DNA of 64,000 nt from Candidatus Bathyarchaeia archaeon (GCA_049512935.1 JBEKWR010000005.1:1-64000), one strand, 5' to 3'. Positions 1 through 64,000 are shown, counted from the stretch's first letter. The notes: generated by a model from the letters alone, not told the origin. A program made the numbers and translations.

Positions 1-402
1 CTTTCTCATCTTCGTTCTTCTGCCGAACATGTTCCTAACTTGCTCTTCTGTCATCGCAACCACGATGGTCGTCGGTTTACCTTCCCAACTACTGTCAACT
101 TCCAGTAACTGGATTTCCGGCGTCAATTCACTAGCAATGATACTGAACTCCGGCACGCTAAGCTCGCCCATAAGAAAGGTCACTGGAAAGTCCTCCGAAA
201 TGTCCTCGATGAACACCTTCTTCCCGGTCTTCTTGTTTCTGAACGAGTCCATCTCCATTTCCTCATCCTTTCCTTGGAATTCCCAACTCTTGCTTGTCAG
301 GAACTCGCGAACTCTTGAATAGGTCATCGCTATTTTGAACACGTTTTCTACTTCCAAGACCAACGCCTCTCCCGATCTCTTTATTGTATACTTTCTCACC
401 AA
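1..402 (-). CDS. hypothetical protein, 3' end truncated by window edge
   Basis: Open minus-strand frame from TTG 402/GTG 399 to base 1 (VRKYTIKRSGEALVLEVENVFKIAMTYSRVREFL...); not in the ORF track because its stop lies outside the window. Confidence 0.5.
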   Translation of the reverse strand, partial: MVRKYTIKRSGEALVLEVENVFKIAMTYSRVREFLTSKSWEFQGKDEEMEMDSFRNKKTGKKVFIEDISEDFPVTFLMGELSVPEFSIIASELTPEIQLLEVDSSWEGKPTTIVVAMTEEQVRNMFGRRTKMRK

Positions 403-525
403 ATAATAGTATGTCGGTTGCATTACTGGTTGCGCGCGCTTGGATTCATTCACTGGTATGCCGCTAAGAAGCTTGAAAAATACAAGTTTGAGCTTCGCAC
501 CCGCCGCTGGAAATATTAAGATGGC

Positions 526-1062
526 GTGTACAATATTCGCTGTGATACTTTGGAGTATGAGAGCATAACCTCAGAAGACTTCTTCAACCACCTAAGAAAT
601 GAAGAAGCGGAATGGCTAGCTCGCTGGTACAACCCCTCTTACAAATCCTTTGAGTTCTTCTACAAAATCTTTTTGGATTCAGAGAAAATCAAGCACCTGT
701 GCGCTTATCACCACGCTCTCTATATGAGCATGAGATGCGCTCTGTATGAGTATAAGAAAATCTACGAACCTCTCGGAGTGGGCGAATCAGACTATATCAA
801 GCCCACCTATTACTCACTCGAAGAAATGGTTAATAGGGTTAAAAATGAGGAAAAAATACTTTCCTCAAACGAATGGTGGCAGGCTGTGGGCACTTGGCGC
901 TTGCGGGAAATCGAGTTTGCTAGGAAACCGATAACCGTGAGGGAACTGGAACCTGAAAAATTCGAAGTCATGGACGGGAATCACAGAATAATTGCGAAAG
1001 CCCTTAAGGAAGGGTTTAATTTTGGCTGTCAGGCATTTGTGATGTGCAAGCAAAGACATTAG
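526..1062 (+). CDS. ParB/sulfiredoxin-like domain protein
   Basis: C-terminal PITVRE...FEVMDGNHRIIA resembles the ParB/Srx DGxHR motif. Confidence 0.5.
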   Translation: MYNIRCDTLEYESITSEDFFNHLRNEEAEWLARWYNPSYKSFEFFYKIFLDSEKIKHLCAYHHALYMSMRCALYEYKKIYEPLGVGESDYIKPTYYSLEEMVNRVKNEEKILSSNEWWQAVGTWRLREIEFARKPITVRELEPEKFEVMDGNHRIIAKALKEGFNFGCQAFVMCKQRH

Positions 1063-1147
1063 CTCGGCGCCGTTGATGCGCTCGTTGGCTAGCTAGCTAA
1101 GTTGTCATCACATGACTGTTTGCACCCGCAAACCCTCTTTTTCTTTG

Positions 1148-1423
1148 TTATTTTTCTACTGTTTGTTTCTTTTTTAGTCGGATTATGAGTTTGTGGTTTT
1201 TCTTTTCAAGAACCACATCTTCCTTTGCAATGTTATCTACAACTACTTCCCCATTATACTTCATTCTGCTAACAAAGCCTAGTTCCTTTAACTCTTGCGT
1301 GAGTCGTTCGCGAGACTTTTTCAAAAGGTCGCTTGACACCTCAGGGCTTCTGTTGAAGCAGAATGTAATGGTTTTCTTTTCGGGGTCGTAGTTTGCTTTT
1401 GTGCCTTTGCCAATTTTTTCCAC
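1148..1423 (-). CDS. small basic hypothetical protein
   Basis: 91-aa Lys/Glu-rich ORF with no recognised motif. Confidence 0.45.
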   Translation of the reverse strand: MEKIGKGTKANYDPEKKTITFCFNRSPEVSSDLLKKSRERLTQELKELGFVSRMKYNGEVVVDNIAKEDVVLEKKNHKLIIRLKKKQTVEK

Positions 1424-1519
1424 TTGACCCCATACGGCTTCTTCCTTTGAATCTTTCAGATTTATCGCCTTCTATTATTCTCTTTTAAATGATTAATGCT
1501 CCCATGCTTTAGCTTATAA

Positions 1520-1607
1520 TGGTGCAGGGGGTGGGATTTGAACCCACGAACGCCTGCGCGATAGGGTCCTAAGCCCTACTCCTTTGACCAGACTTGGAGA
1601 CCCCTGC
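1520..1607 (-). tRNA. tRNA-Leu (anticodon TAG)
   Basis: Reverse complement GCAGGGG...GGGC TTAGGA CCCT...long variable arm...GTGGG TTCAAAT CCCAC CCCCTGC A CCA; full cloverleaf with encoded CCA and no intron. Confidence 0.95.
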
Positions 1608-1722
1608 AACCGCCGATGTGAATCGAGCTAAATCTGTGCAGTCGTTACTAATTAACTTGAAGCCGCCAGACTGATCTGCCAAATGATGTTCCCACGGCGG
1701 GGTAGCGCGAAAAGAGTTGCCT

Positions 1723-2172
1723 TCAAAGCGCAGGCTGAACAGGCTGTTTTCCAGCAGGCTCAACCAACGTTTTGGAGGATACCCTTTTCCATCCTGAGAG
1801 AGCCACATAGATGGCGGCGATTATCACGATTATACCGATTGTAAGCAGCATGCCGACCAAGTATTGGCTTGGCGTTAAAGCAGGGTTTGTCAACTCCAGT
1901 ATCAAGAAGACTCCGATAGTAATCAGCACTAACCCAGCGACGAGATACCAGACAAAGCCGTATTCAGCTTTCTTCGGTTTCTCAACCGTCTTCGGAGCCT
2001 CGTTCTTCTCTTGTTTTGTGCCCACCACGGGTTCTTTTTGTTCCTGAGGCGGCTCGATTGCTGGCGTCGGTGGTGCCTGGCTGGGTGCCGTGTCCTTGAG
2101 TTGTGTCCCGCATTTGGGGCAGAAAATCATCGTATCGTCAACTTTGTTGCCGCATTTCGGACAAAACGACAT
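1723..2172 (-). CDS. zinc-ribbon domain membrane protein
   Basis: FCPKCG...FCPKCG N-terminus, Pro/Lys/Glu linker, two TM helices; ATG 2172 chosen as start. Confidence 0.8.
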   Translation of the reverse strand: MSFCPKCGNKVDDTMIFCPKCGTQLKDTAPSQAPPTPAIEPPQEQKEPVVGTKQEKNEAPKTVEKPKKAEYGFVWYLVAGLVLITIGVFLILELTNPALTPSQYLVGMLLTIGIIVIIAAIYVALSGWKRVSSKTLVEPAGKQPVQPAL

Positions 2173-2285
2173 GCAAGTTCCCCTCAGCAATCATACTTTA
2201 TCAACTCAGACAAATAAAAACATGCACTTCACATAAGGATAGAAAGATATATTTGCCCTAAAGTTGTTTTTCGAGTGGGAAACAA

Positions 2286-2792
2286 ATGGGGTTTCTAAAG
2301 AAGCTGAACATGCAAGCGCTGCCTGAAAAGAAAAAGGAAGACTTCATTACAGGCACGTACATTGGACTTTTCTTTATCCTGCTCGCCGCCATCTACTACG
2401 TCAACGTTAACACCAGCCTCTGGAACAGCTTCGTCACCTTCATCAACAATTTTGTCCTCGCAACAGTTCCAGGCACAAGCATAGGGCTGCCGGCTCCACA
2501 TAACCCGGCGGCTTTCGTCAGCCTCTACACCGCCGTCTTCCAGTTTTGCCTGGGGCTGGGCTTGATGGAGATCGTGATTCTAACGCTCAGGGTGTGGCTT
2601 AACTCGCCGATCACTAGAAAGGCAGAAACTATTGAAAACCTTGTTTTCTGGCTTGGAACAAGCTACCTCGTGCTCACGTACCTAGTTAATATTTCGATAA
2701 TCAGCGAGTGGTTTGTCTTCTGGGCTGGGGTAATAGTGATCGGAGGCTTATCGCTGGTTGCAAGATCGTTTGTTCTCATGGCAACCCGATAA
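2286..2792 (+). CDS. integral membrane hypothetical protein
   Basis: 168 aa with about four hydrophobic helices. Confidence 0.7.
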   Translation: MGFLKKLNMQALPEKKKEDFITGTYIGLFFILLAAIYYVNVNTSLWNSFVTFINNFVLATVPGTSIGLPAPHNPAAFVSLYTAVFQFCLGLGLMEIVILTLRVWLNSPITRKAETIENLVFWLGTSYLVLTYLVNISIISEWFVFWAGVIVIGGLSLVARSFVLMATR

Positions 2793-2795
2793 GAT

Positions 2796-3536
2796 TTAGC
2801 CTTTTGTTTTCAGCTTCCACCATAGCCTGGTCACTTGCCAAAACATGTTCCAGGAGTCTTTGGCGAAGTTAACTTTCGTGTCCCTACCACTTGTCCACTC
2901 AACAGGAATCTCCTTAACCTTAAAGCCGCGGCGCTGCGCCCTCACAAGAATTTCCGTGTCCCAGAACCAATGCGTCGCCTCCACCTCACCCAGCAAACCC
3001 AAAACCGCTTCTCTCTTGAAAGCTTTAAAACCACACTGGTGATCCCTGACTTTGGAGCCGAGCATGCGTCGGACAAGGAAATTGTAGCTTTTGGAGCTGA
3101 TGTTTCTGCGCAGGGAGCGTTCAACCTTGCTTTCGGGCAGCATCCTTGAACCCGTCGAAAGATCAAAGCCTTCGACCGTGATGGCGTCAACGAGGGGTTT
3201 TAGCGCTTTGAGGTCGGTGGCAAGGTCCAAATCCATGTAAACGAAAACTTCGCCGTTACATTGCCTAAACGCGTTGTTAAGGGCGGTTCCTCTCCCCAGC
3301 CTTTTTTCTCGGTGGATATGCCTAACAAAGGGGTATTTCTGCGTTAACTCTTCAGCGCGTTCAGCGGTGCCGTCGGTGCTGCCGTCTTCAGCGATAACGA
3401 TCTCAAAACGGTACCCAGCATCTTTTAGGGCTTGACTTACCTTCTCAACGGCGCCGTCCAGTTTGTCTGCTTCATTGTATGCTGGAAGAACAATTGAAAC
3501 CGTCACTTTGGCTTCTGCGGCAGTTTCATCCCCCAT
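2796..3536 (-). CDS. family 2 glycosyltransferase (dolichol/polyprenol-phosphate hexose synthase type)
   Basis: SIVLPAYNE, EDGSTDGT, YMDLDL, GSR and DHQCGFKAF motifs. Confidence 0.9.
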   Translation of the reverse strand: MGDETAAEAKVTVSIVLPAYNEADKLDGAVEKVSQALKDAGYRFEIVIAEDGSTDGTAERAEELTQKYPFVRHIHREKRLGRGTALNNAFRQCNGEVFVYMDLDLATDLKALKPLVDAITVEGFDLSTGSRMLPESKVERSLRRNISSKSYNFLVRRMLGSKVRDHQCGFKAFKREAVLGLLGEVEATHWFWDTEILVRAQRRGFKVKEIPVEWTSGRDTKVNFAKDSWNMFWQVTRLWWKLKTKG

Positions 3537-5336
3537 TTAGAACACCCAGTCTTTGAACCACTTCAAACTGTTAATCGTTGAGGTGGAGGTTGGCACGCCT
3601 GAAATCACAGGGTAGAAAAGAACAAACAGTGCCACCACAAGTGCAAAGTACGCTACAGTCAACACTTTTACCCATTTGTTACTCCAATACCTGTTTATGA
3701 AAAATGTCGAAGCCAAGCAGAGGAATGGCACGTTAGAGTAGAAATGGTAGTCGTAGGTACCGCGGGAAATAAAAATGTACACCAGCCACTGGAAAAAGAA
3801 GTACACAAGGATAAATACGGCAGGCAAGTTGTCTTTCAGGCTAAAGCTAAACCGCTTCTTAAGGATTTTTGGCACGGTGAAAACTGTTAATCCGATTATT
3901 GCGGCAAACCCCACCCACCAAACAGCGGGATTACCCAGCAAAGTAATTATTGATTGCGTTCCGTTAGGAAGGGATGCTAATTCTAGCCAATATGGAACAA
4001 GCACTTTGGAATTGAAAGGATCAAACAAGAAAGGCCAAGTGTACCACGGGGATTCCCAACCGTTTCTTGCCGTCAAGGTTGAATGGTAAATGTACATTTG
4101 ATTTTGCAGGTTAAGGACGTCAAGAAATGACCTGCCCATGAGCATGTCTGGAATGTAAACGATAAAGTAGACAAGTATCGCTAGGAGCAGCATGATGACA
4201 ATTGCAGAGTACGGGTGATCAAGCAACGTGTAGAACTTGTCAGACAGTTTTCCCCTCACTTTCTTAACCTCGCTTAAACGCATCACCAAAAGAATGGCAA
4301 GCGCCCCAGCAAACCCGAAAAGAACAACCCACTTTGTCGCGGTGCCCAATGCCGCAAACATGATGCATAAGAACAATGGTATGATGCTGGTCTTCCAGCC
4401 TTTGTCAACCACGTTCTTGAGGTAGATCAAAAAGAACAGCTCCGAAGCCACCGAGAAGAAGACCACGTAAGTGTCGGCTGTTCCCAGTCTCCCCATGGTG
4501 AAATGCATGAAGTCGAAGGTCAACAAAAACGCCGCAGCGAAACCGCCTATCCACGTGCCGTACAGCTTCTTGCCTACCAAGTAGATCAGCGCAATCATGA
4601 GCGTGGCGAAGATGACACCCATTATACGCCATCCGAACGGGGTGAAACCGAAAATCAGTATGCCTCCTGCCTGGATTAGTTTGCCAAGCGGCGGATGAGT
4701 CCACTCGTAGATCGGCATCTGCAAATGCATGTATTCCTGCGCGGTTCTTACAAAGTAGATTTCGTCAAAGTACGTGTTTTCCATGTAATCCGCTGGGTAA
4801 TGAACGGCGCTTTGCGCGTTGACAAGGTTGTTAACGTCCAGGTTGCCTGTGCCTGCGTTAGTGATTGATTGGATCGTGACTATCTGGTCATTCTGGTTCA
4901 AGACGGCAATCTGCAGAAGCATCGTCTCGTAACTTCCCACTGGGCCAATGTCAACCTTCAAGTACTGAGTAGTCTGGTCAACGGACACTTCGTTCTGTCC
5001 CGTGTCGTTATTTTGAACATATTTGCAGTAATCTTCAGACCATGCACCATTTGAGTAGGGCCAAAGATCGTGCTCCACAGCAGTCCAGTTGCCAGGCGAA
5101 CCTGTGGAGATTGTGCCGTTAAATGCGCCTTGGTACAGGATAATAAGCATCGATTTAACGTTGGTTTGGCTGCCGAGGTTAACGTAGAAGCTTTGCCCAG
5201 CAGTCAACTGAGTCACTGTGTTCGGGTAGGTTGTGGCGCCAAGGTTGACCACTGCGATTGAGAAGAAAACGACGCAGAGCAAAACGATTGTCAAGGCGTC
5301 TTTCTTGTCGATTTTTAGTCCTAAGTCAACGTTCAA
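3537..5336 (-). CDS. PMT-family (GT39) lipid-phosphate-mannose:protein glycosyltransferase
   Basis: YFDEIYF, EWTHPPLGK, FGWR, ATKW, LLGNPAVWW and YHF motifs; multi-TM with an extracellular N-terminal domain. Confidence 0.85.
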   Translation of the reverse strand: MNVDLGLKIDKKDALTIVLLCVVFFSIAVVNLGATTYPNTVTQLTAGQSFYVNLGSQTNVKSMLIILYQGAFNGTISTGSPGNWTAVEHDLWPYSNGAWSEDYCKYVQNNDTGQNEVSVDQTTQYLKVDIGPVGSYETMLLQIAVLNQNDQIVTIQSITNAGTGNLDVNNLVNAQSAVHYPADYMENTYFDEIYFVRTAQEYMHLQMPIYEWTHPPLGKLIQAGGILIFGFTPFGWRIMGVIFATLMIALIYLVGKKLYGTWIGGFAAAFLLTFDFMHFTMGRLGTADTYVVFFSVASELFFLIYLKNVVDKGWKTSIIPLFLCIMFAALGTATKWVVLFGFAGALAILLVMRLSEVKKVRGKLSDKFYTLLDHPYSAIVIMLLLAILVYFIVYIPDMLMGRSFLDVLNLQNQMYIYHSTLTARNGWESPWYTWPFLFDPFNSKVLVPYWLELASLPNGTQSIITLLGNPAVWWVGFAAIIGLTVFTVPKILKKRFSFSLKDNLPAVFILVYFFFQWLVYIFISRGTYDYHFYSNVPFLCLASTFFINRYWSNKWVKVLTVAYFALVVALFVLFYPVISGVPTSTSTINSLKWFKDWVF

Positions 5337-6637
5337 GCGGGCTCACCTCTTTCGACGGCTTGGCTGGGTTGCGCGGGTTCCGCCTTTAGCCATGTCCTCT
5401 TGTCCCACATGACTATTGAAGCGTAAGCGAGCATTAATAAATTAATTGCGCTAACCGCGATAACCACTGGGTCGCCAGTCAAGTTCGGAGCGTAAGGATA
5501 ATCATGGTTAAGCCAGTACAGAACGTAAGCTTCATTCACGAGCAAGGTCGCCGTCAAAATCGCGTAGAACGGTCTGGCTTTCTTGACGAATGGGAACATC
5601 AAAGCTAACATGCTGATGGCTGGGAACAGGTAACGCTCGTGAATCCTTGTGGGAAGCATGAAAAAGGCGAAGAGAAGCATGAACGCCGCGTAAACAGCCA
5701 TGAACTCGCTTGAAGTTTTGAAACGCTTGTTCAGGATGTACAGGGTGAAAGCGGCGAAGGCTGCGAAAAGTGCCCAACCGACAATGTACAGGTTTCCGTC
5801 AGGCACCCACATGCCCGATATCAAGCCCCAGAGGTTGAAGGCGTTGATTGAAGTGTACGCGTACCCCTTGTAAGCCACAACATAAATGTTAGTCAAGAAA
5901 GAGACAGGGCTGCCTCCCCAGTTGAAAGGAAGAATCACAACGAAAACCGTGACGGCAAACGTAAGCACGGAAAACAGCATCTGCCTCAAACCGTTCTTCT
6001 TGTAAATCAGAAATGCAACCAGCGGCGCGAGGGCTATTCCCTGCGGTTTTGTCAGGATCCCGAGGGCGAAGGCAGCCGCGGAAAGTTTCGGCTTGCTTCT
6101 GAGCGCAAGCATAAGAGAAAGCACAAGGAAGAACGTGTAGATGGCGTCGTACTGACCCCAGACCGCCGCGTCGTAGATTACCGCGGGGTTGAAAGTGTAG
6201 AGCGCCGTTGCGGCTATCGCGAGTTTGAAGCTTGCTTGTTTACGGACAAAAATGAAGATTAAAATTGCAGTGCCCAAGTCGAAGATGTTTGGCGCCAACT
6301 TTACAATGTTCACAGCGCTGATGCCGACTGTTGACGCCGCGTTCGCTATGGAGCCGAACAACCAGAAAACGTAAACGTTAAAGGGCGGATAATCGGACCA
6401 TCCAGTGTCACTGTAAAACGGTCTTATGCCATGCGTTGCCGCCGTGTTAAACCAGGCGAGAAAATCGTCGGTGTCGATTTTGTATCCAGGCAGGGGAAAC
6501 AGGAGAAGCCTGACTAGGAAGGAAACGGCAAGAACTGCGGTTAAAATGACGATTTCCTGTCTTGCAGTGAAGTTAACCGCGTTTCCCCTCCGTCTTCTGG
6601 AAAATACTGGTAGTCTTGGAATAAGAAGGTTTTTCAA
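5333..6637 (-). CDS. GT-C fold membrane glycosyltransferase
   Basis: DYPP, FNPAVIYDAAVWGQYD, KPQ, SINAFNLW and HERY motifs; many TM helices; true start may lie a little downstream. Confidence 0.8.
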   Translation of the reverse strand: MKNLLIPRLPVFSRRRRGNAVNFTARQEIVILTAVLAVSFLVRLLLFPLPGYKIDTDDFLAWFNTAATHGIRPFYSDTGWSDYPPFNVYVFWLFGSIANAASTVGISAVNIVKLAPNIFDLGTAILIFIFVRKQASFKLAIAATALYTFNPAVIYDAAVWGQYDAIYTFFLVLSLMLALRSKPKLSAAAFALGILTKPQGIALAPLVAFLIYKKNGLRQMLFSVLTFAVTVFVVILPFNWGGSPVSFLTNIYVVAYKGYAYTSINAFNLWGLISGMWVPDGNLYIVGWALFAAFAAFTLYILNKRFKTSSEFMAVYAAFMLLFAFFMLPTRIHERYLFPAISMLALMFPFVKKARPFYAILTATLLVNEAYVLYWLNHDYPYAPNLTGDPVVIAVSAINLLMLAYASIVMWDKRTWLKAEPAQPSQAVERGEPA

Positions 6638-6841
6638 AATCCACCAATTAATTTTTCTTGATTATCAACGGACTAAGCGGCGTCTTCAGGTCAAAATAAA
6701 GGTGAAGAACGATTAAAATTTAAATGCAAGCTCGCTTGAGCCTCAATTTAGCGATTAGCGCCGAATTTGGAAATCTTTTAATTCTAGTCTGCGCTTAATG
6801 CTCATAGCGGATCAAAATTTGATCCTTAAAAGGCGTTTTTC

Positions 6842-7678
6842 ATGTGGACAATGCGCAGACTATCGTCAATTCTTGTTGGTTCACTCATGCTACTCGCTGC
6901 TTTCAGCCCAGCAATAGCCATGCCCGCCATGTCAATGCCGCCGGGAATAGGCATCATGCGTTTAGGCAACAGCAATTGGACAAGCACTAACTGGAGCGGT
7001 TACGCGGTTACAGGCGCGTCTGGTTCAGTAACTTCAGCCAGCGGATCATGGAAGGTTCCCGCGGTCACACCTGGAACCAGCCCAACCGCAACTTACTACG
7101 CCGCGTTTTGGGTAGGCATCGACGGGTTCAGCTCAAACACCGTTGAACAAACGGGCACAATCTCCGAAATTCAAGGTAGCACCGCAGTGTACTACGCATG
7201 GTACGAGTTCTATCCGAGCGCAATGTACGAGATTACCTCGATGACGATTCACACAGGCGACGTTATGAACGCAACTGTAGCCTACACGGGCACAACCAGA
7301 GGCTTCTTCGGCAGATCAAGCAGCACGTTCACCGTAACCATCACGGACAAGACAACAAGCAAAACCTACACGACTACTGCAACAGTTTCAAACGCAGCCA
7401 GATCGTCAGCAGAGTGGATTGCAGAAGCACCATCATCCAACCGCGGGATTCTGCCTCTGGCAAACTTTGCCACGGCATCGTACGGTTACGACAACACAGC
7501 TGTCACGAGAACCTGTTACGCCACAGTGGCTGGCACAGCGGGGCAAATCAGCGCTTTCGGGTCAGCAGTTCAGAAGATAACCATGGTTACCAACAGCGGC
7601 GCAACCAAAGCCTCACCCTCAGCGCTGTCAACCGACGGAACAAGCTTTCAGGTAACTTGGGCAAGCGCTGGACCGTAA
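6842..7678 (+). CDS. secreted G1-family (peptidase A4/eqolisin) glutamic peptidase
   Basis: Signal peptide; STNWSGYAV, WVGIDG, EQTGT (catalytic Gln), AWYEFYP and SAEWIAEAP (catalytic Glu) motifs. Confidence 0.88.
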   Translation: MWTMRRLSSILVGSLMLLAAFSPAIAMPAMSMPPGIGIMRLGNSNWTSTNWSGYAVTGASGSVTSASGSWKVPAVTPGTSPTATYYAAFWVGIDGFSSNTVEQTGTISEIQGSTAVYYAWYEFYPSAMYEITSMTIHTGDVMNATVAYTGTTRGFFGRSSSTFTVTITDKTTSKTYTTTATVSNAARSSAEWIAEAPSSNRGILPLANFATASYGYDNTAVTRTCYATVAGTAGQISAFGSAVQKITMVTNSGATKASPSALSTDGTSFQVTWASAGP

Positions 7679-8029
7679 AAGGCAAGCTAGCGAACCAACA
7701 TCCATCTTTTTATGTCTCATGAACCTGCGCTGCGCTTCCGTTTGAAAAAGGCAGACAAACAACAAACAAATGGATAAGCAAAAATTCCTGTCAGTCGGCT
7801 ACAAAGTCTGATACGTGAACATCAGTTCATTTTGCTTGAATGTTTGGTGCATAACGTAAGTCAGGTCAGCGGCATGCTTGGTCTCACGAAAATCCAAGAA
7901 TTTGGCAGAATGATTGAAGATTTCAACCGAGCTAGCCCGTCCTACCAAGCAAGACTCCTATGCAATCGAGCGCCCGCCGGAGCCGAAACCCCAGTTTTTC
8001 CGTTAATTGAGGCTCAAGCAAATTAATGG

Positions 8030-9181
8030 ATGGTTACAGTAAGGTTAATCATTGCGCTTAAACTATGCCTAACAGCGGAAACAACCAATTTGTCGGCCAT
8101 CAAGTATCTTTCAACTCGAAAAGCTTTTTTCTTCATGTTCATAGGGCTGTCTGTCTTCGTTCTGTACCTGTACTTTTTTGCAGGGTTCAAAAGAATAGTT
8201 GTTGTCCTCAGCGGAGTCAACCCGATGCAGTACGCCCTTTTCTATTCTCTGGCGATAGGCGCCGTGCTGCTTGGCAACTTTTTTTGGCTCCTGTCCTGGC
8301 GCAAGGTTCTGAACACGCTTCACGTCAAGATCAGCCTGAAAAACGCGTTTCTGTACTACTGGACGGGCTACTTCGTTGACCTCATCGTTCCCTGCGAAAC
8401 CGTTTGCGGCGAGGTCACAAGACTGTACCTTGTCCACAAAGAAACAGACGACGACTACGGCGTCATAGCCGCTGGAGGAGTTACAAACCGCATAATAGCC
8501 TACATAATAGTGGTGACAGGTCTTTACGCGAGCGCTGGGCTTCTGTTCCTGAAGGCAAACATCCCGCTGGTTATCTTGAGCGTTTTCATTTTCATTTTGA
8601 TCGGCGCCTCGCTTTACCTTGTAGTTCTTTTGTACTTGGCGTTCAGCCAGCAGGCGGCTGGAAAACTTGCGAAGATAGGATTAAAAGTAATGAGGGCGCT
8701 GCGCCCGAAGAAGTACGGTTCAAGCGATCTTTCCGAAGACACAAAAAAGAGTCTCGCCGCCTTTTACACGGGATTCAAAACCTTCCGCGAAAAGCCTCGC
8801 CATCTGGTTGTGCCGTTCTTCTATCTGACACTTGCATGGATTTTTAACCTCACCCAGTACATTCTGGTTTTTTACGCCCTCGGAATCTTCAACGAGTCCT
8901 TCGCTTTTTTCATCATAATTTACTTCGTGGCGGGGTCGTTGACGGACGCCGCGGCTAGTTTTTCGGTTGGAACCCTTGACATTCTCTTGGCAAGCATTTT
9001 TGTCCTTTACGGGTTAAGCCCTGCCCTGAGCGGAATCACAGCGGCGCTCGTGAGAAGCGTTACGTTCTGGTCGCCTCTCATAATAGGCTACGTTATGGTT
9101 CAGATCCTCGGAGGTAAACGCATGCTGGGACCACGCGTCAACGAAGCAAAGGCCGTGGTTGCGCAAAAAGCAAGCGGATGA
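8030..9181 (+). CDS. lysylphosphatidylglycerol-synthase TM / UPF0104 flippase-like protein
   Basis: W..VL, GYFVDLIVP..CGEV.R and R...FW patterns; many TM helices; start uncertain. Confidence 0.8.
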   Translation: MVTVRLIIALKLCLTAETTNLSAIKYLSTRKAFFFMFIGLSVFVLYLYFFAGFKRIVVVLSGVNPMQYALFYSLAIGAVLLGNFFWLLSWRKVLNTLHVKISLKNAFLYYWTGYFVDLIVPCETVCGEVTRLYLVHKETDDDYGVIAAGGVTNRIIAYIIVVTGLYASAGLLFLKANIPLVILSVFIFILIGASLYLVVLLYLAFSQQAAGKLAKIGLKVMRALRPKKYGSSDLSEDTKKSLAAFYTGFKTFREKPRHLVVPFFYLTLAWIFNLTQYILVFYALGIFNESFAFFIIIYFVAGSLTDAAASFSVGTLDILLASIFVLYGLSPALSGITAALVRSVTFWSPLIIGYVMVQILGGKRMLGPRVNEAKAVVAQKASG

Positions 9182-9270
9182 ACCTCAAAATTCTGTATCC
9201 ATGTTGTACACGTCTACAAATTTGATGCGCAATTCACAACGTTTATTATTTTTCCTTTAAAAGACAAGCT

Positions 9271-9441
9271 ATGCATCCGCCGCTGAAAGACCCAAAGCAC
9301 AAAGAACCTTCAAAACGCGCCATAAAAAGGGTTCTCGCCAACTCGGGGTACTCTATGAACGCGACGGATAAGATTTGGGAATGGTACAATCCGCCGAGGA
9401 AAAAAGCCGCTTCAAACCGACCGAAGACGGATGACGCTTAA
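9271..9441 (+). CDS. putative 56-aa small protein
   Basis: MHPPLKDPKHKEPSKRAIKRVLANSGYSMNATDKIWEWYNPP...; TTTATTA TATA-like box just upstream (leaderless geometry); below the ORF-track cutoff. Confidence 0.45.
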   Translation: MHPPLKDPKHKEPSKRAIKRVLANSGYSMNATDKIWEWYNPPRKKAASNRPKTDDA

Positions 9442-9452
9442 CTTGAATTGTA

Positions 9453-9513
9453 TGGAGCCTTCGGCGGGATTTGGACCCGCGATTATTGCCTTCAAAGTAA
9501 CGCCTATCAGGCT
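9453..9513 (-). repeat. degenerate duplicate of the tRNA-Thr 3' portion (att-like direct repeat)
   Basis: 9453-9482 is identical (30 bp) to 10189-10218; similarity then decays through the anticodon arm. Confidence 0.85.
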
Positions 9514-9592
9514 TCCCAGTGGTGGGAGAGGAGGTGGATGATGGCTTCCACTGTTTCTTGGAGAAAATCATTAGAACGCCGAAATGTTGAAG

Positions 9593-9853
9593 TCACCTGT
9601 AAACACAATCATGATGCTCATATCTTCTTATAGTAACTACATTCCTTGCCTCATCTATGTCGTAGACAAGCACGAATGAGCCGATGTGAACCCTCCGCAT
9701 TTGCTGCATTGGACTCTTCAGAGGCTTGAATTGCTGCGGATTTTCCAATATTTCTCTTACTTTCTTAGTTAAGCAATCGAACTGTGCCGGATCCTTCTTT
9801 TGCAGTTTCTTGAATGTCTTGTCTACTCTTTCGACGACTTCCAGAGAATACAC
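9593..9853 (-). CDS. RelE/ParE-superfamily toxin
   Basis: FKKLQKKDP...ILENPQQFKPLKSPMQQMRRVHIGSFVLVYDID...HHDCVY; GTG 9853 is the likely start, directly after the antitoxin gene. Confidence 0.85.
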   Translation of the reverse strand: MYSLEVVERVDKTFKKLQKKDPAQFDCLTKKVREILENPQQFKPLKSPMQQMRRVHIGSFVLVYDIDEARNVVTIRRYEHHDCVYR

Positions 9854-9857
9854 GCAA

Positions 9858-10091
9858 TCACTTTGAAGAATACCTTTTTTCAAAATCTTTGACTTTTACG
9901 GACCTTTCGCTTTCGGAGGCTTTCAAGCTTTCAACGAATTCTGGTCTTAGCTCTGGCTCCATGACGCAAGCCTCGAACTCCTGCGCCATCAGGTTTATCG
10001 CTTGACTTTTGTCCCTTAAGCCATGCTTGGCTTTGAGTACGTTGAGTATCCTGTTTGTCCTTTCATCAAGCGTGACTATCGCCTTGACCAA
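9858..10091 (-). CDS. antitoxin (DUF2683-like, RHH-type)
   Basis: MVKAIVTLDERTNRILNVLKAKHGLRDKSQAIN...EPELRPEF; directly upstream of the toxin gene. Confidence 0.8.
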   Translation of the reverse strand: MVKAIVTLDERTNRILNVLKAKHGLRDKSQAINLMAQEFEACVMEPELRPEFVESLKASESERSVKVKDFEKRYSSK

Positions 10092-10188
10092 ATCATCACC
10101 GTGTTAATGTGATGTTAATATGGAATATATAAGTTGCGTGTTGCAAAAAACTGAACAACCCCGCAAACTAACAACAACGAAAGTTTGG

Positions 10189-10265
10189 TGGAGCCTTCGG
10201 CGGGATTTGGACCCGCGACCATTACCTTACCAAGGTAACGCCCCACCGGGCTAGGCTACGAAGGC
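10189..10265 (-). tRNA. tRNA-Thr (anticodon GGT)
   Basis: Reverse complement GCCTTCG...TTACC TTGGTAA GGTAA...GCGGG TCCAAAT CCCGC CGAAGGC T CCA. Confidence 0.92.
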
Positions 10266-10433
10266 AAGCACTGTTCCCGTGAAACAACGCTTCTAGCCAA
10301 TAAAACGGTTACGGTTAAATCCACCTGAAAAATCATGACCTGCGAAACTGTCGCCGTTACAAATCGGCTTATATGCTTCTTTCCCGAAATAGTAAATCAA
10401 GCAGAAACATCATTGGCTTAGGTTTGAGAAATT

Positions 10434-11360
10434 ATGAGTCAAGAAGTCCGTGCCGCGGCTGAGAGGATAAGGAGGCTGGAGGTTCAGGGCGCAAGAAACG
10501 TTGCGATAGCCGCCCTCAAAGCAGTCCAAACCCTGGCGGAGCAGACGAAAGCAAACAGCAAAGCAGCCTTCCTGGGTGAGCTTAGAGAGGCGCAAGCCGT
10601 GCTTTTCGCGTCAAGAGAAACCGAGCCGCTGATGAGAAACGCCCTGCGATACGTAATCATTCAAGCCCAAGACAGCAGCGCCGAAAAGGTTGACGCCCTC
10701 AGCGAACAGGTCGTCGCCAACGTCGGCTTGTTTTTGCAGAATCTTGAAGCCTCACGGGAAACCACGGCGGAAATAGGCGCCAAACGCATCCGCGACGGCA
10801 TGCTGATTTTCACGCATTGCCACTCGTCAACGGTGACGCGAATGATCGCCAAAGCCAAAGCCGACGGCAAAAACTTCACCGTAATCTGCACCGAAACCCG
10901 ACCCGCCTATCAGGGAAGAATCACCGCTCGCGAAATGGTCGAGCTCGGCGTACAAACCATCTTCATCGTTGATTCAGCCGCCCGCTCATACATGGGAGAC
11001 GTTGACTTGGTTCTTGTCGGCGCGGACGCCATCACGTCTGAGGGCAACGTGGTTAACAAGATAGGCACCAGCGGCATCGCTGTGCTGGCGAGCGAGGCGA
11101 GAAAACCGTTCTACGTGGTTTCGGAACTGCTAAAGTTCGACCCAGAAACCCTCGGCGGCGCCTACGAACGCATCGAGCAGCGAAACCCAGCGGAAGTCTG
11201 GAGCGAACCGCCCGAAGGATTGTCGGTGCGAAACCCCGCTTTCGACGTTACCCCAAGCAGATACATACACGGAATCATCTGCGAAGAAGGCATAATCCCG
11301 CCCCAATCCATAGTCGAAACCGTGAACAGAAGCTACCCATGGGTGCTCAAACAAGTTTAG
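10434..11360 (+). CDS. ribose-1,5-bisphosphate isomerase (eIF-2B family)
   Basis: VQGARNVA, SRETEP, THCHSS, ETRP, GADAI, NKIGT and NPAFDVTP motifs; clustered with RuBisCO and AMP phosphorylase. Confidence 0.9.
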   Translation: MSQEVRAAAERIRRLEVQGARNVAIAALKAVQTLAEQTKANSKAAFLGELREAQAVLFASRETEPLMRNALRYVIIQAQDSSAEKVDALSEQVVANVGLFLQNLEASRETTAEIGAKRIRDGMLIFTHCHSSTVTRMIAKAKADGKNFTVICTETRPAYQGRITAREMVELGVQTIFIVDSAARSYMGDVDLVLVGADAITSEGNVVNKIGTSGIAVLASEARKPFYVVSELLKFDPETLGGAYERIEQRNPAEVWSEPPEGLSVRNPAFDVTPSRYIHGIICEEGIIPPQSIVETVNRSYPWVLKQV

Positions 11361-11440
11361 ATTTGAATCTAACAGATGAGTGCGTATTAAGTTTGACGAA
11401 AAACCTATTTTCAAAAAGTAAATCTCTGAGGAAAAAAGGC

Positions 11441-12163
11441 TTATGTCAAGCTAGCGATTTTTCGATGCTTTAGGATTAAGGCAATGGTGAGCATGGAAAG
11501 AAACAATGGCGCAATAGCTATCATTGGTAGCTCTGGAACAGTAGGAGTTGGGCTTGGTGAAGCAGAGGTAGAACTTGCAGGTATAGTTATTGTTTGTATC
11601 GCGCTTATGTCACTTGTTCCTACAAGATAGTAAACTGTTTCATTACTTGGATAACCACGGCCATCAGGTGGGTAGACCATAACTTGGGACGAGTTTAATT
11701 CAAGTTCTTGAACTGCAAAGTCAATTTTTGAATTAGGGTCATATCGGTTCGCTGGAATAGAAATTTCACTGTATGATGAATTTGAAGAAGCTAATCCATA
11801 GTTTGTTTCAAGAGACTGTGGCAGGTGATATAGAGGTCCATTACCTAGATTCTGGGCGTTTGGAAGGATATACGTCCAATCTGCTTCAAAGTGACCCTTT
11901 GTCGTGACATTGTAGTATATTATGGCCTGCTGACCCTGATAGTACAATGGTTCGTTTTTGATGGATACGACTATGCTGCTGTTGTCAACTTGCTGACTTA
12001 CATCTGTATACGGATCTGTAGTATTGTAGGATGAAGGCACATATTTCACAGTGAACTCTGGAACAGGGACTGACTGAGCAGTTACAGATTTAACCGCCAG
12101 TAAGGCTAGGCAGGAGATAGCCACGATTAGAATTAAACCTGAACTCTTGCCGATACTAGCCAT
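11441..12163 (-). CDS. secreted surface protein with PEF-CTERM-like anchor (paralog 1)
   Basis: Signal peptide, VPEFTVK, IKNEP, YYNV..KGH, DFAVQ, Ser/Thr/Pro linker, then VPELP-TM-KHRK. Confidence 0.8.
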   Translation of the reverse strand: MASIGKSSGLILIVAISCLALLAVKSVTAQSVPVPEFTVKYVPSSYNTTDPYTDVSQQVDNSSIVVSIKNEPLYYQGQQAIIYYNVTTKGHFEADWTYILPNAQNLGNGPLYHLPQSLETNYGLASSNSSYSEISIPANRYDPNSKIDFAVQELELNSSQVMVYPPDGRGYPSNETVYYLVGTSDISAIQTITIPASSTSASPSPTPTVPELPMIAIAPLFLSMLTIALILKHRKIASLT

Positions 12164-12187
12164 AATTATTAACAGTGATTAAAGGGA

Positions 12188-12242
12188 ATAAAAGGCTGTT
12201 CGTAAAAGTTTCTTGACTAAATTAAGTCAAGGTTTTTTGACT
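12188..12242 (-). repeat. 55-bp AGTCAA/TTGACT element, copy A
   Basis: Reverse complement AGTCAA aaaacc TTGACT taattt AGTCAA gaaact TTTACG aacagc CTTTTAT, upstream of paralog 1. Confidence 0.85.
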
Positions 12243-12271
12243 AACTTTAGCATTTCATGAGTTGAGAGCCA

Positions 12272-13495
12272 TTACGTTTTCCAGTGCTCCAATGCAGCTC
12301 TGAGTTCCTTGTGTGTCTTCGCGTACTCTTTCAGCATTACCCCTTCTAATGCCGCATCAACCGCTTGCCGCATCGCCTTTGCACCCGCCATTGTCCCGTC
12401 TGGGTGCCCGTGGATTCCGCCTCCCGCCTGGATAACAACATCGTTGCCGAAGGTTTCAAGCAGCGCGGGAACCAGCGTCGGGTACAGTCCCCCTGAAGCT
12501 ACGGGTAGAACGGGTTTCAGGTTGCCGAGCGGCGCTTTGCACGCATCGATGTTTTCGAGCACTTCAGCCTTGGTTTCGCTCATTTTTCCCACGACCGTGC
12601 CCACGTGCAATTGGTCGACCCCGATTACCCGCGCCACCGTTGCGATGGGTCGCATGGCGATGCCGTGCAGCTGGTTCTTGGTGAAGGCGGCGTGTCCTGC
12701 CCTATGCGCGTGGATAACGAGTTTGAGGTTTTGGTCTCGCAGCGTTTGGAGCGCTGACCAACCCGTGGTTAAAATGTCAACCATGATGTATTCGCCGCCT
12801 TGGGCGACCACGGCTTCCGCCCGCTTCAGCATCACGTTGGTTTCGGCGGTGACGTTGACCATGTAGACTTTGCGTTCGCCCGTCTCCTCTCGCGCTTTGT
12901 CGCGGGCTTCCAAGGTTTGCGTTAGGCGCTCTTCGAATGGGTTGAAGGATTGGCTGCTTAGGTTTTCGTCGTCTTTCACGACGTCGCATCCGCCGCTCCA
13001 AGCGTCATAAGCTACCTTCGCGTGGTCCCTGGTGTTTAATCCGAGTTTAGGCTTGATTATCGTGCCCACGAGCGGGCGGGTTGGGACTTTTAGGAGGCTG
13101 CGGATTCCCTCTATGCCAAAGGCGGGTCCCTTGAAGCTATCCAGTAAGTTTTTTGGGAACTGGATGTCGAGGAGACGCAGGTTTTTGAGCGCCTTGAGTC
13201 CGAAGACGTTTCCTGCTACGCTGCTCAGGATGTTGGGCATGTTGGCGGGCTCGAAAAGTTCGATGGGGTACGCGATTTTGATTACGTTGCCGTCTATGCT
13301 GAAGACGTGGGCTGCCAGCCGCTTCACGTACGGCTTCTCAGTTGTTAGTTCCGTCCACGTGCCCACCGAGCTTTCCGCAGCTACCCCGCCTGCCGCTTCC
13401 TGGAGGCTGATGCCTTCGGGTTCAACGTAAAACGTGCAGGTCAAATCGGTTTCTTTAGGCTTGTAAGCGGGGTCAACAAAATCAAGGTACTTCAC
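12272..13495 (-). CDS. rbcL: form III ribulose-1,5-bisphosphate carboxylase
   Basis: AAESSVGTW, GTIIKPKLGL, DVVKDDENL, HAHRAGH, VGKM (loop-6 Lys), SGG and GGGIHGHP motifs. Confidence 0.95.
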   Translation of the reverse strand: MKYLDFVDPAYKPKETDLTCTFYVEPEGISLQEAAGGVAAESSVGTWTELTTEKPYVKRLAAHVFSIDGNVIKIAYPIELFEPANMPNILSSVAGNVFGLKALKNLRLLDIQFPKNLLDSFKGPAFGIEGIRSLLKVPTRPLVGTIIKPKLGLNTRDHAKVAYDAWSGGCDVVKDDENLSSQSFNPFEERLTQTLEARDKAREETGERKVYMVNVTAETNVMLKRAEAVVAQGGEYIMVDILTTGWSALQTLRDQNLKLVIHAHRAGHAAFTKNQLHGIAMRPIATVARVIGVDQLHVGTVVGKMSETKAEVLENIDACKAPLGNLKPVLPVASGGLYPTLVPALLETFGNDVVIQAGGGIHGHPDGTMAGAKAMRQAVDAALEGVMLKEYAKTHKELRAALEHWKT

Positions 13496-13622
13496 GGCGT
13501 TCCTCTCAAGCTAATTGCAACCATTCTTCCCTTAAAATCTTTAACTATCCTTATTCGAGAGTAGTTAAAGAAACCCATCAGGATTGACCACGAACAGTCA
13601 GAGAGACAATTGAAGAAAGTCC

Positions 13623-13677
13623 AGTCAAGAAACTTTGACTAAGGTTAGTCAAGGAACCTTTACGAATAGGCTTTTAT
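13623..13677 (+). repeat. 55-bp AGTCAA/TTGACT element, copy B
   Basis: AGTCAA gaaact TTGACT aaggtt AGTCAA ggaacc TTTACG aatagg CTTTTAT, upstream of paralog 2. Confidence 0.85.
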
Positions 13678-13702
13678 CATCTGTTCAAACCTATTAATAA
13701 GC

Positions 13703-14449
13703 ATGGGTAAAATCGGCAAGACTTTCGCATTATTCCTAACCCTTATTATTGCCATGCCATGTCTGACCTTGTTGACAGTAAAACCTGCAAATGCTCAAAC
13801 AACGCCAACAGTTTCTGTTCCAGAGTTTACCGTCAAGTTTATCGACAACTCGTATAACATTCCAGCGAACACCACAATAGATCCATTTACTGGGAAAACC
13901 GTAACAATCCCTGCCCAACACATTAACAATCAAACGATAGAACTTTCCATCAAGAATCAAACAAGCCCAAACGGGACTAACTTGTATTACGAAATTCGCA
14001 TGAAAGGTCATTATTCACAAGAGTGGACTAACATTTCTTCTGTTCAGGCAAACCCTCGGTCAGAATACACGATTTTGACTTATGCAATAGATGGAAACAA
14101 TGCTTCTGGTCAGTTTGACAGTCGTTTGAATCAAATTTCCTCTGGTGGTACGGCAGATTTTCAAGTGCAAGCCCAAATATGGCCGTATCCCACAAATCGT
14201 TTTTCGCAGTTTAGAACGCCCCCTTTTGGCTTGATATCCGAAAGTGACTGGAGTCCAACGCAAACAATAACCCTTACCGATGGAGCAACCACCAGTTCCA
14301 TAAGCACCTCACCGACTCCAAACCAAACATCAACGCCTTCCAATACGCCTGCCATTCCAGAGTTTCCATCTTTAACAATTCTACCGTTATTTCTCTCAAC
14401 ACTCTTGGTCTATGCTACACTTAGACAACGGAGGATTAACGTTGATTAG
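13703..14449 (+). CDS. secreted surface protein with PEF-CTERM-like anchor (paralog 2)
   Basis: Signal peptide, SVPEFTVKF, IKNQ, YYEIRMKGH, DFQVQA, SDWSPTQT, Ser/Thr/Pro linker, IPEFP-TM-RQRR. Confidence 0.82.
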   Translation: MGKIGKTFALFLTLIIAMPCLTLLTVKPANAQTTPTVSVPEFTVKFIDNSYNIPANTTIDPFTGKTVTIPAQHINNQTIELSIKNQTSPNGTNLYYEIRMKGHYSQEWTNISSVQANPRSEYTILTYAIDGNNASGQFDSRLNQISSGGTADFQVQAQIWPYPTNRFSQFRTPPFGLISESDWSPTQTITLTDGATTSSISTSPTPNQTSTPSNTPAIPEFPSLTILPLFLSTLLVYATLRQRRINVD

Positions 14450-15275
14450 TGCCAGCAAAAGCCTTTCAGTGGTTCTTGTTTGCATCTTGGCTATCTCAAA
14501 CGCAAGTTTGCTTATGATTAAACCTGTAAATGCTCAATCGATACCTACGCCGTCTGTGCCACAGTTTACTGTTAAATTTGTAAATGCTTCTTACAGCGTT
14601 ACTTCGACAAATTTGTCCACCGAGAAAAATCAAACCGAGCTAGTTGCCAATGACTCTATTGAAATTACAATTAATAACCAACCCTTTGCCTATTCAAATA
14701 ATAGCATAATTTACAATGAATACTTTAACATCAGAGTAAAACCTAACTTAGCGAAAGAAAATTGGACTGAAATTTATCCAGTAGAAAGCAAATGGTTTCG
14801 ACCCATTGGAATGGGTAGAATCCAGTACGCAGACTATATTTGTGATAACTCTCCAATCCAATTGGTCTCAAAAGATACAACTGTTAGTTTTTGGGTTATA
14901 CCCGTAGAACCATCCAACGTTTCTCAAGGCTATGACATAACGGGCGCGCTTTGGGGTGACAATAATGAAACCTTCTTGAGTGGGGTTCGAACGGGTGACA
15001 TCCTTGATTTTCAAGTACAGGCGCTAATTGGACATAATTCTACTATGTGGTGTCCTGGAAACCCTTCCGATAGCGAGTACGTACCTGCAGTTGCTTATGA
15101 TGCAGCAGGCGACTGGAGTCCCACACAAACTGTTACTATGGGTCAAAGTTCAACCTCTTCAACTTCTAGCGTTCCAGAGTTTCCAGCTTTGGCAATTCTC
15201 CCTTTGCTCCTTTCCGTGTTCTCTGTTGCTGTGATAGTTAGGCATCGAAGTGTTCAGTCAAGAAACTTTGACTAA
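14442..15275 (+). CDS. secreted surface protein with PEF-CTERM-like anchor (paralog 3)
   Basis: TTG 14442 after GGAGG; PSVPQFTVKF, DFQVQALIG, DWSPTQT, VPEFP-TM-RHR. Confidence 0.82.
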   Translation: MISASKSLSVVLVCILAISNASLLMIKPVNAQSIPTPSVPQFTVKFVNASYSVTSTNLSTEKNQTELVANDSIEITINNQPFAYSNNSIIYNEYFNIRVKPNLAKENWTEIYPVESKWFRPIGMGRIQYADYICDNSPIQLVSKDTTVSFWVIPVEPSNVSQGYDITGALWGDNNETFLSGVRTGDILDFQVQALIGHNSTMWCPGNPSDSEYVPAVAYDAAGDWSPTQTVTMGQSSTSSTSSVPEFPALAILPLLLSVFSVAVIVRHRSVQSRNFD

Positions 15276-15310
15276 AGTCAGTCAAGGAACCTTTACGAAT
15301 AGGCTTTTAT
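15256..15310 (+). repeat. 55-bp AGTCAA/TTGACT element, copy C
   Basis: AGTCAA gaaact TTGACT aaagtc AGTCAA ggaacc TTTACG aatagg CTTTTAT; 2 mismatches to copy B; contains the stop codon of paralog 3. Confidence 0.88.
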
Positions 15311-15334
15311 CTCCAGTAATTTTAGTCATTTAAT

Positions 15335-16081
15335 ATGGGAAGCATTGGCAAAGGGTTGGCAATAGGTCTGATTCTTGTGATGGCTATCTCAAGTGTAGAA
15401 TTAATGATGGCTAAACCTGTATGTGCTCAGTCTGTACCTACGCCGTCTGTGCCACAGTTTACTGTTAAATTTGTTGATTCATCCTATGATGCGCCAACAA
15501 CCACTTCTACAAACCAGTACAATGGTCAAACAACCACAAATCCAGGATACCATGTAGAAAATAGAACTATACAAATCACCATTAAGAACCAACCATTTAC
15601 CTCATACATACAAAACGGAGAAAACATTTCCTTCTACTACAACGTAAAAGAGAAAGGTCAATACGCAACGAACTGGACAACACTCTATAGCCCGGGCTAT
15701 TACTTTCCGACTGAATCCAATACTGGCTACACTACACTTGTCTATCTCATAGATGCAAATGAACCTCCATTTTGGGATAATCTTGTCAATGGTGGAACTG
15801 TAGATTTTCAAGTCCAAGCAATGATAGGCTCTGTGCATCGCATTTCTAATATTACTGCGGGTAACGAGCTCCCATGGGAAATGTTTCCTTGGATATTTGA
15901 TGGACAAACAAGTGACTGGAGTCCAACTCAAACAGTAACTGTTCCATCAAGCTCTCCGTCACCAAGTCAACCTCCTACCGTAACAGAGTTTCCAGTTTTG
16001 GTGATTGTGCCTTTGCTTCTTTCCGTGTTCTCCGTTGCTATGATAGTTAGACGTCGAAAACAAGTCAAGAAATTTAACTAA
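15335..16081 (+). CDS. secreted surface protein with PEF-CTERM-like anchor (paralog 4)
   Basis: Signal peptide, PSVPQFTVKF, IKNQPF, YYNVKEKG, DFQVQAMIG, SDWSPTQT, VTEFP-TM-RRRK; ends in a partial element AGTCAAGAAATTTAACTAA (16063-16081). Confidence 0.82.
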   Translation: MGSIGKGLAIGLILVMAISSVELMMAKPVCAQSVPTPSVPQFTVKFVDSSYDAPTTTSTNQYNGQTTTNPGYHVENRTIQITIKNQPFTSYIQNGENISFYYNVKEKGQYATNWTTLYSPGYYFPTESNTGYTTLVYLIDANEPPFWDNLVNGGTVDFQVQAMIGSVHRISNITAGNELPWEMFPWIFDGQTSDWSPTQTVTVPSSSPSPSQPPTVTEFPVLVIVPLLLSVFSVAMIVRRRKQVKKFN

Positions 16082-16323
16082 CAACAGCGAATAACCTCAA
16101 AATAGGCCTCAGTCACCAATAGAAGGCTGTTCAAATACTCCCCACCATTAAAACTTTTTATGGGAGATTGTTTTGGCAGCCCGTGTCGGTGGTTAGAACG
16201 GAGTAGGGATTTAGGGGGTCCAAGTATCCCCGTGGCATTGAAGAATCAGCTTAGTTTTCTGTTTTGGTTTACGCTTAAGATTTGAGCAAAAATTTTCGAT
16301 GGATATTAAGAAATTTCTGTGCA

Positions 16324-16737
16324 TTAAAGGTTAATTACTTCGGGTTTCAAATTTGTTTTCTCGTTCCATAGATCTTTTCTCATGGCAATAACTGCCTTAG
16401 CGTAAGTAGTGTTATCAGGTTTTTGAATGAATTCTTTCAATGCTTTAACGAAATCGTCAGAAGCAAACATCACTGAGTAAAACCATTCTACCTCCAATTC
16501 TTTCTTGAAGTTATTAGGATTAGACTTACGTCCTTCCCAATCGAAATAACCAGTGTATTCTGGGTTTAGATGAGAACACATTAAAGCCAATATGTGCTGG
16601 TACCTTTTTTCCTTGAGTTGTTGTTCGTTTAACTTGATTTGTTTTCTCTTATCAAAATAATACGTTAGCGAAGTCGCAATAATGCCAGCACTACCAATGA
16701 ACGCCACAACGGAGAGGATTATCTCTTCATAGATCAT
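16324..16737 (-). CDS. hypothetical protein with N-terminal TM helix
   Basis: AT-rich 137-aa ORF; TM helix, then a helical region ending FASDDFVKAL...AMRKDLW. Confidence 0.65.
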   Translation of the reverse strand: MIYEEIILSVVAFIGSAGIIATSLTYYFDKRKQIKLNEQQLKEKRYQHILALMCSHLNPEYTGYFDWEGRKSNPNNFKKELEVEWFYSVMFASDDFVKALKEFIQKPDNTTYAKAVIAMRKDLWNEKTNLKPEVINL

Positions 16738-17140
16738 GCTTGATAGTCAGTCGTTCCAGTTTTAAGTTTTTGCGTCTTGACTCTGGTGTTAGAGTTTCCG
16801 ATTTTTTTAAGCAAACCCCCGCCTATATTATTGTAGGCAACTCGAGAATTTCTTGGATAATCATTTGATTTTTTGTCTTCTAAGCAAAACCAGCCCCTTT
16901 TTTTATTGCCGTAAACGCAGGAGGGAACTAAAGAATTGGCGCTAATAAGAAAACTTAAACTATACTTAAAGATTATCCGTTGCGTTTTAGCCAGCCTAAG
17001 AAATAGATACTTCTGAATTTTAGTCTAAGAATGAATTTAGCGATTTCAATTTTCCTAATCCCCATTTTTTACCAGTCAACTCCCTGGCTGACCTATTAGG
17101 GTTTCTAGTTTTTTCATTTCTTAGCTTTTGACCATCCGAA

Positions 17141-17662
17141 TTAGGCTTTTTTCTTCTTTTTTCCTGGTCTACCTAAAACTATGCCTATTTTTTTCTTGAG
17201 AGCCTTTTCGATAGTTCCTTTTACAGGGTCGTCCAATGAATCAAATTTGAGCACAATTTCCTCGTTAATTTTGCCATCATCACTAAATCCACGAACAATA
17301 AGTTCTATGGGATAATCAGGTCTATCACCTCTCTTAGCCCCTTCTGAGCGAGCTTTAATTATTGCCGTAATCAAATCAATTACGCTCTTGGCGAGAGTGA
17401 TTCCAGTGGTGCCCAAAGCGACATACAATAGTAGTTCTGGACCGCTTTCGTGTTCTATGAAGGAAAATTCCTTATCATGCGAAGGGTATGACTCCAATCG
17501 GGCATCGATTAATCTATAAGCATATGGTGAGTGTTCACGGTGAAAGCATCCACTAGTTACTCGTATCTTAATGGATATTGCCTTCCCTTTGCTTTTGGCT
17601 GAGAAAGGAGCCTCAAAAGTTTCAATTCGATGTCGGAATTCATTCTCCCATGGCGAATTCAT
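17141..17662 (-). CDS. hypothetical protein
   Basis: 173-aa ORF with GCFHREHSP and EHESGPE segments and one central hydrophobic helix. Confidence 0.65.
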   Translation of the reverse strand: MNSPWENEFRHRIETFEAPFSAKSKGKAISIKIRVTSGCFHREHSPYAYRLIDARLESYPSHDKEFSFIEHESGPELLLYVALGTTGITLAKSVIDLITAIIKARSEGAKRGDRPDYPIELIVRGFSDDGKINEEIVLKFDSLDDPVKGTIEKALKKKIGIVLGRPGKKKKKA

Positions 17663-17899
17663 AGTACCGCTTCCACCATTATGGATTGAATAATACTTGT
17701 TAGCGCTTGTCTAATTTAAAACATTTCCAAAGCAATTATTGGTATAGAAGTATAATCTTATCGGAAGGAACTTCTCAAGAGATTAGTACCACTTATAATT
17801 GGTGGGGCACACCTAATCCTCAAGCACAAGTACAATAATTACAACACCGACCATAAGCCCAGAACAACCCTAAACATCAATATCGCCTCACCCCGCATT

Positions 17900-17990
17900 A
17901 ACTCCTTCTGTTGAGTTGCTTTGGTGGTTGATTGTGCCTTTGCTCCTTTCTGTGCTCTGTATTGCTGCGGCAATTAGGCATCGGAAATAC
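17900..17990 (+). pseudogene. remnant 3' end (TM-anchor region) of a fifth surface-protein paralog
   Basis: GATTGTGCCTTTGCTCCTTTCTGTGCTCTGTATTGCTGCGGCAATTAGGCATCG aligns with the anchor-coding ends of paralogs 3 and 4; no intact 5' ORF; boundaries approximate. Confidence 0.6.
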
Positions 17991-18100
17991 AGTAAGCTTG
18001 CAAGTTGCAGGCATAAACTTTTGGAATATTCCAAAAGCGGCAGGCAAAAACCCACACTTCTTGCACTTGCCCACTCAAAATCATCCTAAAGAATCAAGCC

Positions 18101-18126
18101 CTAAACCAAAAAAGCAATCCAAAATA
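18101..18126 (+). repeat. 26-bp island-edge motif, copy 1
   Basis: CTAAACCAAAAAAGCAATCCAAAATA; 23/26 identical to 47278-47303. Confidence 0.65.
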
Positions 18127-18267
18127 AGCCCTGGCTCTGCCTGACCCGACGGGGGAGGGGGTCTAGTATTTGTGGCAAAATTCCAACACAAAAATGGTTT
18201 TGCCGTCCAGATGGGGTTTGGCTTTAAATCTTTAACTATTTCTAGGCTGCATCAATTGTAGGTGTGA

Positions 18268-19818
18268 TTGTGGATGGAGTTAACGGTTGAACTCTTACCT
18301 ATATTTACGGGCGGAAGCAGAATCGCCATCCTCAGCGAAGAAGCCGCCAGCTCGTTGGGCGTGCACAGTTCCGACAGGATACGGATAAAATACGGCAACC
18401 AGGAAATGATTGCCATCGCGAACATCGCGGAGTTTTTTTCCAAAAGACGCATCGGGCTTTACGAGGAAACCGCCAAGGCGCTCGGCGTGAAGGAGGCGGA
18501 AACCGTTTCGGTGCATTTGGCTCCCCTTCCTGAATCGCTGTTCAACGTGAGAGCGAAGCTGCATGGGGAACGGCTACGCGAGAAAGACATCGTGACCATC
18601 GTAAAAGACGTGGTTGAGAGGCATTTGAGCTCGGCTGAAATTTCGGCTTTCTTAACCGCCCTGAGCATTTACGGCTTAAGCGCAAGCGAAAACGAGGCGT
18701 TGTCGAGGGCTATGGTCTCGACGGGAAAAACGATTAGCCTCGGCGAAGGACCCATCCTTGACAAGCACAGCGTCGGCGGGATACCTGGCGACAAAACGTC
18801 CATGTTGGTTGTGCCCATCGTTGCCGCTGCTGGGTACACGATTCCTAAGACTTCTTCGCGGGCAATCACTTCTCCCGCTGGAACCGCAGATAGGGTGGAA
18901 ACCCTGTGCCCCGTGAACCTCAGCATAGAAGAGATAAAGGCGGTGGTGGCGAAGACAGGCGGCTGCCTGGTTTGGGGAGGCGCCTTAGAGCTTGCGCCAG
19001 CCGACGACCTATTCATCCAAGTTGAATACCCCTTGGGGATTGACCCGATGCTGCTGCCTTCGATTCTCAGCAAGAAAAAAGCCATGGGCGCCACGCACGT
19101 TGCAATTGACATCCCGACAGGTATGGGAGCGAAAATTAAGAGTCGAACCGAAGCGTATACTTTGGCATCGGATTTCGTGGATTTAGGGAAACGTTTAGGC
19201 TTAAACATTCAATGCGCCCTAACTTTCGGTGACCAGCCGCTTGGCTGCGGCATTGGACCAGCACTCGAAGCCAGAGAAGCAGTAGCGACTCTTCTAGGCG
19301 GCGGACCACCCGACCTGCGCGACAAAGCCGTGAGCCTTGCAGGAATGCTTTTTGAGATGGTGGGAGCAGAGAACGGACGAGCCAAAGCTGAAGACATGAT
19401 TGACTCTGGCAAAGCAGCGGCGAAGATGCGGGAAATCATCGCGGCGCAGGGCGGAAACCCCAAGGTTCAACCCGACGACATACCCGTGGGTCCCGAATAT
19501 GCCGAGGTGAAATCTGACCGCTCGGGAAAAGTCATTTGGCTCAGCACCGACAACATCGTGCGAATCGCAAGAGAAGCAGGCGCCCCCAAAGAGAAGGGTG
19601 CAGGCATGATTCTACACGCGAAGCTCGGCGAAACCGTTCATAAGGACAGCGTGCTCTTCGAAGTCTACGCTGAGAAAAGCAGCAAATTGACGTCGGCGCT
19701 GGAGCTTGCCAAGCAACTGCCGCCTGTCCTGTTAACGAACAAACCAGCGGAAAAGATGATTCTGGACCAAGTGCCTGAGAAACTCGCACACGAAAAAACA
19801 TTCAGCTTAGACCGATAA
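18268..19818 (+). CDS. deoA: AMP phosphorylase (archaeal thymidine-phosphorylase family)
   Basis: DKHSVGGIPGDKT, KTSSRAITSPAGTAD, SILSKK and GIGPALEA motifs; N-terminal extension typical of AMP phosphorylases; ATG 18274 is the likely start. Confidence 0.92.
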   Translation: MWMELTVELLPIFTGGSRIAILSEEAASSLGVHSSDRIRIKYGNQEMIAIANIAEFFSKRRIGLYEETAKALGVKEAETVSVHLAPLPESLFNVRAKLHGERLREKDIVTIVKDVVERHLSSAEISAFLTALSIYGLSASENEALSRAMVSTGKTISLGEGPILDKHSVGGIPGDKTSMLVVPIVAAAGYTIPKTSSRAITSPAGTADRVETLCPVNLSIEEIKAVVAKTGGCLVWGGALELAPADDLFIQVEYPLGIDPMLLPSILSKKKAMGATHVAIDIPTGMGAKIKSRTEAYTLASDFVDLGKRLGLNIQCALTFGDQPLGCGIGPALEAREAVATLLGGGPPDLRDKAVSLAGMLFEMVGAENGRAKAEDMIDSGKAAAKMREIIAAQGGNPKVQPDDIPVGPEYAEVKSDRSGKVIWLSTDNIVRIAREAGAPKEKGAGMILHAKLGETVHKDSVLFEVYAEKSSKLTSALELAKQLPPVLLTNKPAEKMILDQVPEKLAHEKTFSLDR

Positions 19819-20016
19819 ACAAAAGCGCCGCCAAAAAAGGGGCAATGAAGCGTTTTCAGCCCTCAATCTTTCAGGTTGAACCAAGCGCAATATAGTTTAT
19901 ATGGGGAACTGTTAAGTACGTTTTACCACTTAACATACGTTAATTTTAATAAAGGGATGTTGCAACTATCCTTAAAAGCACGTAGAAGAGCAGAAAAAAA
20001 GGGGTCTTTCTAGGAT

Positions 20017-20709
20017 TTGACGAAGCGACAAGCAGTTTGGGTGTGGACCAAAAAAGTATTCAGTCTAACACTAATTCTAAACGCATTGATAACAATAACT
20101 ACGCTTGCAGGAATCCTCTACGGCGTCTTCTTTCAGTGGTGGAAACCTTGGTATCCAGAGTTAATCAGCGGCAACCTCTTTATCGTTGTAGCCATAGCTG
20201 CAATCATCAACATTTTCCCAAGCGCAAGCATCGGGCGAGCCTTGCACACGGGGCGATTTTTATTCCATCATTATGTCTACGGTTTTTTTGTCCTATTTTC
20301 ATCAGCCATCTACGTCGTGGCATTCACATCGGTTTCGTTAGTCATGCTTTTTCTGGTGAACTCTTCAAGCGTTGCGGTTAACGCAGGACGACTTTTCCTC
20401 TTGACAGGCTTAACCCTGGTCTTAGATGACCTCCCAGATGTTTCAAAGAGAGTTGAATTCTCCCTAAACAAGATAAAATCAGCGGTCTGCCGAATACGAA
20501 GGGTCTTCCATTATCTGCAGTTAGCGACGGGGGTCGTCACATTCTACATTTCAGTCGCTATCGCCGTCTTCGAAGTTTACCATCCATCCACAAACATTGA
20601 AAACTACCTTACCATGACCACCCTGATGATAACCAGCTTGACATCGTTTGCCTGCGTGAAGCGGAAATCGTGGCTTAAGATTACGCCGCCAAACGGCAGC
20701 GCTCATTAG
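20017..20709 (+). CDS. integral membrane hypothetical protein
   Basis: About six TM helices; LHTGRFLFHHYVYG and LDDLPD segments. Confidence 0.7.
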   Translation: MTKRQAVWVWTKKVFSLTLILNALITITTLAGILYGVFFQWWKPWYPELISGNLFIVVAIAAIINIFPSASIGRALHTGRFLFHHYVYGFFVLFSSAIYVVAFTSVSLVMLFLVNSSSVAVNAGRLFLLTGLTLVLDDLPDVSKRVEFSLNKIKSAVCRIRRVFHYLQLATGVVTFYISVAIAVFEVYHPSTNIENYLTMTTLMITSLTSFACVKRKSWLKITPPNGSAH

Positions 20710-21416
20710 TCTTTGTGTTTTAGGATTTCTTTAGCTACCTCTTCTAGCTGCTGCTGGGTGTAGCCGTCTTGGCTTTGTTGCGTTGTTATGTAGTTGGGCA
20801 GTTGGGAAAGTTTAAGGATTGGGACGGTGGGGTTGGATAGGTGAAGCGTGGCATGGTTGTTTGTGAAGACCAGTATGCCTTCAACCCAGATCCTTGGCAA
20901 CTTGGGCGAGGAGTCTATGATTCTCTTTATTTTCGCTGCGTTACGCTTAACCTGCAGGCTTGGGCTGCCCTTGAACCCGCGTTTACCTGCCCTTTGCCAC
21001 TCGTCGCCGTGGCAAGTTACGTCGCCGCTCCAGTTCTTGGTTTCCAAAACGAAGACGCCGCTTGGACCCAGAACGACGTGGTCGATGTCTCCGCCGCCGT
21101 CACGCAGGTACAAGCCGTTCAGCAGGGTGTAATCATCGCTTAGCCTGCTGCTTAACAGCTTAGTAACTTGTTTCTCGCCGACCCAGCCGCCATTGTAAAC
21201 TCTGTACTTGCGAAGGTAATAGAAAAAAGCGCCAAGCGGCACCAAAGAAACCAGCAGCAAGGCAGCCTCAAAAACGTTCAGCCGCAACGTCAAAAGTGCA
21301 TAAGAAGCTACGGCGAAAAGGATCAGGCAAACCAAGGCTAGGCATAGAACTGCTTTTGCCAGGTTTTTTCTAACCTGATTCTTCAGGTAGCTGCCTGACC
21401 CCTTCATCTTCCTCAT
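20706..21416 (-). CDS. membrane-anchored NERD (nuclease-related domain) protein
   Basis: Two N-terminal TM helices, G..GE, GDIDHVVLGPSGVFVLETKNWSG and SP..Q motifs. Confidence 0.88.
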   Translation of the reverse strand: MRKMKGSGSYLKNQVRKNLAKAVLCLALVCLILFAVASYALLTLRLNVFEAALLLVSLVPLGAFFYYLRKYRVYNGGWVGEKQVTKLLSSRLSDDYTLLNGLYLRDGGGDIDHVVLGPSGVFVLETKNWSGDVTCHGDEWQRAGKRGFKGSPSLQVKRNAAKIKRIIDSSPKLPRIWVEGILVFTNNHATLHLSNPTVPILKLSQLPNYITTQQSQDGYTQQQLEEVAKEILKHKD

Positions 21417-21565
21417 GGATTAATCGCTCATGACCTTTTCGTCTTGAGGCTATATTACCTTAATGCATTTGACACGTGATACTTCAGGGAAGACAAAGCG
21501 GCGTATCACATCGTTTGAACACAATTAGGCAATCTTTATTATCGCTCACGCTGAATGAAGCAAGC

Positions 21566-22774
21566 ATGACTGCTGAAAAAAGAGAAACTGCCCATGGAAG
21601 GTTTTTTCTTCCCGCTTTAGGGTTGGCAGTTTTTTCTGTGTGGCTTGTTACAGTCACTTTTGAACTTTTGCTGATTGACATTGCAAACACGTTTCATGTT
21701 CAAGTGGGAACGGCAGGTTTCGTGGCTGCGGTAGGTTCCATCTCGGGTATAGCCGCTGGGCTGCTATTATCCGTCATAAGCGTACGCTTTAACCACAAAC
21801 TGCTCTTGATGGTCGGATTGGCGTGCACCAGCGTGGCGGCGGTAGGCTTCTTTTTTGCCCCAACGTTTGATTTGCTGTTAATCCCGAACATTGCGGTGGG
21901 AGCCGGAATAGCGATGGCTACTGCCATGGCTTACTCCTTAATCGGCGAATTTTACCCGCTTGAAAAAAGAGGCAGAGCAATCGGCTGGATAGTTGCAGCC
22001 TCCGCGTTGACGTACATCATCGGAACGCCCATAATCGGGCTGATTGCCAGCGTCAGCAATTGGAGGGCAACGATGATTTGGTTTTCGTTGCCAGTCGCTT
22101 TGGCAAGTTTAGTTTTGGTTTTCATCGCGGTTCCCAAAAAATCAAATGAAAACTTCGCCGCTGTGAAGGAGCCCTTTTTTGAGGGGTGCAAACAAGCGAT
22201 CTTGAACAGGTCAGCGGTCGCAGCTTTGTTCGTTACGATGTTCATCATGGCGGAGGGATCAATCAGCTTTTACGCTGTTTCCTTCTTCAGGTCTCAATTT
22301 GCCATTACGATAGCGCTGGGTTCCATTGTCATTTTAGTCGGAAACGTTCTTTCGGCTGCAGGCGGCGTCGTTGCAGGATTCTTCGTGAATCGGATAGGTC
22401 GAAAACCTTTAGGAACCTTCACCTGTTTGGTGGCGGCTTTTCTCACGTTGTCTTTCACGTTTATGCCTTCGTTCGGGTTGTCTTGGGGGTTGAGCGCTCT
22501 TCGATTCTGGTTTGCTGGGATGTCATTCACTGCAAGCGGCAGCTTAATTATTGAGCAACTGCCTAGATTTCGCGGTCCCATGATGTCGCTTAACGCGGTT
22601 TTCATGAACCTGGGAATGCTTTTGGCATCCGTCGCAGGGGGAATAGCCCTCGACCTCTACGGTTACCAAACATTAGCGTTGATACTGGGAGGTTTGGGCG
22701 TGCTTGGCGCAGTAGTTTGGGTGACTCTGGTCAGGGACCCATGCAAAAAACAAGAAACAAAATTCCCATCATAA
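21566..22774 (+). CDS. MFS transporter
   Basis: About twelve TM helices, YPLEKRGRAIG and VNRIGRK loop motifs; ATG 21566 preferred over GTG 21476. Confidence 0.88.
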   Translation: MTAEKRETAHGRFFLPALGLAVFSVWLVTVTFELLLIDIANTFHVQVGTAGFVAAVGSISGIAAGLLLSVISVRFNHKLLLMVGLACTSVAAVGFFFAPTFDLLLIPNIAVGAGIAMATAMAYSLIGEFYPLEKRGRAIGWIVAASALTYIIGTPIIGLIASVSNWRATMIWFSLPVALASLVLVFIAVPKKSNENFAAVKEPFFEGCKQAILNRSAVAALFVTMFIMAEGSISFYAVSFFRSQFAITIALGSIVILVGNVLSAAGGVVAGFFVNRIGRKPLGTFTCLVAAFLTLSFTFMPSFGLSWGLSALRFWFAGMSFTASGSLIIEQLPRFRGPMMSLNAVFMNLGMLLASVAGGIALDLYGYQTLALILGGLGVLGAVVWVTLVRDPCKKQETKFPS

Positions 22775-22831
22775 AACAAAAGAAACAAAAGTGAAAAAAT
22801 GGCTGCCTTCAAAAAGGCAAGGGTGCTTGAT

Positions 22832-24268
22832 TTATTTCTTGTTCATCAAGTATTCGTGCATTGCTTTTGCCGCGCGTTTGCCTGCGCCCATTGCGCTGAT
22901 GACTGTTGCTGCTCCTGTGGCGACGTCTCCGCCTGCGTAGACTCCGTCTAGGCTGGTTTTGCCTACGTCGTTGACGCATATGGTTCCGTGTCTGGAGTCG
23001 CTTTGCAAGCCTTCAGTTGTGCGCTGTATGATGGGGTTGGGTGTTTGTCCGATGGCAACGATGACTGTGTCGACGTCCATGGTGAATTCTGAGCCTGGAA
23101 CCTCTTTCACTCCCCGCCTGCCTTTCGCGTCGGGTTCGGTGAGCTCCATTGCGATGACCTTCATGGCTTTAACCCAGCCTTTCTCGTCGCCGTAGAACTC
23201 GACTGGTGCAGCGAGGAACTTGCAGACTAAGCCTTCTTCTTCAGCGTTTTCGATTTCCTCGTGTCTTGCGGGTAATTCGTTGCGTGAACGTCTGTACACC
23301 AAGCAAACTTCGGAGCCTAAACGCATACTGCATCTTGCGCAGTCCATAGCCACGTTTCCGCCGCCGATAACGACGACTTTTTTGCCGAGGCGTATAGGCG
23401 TGTCGTAATCTGGGAACTGAAATGCTTTCATGAGGTTGACGCGTATCAGGAACTCGTTGGCTGAGTAGATTCCGCCGAGGTTTTCTCCTGGGCAGCCCGT
23501 GAACTGTGGCAATCCTGCGCCGCTGCCGATAAAGACCGCGTCGTAACCGCCTTCCTTCATGAGTTCTGGGATGGTGTGGATTCTTCCAACCAAGTTACCG
23601 AGACGCAAATCAACGCCGAGCTTCTGGATGTAGGAGACCTCGTTCTGCACGATTGCCTTGGGCAAACGGAACTCGGGGATACCGTAGGATAACACTCCGC
23701 CGCCGACGTGCAATGCTTCAAACATTGTAACTTTGTGACCGAGCTTTATCAAATCAGCCGCAGCCGTTAAACCTGCAGGACCAGCGCCGACGATGGCGAC
23801 TTTCTTGCCTGTTGGCGCGGCTTTCGGTGGAAGCGCGGAGCCGTTGTCGCGTTCCCAGTCTGCGAGGAATCGTTCAAGCCGTCCGATGCTGAGGGGTTCG
23901 CCGATTTTTCCAACGATACATTTGGCTTGGCATTGCACTTCTTGGGGGCAAACTCTTCCGCAGACGGCTGGCAACGCATTCTTCGACTTGATCAGGGCGA
24001 TGGCTTCACCGTGCTTCTTTTCTTTAAGCAGTTTGATGAATGCTGGAATTGGAACTTCCACTGGGCAGCCTGTCATGCATTGAGGTTTGACGCACTGCAG
24101 ACATCGGCTTGCTTCTTCAAGCGCCTGCTCTTCAGTGTAGCCTAAAGCCACTTCGTTAAAGTTTTTAGCCCTAATCTTAGGTTCTTGTTTTGCCATTTCA
24201 ACTGCTTTCTTTTTTATCTGGGGTCTCGGTTTAGCTTCTGGTTTTGCTTCAGGTTTAGTTTCTGCCAC
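22832..24268 (-). CDS. nfnB: NfnB/SudA (GltD-like) large subunit of electron-bifurcating transhydrogenase
   Basis: EASRCLQC..P.C..GCP, CGRVCPQE.QC...C, GAGPAG, GGGNVAMD and AGGD motifs; adjacent to nfnA. Confidence 0.88.
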   Translation of the reverse strand: MAETKPEAKPEAKPRPQIKKKAVEMAKQEPKIRAKNFNEVALGYTEEQALEEASRCLQCVKPQCMTGCPVEVPIPAFIKLLKEKKHGEAIALIKSKNALPAVCGRVCPQEVQCQAKCIVGKIGEPLSIGRLERFLADWERDNGSALPPKAAPTGKKVAIVGAGPAGLTAAADLIKLGHKVTMFEALHVGGGVLSYGIPEFRLPKAIVQNEVSYIQKLGVDLRLGNLVGRIHTIPELMKEGGYDAVFIGSGAGLPQFTGCPGENLGGIYSANEFLIRVNLMKAFQFPDYDTPIRLGKKVVVIGGGNVAMDCARCSMRLGSEVCLVYRRSRNELPARHEEIENAEEEGLVCKFLAAPVEFYGDEKGWVKAMKVIAMELTEPDAKGRRGVKEVPGSEFTMDVDTVIVAIGQTPNPIIQRTTEGLQSDSRHGTICVNDVGKTSLDGVYAGGDVATGAATVISAMGAGKRAAKAMHEYLMNKK

Positions 24269-25115
24269 ACTTGCAGCCTCCTCTCATTTCCCACAGTACC
24301 GAGCTTAACCTTTCTTCAGGCAACATCGTGCGTTGCCGAAGGATCAGCCCGTCAAAATCTACTTTGTGACCGTCAAATTCTGGTCCGTCAACGCAGCCGA
24401 ACTGCATTTTGCCGTCAACCATGACTCGGCACACTCCGCACATGCCCATGCCGTCAATCATTATCGGCGTGGTCGTCACAATCGTTGGGATGCAGTAGGG
24501 CTTGGTGATTTCGCTGACGTCTTTCATCAGGATGACTGGGCCCATGACGATGCAGCGGTCGAATTTTTCCTTCTTCAACAAGTCTTTGAGGAAATCTAAG
24601 CCTTGGTAGCCCATTGTGCCGTCGTCAGTTGCGATGTAGACCTTGTCGCTGTAGCGTTTAGCTTCGTCCTCCATCATTATGAACTCTTTTGTACGGGCTC
24701 CGAGAATCGTGGTCACATTGTTGCCTGCTTCCTTCATGGCTTTAGCCTGCAGGAGCAATGGGGCAATCATCACGCTTCCGCCGACGCAGAGGACCTTGCC
24801 ATATACTTCTGGAACAGCGCTGAAGTTTTTGACTTCAGATGGGTTCCCAAGCGGGCCAGTAACGTTGTCGATGCAGTCTCCTTCGTTAAGCAAGCCAAGG
24901 GCTTTTGTGGTTTTGCCAACTTCATGGAAAGCAAACGAGACCGTGCCCTTCGCCGCGTCGTACGCGCAGATCGTCAGGGGTATTCTTTCGCCTTCTTTGC
25001 CGTTTATGACTATGACGAATTGTCCAGCATGCGATTTAGCGGCTATGTCTGGGGCTTCAACCTCGAACAGCTTGATCTTCGGAACCAGTTCTTTTTTAGT
25101 TACTATTTTGTACGT
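24255..25115 (-). CDS. nfnA: NfnA/SudB small subunit (FAD, 2Fe-2S); no canonical start codon
   Basis: Frame extends upstream of the tracked TTG 24893 through YKIVTKKELVP...AGQFVIV...GERIPLTI; GPLGNP, TDDG and DGMGMCGVCR...CVDGPEF motifs; ACG at 25113-25115 occupies the expected Met position. Confidence 0.85.
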   Translation of the reverse strand, partial: TYKIVTKKELVPKIKLFEVEAPDIAAKSHAGQFVIVINGKEGERIPLTICAYDAAKGTVSFAFHEVGKTTKALGLLNEGDCIDNVTGPLGNPSEVKNFSAVPEVYGKVLCVGGSVMIAPLLLQAKAMKEAGNNVTTILGARTKEFIMMEDEAKRYSDKVYIATDDGTMGYQGLDFLKDLLKKEKFDRCIVMGPVILMKDVSEITKPYCIPTIVTTTPIMIDGMGMCGVCRVMVDGKMQFGCVDGPEFDGHKVDFDGLILRQRTMLPEERLSSVLWEMRGGCKCGRN

Positions 25116-26329
25116 TTTGCAGTCGCCTCCACAACCACCATTTCACGTTTAGGTAATGCTGAAATCTTTTTGCAGAAAGCATCCAGTTTCGCGTCGAATT
25201 CGCCCTCGCATCTGGGTGACTCCTCATAAAGCTCGAACCTGTCAAGCAGACCATTCTTTTTGAGCACGTTCAGTATCACGCCCAAGTTGCGTTCTGCAGT
25301 GTCTCTGCCTTCTTGAAGCTTGCAGTCCTTAGACGGGCAAACCACAGCCATGACGCCGTCGAAACCGCATCTTAATGCGTTGACGACGTGAACTGGGTCT
25401 AAGGATTTGAAGCAAGGAACTTCGAGAGCTAAGACGTTTTTGCCTTCGAACGTCTTGTTCGGGTTGTCTAGGTCCGAGAACTCTGACCACTGGCAGACAA
25501 AAGCCAAGATTACTGGAGCCGGGTTTTTGGCTTTCAGCTTTTCTGCCGAGGTGCCGTAGCGTTTGAGGACGTTTTCGAATTCGAAGCCTTTAACTTGGAT
25601 TGCGTGATGTGGACAAACCAGTTGGCATGCGCCGCAGCCCACGCATTTCTCAACGATCACCTTCGGAGTGGCGAAGGATTCGAACTCCAATGCCTTGTAT
25701 GGGCAGATGAAGATGCATTTGTCGCAGCCGACGCATTCCTGCACGTCGTAGATTGCTTTGCGGGAGAACTTTACGATCTTAACTGCGTTCTCGTCAAAGC
25801 CTAGCTGTTTTAGAACGCCTCTGGCTAAAACAAGCCTGCGAGTGTTGATTTTTGCGCCTTCTTTATTTCGACAGAACGGGTCTTCACATTGCACCGAAAC
25901 AATATTTTTTACGCCTAAATCTAGTGCTTCAAAAACAAAATCAGTCGGAACTCTGCCTGCACAAGGCAAACGCAGGGCAATGTAATCGCCGACTTTCAAT
26001 CCTTGTTCTTTAAGGAGGTCATGGACTTCGCCTGTTGACGGCGAGTTTCCGCGGCACATCAGAACAAGGGTGTCAACTTTTTTGGTTTTTTGAATTGCCT
26101 GTTTTACGTAGTTTGACAGGTTATCGTAAGTGTAATATTGTGATTTTATGGCTGAACTTGGGCAAGCGCTGTAGCATATACCGCAAACTTCGCAGTCTTG
26201 GCTGCTGACTTCCACTTTCCCTGCTGAGTCGCGTTTTATTGCATCATAGGGGCAAATTGATTGGCAAACGTAACATTTGCAGCATAAGTCCTGGTCGATT
26301 TCTACCACAGCGAGACATTTTTCACTCAT
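25103..26329 (-). CDS. tandem [2x4Fe-4S ferredoxin + MvhD/FlpD-like] x2 iron-sulfur protein
   Basis: Four CxxCxxCxxxCP motifs; two MvhD-like units (LMC...RLPCAGRV...C....C..KEG and FVCQW...EVPC...C....C..QEG). Confidence 0.82.
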   Translation of the reverse strand: MSEKCLAVVEIDQDLCCKCYVCQSICPYDAIKRDSAGKVEVSSQDCEVCGICYSACPSSAIKSQYYTYDNLSNYVKQAIQKTKKVDTLVLMCRGNSPSTGEVHDLLKEQGLKVGDYIALRLPCAGRVPTDFVFEALDLGVKNIVSVQCEDPFCRNKEGAKINTRRLVLARGVLKQLGFDENAVKIVKFSRKAIYDVQECVGCDKCIFICPYKALEFESFATPKVIVEKCVGCGACQLVCPHHAIQVKGFEFENVLKRYGTSAEKLKAKNPAPVILAFVCQWSEFSDLDNPNKTFEGKNVLALEVPCFKSLDPVHVVNALRCGFDGVMAVVCPSKDCKLQEGRDTAERNLGVILNVLKKNGLLDRFELYEESPRCEGEFDAKLDAFCKKISALPKREMVVVEATAKRTK

Positions 26330-26527
26330 TCTGAAACCTCTTTCATACACCGCTGCTACTTTAAACCGCAATCGTTGGGCTTGCTGGCTTAAAGCCTATT
26401 GAAAGCATGGAAAGGGCTTTAGAATCATATAATCCTTTCCCTAGAGTTTCGGCGATATCTATATAATTTTGTCGGCGACACTTCTGCATCTAAGAATCAG
26501 GAGCCAATCGAAACCCGATAAGCGGCA

Positions 26528-27973
26528 CTAGAAGCTGCTTAAGAAGCCTCGTGTTACTTCTCTGGCTGATTGGCGAAGGGGATGCTTAATCGTTGAAGGG
26601 TCAGTTAGGTTTCGCAGTCTTGCCACTCGGAAGTAGATAGGCGGGTGGGGATCCCAGTTTAGCCATTCTTGAAAACGGAAAGATGGGTTGCGTTCATAGA
26701 ATAGCCTTTGGAACCCTATTTTCTCCAGCGAATCAGCTAAAACCTGCGGTTTACCTATGATTATGGCGGAGAGTAAGTCGGCTCTGGCTTCAAAAAACTT
26801 TGAAACGAAATAGGTCAACGTCAACAGTACCCATAGATAGAGGATTAGCACAAACACTGAGCCATTTCGCAGCAGCTCGAAAATCAGGAAGAACCAGAAA
26901 AGATATTGAATTCCGGATATGGCGTACAACCACAGTGGGTCACGTCCCTTCAAGTGACCGAACTCATGCCCCAAGACAGATTCGATTTCCTCATCGTTAA
27001 GCTGCAGGAACGTTCCCGTCGTTATCAAAACTATGCCTCGGCTGGGACTCGGCCCCGAAGCCGCCGCGTTGGGAAGCAGCGTGTTGGATACGATGGTTTC
27101 AGGGACTTTATAGCCGAATTTGTCGGCAGTCCTTTTCACAATGCCGTAGACGTCTACTTTCTTGGCGATCAGGTCTTCCGATTTGCAGTCAATTCCAAAC
27201 TCGGCGAAGATCGAATGTGCCTTTTGACAGTCAAGTTCGCCGTTCTCAGCTATGGTAGCCTTGTAAACTTCCTGTTTAAGCCGCGCCAAATCTTTTTTCG
27301 GCAGCATCTTGTTGTCCTTGTCTTTATCCATTCCAGCGGACAGGGGATACTGCAGGATGTGAATGTAGGGGTCTTTCTCGGTGATATGCCAATCCGCCGA
27401 CCTGGCAATTATCTTGTTCGAGTAGAAAACGAAGATGAACTGTACTGCAAGCAGCACAATCACAACCAAAGGTCCGATGATGAAAAACAGCAAAACTCCG
27501 ACGGTCATGAAGACAGCTATGAGCAGAATCTGCGTTTCCAAAAAAATACGGCGCAGAGATTTGTTTTCTTTACCTGAAACCGCTTCAGGCACCACTGATT
27601 CCCCTTCTCTCCAAGCGAAGAACAAACTGTTCTTTCTAATCTGTTCTTCAAATGCGTCGACGGCTATTTTGATGTCCTCTTTGGATTTTAAGAAGGCGTC
27701 TTCCGTAACCGCCTGAGTAAGAGGCGCAATGACCGCGTTGATTGATTCTTGACCTGAAGCCTGAACGCTGAGGATTTTTTTTCCATAGGAATCCAAAACA
27801 GAGTAGCTGACGGAAAAGTTGCCGTTGGAGATGTCGGCGAACCTGTTCTTTTGAGAGGGAAGAAAAAACCGGTACATGTACTCATAAAATTTGCCAATGT
27901 AATCTGCTGGAATTTCAGGAGTGATAGTGAATGAGAGTTGGTTTTCAGGCAAGTTCTTCACCGCAAAGCTCAA
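26528..27973 (-). CDS. M48 (HtpX-like) membrane zinc metalloprotease with long N-terminal extension
   Basis: PNAAASG, VLGHEFGH, FEARAD and HPP...R motifs. Confidence 0.88.
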   Translation of the reverse strand: MSFAVKNLPENQLSFTITPEIPADYIGKFYEYMYRFFLPSQKNRFADISNGNFSVSYSVLDSYGKKILSVQASGQESINAVIAPLTQAVTEDAFLKSKEDIKIAVDAFEEQIRKNSLFFAWREGESVVPEAVSGKENKSLRRIFLETQILLIAVFMTVGVLLFFIIGPLVVIVLLAVQFIFVFYSNKIIARSADWHITEKDPYIHILQYPLSAGMDKDKDNKMLPKKDLARLKQEVYKATIAENGELDCQKAHSIFAEFGIDCKSEDLIAKKVDVYGIVKRTADKFGYKVPETIVSNTLLPNAAASGPSPSRGIVLITTGTFLQLNDEEIESVLGHEFGHLKGRDPLWLYAISGIQYLFWFFLIFELLRNGSVFVLILYLWVLLTLTYFVSKFFEARADLLSAIIIGKPQVLADSLEKIGFQRLFYERNPSFRFQEWLNWDPHPPIYFRVARLRNLTDPSTIKHPLRQSAREVTRGFLSSF

Positions 27974-28056
27974 AACGGCAAGTCATTTGGCTTCTGTTAC
28001 AACTACGTAACTTGACATTATTATCTTTTCGTACAAACAAAAAAGGTTCCAATTCG

Positions 28057-29181
28057 TCAGTTAATACGCCCGTCTTTTTCCGGCGCATCAGATTGTTTTC
28101 GGATTTTCAAAACATCAAGCAAACCCCTTTTCGATTCGGCGTTAATGTTCTTAGGGTTAGACCTAATCAGAGGAATGCCAGTGTTAAAGACGATTGCTTG
28201 AAAGGCAACGAAAGAGATTATTACCCTGAACCAGAAGGTTGGAAAAGTCGCCAGCAAGCTTGACGCTGCGCTGACAAGAGCCGCTGTGCCAAGCATTCTG
28301 TAGAGCACGCTTGAAAGAAGCGGCAAGAATCCAGCTAGTGCAAAGCCTTGGGTTTGAAGGTTACTCGTTATCGAGTTAGCTATTATGATTTTCTCCGGGT
28401 TTATGATGTAGCCTATTGAGGCAAAAATTAAGAACAAAGTTAATATGCCAAACATCCAGGATACCGCCTGTAAGATCATCGGCTGGAACATTTTTTGAGG
28501 GTTCGTTTTCATCGTCATAATCCCATCGTGAAATTCGCCGATTGAGTGTCTGAGCCTGTTCTCCATTTCTGGCGTGTCAACACTCTTCCCCCTTATCAAA
28601 TTAGAAAAACGGCGTACCAACCCGAAGACCGTCTGGCTTGTTTTAGCGCTCAGGCTGAGATAGAGAATCAGCACTAAAGGCAAAGACATTAGAACCATCA
28701 TAACGCCAATGACGATGACCAAGTCGTTGTCTAAGGAGTAATTCGAAATTAAAAGAAACATGCCAACAACCAACGCTGCTAAAGTCACCAACAACTCGAA
28801 AACCTTCTTAACCACAATTGAAGCCGCTGCTTTTGAGCCGTCAACCCCCCGATCCTTCGACAGCAAGTACGCCTTCAAGATGTCTCCAGACCAGCCTCCT
28901 GGGACGATAGCGTCAACGAATATCCCGACCCAACTCAGGGTGAAAGCGCGGCGAAAAGTCGTTTTCACTGAGAGCCTGCCGAGAATCTGACGCCACGTAA
29001 GAGCGTCAAAAACAGTTCCGAACAGGACACAGATAAAAGCTAACATGTAAACGGGGATGCTCGTTTTTTCCATGATGCCGACGATGGAGCCGACGTTGGA
29101 GAAAAACAAGAGGTAGAGCAGGAAAACGGAGAAACCGATAAGAGACGTGACAGAAACGGACTTTTTCAGTTTTTCACGCAT
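28057..29181 (-). CDS. UPF0104 / LPG-synthase TM flippase-like protein (paralog of 8030..9181)
   Basis: WRQIL and GIFVDAIVPGGWSGD patterns; many TM helices. Confidence 0.78.
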   Translation of the reverse strand: MREKLKKSVSVTSLIGFSVFLLYLLFFSNVGSIVGIMEKTSIPVYMLAFICVLFGTVFDALTWRQILGRLSVKTTFRRAFTLSWVGIFVDAIVPGGWSGDILKAYLLSKDRGVDGSKAAASIVVKKVFELLVTLAALVVGMFLLISNYSLDNDLVIVIGVMMVLMSLPLVLILYLSLSAKTSQTVFGLVRRFSNLIRGKSVDTPEMENRLRHSIGEFHDGIMTMKTNPQKMFQPMILQAVSWMFGILTLFLIFASIGYIINPEKIIIANSITSNLQTQGFALAGFLPLLSSVLYRMLGTAALVSAASSLLATFPTFWFRVIISFVAFQAIVFNTGIPLIRSNPKNINAESKRGLLDVLKIRKQSDAPEKDGRIN

Positions 29182-29452
29182 TTTTTTTCCTTCAAGTTCT
29201 CTTGATTTATTACCGGTCTAATGTGCACCGCGTAATTCGCTAAAAATTTCACGTGTAACTTGCGTAGGCTGAAGCACTTAAGATGATGTGGTTGTGCGTT
29301 GTGACAACAAACATTAGTTAATCACTTTAAACCCCTCTCAAAAAATGAACACTGACTCTCACAAGAAAATGCACTATGAAAAAGCGCGAATTTCCAATTT
29401 ACCCAGTAAAAGAAATGAAGTTGTTAAGAAAAATAAACAAAAAGAAAAAAGA

Positions 29453-29794
<342 letters not shown>

Positions 29795-29825
29795 CTATCT
29801 CCAATAAAACACAATCAACCAACCG

Positions 29826-30029
29826 CTAGCTATTAACCTTTTTCCTTTCTTCTTTGGCTTCGCTACCCTTTAAAGAGCCCTCGACGGCTTCACCGATCTT
29901 GGTAACTTCCGCTTTTATGGCGTCGGCTTTCTCCTTGATGCTCTTCACTTCTTCTTCCGCCATTTTTTCAATTTGCAGGCTAAAATTCTGGTAGTCTTTT
30001 TCCAACTTTTCTTTTGACATGCTCGTCAC
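29826..30029 (-). CDS. small charged coiled-coil protein in the ATP synthase operon
   Basis: 67 aa, Glu/Lys-rich and helical; co-oriented between the USP gene and atpK. Confidence 0.55.
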   Translation of the reverse strand: MTSMSKEKLEKDYQNFSLQIEKMAEEEVKSIKEKADAIKAEVTKIGEAVEGSLKGSEAKEERKKVNS

Positions 30030-30039
30030 GTCCTAGCGC

Positions 30040-30483
30040 TTATTTAATAACCAAGACAGGGCAAGGCGCGTATTCAATCACTCGTTCAGCGACGCTTCCG
30101 ATGAGAATCCTATCGGTGCCCCTTCGCCCATACGTGCCCATCACAATTAGATCAGCGTTCAACTCTTTGGCTAAATGCACAATCTGCTCGAATGGTCTTC
30201 CCTCAGTGATTAAAGATGAAGAATTAACGCCTTCCTTCCCCGCTAAGCCGACAACATAATTCACGTAGCCTTTCCCATCTTCCTTCAGTTCCCGCTCAGC
30301 AACTTCATGTGCAGTTATTTTCGCTATTTGGTCAAGCACAACATCGTCAACGACGAAAACCACCACAATTTGAGCACCGATCATTTTGGCTACACTTATC
30401 CCATACTCGGCGGCACGCAGGCTAATTTCTGAACCGTCAGTCGGGACCAAAATTTTCTTGACATTCTTAAAGTTCAGACTCAA
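30040..30483 (-). CDS. universal stress protein
   Basis: KILVPTDGS and DLIVMGTYG...GSVAERV...APCPVLVIK motifs. Confidence 0.93.
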   Translation of the reverse strand: MSLNFKNVKKILVPTDGSEISLRAAEYGISVAKMIGAQIVVVFVVDDVVLDQIAKITAHEVAERELKEDGKGYVNYVVGLAGKEGVNSSSLITEGRPFEQIVHLAKELNADLIVMGTYGRRGTDRILIGSVAERVIEYAPCPVLVIK

Positions 30484-30487
30484 TTTT

Positions 30488-31114
30488 TCAACGCCTTCTA
30501 ATCATATATTTAATTCTTTTAGTGCGAACGAATTCCTCGCGGTCTTTTTCTTCCAAAACCAGCGCAATCTGCTTGACAATGTTGCGGTACATGGGAATGA
30601 GGACGTAATTCAGTGCGTTAACCCGCCGCTGCGTCCTTTTAACGTCGCTAGCGATCTGAAACGTTGTGCCTTCAGCCTTGGCTAAATCAGCGAGTAACGC
30701 CAGCAAACTGTAAAACTGCTTAAACGCTTTATCCAACTCGGAACTTGTGTTGGCGAAACCATAATCAGGCTTAACTTCGGCGGTACTGCAGAACTCAACA
30801 GCGGGGACGACTACGCCCATTATGCTTTTGAAGTCCATCAAGAAATCAGCTTCAAAACGGGAACCGCAAGCGACGTTTGAAATTGTCTCTGAGCCCTTAG
30901 CCATGTTTGCCTCTTTTATAGCCTGATAAGCCTTCGCAAGGGCTTCCAGTAAATCCGCTCGCGCCCGTTCAGCCTCGTAAATGCTGTTTCTTAGTTCCCG
31001 AAGCAGAATGTCACGTTTGCGTTCCAGCACGTCACGTCCTGACTGAGCCAAAGCCAGAGTCTTTTTTGTCTGAATCAAGTTTATTCTTGTTGGGCTGATG
31101 TTTTCAGCAGACAA
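30488..31114 (-). CDS. atpD: A/V-type ATP synthase subunit D
   Basis: PTRINL, LERKRD.L, TQRRVNAL and LEEKDREEF motifs. Confidence 0.93.
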   Translation of the reverse strand: MSAENISPTRINLIQTKKTLALAQSGRDVLERKRDILLRELRNSIYEAERARADLLEALAKAYQAIKEANMAKGSETISNVACGSRFEADFLMDFKSIMGVVVPAVEFCSTAEVKPDYGFANTSSELDKAFKQFYSLLALLADLAKAEGTTFQIASDVKRTQRRVNALNYVLIPMYRNIVKQIALVLEEKDREEFVRTKRIKYMIRRR

Positions 31115-31118
31115 CCGC

Positions 31119-32516
31119 TTACTTTACCTCTTGAGCCTTCTTTGGATAATACTTCTCAATGTACTCAGGATGCACGTGTATCAATTCCTCATCAGGCAAA
31201 ACTGACAAGGTATCCCATGCAATATTGAGAGTGTCCTCGATCGTCCTGTTCTCATCCTTGCCTTGGTTAATCAGCGTCTTCTCGAAACGTTCACCGAAAC
31301 GCAGGTATTCCCTGTCTCTTGTTCCCAAACCTTCTTCTCCGATGATCGTCGCGAGAGACTTCACAGAGTTGTACTGCGCATAAGCCGCGTAAAGCTGGCT
31401 TGCAACGTCGGCGTGATCCGCCCTTGTTCGCCCTTTCCCAATGCCGTCCTTCATGATTCTGGACAAACTCGTGGTGATATAGATCGGCGGGTAAATGCTC
31501 TGCTTTTCCAAGTTGCGGGACAGCACAATCTGCCCTTCAGTGATGTAGCCTGTGAGGTCAGGGATAGGATGAGTTATGTCGTCGTTGGGCATGGTTAAAA
31601 TAGGCATCTGGGTGATCGAGCCTTTCTTGCCAGCGACTCTTCCTGCGCGCTCATACACGCTTGCAAGGTCACTGTACATGTAGCCTGGATAGCCTTTCCT
31701 ACTCGGAACCTCCTCCATTGAAGCACTCACTTCCCGCAGAGCCTCGCAGTAGTTGGTCATGTCAGTCAAGATTACCAGAACGTGCGATTCCTGATCAAAC
31801 GCCAGATACTCCGCCAAAGTCAAGCCAGCCCTCGGCGTGATAATACGCTCAACAGGCGGGTCTTCAGCCAAGTTAAGAAACATCGCCACGTTCTTGATTG
31901 CGCCAGTCTCCTCAAAGCTTCTTCTGAAAAACGCCGCGTCATCATGCTCCAGCCCCATGGCTATGAAGACGATGAAGAATTCTTCACTTGCACCTCGAAT
32001 GGTTGCCTGCCTGACAATTTGAGCGGCAAGCTCGTTGTGCGATAAGCCTGGACCGCTGAAGATGGGGAGCTTTTGACCTCGCACCAGGCTGTCTAAGCCG
32101 TCAATCGCCGAAATGCCCGTTTGAATGAAGTCCCTTGGATACTCTCTGGAAGTGGGATTCAGGGGGAACCCGTTAACGTCACGTCGCTCTTCACTGAAAA
32201 ACCGTGGGTGACCGTCGATGGGCTCGCCGAAACTGTTCATCACGCGCCCCAGCATCTCGGTTGACACTGGCACTTCCAGCGGTTTTCCTAAAAATCGAGT
32301 GCGTGTTTCTGAAGGTGACAGGCCCGTTGTGCCCTCGAAGACTTGTACTGTTACGGCTTTCTGAGTGACTTGAATCACTTTGCCCAGTCGTATTTCGCCA
32401 GTTTGAGCCCTCACCGCTACGAGTTCTTCGTAACCGACGCCCTGCACGTTTTCCACGACGATGATTGGCCCTGAAATTGAAGCGACGCCCTTATACTCTA
32501 CTCCTAAACCTGCCAT
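31119..32516 (-). CDS. atpB: A/V-type ATP synthase subunit B
   Basis: [31 protein letters not shown] and [14 protein letters not shown] motifs. Confidence 0.96.
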
Positions 32517-32521
32517 ACGCT

Positions 32522-34291
<1,770 letters not shown>

Positions 34292-34295
34292 TTTC

Positions 34296-34916
34296 TCAAT
34301 GTTCCTCCTTAAACATTATTTTTGCAAGTTCAACTCGCAACAGGGGCTTCAATTCAGCCAACTTGTTATCGATGGTGCTGTCGTAGGTTATTTTGCCATC
34401 CACGGTTTGCGTTTTGAAGCCGCCGATGAAGTCTCCTGTCTCGTCTAATATTTTTAATTCGCAATTTATCTTTTTGGATAAGCGGTTCAACTCGTCTTGG
34501 GTGAGCCACTCTTTGTCTTTAGCGTTAAGTTGTATGACAAGGCTTTTCTGTCCTAACTGTTTAGCAACTTCCCTTAGAAGCTTAAGCAAATAACGATGAT
34601 AACCCTCAGTTGCCACATACTCTTTGAGTCTAACAAGGGCTTTTTCGAAAGCAATATCAACCAGCTCCTCCTTCGCTTGAAGCAGAAAATTCCTCATTTC
34701 CACCTCAGTTATAGAAGCGATTCTTCGTTTCTCCGCTTCAGCCCTCGCCGCAGCCTGATTCAGTATGGTCTGGTAGTTTTTGTCTGCTTGCTGTTTAGCC
34801 TGTTTCAAAGCTTCTTTCGCGTCATTCTTAGCCGTTAAAACAATGGCTTCAGCTTCTTTTTGCACATCAGCTAAGACTTCGTTTGAAATCGCCGATAGAC
34901 CTTCTTTAACGCTCAC
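34296..34916 (-). CDS. atpE: A/V-type ATP synthase subunit E
   Basis: N-terminal coiled coil, IGGF....DGKI.YDST motif; operon position. Confidence 0.88.
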   Translation of the reverse strand: MSVKEGLSAISNEVLADVQKEAEAIVLTAKNDAKEALKQAKQQADKNYQTILNQAAARAEAEKRRIASITEVEMRNFLLQAKEELVDIAFEKALVRLKEYVATEGYHRYLLKLLREVAKQLGQKSLVIQLNAKDKEWLTQDELNRLSKKINCELKILDETGDFIGGFKTQTVDGKITYDSTIDNKLAELKPLLRVELAKIMFKEEH

Positions 34917-34933
34917 TTTTTAACCCTCCCTCT

Positions 34934-35242
34934 TTAAATCCGTACACCCAAGGTTTTGCTGATTAGGTCTGACATTCGGGTTTCGCTTGGTTTTCCTTTG
35001 CTTCCTGGGACCTCCACGATTAAAGGTTCTCTTCGTTCGCGACGTATCTTCTCGATTGTCTCATGCAGTTGCGGTTGAGTTGAAAACTCTTCGCTTATAA
35101 TAATAATTGCGAGATCATTGCGTGCAAGAGCCTTGTTCAGGGCTCGCCCTGCCTCGTCCACCGAAGTTGCTTCGACGCCTTCGACGCCGACAAGTCTGAA
35201 ACCCGTTATCATGTCGGCATCACCTATTATGTAGCCAAGCAT
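34934..35242 (-). CDS. atpF: A/V-type ATP synthase subunit F
   Basis: IIGDADMITGFRLVGV...PLIVEVP...LGVRI. Confidence 0.9.
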   Translation of the reverse strand: MLGYIIGDADMITGFRLVGVEGVEATSVDEAGRALNKALARNDLAIIIISEEFSTQPQLHETIEKIRRERREPLIVEVPGSKGKPSETRMSDLISKTLGVRI

Positions 35243-35284
35243 GCAATCTCTTGATAAAGCTTAAATTACTAGTTAAATAACGTT

Positions 35285-37330
35285 ATGGCGCATATGTTGC
35301 GACCTGAACGGATGACCGAGACGTCGGTAATATGCGTCAAGCAAGACGTTGAATCTCTGCTGGAAGCGCTAAGCAGCTTCGGAGAATTCCACATCGAAGA
35401 ATCGGTTGAAAACGCAAATCCGCAACAGTATAATCAGGAAATCCAGAAAGCTGAAGAAGCGCTGACAAGCGCCAACGACCTGATCAAACAGCTTTGCCAA
35501 GAAAAAGCAGGCGCGTTTGACCTTTTCAAAGCGGAGGAGCCCGCAAAAACCCAGGTTACGGCGGAGAATTGGCAAGCCCTCGCTGGGTCCACTTCTCAAC
35601 AAGTCTCTGTGTTGAAGAAGCAAGTTGACGAATTAAACAATTCTATGTCTAGCCTTCAAGAAAAAACCGCGCAGCTAAACAACATCAAACGAATGCTTGC
35701 CATAATTGACGAGAAGCATGCGGATCTTGAGGCTATACAGAACCTGGAATTAATCCATGTTACAGCGGCGACCGTGCCAAACAAAAACTTCGAGGCGTTA
35801 AAGGCCGAACTTGCAAAGTTCCCGCTTATCTTGAGCCCCGCTTTCCTAACGAAGGATACCAGTTTCGTAAGCATCGCCGTCCCAGGCAAGCAAAGCGCCG
35901 AAGTAGAAAAAATCGTCAAGGCGCACCATGCCGAAATCTTTTCAATCCCCAAAGACATGCCTCACAACGCTAAGGACGCGCTCAAGGAAGTCAAAGACCG
36001 CTTGAAAGACAGCGCGGACAAGGAAAAAGCAATTTCAGAGTCATTAAGCAAGTTAGGCAAAGAAAACAAAACCAGCCTTTCAACTTGGAAAGAAAACGCT
36101 GAAAACATTCTGGCGCTGCTTAACGCGGAAAAGAAGATGCTTCAGTCAGGAAGGCTCGTGACCATCAAGGGATTCGCGCCTAAGAAAAACATGGTTGCTC
36201 TCAAGGAAAAAGTCCATTCCCTCCTTGGAGAAAAAGCGATAGTGCTGCAAGAAGACCCTGCTAAAGTGGAAGACATCCCCACGAAGATCAGCAACAACAG
36301 GTTCGTAAAGCCGTTCGAAGTAATCACGAAGCTTTACGGTTTGCCAAATTACGGCGAAGTAGACCCAACACCCTACATGGCTATTTCGTTCCCGATTCTT
36401 TTCGGTTTAATGTTCGGAGACATGGGCCACGGCTTAATCCTGCTGGTAGGCGGCTTCACCGTCGGGATGCTTGTGAAGAAGAACCAAGGAATAAAGGACA
36501 TGGCGTACATCTTGGCAATGTGCGGTTTTGCCGCAACCATTGCAGGCGCCCTGTTCGGCGAATGCTTCGGCAAGGAACTTTTTCCCCCGTTATGGTTCAG
36601 ACCATTTGCTGTTACCAACGTCTTTAGCTTCCTTGTCTTCGCCCTGATTATTGGCGTGATACAGATAGTCAGCGGCTTAACTCTGGAAATGGTGAACTTT
36701 GTCCTTAAACACGACCTCGTTGACGCCGTTTTGACGTCGATCCCTAAAATGGCATTCTACCTCGGCGGGGTTTACATAGTCTTAGTTTACAAGTTAAACT
36801 TTGGAGCGTGGTTTTCGGGTCCCGTGCTGCTTTTGATTGTTCCGTTTATTTTCGTGGTTTTCGCGAAGCCTGCTTACACTGCTGCTAGGAAAATGTCAAT
36901 GCACACGGCAGTTGCGCTTTCTGAGGACACGGGAATTGAACTTCCTTCGGAAAAGCCAGAGCCTTTAGGTCAGAGGATTTTCGAGAGCGGAGACATGGTG
37001 ACACGTTTACTCAGCAACAGCATCTCCTATGCTCGAATTCTCGCCCTGCTTATGGCTCACTGGGCACTGCTCCTTGTCACTTACACGGTTGCAGCCCTGA
37101 TAGGCGGACCCACAGGTTTCGGCTTGATCATCAGCGGCATAATCATCATCGGCGGAAACATGTTCGTCATCGCTTTCGAAGGATTAATCGTTTTCATCCA
37201 CGCCTTAAGATTACACTTCTACGAATGGTTCAGCAAGTTCTACGCGGGAAACGGCAAAGAATTCCAGCCGTTCAAACAAAACTTTGTCTACACCAACGTA
37301 GAGCTGAACGGAAAAGGGAAAGAAGCCTAA
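35285..37330 (+). CDS. atpI: A/V-type ATP synthase subunit I (a)
   Basis: P.YGEVDPT, GLMFGDMGHG, SYARILAL and HALRLHFYEWF motifs. Confidence 0.94.
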   Translation: MAHMLRPERMTETSVICVKQDVESLLEALSSFGEFHIEESVENANPQQYNQEIQKAEEALTSANDLIKQLCQEKAGAFDLFKAEEPAKTQVTAENWQALAGSTSQQVSVLKKQVDELNNSMSSLQEKTAQLNNIKRMLAIIDEKHADLEAIQNLELIHVTAATVPNKNFEALKAELAKFPLILSPAFLTKDTSFVSIAVPGKQSAEVEKIVKAHHAEIFSIPKDMPHNAKDALKEVKDRLKDSADKEKAISESLSKLGKENKTSLSTWKENAENILALLNAEKKMLQSGRLVTIKGFAPKKNMVALKEKVHSLLGEKAIVLQEDPAKVEDIPTKISNNRFVKPFEVITKLYGLPNYGEVDPTPYMAISFPILFGLMFGDMGHGLILLVGGFTVGMLVKKNQGIKDMAYILAMCGFAATIAGALFGECFGKELFPPLWFRPFAVTNVFSFLVFALIIGVIQIVSGLTLEMVNFVLKHDLVDAVLTSIPKMAFYLGGVYIVLVYKLNFGAWFSGPVLLLIVPFIFVVFAKPAYTAARKMSMHTAVALSEDTGIELPSEKPEPLGQRIFESGDMVTRLLSNSISYARILALLMAHWALLLVTYTVAALIGGPTGFGLIISGIIIIGGNMFVIAFEGLIVFIHALRLHFYEWFSKFYAGNGKEFQPFKQNFVYTNVELNGKGKEA

Positions 37331-38379
37331 AGCAGCGTTTGACTCAAAATGTAATCCATGCTGACGGCGCCTTCGACGCCCGCGCTTGCCGCCATCAGGT
37401 TGCGCACTTCCGCCTCCTTGATCATCATGAAAGCGAGCGGCGCGCCAACATTGAAGATTTCTCCGACAGTGGCTGCCTTAGCGTGTTGAAACACGAATTT
37501 CTTGAAGGCTTTTTCAGCGGCTGCCAACGTTTCCTCTGGGCTTGGAGCTTTAGCAAATAACTTTCCGTAGAAGGTTTCAGAAGCGACTTTTAGCGTTGAT
37601 TCGAAGTCAGCTGACATAAGCAGCGCATCAACAGTTTCTGAAGTGAGCTTAAAGTTTTTAGGAGGCACCGCCGCTCTCAGCCAGCTGGCGTCGTAATTCA
37701 GGGCTTTTCCCCTAAGGATAGTGAGAAGCGTGAAGCTGTCGTTCTCTGTCGCCGCGTAAAAGAGCACGTGGTTCCTCTGATTCCTAGGCAACTCTTCATA
37801 GGCGTCGTGTAAACTGTCATAGAACACCTTGTCCAGCAGAATGTCAAGCGCCGAAGTCGACCCGTTCTCTTCATAAGCCTGCATCCCCTTGCTGAGGGCG
37901 CCCGTGTACAGCGAGCTTTTGATGGAATTCTGCATCTGCTTCAAAGTTGAAGCCTTAGCCGCTTCCTCCAGCATGACGCGTTTCCCAAGAAAATCTTCAG
38001 CGGAAAAGTAGATTCTGCCGAGTTTCTCCTCAGCGCTCATTTCCCCGTTGATTGCCTTGATGAGGGTCTTAATGTTTTCCACTTCAAACCGCAAGATGTA
38101 AACGGAAAGGAAGTCTGCCGCCTTCTTCGGCGAGTTCTTAATCATCTTCACGTAGGATTCGATGAGGTTCTCGTTGAATGCCCGCTCCAGCTTTCGACTG
38201 TTAAGCGGCAACGGAACCTTTGATATTTGCGTTTGATAGGTGGTGTCTCTGAGCTGAGCCGCGAACGCAGGCACATTTTTGCTTTCGATTAGAGATTTAA
38301 TCTTTGCTTCGCTGAGAAGCTTGCTTTTTTCAGCCCCAATCTTCGCGAAAACAGCCGCGTACTGTGTTGTCTGACTCAA
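37327..38379 (-). CDS. atpC: A/V-type ATP synthase subunit C (d)
   Basis: 350 aa; SKLLSE, RFEVENIK, LDK.FY and KEAEVRNL segments. Confidence 0.85.
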   Translation of the reverse strand: MSQTTQYAAVFAKIGAEKSKLLSEAKIKSLIESKNVPAFAAQLRDTTYQTQISKVPLPLNSRKLERAFNENLIESYVKMIKNSPKKAADFLSVYILRFEVENIKTLIKAINGEMSAEEKLGRIYFSAEDFLGKRVMLEEAAKASTLKQMQNSIKSSLYTGALSKGMQAYEENGSTSALDILLDKVFYDSLHDAYEELPRNQRNHVLFYAATENDSFTLLTILRGKALNYDASWLRAAVPPKNFKLTSETVDALLMSADFESTLKVASETFYGKLFAKAPSPEETLAAAEKAFKKFVFQHAKAATVGEIFNVGAPLAFMMIKEAEVRNLMAASAGVEGAVSMDYILSQTLL

Positions 38380-38696
38380 GGTTTAGCTTCCTTAAGCACT
38401 GAGTTCACAACTTTAGCAATCGCGGGCTCCATGTACTTTCCAGCGTGCACTTTCAGTTTCTCAGTGGCTGCCTCGTTAGCTTTCAGTTGTTCATCGCGCT
38501 TGCGGTTGGCTTCCTCAACCGTACTCGCGAACAGCTGCTGCCCCTCTTCTTCGGCGTAAGCTTGACTGTTGACAACCAGTTTCTCGCTGTTCTGCTGAGC
38601 TTGAGCCGTCATGCTCTGGGCTTTCTGTTGAGCGTCGCTTCGGATCTTTTCTGCCTCGGCTTCGATTTTTTTAAGTTCTTCCCACACTTTCTCCAT
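38376..38696 (-). CDS. atpH: A/V-type ATP synthase subunit H/G (peripheral stalk)
   Basis: LKKIEAEAEKIRSDA coiled coil; overlaps the atpC start. Confidence 0.75.
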   Translation of the reverse strand: MEKVWEELKKIEAEAEKIRSDAQQKAQSMTAQAQQNSEKLVVNSQAYAEEEGQQLFASTVEEANRKRDEQLKANEAATEKLKVHAGKYMEPAIAKVVNSVLKEAKP

Positions 38697-38879
38697 TATT
38701 CCACAAGCTACCAAGTGCTGTATCTCTTGAAAAGCCTTTTGCTTCTTTTGGAAAAAACCTGTCCATTCATTAACCCGCTTGACGCTCAGCCAATCATCTT
38801 GGGCTTGCTCCGCGCAAATTCGTGACTAGGTTTGGCTGTTCCTTAGTCAACAAATACTATTCTGCAGTATACTCTTGCG

Positions 38880-39824
38880 GTGAAAAACAAGATGAGTCAA
38901 CTATCTAACCCCTTAGAAGTCCTCAAATCGCTCTCAGAAGCAACAAGCATGCTGATCGGCAAAGTTTCGAAGTCCGTGGTCAGCGTTAAAGCGCAGATGT
39001 CACACGGCACAGGCGTCGTCTTAACCAAAGACGGGTACATCGTCACATGCAACCACGTGCTCGGAGGCTGCAGCGCAGTCAAAATCGGTCAAGGAGAAAA
39101 AACCTTCAACGCCAAAATCGTCGGCGCAGACCCCTACAACGACATAGCCCTGCTCAAGGCGGAGACTGGCGCGTTCACACCCATCGAGGTGGGCGATTCA
39201 GAAAAACTCAGCGTAGGCCAATACGTTCTGGCTCTCGCCAACCCGTTTAACAGGAAACAGCCGACCGCCACAAGCGGAATGGTCACAAACGTAAACAGCA
39301 CAATCAGGGGCTGGCGCGGAATGACCCAGATGGAAAACGTCATCGCCACCGACGCACAGCTGAACCCAGGCTTCAGCGGCGGACCACTCGTAGACGCCGA
39401 AGGCAGAATCATCGGCATAAACACGGCTTACGTCTGGCAAAGAGGCATCGCCATCCCAATCAACAAAGTCAAAGCGGTCACCGACAGGTTGATGACTGGA
39501 CGCATAACGCAGAGAGGCTACTTAGGCATAATCGCAAACACCGTCGCCATCCCAGAGGAAATCGCGGAGCAAGCAGGCTTAGAACAGGAGACAGGCGTGA
39601 TGATCTTCAGCGTCGAGGCAGGCTCACCCGCGCGCAAAGCAGGCTTAGCCATGGGCGACGTACTCGTTAAATTCAACGGCAAACCAGTCACCGACTTCTA
39701 CGACCTGCCAAGGCTGCTCGCGGAAGACGTCATAGGCAAAGAAACCAAGCTGACCGTCATCAGACGCGAAACCCTGCTGGAAGCAACCGTAGTGCCAACC
39801 GTTCACGGAGGCGAAGAAGACTGA
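38880..39824 (+). CDS. HtrA/DegP-like trypsin protease with one PDZ domain
   Basis: TCNHV, DIALLK, DAQLNPGFSGGPL and GSPA.KAGL..GD motifs; no signal peptide. Confidence 0.9.
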   Translation: MKNKMSQLSNPLEVLKSLSEATSMLIGKVSKSVVSVKAQMSHGTGVVLTKDGYIVTCNHVLGGCSAVKIGQGEKTFNAKIVGADPYNDIALLKAETGAFTPIEVGDSEKLSVGQYVLALANPFNRKQPTATSGMVTNVNSTIRGWRGMTQMENVIATDAQLNPGFSGGPLVDAEGRIIGINTAYVWQRGIAIPINKVKAVTDRLMTGRITQRGYLGIIANTVAIPEEIAEQAGLEQETGVMIFSVEAGSPARKAGLAMGDVLVKFNGKPVTDFYDLPRLLAEDVIGKETKLTVIRRETLLEATVVPTVHGGEED

Positions 39825-40015
39825 TAGAACACATCCCGCTGGAGATTGAACCGCCACAGCCAATGCCGTCGCCGCCGCTCAGAAGAAGACCCTCCCCAAC
39901 GCCACAAATCAGCACGGCAAACCCAGCTGCTTCAACCCCTTCTTTCCTGCCCATTTTTGACTAGGCGGAAAGAAGCAAATTTTTTTCTTATTTTCTGCAG
40001 TCAACTTACGCATAT

Positions 40016-41326
40016 TCATCCTTGGTGAGAAGGTCTTTGATCCTTATTTTGTGTCACTTTGAACGTGCGCAGATCCTTCAGAAATAGTGAAGCCAACCCT
40101 GTCAGCAGGAGCCCTATTCCGGCGACCTCGAAGTCTGGAATGATTCCGTAGAATTGGATGATGAGCCCTCCTGCAATCTGGGCAAGCGGGATGGCGGCGA
40201 AGCTTCCTACCTCGTCAGCACTTATCACTCTACCGAGGACGTGCCCCGGTACGACGGTCTGGATTATGGAGAAATACAGCACTATGCTAAGTCCGAGCGC
40301 AAGACCAGCCGCGAAGAGCATCGAGACGGCGAATGCCACGTTGTGAAGTAAGATCATGCCGAGCGTTCCCAGCCCGAAGCCTACGTTGCAGGCTATCAGG
40401 ACCTTACCCGCATGGTTGAAGGCGTTCAACCTTCCCATGACCAACGCGCCGACCGCGCTTCCAAGGGAGAAGGAGGCGAGCAGGATGCCGTAGATGAGCC
40501 CCGAGGACGTGAGCAGGAACTTCGCCTCGTACACGACGAGGAAGTTTGTCCCCATAGTGAAGAAGAAGTTGATGACGGAGGCGGTGACCGTCATCTCCAA
40601 AATGGCTTTTTTGCCTAACATGAACCTGACGCCCTCGCGCACGTCACTTAGCAGCGAGGTTTTCTTGGCAGCGGCAGTCTTCTCGCTCTGGGCTTGAACG
40701 CCAGCCTGCGCCTTGACGGTCGCTGATGAGGGAACTAGGATGAGGAAGATCATCGTGGCAGAAATCAAGTAGGTTGCCGTGTTGTAGAAAAGGCTCATGG
40801 ACGCTCCGATAAGCTCTATCATCACTCCTCCTATTCCAAGGGAGGCCGAGTTCGCGAGCGACTCTGCGGCGGTCATGAGACCGTTCGCTCTCGGGATTAG
40901 GTCGCTCTGGACAAGCAGCGGCATGATGGCCCTCGCGGCGGGCCTGAAAAGTGTGGAGAACAGCGAGATAGCCAAGACAACCGCTAAAATTACGGCGAGG
41001 TTGAACCCCTCAAAGAACATGTAGACGGGTATTATCACCACTGCAGCTGAACGGGCGAGGTCGCAGGCGATCATCATGCGTCGCTTGTTGGACCTGTCGA
41101 CCAAGGCGCCCGCGAAGAGCCCGATAATGATCGTGGGAACGAACGAGGCTATGCCGACGTAGGCGACAGCCAGGGCCGAATGTGTCGATATGTAGACCAG
41201 GTAGCTGATCGCGGACGAGAATATCGCGGCTCCCGACGTGGAAACTATATCCCCGACGAACAAGGGGAGAAACCCACGTGCTTGGCGAAGCAATTGGATG
41301 AATGGCGATCGCGGCTTCTCGGACAT
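40016..41326 (-). CDS. MFS transporter (macrolide-efflux/DHA3-like)
   Basis: AGALVDRSNKRR, FRPA...P and VPGHVLGRV motifs; about twelve TM helices; visibly GC-richer than its neighbours. Confidence 0.88.
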   Translation of the reverse strand: MSEKPRSPFIQLLRQARGFLPLFVGDIVSTSGAAIFSSAISYLVYISTHSALAVAYVGIASFVPTIIIGLFAGALVDRSNKRRMMIACDLARSAAVVIIPVYMFFEGFNLAVILAVVLAISLFSTLFRPAARAIMPLLVQSDLIPRANGLMTAAESLANSASLGIGGVMIELIGASMSLFYNTATYLISATMIFLILVPSSATVKAQAGVQAQSEKTAAAKKTSLLSDVREGVRFMLGKKAILEMTVTASVINFFFTMGTNFLVVYEAKFLLTSSGLIYGILLASFSLGSAVGALVMGRLNAFNHAGKVLIACNVGFGLGTLGMILLHNVAFAVSMLFAAGLALGLSIVLYFSIIQTVVPGHVLGRVISADEVGSFAAIPLAQIAGGLIIQFYGIIPDFEVAGIGLLLTGLASLFLKDLRTFKVTQNKDQRPSHQG

Positions 41327-41475
41327 AGAGGACCAACTCTTTTTTTATCAATATTGTCGGGAAGCTATAAAAAGCCAAGATAATTTTTGAGCGCTCACCT
41401 TTTTCAAACATGGTAAATTTGGGTATATTCTGGGGAAAATTTAAGTGAAAGCTAAACGTCATCTAAAGAAAACTA

Positions 41476-42558
41476 TTGGTGAATAATTTGTATTGTCCCA
41501 ATTGTGGCACTCAGCTGCCAGATGAAACGAAATTCTGCACTAAATGCGGAAAAAGCACAACGGTAAACGCTTCCAACCCGGCTAAGACGGCTTCTTCCGG
41601 GCCAGTCGTTGCGCCGTCAGGGGCGACGTCGCTGAAGTGTCCCAGCTGCGGGGCGCCGATCGCGCCCAAGTTCGGCGAGATGGTTATAACGTGCCAGTAC
41701 TGTGGCAGCGGAGTCACCCTTAGCGACCAAGGCTGGACCAACATACAGAAGCAGACGATGCTCACGTTGAAGGTTGCCACGGTTGAGCAGGCAACCGCGA
41801 TAATCAAGCCGCTGGTGAACAACGGCATCCTGCACAGGCACCGCCTTGAAGACTCCAAGCAGGAGGAGCTGAGCCTCACCTACGTGCCCTACTGGATCGT
41901 AAGCGTTTCCGCACGCACAAGCATCACCGTTGCAAACCAAGCCGCCCAACTTGCCCAAACCGCAACGGCAGCCGCGTTGGCAGGCGTAATCTTCGGCGGA
42001 ATGGGGGGAGGCTTCGGCGGCGGGGGAGGAAGACGAGGCGGCAGAGGAGGCAGACGTGCTTTTGAAGGTCAATTGGCAATGGACAACCCGTTTGCGGGAA
42101 TTCTGGGTTTGAAGCGGCTTAGGATAATGGCGTTCGGGATGGGGATGGGGCGCGGAGGCGGGAACAAGAAAGCCGAGCAGATGGATGAAAACTACAATTT
42201 CCCAGTTATCGCCCTCAAGGCGCTCACGGATTATCAGCCGCACGACTACCAATTCAACCTTGAAGGCAGAGAACTCTTCGACATTGGAAAGCTTCCTAAA
42301 GAATTTAAGATCCTTAACGGCGACATAAGCGAAGAAGGCGCCAAAACCCAAGCCAAAACCCTGGTTGATCAGCTTCAGTCGCAGAAGGCTCACGCGAAAT
42401 ATCAGTCGATCCAGTCGATAAATACGGATCTTGACGTCGGCGACGTGGAGCTGCTTCACGTTCCAGTGTGGTTCGCAAGGTTCGACAATAAAGGCAAAAA
42501 AATGGTGCTGGTCATCGACGCCAACTCGGGCAAGGTAATCAACAGCAGCGGCCTATAG
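41476..42558 (+). CDS. double zinc-ribbon protein with a Gly/Arg-rich insert
   Basis: CPNCG/CTKCG and CPSCG/CQYCG pairs; YVPYW, HVPVW and IDANSG motifs. Confidence 0.78.
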   Translation: MVNNLYCPNCGTQLPDETKFCTKCGKSTTVNASNPAKTASSGPVVAPSGATSLKCPSCGAPIAPKFGEMVITCQYCGSGVTLSDQGWTNIQKQTMLTLKVATVEQATAIIKPLVNNGILHRHRLEDSKQEELSLTYVPYWIVSVSARTSITVANQAAQLAQTATAAALAGVIFGGMGGGFGGGGGRRGGRGGRRAFEGQLAMDNPFAGILGLKRLRIMAFGMGMGRGGGNKKAEQMDENYNFPVIALKALTDYQPHDYQFNLEGRELFDIGKLPKEFKILNGDISEEGAKTQAKTLVDQLQSQKAHAKYQSIQSINTDLDVGDVELLHVPVWFARFDNKGKKMVLVIDANSGKVINSSGL

Positions 42559-42610
42559 ACGACGCCTGCCGCATCCACTTGTTATCCCCGAATTTCTAAA
42601 AGTGTTTTTC

Positions 42611-42661
42611 AGTACATTGTAATGTACTAATAATTGAATTATCAGTACATTGGGATGTACA
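42611..42661. repeat. pair of palindromic 18-bp sites 33 bp apart
   Basis: AGTACATT gt AATGTACT (42611-42628) and AGTACATTGGGATGTACA (42644-42661). Confidence 0.65.
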
Positions 42662-42717
42662 CAAATGATAAATTCAAGAAAAATAGGGAAATGAAGTCCC
42701 GTCCAGAAGGCTATTCA

Positions 42718-43158
42718 CTATTGCGCGCTGTCTTCTTGTGGCGGCTTTGCTTCCATCGATGGATCTTTTGTTTCGTCGCTTTTGCCCTGAGCCGCTTTGA
42801 CCTCCGCCAGGAGCCTTTCCAGTTCATCTAAGTCTTCGTCGATCTGCCGCTCGTCATACCGTTTTGATAGATTGCCCATGACCATTCCAATGTTCGCCGC
42901 CACCTGCGCCCACATCTGCCGCTCCTTAGGAGTAATAGGCTGCACCTTGTCGCCGAACTGTTGCTGCGTAACCTTGCCCTTCGCGATCGAAGTAGCCATG
43001 CTGAATAACTCATCAAGCTCGCCAATCCAGCGGTTCCTCAAATCCTGCGTGTCAACCTTCACGTCCCGCTGAAGATGACAAATACGCCTATAGACCTGAA
43101 CAGAAAAACCCGATTTACGCCTCATATACACTCTCACCTCCCGAAATTTTTGTTCCAT
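42718..43158 (-). CDS. hypothetical helical protein
   Basis: 146-aa ORF with a basic N-terminus and an acidic C-terminal helix. Confidence 0.6.
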   Translation of the reverse strand: MEQKFREVRVYMRRKSGFSVQVYRRICHLQRDVKVDTQDLRNRWIGELDELFSMATSIAKGKVTQQQFGDKVQPITPKERQMWAQVAANIGMVMGNLSKRYDERQIDEDLDELERLLAEVKAAQGKSDETKDPSMEAKPPQEDSAQ

Positions 43159-43574
43159 TTTGAAAAGTTGTTAATTCGAAAATAGCCTAGAAAATGCAGA
43201 AAAACCAAGCGAAAAGAAGCCCACAAATTTCTAATCTGTTTCACGCAAAACGTCAGCTAAGCGCCACTCAAAGGCGGCAAAAGAAAACAGGCGCCATCCA
43301 AAGCGCGCACCCGCAAGTTTTCTATTGATTTCAATTGAAGCAGGAACTTAAAAGCGTTACGAAATTCCCGAAATCGGTTCTGGTGCTTCCTGTAAAAATC
43401 TTCTCCATGTAAACTTTCGGTTAGGGTGTTAAGAATCAAGTGATATTTCTGTTGTCTCAAAAAGGACTGTTAACCTTAAGGCGATAGAATGACCGCTTGT
43501 TGTATCCTTCTGTTGCCCACAAACCTTTATACTAACAAAACTCGACTAGCAATTGAGCGTTAGCTTCTCGGACG

Positions 43575-43772
43575 GTGTCTTTTTCTTTGACTAAATGTCC
43601 CCATTGCGGAGAAAAAACTTCAAAACCTAACAAATCATTCGAAAACGAAGATTTCCAAATTCACGCCTATACATGTAAAGTATGCGGAGCAAGTTTCAAA
43701 GAAACAAGAGACGGTTTTGGTTCTGAAATCATATCGAGTGACCCACAAAAAGAAACTATGCTTTCTTGCTAG
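43575..43772 (+). CDS. small CPxCG zinc-finger protein
   Basis: CPHCG...CKVCG; TTTATA box upstream. Confidence 0.6.
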   Translation: MSFSLTKCPHCGEKTSKPNKSFENEDFQIHAYTCKVCGASFKETRDGFGSEIISSDPQKETMLSC

Positions 43773-43855
43773 CCATTCTGTATCAAGGTTAGCCACTTGT
43801 TTTTTCCCTCAATTTTGTGTCTTCACCCAAGTTCAAGTTGTAAGCGACCGTAAGT

Positions 43856-44506
43856 TTATGGTCTCCGAAAGGTGTCCCCTGATTCCCAAAGGTCAATCGT
43901 TCCAACACATGGAGCATAGACGTTCTCAAATTCATATTGATTGCTGATCGTCCGCATGGCTGCAAAGGCACGTATGTGACTTTTTGGAAAAGCATCTACC
44001 AACCGATTTGCAGCACCTAGAAGGGTTGCTCCACGAGTAACTACATCATCGACTAACAAAATTTCTTCTGGTTTATAGAGGCTTCCTTGGACACTCATCG
44101 ATTCATAATGTTGCTCTGCAGTTGGCCTCTCACTTGGTGAACTTGATGCTGCCTTCGGCACAGGTTTAGCCCTAACGAGGAATGAGGCAACATCTTTTCC
44201 AATGCCTTTCATGACTAGGGCAGTTGCAATTCGTTGTGGGACCCATAGTGTGTTTGGCTGCATCAAAGAACTCCTTGGGACAGGAACTAAGATCGTGTTT
44301 GGTTGAAAAAATGACGCAAATGGAAGTTCAGCCATTTTTCGTTGTATTGTCTGTGCTATCCATTCTGACATCAATGTCGGTGGTGTGCCTACGAATCCGT
44401 CCCTCTTAAGTGCAAGCATAACATCCTTAGAGTGCCGTATTTCTGGGGAATCCCCATGAGGCGCGTAAGTTAAGAGTGCACCAAACTCAAGTTGAGAGAG
44501 ATTCAT
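43856..44506 (-). CDS. phosphoribosyltransferase-fold (ComF-like) protein
   Basis: LVPVPRS and ILLVDDVVTRGATL PRPP-binding motifs; no ComF zinc ribbon. Confidence 0.85.
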   Translation of the reverse strand: MNLSQLEFGALLTYAPHGDSPEIRHSKDVMLALKRDGFVGTPPTLMSEWIAQTIQRKMAELPFASFFQPNTILVPVPRSSLMQPNTLWVPQRIATALVMKGIGKDVASFLVRAKPVPKAASSSPSERPTAEQHYESMSVQGSLYKPEEILLVDDVVTRGATLLGAANRLVDAFPKSHIRAFAAMRTISNQYEFENVYAPCVGTIDLWESGDTFRRP

Positions 44507-44509
44507 GTT

Positions 44510-45199
44510 TCATGGAACCACTTCAAGGATTCTTTCCCGAGAGGGTAAAACATCCAGCACTTCTTCTGGGTCTGTGAATTCTATTGCGCCATACATAGCC
44601 ATCTTTTTTGGCCAGTTCAATGAAGGGTCATGCATGATGGGACTCCAAATGAATAGCGGTCGTCCAAGCCTGAGAGCTTCCCATCCTTGATGCAGAGAAC
44701 CGCTGGCATCCCCAGCCTCAACAATAATTGAGGCATCAGAGATAAGTGCCATTGTTCGATTTCTGAGAACGAAATTCTTTGGCTGAATCGGGTATCCAAT
44801 TGGAAATTGGGAAATGATCAAGTGATGACGCATAATGACTTCTTGAAGTTGTAGGTTTTTTCGTGGGTAAACTCGATCCAATGGCGTCCCAAGAACCGCG
44901 ATTGTATGTCCACCTTCTTCAATGGCAGCTTTGTGTGCCGAAGTGTCAATTCCCTCAGCAAGCCCGCTAACAACTATTACACTATGTCTTGCAAGGGTTC
45001 TTGCAATGTTGCCAGCTGCGTTAAGACCTCTAAGAGAGGCTTTCCGTGAGCCTATGACTGCGACTCTTGGACTTGGTAATGGAATCGACAGTTGCCCTAT
45101 AACATAGAGTTCTTTTGGTGCATATTTCTTTTCCACGTCGTTCAGTGGGCCAATAAGCTCTTCGAGGCTATAAGTGGAAGTGCTTATCCCTGTTAGCAT
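44510..45199 (-). CDS. short DprA/SMF-family protein (Rossmann-fold core only)
   Basis: VAVIGSR, VSGLAEGIDT.AH, FVLRNR and VEAG..SGS motifs. Confidence 0.9.
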   Translation of the reverse strand: MLTGISTSTYSLEELIGPLNDVEKKYAPKELYVIGQLSIPLPSPRVAVIGSRKASLRGLNAAGNIARTLARHSVIVVSGLAEGIDTSAHKAAIEEGGHTIAVLGTPLDRVYPRKNLQLQEVIMRHHLIISQFPIGYPIQPKNFVLRNRTMALISDASIIVEAGDASGSLHQGWEALRLGRPLFIWSPIMHDPSLNWPKKMAMYGAIEFTDPEEVLDVLPSRERILEVVP

Positions 45200-45519
45200 C
45201 TCCTCATCGTCTCCCTTGAAAAACAGTGTAGTTAGTAATCTTAAGAATATTATAACACTATCGGTAGGGTTGACCGAATATCCTTTTTAAGAAAATATTG
45301 TAGAAAAAATGGAGACCTAACCTTTCATTCACATTTTGAATTGACGTTTTTCAATTGTTTTCTCCTTCCTTGGCTATTCCGCATACTTCGCTTGGGGTCT
45401 TGCCGTCTAAGGCTTCATGCGGTCGAAAGTTATTGTGGAATAGCTGATGACCTGTTAGAACGGCTTTTTCGTTCCGTGGGAATTCTGAGTTCAGGAAGCC
45501 TCAAAAAACCGAGGCAACC

Positions 45520-46119
45520 TCAATTTGTTTTGAAGAGTGGGAGGCTTTTGCGTTTCTTGAAGACCGCGCAAGCCGCTAGACAGGCTGCTAATGCGAGGAA
45601 ACCGCCCAAAGCGTACTCGGGAAGCGGAAATGTAATGCCGCCGCCCATGACAAAGCCGTTAACGTCAATTCCTGAGTAAGCGGTGTATGACTGCCCCGCA
45701 GCAAGCGTTAAACTCCAGGTCTTTGGACTCCATACATCAGCACCATTATAATCAAGGTGCGTTACTGTTAGCGTAACACTTCCGCCTGAAGGGTCGAATA
45801 CTTCAACATTGAAGTTGTGCCCGCCGCCTTCAAATCCATTATCGGCCCACAGTTGGACTTCTTGAGGGCTTATCACGAATGCATAAACATTAGAACCATC
45901 ATCAGCAGGATAGGTATTGGTGCTTGTAGAGGGCGAGGTATAGCCTGCTTGGTAGCCATTGTCAGGATCGATTACAAGGATGTAGGCGTTGGCGGAATCA
46001 ACTTTAATATCAACCATCTAATGAGGAACCGCTGCTTTGACTTCGCCTGCCAAAAAAGGCACAGCTAACAACAAAACTATCACGGTTAGAGTTGCAAATA
46101 GACCAGTTGTTTTCCTCGT
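45520..46119 (-). pseudogene. secreted PEF-CTERM-like protein interrupted by an in-frame TAG, with ACG at the start position
   Basis: (ACG)RKTTGLFATLTVIVLLLAVPFLAGEVKAAVPH-TAG(46018-46020)-MVDIK...LPEY-TM-KKRK, all in one frame. Confidence 0.65.
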
Positions 46120-46254
46120 TTCTTTCCTCTCCTCGTAATCAAGTGAAATGTCTTTGCTTATAAAACAATATGAAGCAAAACTGTTTGTTTTCTATGTGCC
46201 AACGTATGCAAACTTATCAAGATAAAACGACGAAGCCCTAAACCATGGAAAAGG

Positions 46255-46788
46255 TTAACGGGGTAAGATTTGCTCCATTAGGATTCTGTCGGCGTAGGTT
46301 CCGTCCGCGAACTTGATGTCGCGCTTTAGTTTTCCGCATTTTTTGAAGCCACATTTTCTGTAAACGTGCACCGCCCGCTTGTTGTTGGAGAAAGCGGAAA
46401 GCTGAATGGTTTCGAAATGGCTTTTCTTGGCGATTTCGATGAACACTTTTAGGATGAGTGTTCCAAGCCCCATGTTGCGGTGGCTTTCAACTATAGAGAT
46501 GCCGAATTCCGCGACGTGTGCTCTTTTGCCTGTGAAAGGCGTCATGCCTGCGCTGCCGACTACTTTACCGTCTACTCTGACGACAAGAGAGCGCATTCCA
46601 GCTTCCTGGCTTTCCCTGAACCAGCGTCGCTCCGCTTCCATGTCGGTTAGTTCCTTGTCCATCAGCAGGTACTTGTCTTCCCGAATCACGCTGTTGAGCG
46701 CCTCCATCACCTCGGGCAGGTCGCCCTCTTCCAGCCAACTCAATGACGCCGTCTGCCCATTTCTCAAAGTCACGGTTTTGTACAGCAA
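46255..46788 (-). CDS. GNAT-family N-acetyltransferase
   Basis: FGISI...HRNMGLGT and N.RA...Y.KCGF motifs. Confidence 0.9.
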   Translation of the reverse strand: MLYKTVTLRNGQTASLSWLEEGDLPEVMEALNSVIREDKYLLMDKELTDMEAERRWFRESQEAGMRSLVVRVDGKVVGSAGMTPFTGKRAHVAEFGISIVESHRNMGLGTLILKVFIEIAKKSHFETIQLSAFSNNKRAVHVYRKCGFKKCGKLKRDIKFADGTYADRILMEQILPR

Positions 46789-46853
46789 GGGATTTCACGG
46801 CTCTATCTATTGCAAGGATTCATTGATAAAACATTGCGTGCCAACCAGCCTCG

Positions 46854-47138
46854 CTACGCTGGTTCAAGCGTTACTTCCGCCACGTAGCCAGCCAGGCTTG
46901 CCCCTTCAGCCGCGAAGAGGCCCCGCACCAGCTTGGGTATGGTTATTCTTCCGTTTTTGTTCATTTTTGCGTAAAAAAACTGCCAGCCTTTGTGCAGGTC
47001 TAAAAAGTTTACGCCGACTTTCAGCGCCTGGTCAGACTCCAACTTGAAGCGCCAGCGAATTAGCTTGGGGATCTGCACTGTGTTTGTGGTTTGGAGGGCT
47101 GCGGTGAAGGTGACTTTTTCTGTTAGCGGCATATGCAT
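46854..47138 (-). CDS. tandem AbrB/MazE/SpoVT-like DNA-binding protein
   Basis: Two swapped-hairpin-like repeats: F...LQTTNTVQIPKLIR and FYAKMNKNGRITIPKLVR. Confidence 0.7.
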   Translation of the reverse strand: MHMPLTEKVTFTAALQTTNTVQIPKLIRWRFKLESDQALKVGVNFLDLHKGWQFFYAKMNKNGRITIPKLVRGLFAAEGASLAGYVAEVTLEPA

Positions 47139-47170
47139 CGTGCAGTATTCTCTTCGGCGAAGGCGTTAAT

Positions 47171-47345
47171 AAACGCTGACCAACGCTAATCCACGGGATT
47201 CAACGGGAAAACACGGGAAACAACGGGAACCCACGGGATTCAACGGGAAAAAACGTGACCTGCCAACCCAGCAAACCCCAAACCAAAAAAGCAACCCAAA
47301 ACAAACCCAACAAAAACCAGACGCAAAACCGCCCAGAAACCCATC
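47171..47345 (+). repeat. 10-bp phased array plus C/A tract containing island-edge motif copy 2
   Basis: Nine decamers nnACGnnnnn at 47171-47260 (six contain ACGGGA), then CCAAACCAAAAAAGCAACCCAAAACA at 47278-47303. Confidence 0.85.
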
Positions 47346-47352
47346 GAGCCCT

Positions 47353-50300
47353 CTACCACATCTTCCAGGGCAAGTCATCCATGTACTCGTTGAGCGAGCG
47401 AATCGAGTTGCCGTTCTCGCTTTTATGCTTAAGCACATCCACCAGGGCAGCCGCCAACTGCAGGTTAGTTATAACCGGCACGTTGAACTCTACTGCTTGA
47501 CGCCGAATGATGTAGCCGTCAGTCAAGATATCGCTGTAACTGGTCTGCTTGTTAGCCATCGGCACATTAATCACCAAGTCAATCTTACGCTCCTGCAAAT
47601 AATCCAACACATTAGGAGAAACCCCAGCCTCCTTAACCTTAAAAAGCTTCACAGCAGCAACCCCCGACGCGTTAAGCACGTCAGCCGTATGATCCGTCGC
47701 GTAAATCTTGAAGCCCATGTCGACAAAAGCCCGCGCTATCGGCACAACCCGCCTCTTGCGTTCAATACTACCGCCGACGCTGATGAAAACCACACCGTCC
47801 CTGTCCGGGATACTGAACTCCGCCGAACGCAAAGCCTTACTGAAAGCATCCGAAAAGTTCTCACCCAAACATGCAACCTCACCAGTGCTAAGCATTTCAA
47901 CTCCGAGGACAGGATCGGCGCCGCTCAAACGCATGAAACTGAACTGCGGAACCTTCACGCCCACGTGATTAGCCACCGTCATAGGCGACAGCTTCACATC
48001 AATCTTCTTGCCAAGCATCGCCAAAGTCGCCAGCTCAATCAGGTTTACTCCCCGGGTTTTGCTGACAAACGGCATCGACCGCGACGCCCGCAAGTTACAT
48101 TCGATAACGTTAACCACGTCATCCTTAACCAAGTACTGAATGTTGTATGGCCCATGGATCTTGAGCGCCTTAACGATGCGCTGCGTGCAATCCTCAATTT
48201 TCTGCTGAACCTCAATCTTCAACGCCTGAGGAGGAATAGTCATGGTCGCGTCGCCGCTGTGAACACCAGCGTACTCCACATGCTCCATTATCGCGCCGAT
48301 AAACACGTTCTCCCCGTCAGAGACACCGTCCACCTCAACTTCCTTGGCGTGCTCAATGAACTTGCTGATTACAACAGGATGGTCACGCGAAACTTTCGCA
48401 GCCAGCTTTAAGAAGTTCTCAAGCGACTCCGCATTATAAGCCACACGCATCGCCGAACCAGACAGCACATAGCTCGGACGCACAATAACGGGGTAACCTA
48501 TTTTCTCCGCAAACCGCTTAGCCTCACCGATCGACAGAAGCTTACTCCAGCTTGGCTGGCAAATCTGGAGCTGATCAAGCAGCGCACTGAACTTGGAGCG
48601 GTCTTCAGCCAAATCAACGTTTTCAGCTGACGTGCCGAGCAGTTTGACGCCTGCTTCCGAAAGCCCCATGGCGAGGTTGTTTGGAATCTGACCGCCGACG
48701 CTGGTTATGACGCCCATCGGGTTCTCTTTCTCGTAGATGTCCAAGATCCGCTCGATGGTAAGCTCCTCGAAGTAGAGTTTGTCTGAAACATCGTAATCCG
48801 TTGAGACTGTCTCAGGGTTGTAGTTGACCATGATGGCTTCTTGAATGCCGTTCTTCTTGAGCGCCCAAATCGTGTTGACGCCGCACCAGTCAAACTCCAC
48901 GCTTGAGCCTATCCTGAAGACCCCAGCGCCTAAAACAATAACTTTGCTTATACCACTTTTGAGTTCGATGTCGTCCTCGTCTCCGCCGTAGGTGAGATAG
49001 AGGTAGTTCGTTTTCGCCGGCCACTCAGCCGCCAACGTATCGATCTGCTTGATGACAGGAAGTATGTTCGCGTTTTTCCTAAATGTTCTGATCGTGGATT
49101 CATCAGTGTTCTGGCACACGGCTATTTGCTCGTCTGAGAAGCCAATGCGTTTGGCTTCCCGAACGACTTCAGCAGCGCAGCCGTCGCCAAGGTTTAACTG
49201 CCTGAGTTCCTTTTCCATGTCTATGATGTTTTGAATCTTGTTTAGGAAAAAGGGGTCTACGCCGCTTAAACGGTAAATTTCAGCGATAGGTATTCCCATC
49301 TTTAAGGCTTTAACAATCTTGTAGAGACGCTCGTCAGTAGGGTTCGCAAGCACGTCGCGAATTCTCGCTTCTGACTCTGGCTCTGAATCTTCAGGGTTGC
49401 AAACCAAGCCTATCTTGCCCGTATCCAACATGCGAACGGCTTTCTGCAGCGCCTCTTCGAAACAGCGGCCGATCGACATTACTTCGCCTACAGAACGCAT
49501 CTGAGGACCAACATGGCGGTCAGCGTTCTTGAACTTCTGCAGGTCCCACCGCGGAATCTTTACGGTTATGTAGTCTAAGGCTGGTTCGAAGCAGGCGGTT
49601 GTAACTTCAGTCACTTTGTTGATGAGCTCAGGCAGCAAATAGCCCAACGTCAGCTTCGTCGCTATGTAAGCCAACGGGTACCCAGTCACTTTGCTGGCCA
49701 AGGCGCTGCTTCGGGACATTCGCGAGTTAACTTCGATTACACGATACTCTTCAGACTTCGGATGCAGAGCCCACTGAATGTTGCATTCGCCCACGATGCC
49801 TAAAGCGCGGATAGCATTTATCGACGTTGAACGGATAAGATGATACTCCCTGTTAGACAATGTCTGCGACGGCGCAACCACTATTGAGTCGCCCGTGTGC
49901 ACACCCATCGGGTCGAAGTTTTCCATGTTGCAGACGGTTAAGCAGTTGTCCGCGTAGTCCCGCATAACCTCGTACTCGACTTCTTTCCAGTGCCCAACAT
50001 ACTCCTCGATGAGAACTTGGCAGATTCTGCTTTGAGCCAAACCGCGAGTTGCCACTTCTTTCAGTTCTTCACAGTTATGGGCTACACCCGCCCCCTTGCC
50101 GCCGAGAGTGTAGGCAACCCGAACTATGACTGGGTAACCAATCTCGTTAGCCACGTCCAAGGCTTGCTGGACGCTTGTGGCTGACTTGCTATTCAACGGC
50201 GGAACATTTGCCTTAAGCATTGCTTGGCGGAAGCGTTCGCGGTCACCTGTGTCTTCTATTGAGTGTATGGGTGTGCCTAAAACTTTGCAGTTGTACTTTT

Positions 50301-50625
50301 GCAAGATGCCTTTTTTCTCAAGTTCCACGCCGCAGTTCAAGGCAGTTTGTCCGCCGAAGCCTAACAAGATGCCGTCGGGACGTTCTTTTTCGATGACTTT
50401 CTCAACGTATTCAGGAGTAACGGGTAAAAGGTAAACTTTGCCTGACAGGCGCGGGTCAGTCTGGATAGTCGCGATGTTTGGGTTAACCAAAACGGTTTCT
50501 ATGCCCTCTTCCTTCAAAGCCTTGAGGCATTGGCTGCCTGAATAGTCAAATTCGGCTGCTTCACCGATCTTTATGGCGCCGCTGCCGAGAACCAGCACCT
50601 TCTTTATCCAGTCGAACTTTGGCAT
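47353..50625 (-). CDS. carB: carbamoyl-phosphate synthase large subunit
   Basis: GSGAIKIGEAAEFDYSG, duplicated ATP-grasp domains, C-terminal MGS domain. Confidence 0.97.
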   Translation of the reverse strand: MPKFDWIKKVLVLGSGAIKIGEAAEFDYSGSQCLKALKEEGIETVLVNPNIATIQTDPRLSGKVYLLPVTPEYVEKVIEKERPDGILLGFGGQTALNCGVELEKKGILQKYNCKVLGTPIHSIEDTGDRERFRQAMLKANVPPLNSKSATSVQQALDVANEIGYPVIVRVAYTLGGKGAGVAHNCEELKEVATRGLAQSRICQVLIEEYVGHWKEVEYEVMRDYADNCLTVCNMENFDPMGVHTGDSIVVAPSQTLSNREYHLIRSTSINAIRALGIVGECNIQWALHPKSEEYRVIEVNSRMSRSSALASKVTGYPLAYIATKLTLGYLLPELINKVTEVTTACFEPALDYITVKIPRWDLQKFKNADRHVGPQMRSVGEVMSIGRCFEEALQKAVRMLDTGKIGLVCNPEDSEPESEARIRDVLANPTDERLYKIVKALKMGIPIAEIYRLSGVDPFFLNKIQNIIDMEKELRQLNLGDGCAAEVVREAKRIGFSDEQIAVCQNTDESTIRTFRKNANILPVIKQIDTLAAEWPAKTNYLYLTYGGDEDDIELKSGISKVIVLGAGVFRIGSSVEFDWCGVNTIWALKKNGIQEAIMVNYNPETVSTDYDVSDKLYFEELTIERILDIYEKENPMGVITSVGGQIPNNLAMGLSEAGVKLLGTSAENVDLAEDRSKFSALLDQLQICQPSWSKLLSIGEAKRFAEKIGYPVIVRPSYVLSGSAMRVAYNAESLENFLKLAAKVSRDHPVVISKFIEHAKEVEVDGVSDGENVFIGAIMEHVEYAGVHSGDATMTIPPQALKIEVQQKIEDCTQRIVKALKIHGPYNIQYLVKDDVVNVIECNLRASRSMPFVSKTRGVNLIELATLAMLGKKIDVKLSPMTVANHVGVKVPQFSFMRLSGADPVLGVEMLSTGEVACLGENFSDAFSKALRSAEFSIPDRDGVVFISVGGSIERKRRVVPIARAFVDMGFKIYATDHTADVLNASGVAAVKLFKVKEAGVSPNVLDYLQERKIDLVINVPMANKQTSYSDILTDGYIIRRQAVEFNVPVITNLQLAAALVDVLKHKSENGNSIRSLNEYMDDLPWKMW

Positions 50626-51783
50626 CTATGGAGCCTCCATTGTTTTTGCGAATTTGTCAAACAACATTTCGGTGTCGTATGGTCCCGGCGAGGCTTCTGG
50701 GTGCCATTGCACTGCAAAGACAGGTTTGGTTTTGTGCTTGATACCTTCTGAGGTTTTGTCGTTAGCGTTAAGGAACCATGGCTCCAACGGAGTTTTCTTT
50801 AGAGAATCGACGTCTACGGCGTAACCGTGATTTTGCGTAGTTATGTAACAGCGTTGACTGTTCAGGTCCAAGGCTGGCTGGTTTTGGGCTCGGTGACCAA
50901 ATTTTAACTTGTAAGTGTCTCCGCCTAACGCCAAGGCTAATATTTGGGCTCCAAGGCAGATGCCCATGAACGGAACTTTATCAACAACTTCGCGGACGCA
51001 CTCGATGGTTTTCTCACATTTCTTCGGGTCGCCTGGACCATTGCTTAAAAAGACGCCGTCAGGGTTGTAAGCCAAGACTTCGCTGGCTGAAGCGTCATAG
51101 GGCACGCGAACAACGTTTATGCCCCGTTTAAGCAAATTGCGGATAATGCTGTTTTTTACTCCGCAGTCGATTAAGACCACGGTTTTTTTGCCGTCAGCAT
51201 TGTACTTGACGGGTTGTTTCACGGACACTTCCTTAACCAAATCTGTCAAGTTAGGGTCAGCAATGTTTTTGCCACTCTTTAAAACCGCTTCCAAATCAGG
51301 CTCTTCACCTGCATCGAAAACCTGCAGAACCCCAAGCATTACGCCGTGAGTTCTCAGCTTCTTTGTGAGGCGCCGTGTGTCGACGCCGTATATTCCTGGA
51401 ACGCCTTCGTCAAGCAGCCACTTGTCCAAGGTTCTTGTTGACGCCCAATGGAACGGTTCAAGACATAACTCGTGAATAACTAAGCCTTGCACTTGAATGT
51501 GGTCTGACTCGAAGTAAAGAGGTAAACCCAGATTCAACTCGTTTGATGGAACGCCATAGTTGCCTATAAGCGGATAAGTTAAGGTTAAAACTTGCCCCTT
51601 GTATGACGGGTCAGTAAGCGCTTCTGGATAGCCAACCATCTGAGTTGAAAAAACCACTTCACCTGAAATTTTCCCTGTCGCACCAAAACCATTGCCGAGA
51701 AATGACGTTCCGTCCTCAAGAACTAGAATCGCTTTTTTGCTTTTTGCGGACGTGCTATGTTGTGGGACCAAAGCCCTATTCAA
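50626..51783 (-). CDS. carA: carbamoyl-phosphate synthase small subunit
   Basis: GEVVF, TDPSYKGQ, SNGPGDP, GICLG and HPEA motifs. Confidence 0.97.
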   Translation of the reverse strand: MNRALVPQHSTSAKSKKAILVLEDGTSFLGNGFGATGKISGEVVFSTQMVGYPEALTDPSYKGQVLTLTYPLIGNYGVPSNELNLGLPLYFESDHIQVQGLVIHELCLEPFHWASTRTLDKWLLDEGVPGIYGVDTRRLTKKLRTHGVMLGVLQVFDAGEEPDLEAVLKSGKNIADPNLTDLVKEVSVKQPVKYNADGKKTVVLIDCGVKNSIIRNLLKRGINVVRVPYDASASEVLAYNPDGVFLSNGPGDPKKCEKTIECVREVVDKVPFMGICLGAQILALALGGDTYKLKFGHRAQNQPALDLNSQRCYITTQNHGYAVDVDSLKKTPLEPWFLNANDKTSEGIKHKTKPVFAVQWHPEASPGPYDTEMLFDKFAKTMEAP

Positions 51784-51784
51784 C

Positions 51785-53302
51785 CTATAAGTTTGGATTT
51801 TTAAATCTTACGTTTTCAGTCACGGGCAACTCTGAAGTGGCGTAGGATTCAACGACCTCTTTGAGTTTCCTTTGTGCATCTTCAAGGTTGTTTTTAAGCT
51901 TAACTATGGTACTTTTCGCATCCGCCATGTTTTTACTGCATGTTTTGATGGCTCTTTCAACCTCGACGGGTGAAGGACCACCCAGCACTTTATATGTTTC
52001 GACAAGTTTGCGCGGATTCGCGCAATCCACTATGTCGCCTATTTTAACCGATAATTTTACGCCTGCAGCTTCCTGAGCTACCTTCTGCAACAGCTCTGGC
52101 GTCGCATCCAGCAAGGTTTGGTGGGAATCGACCAAGGACTTCACGAGAGCGCCGACTATTTTATGTGAGGTTCTGAAAGCAACTTTATGCTTTCGCACAA
52201 GCATGTTAGCAAGCTCAGTTGCGCCGACGAAACCTGCCGCCGCCTTGCTTTCAACGTTTGACGAGACCTTCAGGTTGGGGATAAGAGCGGCAAATATGCC
52301 AAGAGAACTGGACAGATCGTCGATTGAAGCCCAAAGCTTTGGTGTCACTTCTTGAAAATCAAGATTGTACACTGTTGGCAGGCTTTTTATCGCGGCTGCT
52401 GAAGCTACAAAGTTGCCGAGCACGTAGCTGGCTCTTGCGCGGATTACTTCGAGCGCCTCGGGATTCTTTTTTTGCGGCATGATGCTGCTCGTTGACGCGA
52501 AATCGTCGGGCAACTCAACGGTGCCGAATTCTTGTGAACTCCAAATGATCAAGTCCTCAGCCAAACGGCTCAAGTTCACCGCTAGCAACGTGAGTGCAGA
52601 TTGGGTTTCCAGGATGAAGTCTCGGCTGCCGACCGCGTCAATCGAGTTCGCCAACACTGAATTGAAGCCTAAGAGCTCAGCTGTTCTCTCGCGGTTTATG
52701 GGAAAACTTGTTGTTGCCAATGCGCCAGCGCCGAGAGGGCTCTGGTTAACCCGTTCATAAGCACCCAGTAGCCGAGCCAAGTCGCGTTCTAAAGCTTGAG
52801 CGTACGATAACAGATAATGGGCGAACGTTACTGGCTGCGCTGCCTGGAGGTGCGTGTACTCCAAAATGACTGTGTCGAGATTTTTGGAGGCGGTTTCCAG
52901 AAGGCTTTTCTCCATCTGGAGCGCCTGAAGCATCAGCGCGACAAGTTCGGTTCGAAGTTGCATCCGTATGGCTGTCGTGACCTGGTCGTTTCTGCTTTTT
53001 GCTATGTGAAGGTTGCCGCCGACTTCAGGTCCTGTTTCGCTGAGGACGGCTTCTTCAACTGCCATGTGAACGTCTTCAGCCTCAGGGTCAAGAGGGACGC
53101 CTTCCAGTTTTTGGAGGGCTCTTAGGATTTTTGCTCCGTCTTTCTGCTGAATTATTTTCTGTTCAATAAGCATCGCAACGTGGGCTTTGTTGATGTCGAC
53201 GACACTTGAGGCTAAGCGTTCATCATCCTTTCGAGAAGAAGTAAACTTGGCTACGTCTTCACGCACAGACGAAAGCCGCCCGCCATGCAGTATCTTCGAC
53301 AC
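51785..53302 (-). CDS. argH: argininosuccinate lyase
   Basis: EDVH, SRNDQ, THLQ.AQP and SSIMPQKKNP motifs. Confidence 0.96.
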   Translation of the reverse strand: MSKILHGGRLSSVREDVAKFTSSRKDDERLASSVVDINKAHVAMLIEQKIIQQKDGAKILRALQKLEGVPLDPEAEDVHMAVEEAVLSETGPEVGGNLHIAKSRNDQVTTAIRMQLRTELVALMLQALQMEKSLLETASKNLDTVILEYTHLQAAQPVTFAHYLLSYAQALERDLARLLGAYERVNQSPLGAGALATTSFPINRERTAELLGFNSVLANSIDAVGSRDFILETQSALTLLAVNLSRLAEDLIIWSSQEFGTVELPDDFASTSSIMPQKKNPEALEVIRARASYVLGNFVASAAAIKSLPTVYNLDFQEVTPKLWASIDDLSSSLGIFAALIPNLKVSSNVESKAAAGFVGATELANMLVRKHKVAFRTSHKIVGALVKSLVDSHQTLLDATPELLQKVAQEAAGVKLSVKIGDIVDCANPRKLVETYKVLGGPSPVEVERAIKTCSKNMADAKSTIVKLKNNLEDAQRKLKEVVESYATSELPVTENVRFKNPNL

Positions 53303-53332
53303 GAACTTTATCCTCCGTTTTCAGCGCCTTGT

Positions 53333-54571
53333 TTAGGTTTTCTTTGTTTTTTCAGCCGGTTTTTGACCTGTCTTTTTTAAGGCGTTGTACATTCTCGTTT
53401 GAAGTCCCCAGAGTTCAATGAAGCCTTTGGAGTAGGACTGGTTGAACGTTGTTTTTATGTTGTAATTAGCCAAGTTCTTGTCGTAAAGCGACATCGCCGA
53501 TGAGCGTCCAATAACCTGCATGCCGCCTTTGTACAGCTTAAGTTTGACTTCCCCAGTCACGTTTTCCTGAGACTTGTTGATGAAAGCGTCAAGATCGTCT
53601 TTAAGAGGATCAACCCACAAGCCAGCGTAGGCTAAAAACACCCATTCCGCGTCAATCTGCTGCTTGAAGAGAACTTGGTGGCGGGTCATAACCATTTTTT
53701 CAAGGTCTTTGTGAGCCTCCAAAATCACAGTTGCGGCTGGACACTCATAGACTTCTCTTGATTTTATGCCCACCAGGCGGTCTTCAATGTGGTCTATGCG
53801 GCCGACGCCGTTTCTGCCAGCGATTTTATTCATCGCTTCGACCAGTCCAAGAGGCTTCATGTTTTCGCCATTAACCGCCACTGGCACTCCAGCCTCGAAC
53901 TTTAAGGTGACAAGTTCAGGCTTCTTCGGCGCCTTTTCGGGTGAAACCGTCCATTCGTAAGCGTCTTCAGGCGGCTCTTGACTTGCATCCTCCAGCAAAC
54001 CGCATTCGATTGCTCTTCCCCACACGCTTGCATCTATGCTGTATTTTTTGGCTGCGTTGGAGACGGGTATGCCTTTGGTTTTTGCGTAAGCGATTTCTTC
54101 TTCCCGGGTCATTCCCCACTCCCGTACTGGCGCGATGATTTTTTTGTCAGGTGCTAAGGAGCCGAGTGTAACGTCGAAGCGGACTTGATCGTTTCCTCTT
54201 CCCGTGCAGCCGTGTGCAAGGGCTGTTGCGCCTTCCTTTTCGGCTACTTCAACCATCTTGGATGCTATGAGCGGTCGCGACAGGCTCGTGCTTATGGGGT
54301 ACTTTCCCTCATAAAGAGCATTGGCTTTTATAGCTGGGAAAATGTAGTTTTCTGCAAACTCGTCTTTTGCGTCTATCGAAAAATGCTTCAGGACGCCGAG
54401 TTTCTTGGCTTTTTCCTCAGCGGCTTTGAGGTCTTCTTGCTGTCCGACATCAACGGTTACGGTTATTACTTGCGCGTTGTATTTTTCTTGGAGATACTTG
54501 ATCAGGACAGACGTGTCTAACCCGCCTGAGTACGCTAATACTATTTTTTCACTTATCTTTCGAGCCCCCAT
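53333..54571 (-). CDS. argG: argininosuccinate synthase
   Basis: AYSGGLDTS, HGCTGRGNDQVRF and GIKSREVYE motifs. Confidence 0.97.
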   Translation of the reverse strand: MGARKISEKIVLAYSGGLDTSVLIKYLQEKYNAQVITVTVDVGQQEDLKAAEEKAKKLGVLKHFSIDAKDEFAENYIFPAIKANALYEGKYPISTSLSRPLIASKMVEVAEKEGATALAHGCTGRGNDQVRFDVTLGSLAPDKKIIAPVREWGMTREEEIAYAKTKGIPVSNAAKKYSIDASVWGRAIECGLLEDASQEPPEDAYEWTVSPEKAPKKPELVTLKFEAGVPVAVNGENMKPLGLVEAMNKIAGRNGVGRIDHIEDRLVGIKSREVYECPAATVILEAHKDLEKMVMTRHQVLFKQQIDAEWVFLAYAGLWVDPLKDDLDAFINKSQENVTGEVKLKLYKGGMQVIGRSSAMSLYDKNLANYNIKTTFNQSYSKGFIELWGLQTRMYNALKKTGQKPAEKTKKT

Positions 54572-54681
54572 TTTTTAGCTTAAACTATTTCCCTAACCTC
54601 GAACCCTGTCTTCTTAAACCTTGCGACTTTTTTGTCACTTAACAAAACTTAAATGTTCCATTTGATACACTTTGCAGTAAC

Positions 54682-55260
54682 ATGAGTGTAGCTAAAAACG
54701 TCAGAAATTACCTGCGAAACAAACCTTACCTACTTGAGGCGCTGGAAAAAGGCATCGTGAACCTAAGCGAGCTGGCGCGGCAAATACAGAAAGAACTGAA
54801 AGCCAACGATCCAAGCGCCATAAAGGCCGCCTTGCGCCGCTACTCGGAGGAACTACAGAAACACAAACAGAAAAGAGAAGAAAAAGTGCTTCACCTGCTT
54901 AAGCGTAGCAGCATAGCCGTTTACGACCGAAAATCAGTAATGATAACAGGAAAAGAATTTAACCAAAAAACCGGCTTGAAAGTGGATTTGCTCGACAAGT
55001 TCGTTTATTTGCTTGACAGAAACGATTTGCCTGAACGCATAAATGCCCTTGTGAAGCACGATAACTGCACAATGATCGTTGTTCATTCGCCTGAAGAGCT
55101 AGAGGCAACGCCGGGAGTTGTCGCCTTCATAGCTACACTCTTAGCTGAGCAAAGTGTGAACATAGTTGAGTTCATTTCCTGCTGGACTGAAACCATCATC
55201 GTCATCGAGAAAAAAGACAGCCTGAAAGTCTATGAGACTCTGTCTAATCTGGTGGGTTAA
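54682..55260 (+). CDS. HTH + ACT-domain protein, putative amino-acid-responsive regulator
   Basis: GIVNLSELARQI...AIKAALRR N-terminus; TPGVVAFI...LAEQSVNIVEFISCWTE ACT domain; divergent from argG. Confidence 0.75.
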   Translation: MSVAKNVRNYLRNKPYLLEALEKGIVNLSELARQIQKELKANDPSAIKAALRRYSEELQKHKQKREEKVLHLLKRSSIAVYDRKSVMITGKEFNQKTGLKVDLLDKFVYLLDRNDLPERINALVKHDNCTMIVVHSPEELEATPGVVAFIATLLAEQSVNIVEFISCWTETIIVIEKKDSLKVYETLSNLVG

Positions 55261-55367
55261 ACGGGGCGATGCAAGCAGCAAAATTAATAATGCCTCAGAC
55301 GATAGTTCAGCTACAGCCTTCGCTTCATCGTCCAAATGGGGCATTCACTTGAAGGAGACTCGAAAAC

Positions 55368-56618
55368 ATGGTACATCAAGAATGCATAAACTGCAAGGAA
55401 CGGTACGACATTAACGATGTGGTTTACTTCTGCAGGAAATGCGGAGACATCCTTGAAATAAAATTCGATTTCAAAGAGTTAGCGCAAACCCTACAAAGGA
55501 GCGACTGGAAAACAAGGCCCCTGTCAGTTTGGCGATACCGCGACTTCATGCCTTTCCACGAAGCCACACGCATCGTAACTCTTAACGAAGGCGGCACTGG
55601 ACTGCACCGTTCCCAACGTTTAGGAGACGAAGTGGGCTTAAAAGAAGTGTACGTTAAAAACGAGGGAGAGAACCCGACAGGCAGCTTCAAAGACCGCGGC
55701 ATGACCGTCGGCGTCACAAAAGCCCTTGAACTGGGAGCAAGGCACGTTATTTGCGCTTCAACAGGCAACACCAGCGCAAGTTTAGCAGCTTACGCTGCCA
55801 GAGCGGGATTAAAATGCACCGTTCTCATTCCGTCGGGCAAGATTGCTTATGGCAAGCTGGCGCAAGCCATGATTCACGGTGCCAAAGTCCTGCAGGTCAG
55901 AGGCAACTTTGACCAAGCATTGGAATTCGTGCTTAAACTTGCTGAAAAGCACAAAAACATCTACCTTCTTAACTCGATTAACCCGTTCCGCATTGAAGGC
56001 CAAAAATCGTTGGGCTTCGAAATCTGCGAGCAACTAAACAACGAAGCTCCAGACAGAATCATCATACCCGTCGGCAACGCCGGCAACATAAGCGCCGTGT
56101 GGAAAGGCTTAACTGAATTCCACAAACTCGGCTACATAAGAAACCTGCCTAAAATGACAGGTATACAAGCAGTCGGCTCAGCACCCATAGCTCAAGCAAT
56201 CAAAACCAACAGCGACAAAATCATCCCCGTTGAACACCCCGAAACAATCGCCACCGCCATACGCATCGGCGCCCCAGTAAGCTGGAAAAAAGCCGTAAAC
56301 GCCATCCGCGAATCCCACGGCACCGCTGAAACCGTCACCGACGAGGAAATCTTGGATGCACAGAAAATGCTGGCGAGAATTGAAGGCATCTTTGTGGAGC
56401 CTGCTAGCGCGTCATCCATCGCGGGATTAAAGAAACTGGTTAAGAACGGCGTCATAGGCAAGGACGAGCGGGTTGTCTGCATAACCACGGGGCACGGGTT
56501 AAAAGATCCCGACACCGCAATCAAGCAATGCGAAAAACCAATAGAAGTCGACGCTGACATGCTAGCTATCGAAAATGCTCTGGGAATAAGACAAGAAAAA
56601 GTTATTCTTGCAAGGTGA
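55368..56618 (+). CDS. thrC: threonine synthase
   Basis: NPTGSFKDRG, ASTGNTSAS, PVGNAGN and EPASA motifs. Confidence 0.95.
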   Translation: MVHQECINCKERYDINDVVYFCRKCGDILEIKFDFKELAQTLQRSDWKTRPLSVWRYRDFMPFHEATRIVTLNEGGTGLHRSQRLGDEVGLKEVYVKNEGENPTGSFKDRGMTVGVTKALELGARHVICASTGNTSASLAAYAARAGLKCTVLIPSGKIAYGKLAQAMIHGAKVLQVRGNFDQALEFVLKLAEKHKNIYLLNSINPFRIEGQKSLGFEICEQLNNEAPDRIIIPVGNAGNISAVWKGLTEFHKLGYIRNLPKMTGIQAVGSAPIAQAIKTNSDKIIPVEHPETIATAIRIGAPVSWKKAVNAIRESHGTAETVTDEEILDAQKMLARIEGIFVEPASASSIAGLKKLVKNGVIGKDERVVCITTGHGLKDPDTAIKQCEKPIEVDADMLAIENALGIRQEKVILAR

Positions 56619-57670
56619 AAACAAAATTGAGGATAATCTTAGTTGGCTTCGGAGTAGTTGGAAAAAGCGTTACAACCATTCTAGCGAAAAGATACGCAGA
56701 GAAGGTTAAGGATTACGGGTTTAACCCTAAAATCGTCGCCATAGCTGACATAGACGGCGCGGTTATAAACCCGAAAGGTCTAAGCCCCGAAAAACTTGAC
56801 GAAATAAGACAAAAGGGATTTCCTATATCCAAAGACCCCGAGTTTGGTCACCCAGGAATGTCAGTGTTAGATGTTATCGACTCAGTCGAAGCAGAAGTAG
56901 TTGTCGAAGTGACTCCCGTTAACATCAAAAACGCTGAACCAGCCATCTCGCACATCACTAAAGCCTTCAAAACAGGAAAACATGTCGTCACAACTAACAA
57001 AGGGCCATTAGCCTTAGCAATGCCAGCCCTCACAGAACTAGCTGAATACAATAATGTTTACCTTCGATTCAGCGGAACCGTCGGCGGTGGAACACCCGTC
57101 CTTGAGTTTGCCAAGCGATGCTTGGCAGGAGACAAAATCTTAGCCATACGAGGCATACTAAACGGGACAACTAACTACATATTGACTGAAATGGCTCAGA
57201 ACCGCTTGACCTTCCAAGAAGCGCTGACAAATGCGCAGAAGCTCGGTTACGCCGAGCGAGAACCGTCCATGGATGTTGACGGGTTCGACGCCGCCTGCAA
57301 AGTAGTCATTCTGGCGAACTGGATATTGAACAAGAAAATAACGTTAAAAGACGTTGATATTACGGGCATCCGCGAGGTTTCTTTGCAAGCGCTTGATGAA
57401 GCTTCAAAGAGGGGAAACACAATCAAGCTCATAGGGTCAATAGACGGCGACGGAGCAGTGGTCAAACCCATGGAGATAGCGAAAAACAGCCCCTTGTGCG
57501 TCAGCGGAGTCCTAAATGCGGTAACTTTCTACACTGAATATGCGGGTGAGGAAACTATTATCGGTAAGGGCGCAGGTGGAATGGAAACTGCCAGTGCAGT
57601 TTTAAGAGACCTCTTAGATATAAGACATAAGTTAGCAGACCGAATGCTATATGAAAGCTCGGAGTCTTGA
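56615..57670 (+). CDS. hom: homoserine dehydrogenase
   Basis: GFGVVG, VVTTNKGP, GILNGTTNYIL and GAGGMETA motifs. Confidence 0.95.
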   Translation: MKTKLRIILVGFGVVGKSVTTILAKRYAEKVKDYGFNPKIVAIADIDGAVINPKGLSPEKLDEIRQKGFPISKDPEFGHPGMSVLDVIDSVEAEVVVEVTPVNIKNAEPAISHITKAFKTGKHVVTTNKGPLALAMPALTELAEYNNVYLRFSGTVGGGTPVLEFAKRCLAGDKILAIRGILNGTTNYILTEMAQNRLTFQEALTNAQKLGYAEREPSMDVDGFDAACKVVILANWILNKKITLKDVDITGIREVSLQALDEASKRGNTIKLIGSIDGDGAVVKPMEIAKNSPLCVSGVLNAVTFYTEYAGEETIIGKGAGGMETASAVLRDLLDIRHKLADRMLYESSES

Positions 57671-59082
57671 AAATGAAAATAGTCATGAAGTTCGGCGGCA
57701 GCAGTGTAGCCACAGGAGAAAACATACGCCACGTAGGCGAGATAGTGACTCAAAACGCCAAGAACAATTGCAGAATCACTGTAGTTGTGTCAGCGTTAGC
57801 AGGAGTGACTAACAGCCTAATTGAAGTGGCTGAACAAGCAAAGAGAAGCGACGAAAAACATGTTGAAGCCTTCACCAAGGAACTTTTAGAGAAGCACCTA
57901 TCGGTAATCGAATCAGCTATAATTAGCAAGCCGATCCAGAAAGAAGTAACCCAGATCACGGAGAAAACCATCGCTGAACTGGAAAAAGTGTTAACAGGTA
58001 TATGCTACGTTGGCGAGCTGACGCCAAAATCAAAAGATTACGTCTTATCGTTCGGCGAGCGGCTGTCAGCGCCCATTGTTTGGGGAGCCCTAAAAGATCG
58101 CAAGCTGGAAACACAATGCTTCACAGGCAAAGAAGCAGGCATCGTAACAGACTCAAACTTCGGCGAAGCTGATCCCCTCATGAACTTTACCACACACCTA
58201 ATCCGAGAAAGGCTAAGTCCACTGCTAGAAAAAGGCGTCATCCCAGTTGTTACAGGTTACATAGCCGCGGATCAAAACGGAGTTGTGACAACGGTTGGAA
58301 GGGGCGGGTCAGATTACACCGCAACAATTTTGGGCGTTGCATTAGGCGTTGACGAAGTCTGGATATGGACGGACGTAGACGGCATAATGACCACTGACCC
58401 AAAAATAGTTCCCGCCGCCAAAATGCTACCGCAACTGAGCTATCAAGAAGCTGCGGAAATGGCGATTTTCGGCGCAAAAGCCATGCACCCACGAGCTCTG
58501 GAACCCGTAATTAAGGAAAACGTGCCAGTGAGGATACGCAGCGTTTTTCACCCAGAAAACCAAGGCACGTTGATTACTGGAGAACCCGACGCGAACGCAA
58601 AAGAAGTCGTTAAAGCCGTAGCAATGATAAAGGATGTTGCCATGCTAAACGTCAGCGGCGCCGGAATGGTAGGTGCTCCTGGAAGCTACGCGAAAGTCTT
58701 TGATGTACTGGGAAAAAACAACATTAACGTGATGATGATATCCACCGCCGCCTCAGAAGCCAACATATCAATGGTTATCCGAAGAGGGCTCTTGGGCAGA
58801 GCAATAAGCAACCTTGAAATCGCCTTGCTCGACAGAGGCGGCTTAGTAAGCGACATCTCATCGGAAGACGACGTCGCGGTCATCGCGGTTGTTGGCGCCA
58901 ACATGAAGGGCACCTTGGGCGTAGCCTCAAAAATATTCACAACCGTTGCGAAGAAAGGCATAAACATCCGCATGATCGCGCAAGGCTCGTCGGAGCTGAA
59001 CATTTCTTTTGTCGTCAAAGAAAAAGACGGAGAAGCAGTAGTCCGAGCAATCCACGAAGCATTCAACCTTGACAAAATATAG
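57667..59082 (+). CDS. lysC: aspartate kinase
   Basis: MKFGGSS, VVSAL, GRGGSDYTA and WTDVDG motifs; two ACT domains. Confidence 0.95.
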   Translation: MKMKIVMKFGGSSVATGENIRHVGEIVTQNAKNNCRITVVVSALAGVTNSLIEVAEQAKRSDEKHVEAFTKELLEKHLSVIESAIISKPIQKEVTQITEKTIAELEKVLTGICYVGELTPKSKDYVLSFGERLSAPIVWGALKDRKLETQCFTGKEAGIVTDSNFGEADPLMNFTTHLIRERLSPLLEKGVIPVVTGYIAADQNGVVTTVGRGGSDYTATILGVALGVDEVWIWTDVDGIMTTDPKIVPAAKMLPQLSYQEAAEMAIFGAKAMHPRALEPVIKENVPVRIRSVFHPENQGTLITGEPDANAKEVVKAVAMIKDVAMLNVSGAGMVGAPGSYAKVFDVLGKNNINVMMISTAASEANISMVIRRGLLGRAISNLEIALLDRGGLVSDISSEDDVAVIAVVGANMKGTLGVASKIFTTVAKKGINIRMIAQGSSELNISFVVKEKDGEAVVRAIHEAFNLDKI

Positions 59083-59119
59083 GGATTTCGGGGCTTGGAA
59101 AAGCCTCGAGCTTTTTGTT

Positions 59120-59638
59120 TTACTGCTGATATGGCGCTGTGTTCTGCGTCCAGCGGTCTCGCCGATATTTGCGTCTTGCCCGCCAGAATAGCATTCGAGC
59201 CACAAACATCACGATTAAAACAACCAGCAGGATGAGGAGGATTTCGCCTGGAAAGTACCCCGCTCCGTGGTAAACGTAGAGGTAAAACAGCAGAAGACCG
59301 ATGACGATGATGCCGATCGGCAGCATGAGTAAAATTCCGCCGTAACGCATCCAGCCTGGAGCACCGCCTTGCCTACCATAGCCGCCGCTTCCGCCAGCCA
59401 TGTTAGCGCGTTGTTCCTGGATTTGTTTAAGCCGCTCTTCGTTGAGGTAGTATTTGCCGTTTACTTCCACAATAATGCCCGATTGTCCGAGTCTTCGCTG
59501 CATTGCTTGTTCAAATCGAGGCGGCAAACCCAGTTCTTGGATTGTCATTGCTTTTTCGGGGGCTGTGGCTCCTTTTTCCCTGAACTTCTGAATTATTTCT
59601 TGCAGTCGTCTGCGTCTTTGGTCTTGGTTGTTGAACAT
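59120..59638 (-). CDS. membrane protein with an N-terminal winged-helix-like domain
   Basis: KFREKGAT.PEKAMTIQELGLP...GIIVEVNGKYYL, Gly-rich linker, two TM helices. Confidence 0.7.
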   Translation of the reverse strand: MFNNQDQRRRRLQEIIQKFREKGATAPEKAMTIQELGLPPRFEQAMQRRLGQSGIIVEVNGKYYLNEERLKQIQEQRANMAGGSGGYGRQGGAPGWMRYGGILLMLPIGIIVIGLLLFYLYVYHGAGYFPGEILLILLVVLIVMFVARMLFWRARRKYRRDRWTQNTAPYQQ

Positions 59639-59899
59639 TTAGGTTTCCTCCATGGCGTGTTTTTCAGGCTTTTCTTCCGTTGCAGTGTCGAGTCCCTGCA
59701 TTATTTTTTCTGCAAGTTCTCTCATCGCGTCGGCTTTAACCATGGTGATGCCTCGGCGGTTTCTGCCTGTCATGACGAAGAGCATGTCGCCTGGTTTGAT
59801 GTCTAGTTCTTTGCGGGCGTCGGCTGGGATGACTACTTGTCCTCTTTCGCCGACTTTTACGGTTCCGTACAGTCGCCCTTCATGTTTTGTTTCAGTCAT
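59639..59899 (-). CDS. AbrB/MazE/SpoVT-family transcription regulator
   Basis: GTVKVGERGQVVIPADARKELDIKPGD; ATG 59899 or 59926. Confidence 0.9.
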   Translation of the reverse strand: MTETKHEGRLYGTVKVGERGQVVIPADARKELDIKPGDMLFVMTGRNRRGITMVKADAMRELAEKIMQGLDTATEEKPEKHAMEET

Positions 59900-59980
59900 A
59901 AACAGCACACTTTTCCTACATTTCATACATGGCGTTTTGTATTTAAGAATTACGCCGCTGACGCCTCGGCTCTAAGTTTA

Positions 59981-60139
59981 GTGTTGGGGGTTTGGCTTTT
60001 TTGTGGTCTGTGTTTTGGGTTGTTTTTTTGGTTTGGTGTTTGAGGCGTTGGCGGGTTGCGACCCGTAGCGACCCTGCCCGACTCGTAGCGACCCTAAACG
60101 ACCCATTTCGTCCCTAATTGACCCAGCCCGTCCTTTCCC
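59981..60139 (-). repeat. G/T tract containing island-edge motif copy 3, plus 10-bp phased array
   Basis: Reverse complement of 60011-60036 is CCAAACCAAAAAAACAACCCAAAACA (25/26 to copy 2); eight decamers starting GACCC/GACTC/GTCC at 60060-60139. Confidence 0.85.
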
Positions 60140-60349
60140 CACCCGCGCGTTTGCCGTGCGAGTAACTCTGATTGTACACACGTTAAGGTCTGTACAACAG
60201 CAAAAATTAGGGTTTGACGTTTTGTTACACGCTACCGACAGGGTTTTTTGGAAAAAACCTTTTAAAGTTTTCTATGGATCGATACTGTTAAGTTATTTGA
60301 CCCAACATGCTAAAACCTGATTTAAAAAAAACCTCGGGGTTAAGAAAGG

Positions 60350-60667
60350 TTAGCGCTGTGTTTCTTTGTAAATCTGTTGAGCTGCTTTATCCCACCACTT
60401 TGGGTAATCTTCTGGCATGTCCTCGCCACCATATATTTTTTTCAAAGTCAAAACCTTTGTAAGCGTAGAACTCGCAGTTTCACTCCCTTCTTCGGTAGTT
60501 CTCAAAAGAAACACTAGCCTTCCAATTCTAATTTGCATTCCTTCGAGCCGCTGGGGGTCAAGGTCTGAACCGCAGAAGGGACATTCTTTCTCGTCTTTTA
60601 TTTTGCCAGATTGAACGGATTCGTGTATTAGCTCAAAAAATTGCTTTGAATTAGTCTTTGTGCTCAA
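60350..60667 (-). CDS. hypothetical protein with a CPFCG motif (cargo)
   Basis: 105 aa; last gene of the ParB cassette. Confidence 0.6.
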   Translation of the reverse strand: MSTKTNSKQFFELIHESVQSGKIKDEKECPFCGSDLDPQRLEGMQIRIGRLVFLLRTTEEGSETASSTLTKVLTLKKIYGGEDMPEDYPKWWDKAAQQIYKETQR

Positions 60668-60676
60668 TTTATCGCC

Positions 60677-60913
60677 TCACTCTTTTATGAGTTCCATTGC
60701 TATGATGTTCCAAGGAATCGTTTTAATTTCAAAGTTTTCCTCTTTGTAAGTTATGCTCATCAATTCTAAAGTCTCTGTTTTAGTTCCGCCTTTCAAGTAT
60801 TCCTTTACCTTTTTGACTGATGGTGATAACTCATTGAAGACCATCATCGAATTTGCTTTTGCCTCTTTGTTCAAAAGGACATAAAATGTACTGTCCTTAA
60901 CTTGAAACTCCAT
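60677..60913 (-). CDS. small hypothetical protein (cargo)
   Basis: 78 aa, tightly spaced within the cassette. Confidence 0.6.
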   Translation of the reverse strand: MEFQVKDSTFYVLLNKEAKANSMMVFNELSPSVKKVKEYLKGGTKTETLELMSITYKEENFEIKTIPWNIIAMELIKE

Positions 60914-60915
60914 TT

Positions 60916-61473
60916 TTATTTTTCATCCTCCGTTTTGTCTTCTAATTCTAACATTTTCCTTCTTTTTTCTATATAATCTAATTCTTGTCTAATATTTAGA
61001 CCATCAAAGGTTAAACCGAAATCCTGTCCATCTCGAAGGCGAGTTATCGCTCTGTTTAATGCCTCTCGAAGAACATCATGGTCATAGGATTCAAATTGTC
61101 TAAAACTAGGTTCAACCCATTCGCCGCTATGATGCGACTTAGGTAAAACGAAATAAAATCCATCCTTATGTAATTTTCCAATTGCATATTGCCAACTGTT
61201 TTCGTCTCTTACGGTTGTAGGAATATGTACGTAACTCAGAAAACGTTTTGAATCGTTCGAATATGCTCTTATTGTTTGATATACGTTATAATATTCCGTA
61301 TCAAAATCATTTGCAAGGTCTCTTATTCTAAAACTTTGTATGTTCGGAGGATGTTTACGCAAATAAATGGTAAGTAGGTAATAATACCTACTACATCTCC
61401 TAGTTGTGCGCAGATTTTTTGGTACATTTTCCCAAGGACAATTCCTATAGACATCATAGGGAGTTTTTGGCAA
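60916..61473 (-). CDS. hypothetical protein, possible HTH (cargo)
   Basis: 185 aa; FRIRDLANDFDTEYYNVYQTI resembles a helix-turn-helix. Confidence 0.6.
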   Translation of the reverse strand: MPKTPYDVYRNCPWENVPKNLRTTRRCSRYYYLLTIYLRKHPPNIQSFRIRDLANDFDTEYYNVYQTIRAYSNDSKRFLSYVHIPTTVRDENSWQYAIGKLHKDGFYFVLPKSHHSGEWVEPSFRQFESYDHDVLREALNRAITRLRDGQDFGLTFDGLNIRQELDYIEKRRKMLELEDKTEDEK

Positions 61474-61481
61474 TTAAGCAC

Positions 61482-62525
61482 TCACGTGTCTAACACTTTC
61501 ACATTTCCCAACTTTCTTAACAGTTCACCAATTCTGTTTTGAAGGCGGGTTAATAGTGTTAGCATCTCTTCCTTTTGCTTCGCATTTAACTCATTTAAAG
61601 CGTCAGGGTTTATACTGAGCAACTCATTAGAAGGGTTTCTGACCTTATCAATTAACCATTGACCCTGAACAACAAACTGCCTTTCAACAAAAGCTTCTTT
61701 CCCTTCTTCCCGTGAACGCTTAATATCATGAACTCTTGCAGTTACTTCATCTTCTGTCAGACGAAGTTGAACTGCTTCTTTAAGAACTTCTTCTTGGTCC
61801 TCTTTTGAAGGTAATTTTTCGACAATTGTCTCTGCCATTTTCGGCGTAATATGAGACTTTGGTTTCAGCAATTCTCTCTTAACCGATTCTGAAGCTTTCT
61901 TAACAACTTTAGAAACTACATAAACATCTCGTGCTTTTATTTCGTCAGCATCCACTTTTTCAATAATTCGTCTCCTAACCGCTGGTTCAAGTCCCTTAGA
62001 TTCTTTAATAACATATGTAGATGCTGATGCCACCGCGGTGGCATCTTTTTCTTTATGTCTAAAATCCCAAGCCTCAAGGTCATTATCTACTCTGTCAACC
62101 GTTGTTCCTAAAAGCTGAGCAAAGTTTGCTTTCTGCTCCACACCTAACGTCTTTCTCTTTTCCCATAAATCGTGGACTGCATTTTCTCTTTCTCTGTCGC
62201 TCAAGTCTAGTCTATGCAAATTCTCAACTAATGATTCAAGTAAGATCCTATTTTCCACGACATCTTTGACCACGGCAGGAATTGTTTTTACGTTTGCCAT
62301 TCGTGTGGCTCGCCAACGCCTTTCCCCCGCAATTATCTCATAATTGGCTCCATGTTTTCGGACAACAATGGGCTGGATAATTCCGCCATGTTTAATGGAC
62401 TCAGAAAGTTCTTGAAGGGATTCCTTTTCAAATTGTTCTCTCGGCTGGAATGGGTTTGGGCGGATTTGGTCAACATCAATATACTCTAATTTCATTCGAT
62501 TTTCCGTCATTTTTATTTTCTCCAA
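61482..62525 (-). CDS. ParB/RepB/Spo0J-family protein
   Basis: PNPFQPR, LSESIK.GGIIQPIVVR, IIAGERRWRA and ENLHR.DL motifs; HTH region; long helical C-terminus. Confidence 0.92.
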   Translation of the reverse strand: MEKIKMTENRMKLEYIDVDQIRPNPFQPREQFEKESLQELSESIKHGGIIQPIVVRKHGANYEIIAGERRWRATRMANVKTIPAVVKDVVENRILLESLVENLHRLDLSDRERENAVHDLWEKRKTLGVEQKANFAQLLGTTVDRVDNDLEAWDFRHKEKDATAVASASTYVIKESKGLEPAVRRRIIEKVDADEIKARDVYVVSKVVKKASESVKRELLKPKSHITPKMAETIVEKLPSKEDQEEVLKEAVQLRLTEDEVTARVHDIKRSREEGKEAFVERQFVVQGQWLIDKVRNPSNELLSINPDALNELNAKQKEEMLTLLTRLQNRIGELLRKLGNVKVLDT

Positions 62526-62694
62526 TGATTACTCAATAAGAGTTTGGTGCCTTTAATTTTTGCGTTTAGTCGTTAACTTCTTTGGAAGTAAGTATTATAT
62601 AAAATCTAGCAAAGGTGAAAGTGTTTTTTGGTATCCTCAGGATATACTAAAAGCATACACTGTGGTATACATTAGGATACCTGAGGAATACCAA

Positions 62695-63606
62695 ATGAAC
62701 TGTAAATACTGCCAAAGCGAAAACGTCACAAAGAAAGGCTTTGTAAAAGGCAAGCAACTTTACAAGTGCAAAGAATGCGGGAAACGCTTCTTTGAGAACG
62801 GCAAGTTCGCCAAGATGAGAACTGACAAGCGCATAATTGTGGCAGCCTTAAACTTCTATTATGATGGCTTAAGCCTAAGGAAAGCAGAACGGAACATACA
62901 GCAAATCTTTGGCGAAACAGTAACTCAAGTTACAATTCTGAATTGGATAAAGAAATACTTAGCACTTGTTAAGGAATTTGTCACCGCTCAAGTTCCACAA
63001 CTCTCAGGCATGTGGCATGAAGACGAAACCATGTTAGGCGTAGAAGGTCGTAATATATGGTTCTGAGAAATGATAGACGAAGACACAAAATTCATGGTTG
63101 CTTCTCACATTTCAAACACAAGAACCTTCGAGAATACAGTTGCAATCTTCAAGAAAGGATTCCAGCAAAGCAAGGTGAAGCCGAGAGCCGTCTTTGTGGA
63201 TGGATGCAACGCTTACCAAGCAGCATTCAATAATGTATTCTACACCATGCGAAAAGACACACGTCCCGAATTAGTTCAAAGAGTTGGCATAAGAGCAAGA
63301 GAGACAAACAATGTAGTTGAGCGTCTGCATGGTACACTCAAAGACAGAACACGGTGTATGAGGGGCTTACACAGCTATGAATCAACAAAACTCTTACTCG
63401 AAGGTTGGAGTGTCCACTACAACTGCGTTAGACCTCACCAAACACTAGGCGGTGAGACACCAGCGCAGGCAGCAAGAATGGAAATCCCCAATACTTGGAA
63501 AGGCTTGATTGACGAAGCAACAAAGCATGAAGCCCAACTCTTAGCCAACGCAACCAAAGCCAACCCACAAACAAACGCTCAAGAAATCGAGGCGAAAGCA
63601 CAATGA
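62695..63606 (+). pseudogene. IS6-like DDE transposase with N-terminal zinc finger, disrupted by an in-frame TGA
   Basis: CKYC...CKEC, GLSLRK, WHEDET, then WF-TGA(63064-63066)-EMIDEDTKF, FVDG..AY, NNVVERLH, HYNCVRPHQTL..TPAQ; the two tracked ORFs share one frame. Confidence 0.85.
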
Positions 63607-63751
63607 AAAAAGTACTAGTGCTTTACCCGAAGGAATAGTTAACCTGTTAGACGATGAACTAGCGGGAAAACTTTGACGGCAGAAGCGACACATTAAGAAC
63701 TATAATCATGAATTGGCTAGGAGAAAAGGGCTATTTGACAAAGATAGGTGA
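63603..63751 (+). pseudogene. frameshifted CopG/RHH-like small gene
   Basis: Pieces MKKVLV / LPEGIVNLLDDELAGKL / DGRSDTLRTIIMNWLGEKGYL join across two frameshifts. Confidence 0.45.
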
Positions 63752-63756
63752 GCCAT

Positions 63757-63899
63757 GTGAATAAAACTAAGAAAGAGCTTGAAGAAGAGGTTGATTTACT
63801 CAGCACAATGCTTGAAAGCCTAGTTGAACTATTAGAAAGAAAGGCATATTGACGCAAGCCGAATGGGAGAAAAGAATCAAAGAACGAGTAAAAGTTTGA
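63757..63899 (+). pseudogene. frameshifted small helical gene
   Basis: VNKTKKELEEEVDLLSTMLESLVELLE / KGILTQAEWEKRIKERVKV joins across one frameshift. Confidence 0.45.
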
Positions 63900-64000
63900 A
63901 ATCGCTAAGATACCCTAATGTTATGAGCTATAGATTCTAGCTTTTTCATTGAGACAGTATCGACCCCTTCTTTAGTCTGTAAATACTTCTTGACTTTTTC

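Follow-up and report, generated by a model that had tools for sequence, protein, structure and literature searches.

A polar C/A-rich intergenic element of soil and peat Bathyarchaeia, linked to 10-bp phased repeat arrays and to genes of a putative MraZ-like DNA-binding protein family

Archaeal RNA polymerase is terminated by oligo-T tracts of five or more, and ordinary archaeal terminators share only T-richness; intrinsic terminators of archaea are not known to require as many as 32 conserved positions. Protein-assisted, polar termination is found with eukaryotic RNA polymerase I. At its terminators (Sal box/TTF-I and Reb1, including the promoter-proximal T0), a DNA-bound protein sits immediately past the T-stretch. 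Multi-copy intergenic mosaics of short motifs and hairpins are known as REP/BIME elements, which include the IHF-binding RIP variants. Intergenic repeats of 29-58 bp that carry promoters are reported for halovirus HF2 (PMC8707807). In Mycoplasma genitalium, a multi-box MraZ operator lies upstream of the dcw operon and has been visualized by cryo-EM (9r4j, 9sz7); the MraZ boxes are reported to be direct repeats with a 10-bp period, consisting of GTG(G/T) and six spacer nucleotides (PMC12957436).

The DNA analysed here, referred to as the window, is a stretch of 64,000 nucleotides from a Candidatus Bathyarchaeia archaeon (GCA_049512935.1, JBEKWR010000005.1:1-64000). A preliminary description had reported three copies of a 26-mer in it, and all three were recovered: a search of the window gave one copy at 47278-47303 (+) with no mismatch, one at 60011-60036 (-) with one mismatch and one at 18101-18126 (+) with three mismatches, all of which are C-to-T when read from the sequence, as described. 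In 100 dinucleotide-preserving shuffles there was not a single match with up to three mismatches, and an nhmmer profile made from 102 Bathyarchaeal copies detected just these three copies when run against the window. In the alignment of sites 2 and 3, the homology exceeds the 26-mer and continues through ACC(T/C)GCCAAC, with the GGG phase of both neighbouring arrays in register. The conserved stretch comprises ~32 nt (CAARCCCYAAACCAAAAAARCAACCCAAAACA). Its C/A strand has almost no G or T and cannot self-pair, and the G/T strand of all three window copies has a T6 tract with T4 and T3 alongside. The initial caution that low complexity inflates similarity fails as an explanation, since the positions left free in the search pattern are 90-97% conserved among the matches listed (C in 97/102 and 93/102 copies). 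Copy 1 lies 140 nt upstream of a gene that is deoA-like by its domains (18268-19818, +), the T-rich complement of copy 2 follows 51 nt past the stop codon of carB (47353-50625, -), and a MazE/AbrB-type gene is found 86 nt downstream of copy 3 on the same strand. The features of the three sites are listed in the table.

Table. Position of the element, its accessory parts and the AbrB-type genes in the window
Feature	Position	Strand	Basis and remarks
Perfect 20-bp palindrome CTTTTGGAATATTCCAAAAG	18018..18037	.	Read from sequence
Motif copy 1, extended (34 nt) CAAGCCCTAAACCAAAAAAGCAATCCAAAATAAG	18095..18128	+	nhmmer E=4e-9
Class B unit: G-rich box GACGGGGGAGGGGGTC, then hairpin (TTTGTG/CACAAA arms, 12-nt loop)	18148..18195	+	Read from sequence
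AbrB2 gene, 94 aa	46854..47138	-	AlphaFold2/Foldseek; transcribed away from array
TATA-like box GTTTATTAAC	47163..47176	-	Read from sequence; between array and AbrB2 start codon
Array, 9 units, exact 10-bp phase, ACGGGA type (ACG phase; TCCCGT in AbrB2-gene orientation)	47173..47259	+	By eye and Tandem Repeats Finder
Junction box GTGACCTGCCAACCCAG, variant of conserved G[AT]C[GT]CAACCTGCAAAC	47255..47271	+	Alignments
Motif copy 2	47272..47305	+	26-mer search and nhmmer
MazE/AbrB-type gene (PF04014)	59639..59926	-	Pfam E 2e-9
Motif copy 3, extended	60009..60042	-	nhmmer E=4e-5
Junction box GTCGCAACCCGCCAACGCCT	60043..60062	-	Sequence and alignment of sites 2 and 3
Array, 8 units, 10-bp phase, GGGTC/GGGAC type (GAC/GTC phase)	60060..60139	-	By eye and Tandem Repeats Finder

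The motif is not peculiar to this window. Scanning a collection with one genome per species yielded at least 115 loci, at least 93 of which are titled Bathyarchaeota or Bathyarchaeia. There are at least 102 unique copies in at least about 24 species-level MAGs, with at least 23 copies in a single MAG, and the element is found in a clade of soil and peat Bathyarchaeia. The copies among the matches listed fall between genes, for the most part next to core housekeeping ones (thermosome, proteasome alpha, TFE, RpoB, RpoH, EF-2, RFC, DnaG, SUI1, LSm, L44e, carB and others). Some of them occupy orthologous positions in different MAGs. The placement next to carB, for example, recurs in loci L028, L067 and L076, and in these four genomes the motif has been kept and the array units have diverged (ACGGGA, AATCGC, TTGACTT, AGTCG). 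In our reading, selection maintains a lineage-specific intergenic element of ~32 nt (~55 nt with the junction box), and the 26-mer is its core.

Tandem Repeats Finder located period-10 arrays at 47191-47255 and 60058-60104. Both are on the side that the C/A strand reads out of, in keeping with the earlier observation of arrays on the “accessory side” of two copies; we call this side the outside of a copy. Among the matches listed, three or more phased units are present outside 39/100 copies and inside 5/100, and at 1/360 random positions. The array unit of site 2 recurs next to the AbrB2 orthologues in L036, L108 and L095, and arrays occur without any AbrB2 gene nearby in L047, L030 and L109. 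Between array and motif there is always a junction box among the matches listed; its spacing to the motif is fixed, and 26 strictly matching copies give the consensus gaC.CAACCTgCAAAC. The junction box of site 3 contains a GTCGCAAC box, which is also present 4-6 times in class A elements.

The core motif is common to classes A, B and C of the element. In class A, 4-6 AAAGTCGCAAC boxes are distributed over both flanks of the motif, a palindrome (GAAAGTCGCAACTTTC) is present, and GCAAC(TT/AA)AAAAAT follows ~62 nt past the motif. Class C has a TATA-like AAC-A5-7-T ~10 nt past the motif. The 20-bp palindrome of site 1 belongs to the class B form, whose upstream part it makes up, and it is found with a covarying centre (GTAATATTAC or GGAATATTCC) ~70 nt ahead of the motif in L006, L034, L037, L050, L064 and L069. 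One to three class B units are present per locus, and their hairpin arms covary (TTTACA/TGTAAA vs TTTGTG/CACAAA; L010, L031, L032, L034, L050, L056, L075 and others). Only these accessory units and the 20-bp palindrome, not the core motif, can form hairpins. An Rfam 15 scan of the window at gathering thresholds returned two tRNAs only, and E-value scans around the three sites gave a chance-level match only (E=0.64, at the palindrome of site 1).

The predicted structure of the AbrB2 protein encoded outside site 2 is a swapped-hairpin beta-barrel formed by a single chain, like PhS018 and MraZ. In a Foldseek search, its AlphaFold2 model (pLDDT 92.6, pTM 0.85) matched PhS018 best (2glw; E 4e-5, TM 0.72), followed by MraZ structures (probability 0.96-0.99, TM-score 0.43-0.47), and by this predicted structure the fold is built from two homologous halves. 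No match was obtained among the PDB sequences or in Pfam with E up to 10, including the MraZ and AbrB/MazE families. A search gave 90 unnamed homologues, one JGI record lists a homologue as a PrlF-type antitoxin/regulator, and there are several paralogues per genome. AbrB2 appears to represent a new family of small, MraZ-like, putative DNA-binding proteins. Co-occurrence with AbrB-type genes, which the preliminary description had proposed to examine, proved to be real: all 15 AbrB2 genes detected by tblastn among the matches listed (one of them, in L095, 5'-truncated) have motif and array upstream, in the order T/G motif, box, array, TATA, ATG, with at least three direct repeats at a 10-bp period ahead of the gene. 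The repeat unit is shared within clades (TCCCGT in the window, L036 and L108; AAAGAYA in L063 and L027; GACT in L076 and L046). The TATA-like box of site 2 is a putative promoter element of AbrB2, and GTTTATTAA likewise precedes the AbrB2 genes of L028, L036 and L108. The MazE/AbrB-type protein near site 3 gave no tblastn cross-match with AbrB2, and the two are not homologues. A tblastn search with 41 AbrB2 homologues did not reveal an AbrB2 remnant beyond the array of site 3 (best E=0.046).

The two sides of the motif differ. In other genomes, GC content is lower outside in 49/63 copies (Wilcoxon p=4.9e-6), and genes recognisable by NCBIfam are present outside in 26/75 cases vs 52/73 inside (p=9e-6, among the matches listed). 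Synteny is kept across the motif in 3/15 pairs, as compared with 10/16 for a control step (p=0.03; the pairs are not independent). Neighbouring copies more than 600 bp apart are convergent in 10 cases, tandem in 6 and divergent in 1 (sign test p=0.012, among the matches listed), and the convergent pairs enclose blocks of 3-13 kb. Genes were called with our own hexamer model, and several of the statistics in this paper include orthologous, non-independent loci.

We tentatively prefer to regard the element as a polar transcription boundary, i.e. a terminator-insulator, with the arrays as AbrB2 operators, although its function may well turn out to be a different one. Conservation, distribution, polarity statistics and anatomy of the element, its linkage to AbrB2 and the predicted AbrB2 fold are results of the analysis; the activities that we infer are termination, insulation, binding of AbrB2 to the arrays and a roadblock. 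RNA polymerase exiting a gene block on the G/T strand would meet a zone of ~140 nt with additional T5+ runs and then the T4, T6 and T3 tracts of the element, and would be halted; the C/A strand has no such T-runs, and inward transcription would pass. A polymerase that is stopped on one strand and passed on the other would explain why core blocks are bordered by inward-pointing copies. A number of copies would act behind converging genes such as carB, and those upstream of promoters would cut off divergent or antisense transcription. The 10-bp arrays just outside the motif would serve as operator arrays for AbrB2 proteins, each AbrB2 clade having its own repeat unit, and the AbrB2 genes would always be shielded by motif and array. 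A roadblock ~20-25 nt past the T-tracts, either bound AbrB2 or a protein on the universal GTCGCAAC box, could account for the fixed spacing and for the conservation beyond the T-runs.

The distribution of T-runs is consistent with such a polar boundary. When the stretch from +20 to +140 is divided into 20-nt bins, 26-46% of the copies have an A5+ run on the C/A strand (T5+ on the other) in a given bin; for 285 upstream regions taken as control, the value is 8-13%. T5+ runs on the C/A strand remain at the background level (0-9% from -20 to +120), and this excludes a symmetric bidirectional terminator. Each window copy has at least five consecutive T on the strand on which a transcript would be ended. 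Among the matches listed, a converging gene is found ahead of the motif in 21/66 copies, at a distance of 24-438 nt. These genes usually have a T5+ run of their own 2-73 nt past the stop codon and before the motif, which would thus be a second terminator in series at best. Window sites 1 and 3, like 45/66 copies overall (among the matches listed), have no annotated gene pointing toward the T-rich strand, so that termination there could only affect hypothetical divergent or antisense transcripts. The original remark was that only the copy at 47.3 kb can be explained as the oligo-T terminator of an adjacent gene; site 2 follows carB, and sites 1 and 3 have no gene so placed. The conservation of the motif argues for a sequence-specific reader, for which no candidate was found.

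A reader of this kind could also be a conserved transcription factor or architectural protein that binds the motif in the distal promoter of core genes. In the activating or anchor-site version it would cooperate with factors on the arrays and GTCGCAAC boxes, comparable to an IHF/UP-type site between activator sites and promoter. In favour of this rather unlikely alternative, a co-oriented gene follows ~50-430 nt downstream in 45/66 copies (binomial p=0.004, among the matches listed), class A copies, with few exceptions, precede housekeeping genes of the same orientation and are flanked by AAAGTCGCAAC boxes, the sequence conservation is strong and asymmetric with a fixed spacing to the junction box, and the class C and class A motifs are followed by the sequences mentioned above. 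However, a converging gene ends in front of the motif in 21/66 copies, the conserved carB site among them, and the motif is reversed upstream of 15 AbrB2 genes, so that its orientation to the presumed target is inconstant. The distance to the start codon varies from ~50 to 430 nt, separate canonical TATA boxes lie nearer the genes, and the 10:1 bias for convergent pairs would not be predicted. An RNA-level element is improbable. The C/A strand would then be an unstructured A/C-only leader of highly expressed genes, or the G/U-rich strand the 3' end of a small RNA, such RNAs being produced by the hairpin units of classes A and B. Between the motif and +140, the downstream gene's sense strand is indeed A-rich and T-poor in comparison with the 285 control regions, an A/C-only RNA cannot fold according to base-pairing rules, the class B arms covary, and class A has its palindrome; but class A motifs have no canonical TATA upstream, no Rfam family matches, a leader fails for copies that face gene 3' ends, and the stems are almost all perfect Watson-Crick, as DNA palindromes would be. 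Mismatches in the hairpin arms (one G:U vs two A:C, in nine hairpins) do not discriminate. If the reader were a nucleoid-associated, SMC-loading or domain-boundary protein, the polarity would reflect domain edges and not transcripts. The convergent pairs around 3-13 kb blocks, the differences between the two sides in GC, gene content and synteny, and the specific reader implied by strong conservation would suit such a chromosome-organising site. It is nonetheless decidedly improbable: a candidate protein was not found, the ParB_N gene at 61482-62525 is no regular neighbour of the motif in other loci, and at least 23 copies in one MAG at a few-kb spacing are denser than the known archaeal domain boundaries.

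The first interpretation of the motif, according to which a family of integrative elements uses it as attachment site or landing pad or carries it as terminal signature, is largely refuted and very improbable. It had been based on directional accessory/core junctions. Of these, the polarity generalises in the weaker form of GC, gene content and synteny, but not as a mobile-element boundary; all three window copies abut low-GC or variable DNA, but the break at site 2 does not coincide with the motif. There, three other MAGs have AbrB2 gene, array and motif in synteny with carB, and the comparison of the four genomes places the break at the 3' end of the AbrB2 gene, ~450 bp from the motif. The more frequent loss of synteny across the motif than across the control step would fit integration, as would an IS110 transposase (L066) and a Cas4 (L016) among the upstream neighbours. 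The recombinase association that had been proposed as a check did not materialise: apart from the one IS110 transposase, the 75 nearest array-side genes of the other loci listed include no integrase, nor do the window blocks, and the sole recombinase-type Pfam match among 63 window ORFs is an IS240-type DDE at 63070-63606, 3 kb from site 3. Neither the 26-mer search nor nhmmer found a directly repeated partner at the far end of any window block (13.7-18.0 kb, 43-47 kb). Copies that form a pair are in inverted orientation, facing inward on the core genes between them, which is the opposite of island-flanking direct repeats. The majority of copies are next to housekeeping genes, in positions that are orthologous between species, and at carB, the only comparable site, the four genomes do not show the pattern of a filled versus an empty site with the core as exact boundary.

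In comparison with known systems, the element resembles archaeal oligo-T terminators in that one strand has T4, T6 and T3 tracts, to which T5+ runs are often added in series, and in that it can lie 24-120 nt past the stop codon of a converging gene, carB for instance. It differs from them in that conservation across species covers 32 positions, there is no gene to terminate at two thirds of the copies, and the motif has a fixed coupling to junction box and arrays. With RNA polymerase I terminators it may share, by analogy only, a conserved orientation-dependent element next to a T-rich stretch and a placement both behind genes and just upstream of promoters, in another domain of life and with another polymerase system. 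Like REP/BIME, it is multi-copy, strictly intergenic, a modular mosaic and often located at the ends of transcription units. However, its core is not palindromic, a hairpin core of the REP/BIME type being rejected due to the near absence of G and T from the C/A motif; the copy number is tens and not hundreds per genome, copies are kept at orthologous sites between species, and the genes nearest to the motif, inside and outside, include no RAYT-type transposase in the loci listed. The HF2 repeats are likewise repeated intergenic sequences with a regulatory (promoter) role in an archaeal system, but they are viral and not chromosomal and carry AT-rich promoter motifs, whereas the C/A motif is unlike the canonical TATA boxes near the MAG genes.

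From MraZ, AbrB2 differs in its length of only 94 aa without the helical oligomerisation part, in its several paralogues per genome with a repeat unit that changes by clade, and in arrays of the same type that also occur away from AbrB2 genes; it is nearer to PhS018 than to MraZ in structure and matches neither in sequence. AbrB2-type arrays are always coupled to the C/A motif, for which MraZ operators have no known counterpart. AbrB2 shares with MraZ that it is a small, putatively DNA-binding protein with two AbrB-like halves predicted in one chain, and that its gene is preceded by 3-9 direct repeats with a 10-bp period near its own promoter, a placement that would suit autoregulation.

The preliminary description had reported three copies of a C/A-rich 26-mer, and all three were recovered where it had placed them (see table); the 26-mer is the core of an element of about 32 nt. 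No match with up to three mismatches occurred in 100 dinucleotide-preserving shuffles of the window, and a profile search of the window with the core returned the three known copies and no others. Phased 10-bp arrays had also been noted beside two copies, on the side that the C/A strand (the motif strand rich in C and A) reads out of, and they were confirmed at sites 2 and 3 by TRF and by eye. When the three regions are aligned, sites 2 and 3 remain similar through a junction box, ACC(T/C)GCCAAC, and their arrays have their GGG phases in register; at site 1, the box is split by 16 nt. A search of Rfam gave no family at or near the three sites. A further A/C-rich low-complexity tract (22738-22790, 1.9 copies of a 28-nt unit) lies between the gene of an MFS transporter (21476-22774) and the converging gene (22832-24268) of a pyridine nucleotide-disulphide oxidoreductase with a dihydropyrimidine-dehydrogenase-type 4Fe-4S domain; the profile search of the window does not count it among the motif copies.

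Motif copies, associated repeats and selected genes of the window
Feature	Position	Strand	Remarks
ParE-type toxin gene	9593-9883	-	adjoins tRNA-Thr (10189-10265)
Ribose-1,5-bisphosphate isomerase/e2b2	10434-11360		
Form III RuBisCO	12272-13495		
Palindrome, site 1	18018-18037		class B
Motif, site 1	18101-18126	+	3 mismatches, all C-to-T
Unit, site 1	18148-18195		class B
AMP phosphorylase/deoA	18268-19818		
AbrB2 ORF	46854-47138	-	start ~30 nt from array; TATA-like GTTTATTAAC between
10-bp array, site 2	47173-47259		nine ACG-phased units, counted by eye; period 10 by TRF
Motif, site 2	47278-47303	+	exact
Motif, site 3	60011-60036	-	1 mismatch
10-bp array, site 3	60060-60139		eight GAC/GTC-phased units, counted by eye; period 10 by TRF
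ParB_N-domain protein	61482-62525	-	in block right of site 3
IS240-type DDE transposase	63070-63606	+	in block right of site 3

A block of 4.3 kb (13.7-18.0 kb, 38-42% GC), with five ORFs without any family, interrupts the three-gene set of the archaeal AMP pathway. The block right of site 3 (60350-63606) is also of low GC (38-42%) and holds several family-less ORFs. Beside the tRNA-Thr gene, a small overlapping ORF upstream of the toxin gene (9858-10091, -) could encode the ParE antitoxin. The A-type ATP synthase cluster (29453-38714) has a universal stress protein gene (30040-30483) placed among its subunit genes, and its I subunit gene (35285-37330) runs on the other strand. In the variable region beyond the AbrB2 gene, among ORFs without known function and a GNAT gene, a phosphoribosyltransferase-domain gene (weak Pfam match) directly adjoins a DprA/SLOG-domain gene (43856-45199, -), a pairing that we take to resemble nucleotide-centred conflict systems.

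A one-genome-per-species collection was scanned with a 22-nt degenerate core. At least 116 stretches matched; 115 were taken as loci, the first 80 of them with 10-kb flanks. Among the matches listed, 93 of the 115 loci, from 26 assemblies, are titled Bathyarchaeota or Bathyarchaeia, and the flanking signature is present in 24 of these 26 assemblies. The remaining 22 listed loci include bacteria, an Asgard archaeon, a Woesearchaeote and two "uncultured archaeon" MAGs. Flanking conservation is absent from them except in the two "uncultured archaeon" loci (L042 and L083) and in L093, and the others look, from their sequence, like chance low-complexity matches. L093 is a 2.6-kb contig (DPLR01000025.1) with a motif-like C/A tract from a MAG titled Cytophagales UBA11987, and NCBI also names an AbrB2 homologue (P0037, 70% identical) a Cytophagales protein; Bathyarchaeal contigs may have been mis-binned in this MAG.

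After removal of duplicates, at least 102 Bathyarchaeal copies remained, with the consensus CAARCCCYAAACCAAAAAARCAACCCAAAACA. Positions that the pattern left free are conserved as well among the matches listed: C at -2 in 97/102 copies, C at +22 in 93/102, and C at the second free N in 96/102. One MAG (prefix CAWABA) holds at least 23 copies. The MAGs with the element derive from peat and soil. The window's own genome is absent from the loci, the nearest matches being 78-84% identical. The motif strings matched no paper in the searchable literature, and a further search gave nothing relevant on conserved intergenic motifs or promoters of Bathyarchaeia; neither search brought up an account of their transcription signals.

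The core occurs in three contexts, tallied for 100 copies among the matches listed. Class A, with at least three boxes (24 of the 100 listed copies), is a module of about 240 bp in which four to six AAAGTCGCAAC boxes flank the motif on both sides. In class B, to which site 1 belongs, a 20-bp AT-rich palindrome precedes the motif at about 70 nt, and the motif is followed by one to three units, each some 60 nt long, with a G-rich box and a hairpin with covarying arms; G:U and A:C mismatches in these arms, compared for a sign of the transcribed strand, number 1 versus 2 in only nine strict hairpins. In class C, which includes sites 2 and 3, a 10-bp repeat specific to the locus (three units or more) is followed by the junction box G[AT]C[GT]CAACCTGCAAAC and then by the motif. 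Arrays and class B units can occur together, and many arrays are T-rich by eye. The placement of phased arrays is directional and specific: among the listed copies they were found upstream of 39/100 and downstream of 5/100, compared with 1/360 random positions.

On contig CAWABA010000001.1 (L030), two near-identical class C elements at 6061 (+) and 10000 (-), 3.9 kb apart with six ORFs between them, are inverted and face inward; they have a CAGACTATTA-type array and the junction box in common. By sequence, the pair looks like a recent duplication of the whole boundary module. Close tandem pairs 120-220 bp apart were also observed (L007 10000/10220, L036 9830/9989, L039 4336/4515, L051 17319/17483, and L076). 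Their members have separate arrays with differing unit types, which suggests that modules can be stacked.

The AbrB2 protein of the window has no sequence match in Pfam or PDB. Its 90 homologues are unnamed and about 92 aa long; two contigs hold more than one match each. From 41 sequences, AlphaFold2 gave a confident model (pLDDT 92.6). The structure nearest to it is PhS018 (Pyrococcus horikoshii; 2glw, E 4e-5, TM 0.72), and MraZ structures come next, among them 2026 cryo-EM complexes with promoter DNA. According to PMC4333400, PhS018 is a relative of the AbrB/MazE/MraZ swapped-hairpin barrels that forms a single chain in archaea. MraZ, by the account in PMC12957436, places one subunit on each of four GTG(G/T) boxes, which lie six nucleotides apart ahead of its own promoter.

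All 15 of the 15 AbrB2 homologues in the loci listed show the same order in gene orientation: the motif on the G/T strand (the T-rich complement), junction box, 10-bp array, TATA and ATG. One of the genes is truncated at its 5' end, and four of the motifs had diverged too far to be caught by the scan pattern. Repeat units follow the clades of the protein, with TCCCGT in the window, L036 and L108, AAAGAYA in L063 and L027, and GACT in L076 and L046. We infer that the arrays are putative, autoregulatory AbrB2 operators. They probably act in trans as well: arrays of the same type occur without an adjacent AbrB2 gene, such as the ACGGGA array in L047, in the MAG that also holds the AbrB2 gene of L108. 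The correlation between clade and unit could also be explained by shared descent. Remnants of an AbrB2 gene were sought beside sites 1 and 3, and none was found (best E = 0.046).

The preliminary description held that the C/A strand reads from accessory into resident DNA. Elsewhere this stands as a tendency. Among the matches listed, the 3-kb GC content is lower on the array side, i.e. upstream of the C/A strand, in 49 of 63 non-window copies (mean -2.7 points, p = 4.9e-6), with the dip at -3 to -1 kb. A conserved downstream flank was accompanied by a conserved upstream flank in 3/15 inter-MAG pairs, versus 10/16 for the control step within the downstream side (p = 0.03), where six pairs come from the four carB genomes and several of the tests take in orthologous loci. 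Where neighbouring listed copies are separated by more than 600 bp, 10 pairs converge, 6 are in tandem and 1 diverges (p = 0.012); the window's own sites 2 and 3 enclose the 12.7-kb block from carB to lysC. The associated proposal that the motif is the end or landing pad of an integrative element did not hold: flexible DNA does tend to accumulate on one of its sides, but hallmarks of mobile elements are missing. A co-occurring recombinase was looked for in the 75 nearest array-side genes among the matches listed, which include no integrase and one IS110 transposase, besides one Cas4 and one VapB. An attachment site of a mobile element is the least likely explanation.

Genes were called with a home-made hexamer log-odds caller, for which ORFs of 350 aa or more in the Bathyarchaeal loci served as the training set. 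It was used instead of a plain longest-ORF caller that gave many spurious ORFs over stop-free C/A tracts, and it recovers the Pfam-supported genes of the window. Of the 81 listed copies with gene context, 15 fell within a called ORF; we take these to be false calls over stop-free tracts and the copies to be intergenic. In the 66 clean cases among the matches listed, reading in the C/A direction leads first to a co-oriented gene in 45 and to a converging one in 21 (p = 0.004). These neighbours are mainly core genes. The co-oriented ones include thermosome (2), proteasome alpha (2), TFE (2), RpoB, RpoH, EF-2, RFC, DnaG, SUI1, LSm, L44e, Sso10a, Hsp20, topoisomerase I, PyrB, G1P dehydrogenase and GDH, and the converging ones carB (3), RnfC, S19, L31e, L37ae, AspRS and NrdG. 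NCBIfam matches were obtained for 52/73 genes in the C/A direction versus 26/75 nearest genes on the array side among the matches listed (Fisher p = 9e-6). Placement is orthologous across MAGs at the proteasome (L022/L064), TFE (L032/L074), thermosome (L006/L015) and carB genes (window/L028/L067/L076).

On its G/T strand, the motif contains T4, T6 and T3 tracts. Throughout the 140 nt on its inner side, further T5+ runs occur on this strand in 26-46% of copies per 20-nt bin, compared with 8-13% in 285 control upstream regions, and the C/A strand is almost without them. Since archaeal RNA polymerase terminates at oligo-T tracts, the element would stop outward transcription on the G/T strand, and inward transcription would be let through. 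Such a polar stop fits the converging genes (carB in four genomes), the constant placement before AbrB2 promoters, the inward-facing pairs, and the link with strongly expressed core genes, from whose promoters divergent transcripts might otherwise run into the neighbours. T-tracts do not by themselves explain the conservation of 32 positions; we therefore propose that the sequence is recognised by a specific reader, or that a roadblock stands 20-25 nt past the T-tracts, at the junction box and array. That the 32-nt element has stayed nearly constant at more than 100 intergenic sites, across about two dozen species, implies that a dedicated reader exists and that the element has a general role in separating transcription units.

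Three other roles were rejected. The motif is not the first terminator of converging genes, as a T5+ run usually lies 2-73 nt past the stop codon, before the motif; nor is it a symmetric bidirectional terminator as a general rule, as upstream T5+ runs on the C/A strand are at background (6-13% per bin). It is also unlike the ordinary TTTAWATA-type boxes that the genes of the loci carry near their starts, and thus no canonical promoter. Two observations speak against the terminator reading: converging genes are usually already provided with a T5+ run ahead of the motif, and for two thirds of the copies there is no annotated transcript that could be stopped. Rival readings are a site for a distal activator or an architectural protein, a leader or small-RNA end acting at the RNA level, and a chromosome-domain site, the last having been the second proposal of the preliminary description. 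In its full form, the terminator reading states that the motif, the universal GTCGCAAC junction box and the arrays form a protein-assisted, orientation-dependent roadblock terminator-insulator that brackets core blocks, an archaeal counterpart of TTF-I/Reb1, and that it is run by diversified miniature MraZ-like proteins, each with its own 10-bp "array code", so that boundaries are separately tunable. We regard this full form as a speculative and rather improbable proposal.

Bathyarchaeia are abundant, largely uncultured archaea, and the candidate polar terminator and the matched protein-operator pairs are potential parts for archaeal genetic tools. AbrB2 with its clade-specific arrays would offer a tractable system for how swapped-hairpin regulators gain new DNA specificities. 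We see in the motif a conserved and polar element at boundaries, tied to a new branch of these regulators; the kinds themselves are known. Compared with an oligo-T terminator, the motif is alike in composition but unlike in conservation and placement. The predicted AbrB2-array pair would work like MraZ and its operator, although AbrB2 is outside the MraZ family by sequence and is unlike it in size, in paralogy and in the diversity of its units. Polar, protein-assisted terminators of Pol I are also found upstream of promoters, and by analogy they may be the nearest functional counterpart.
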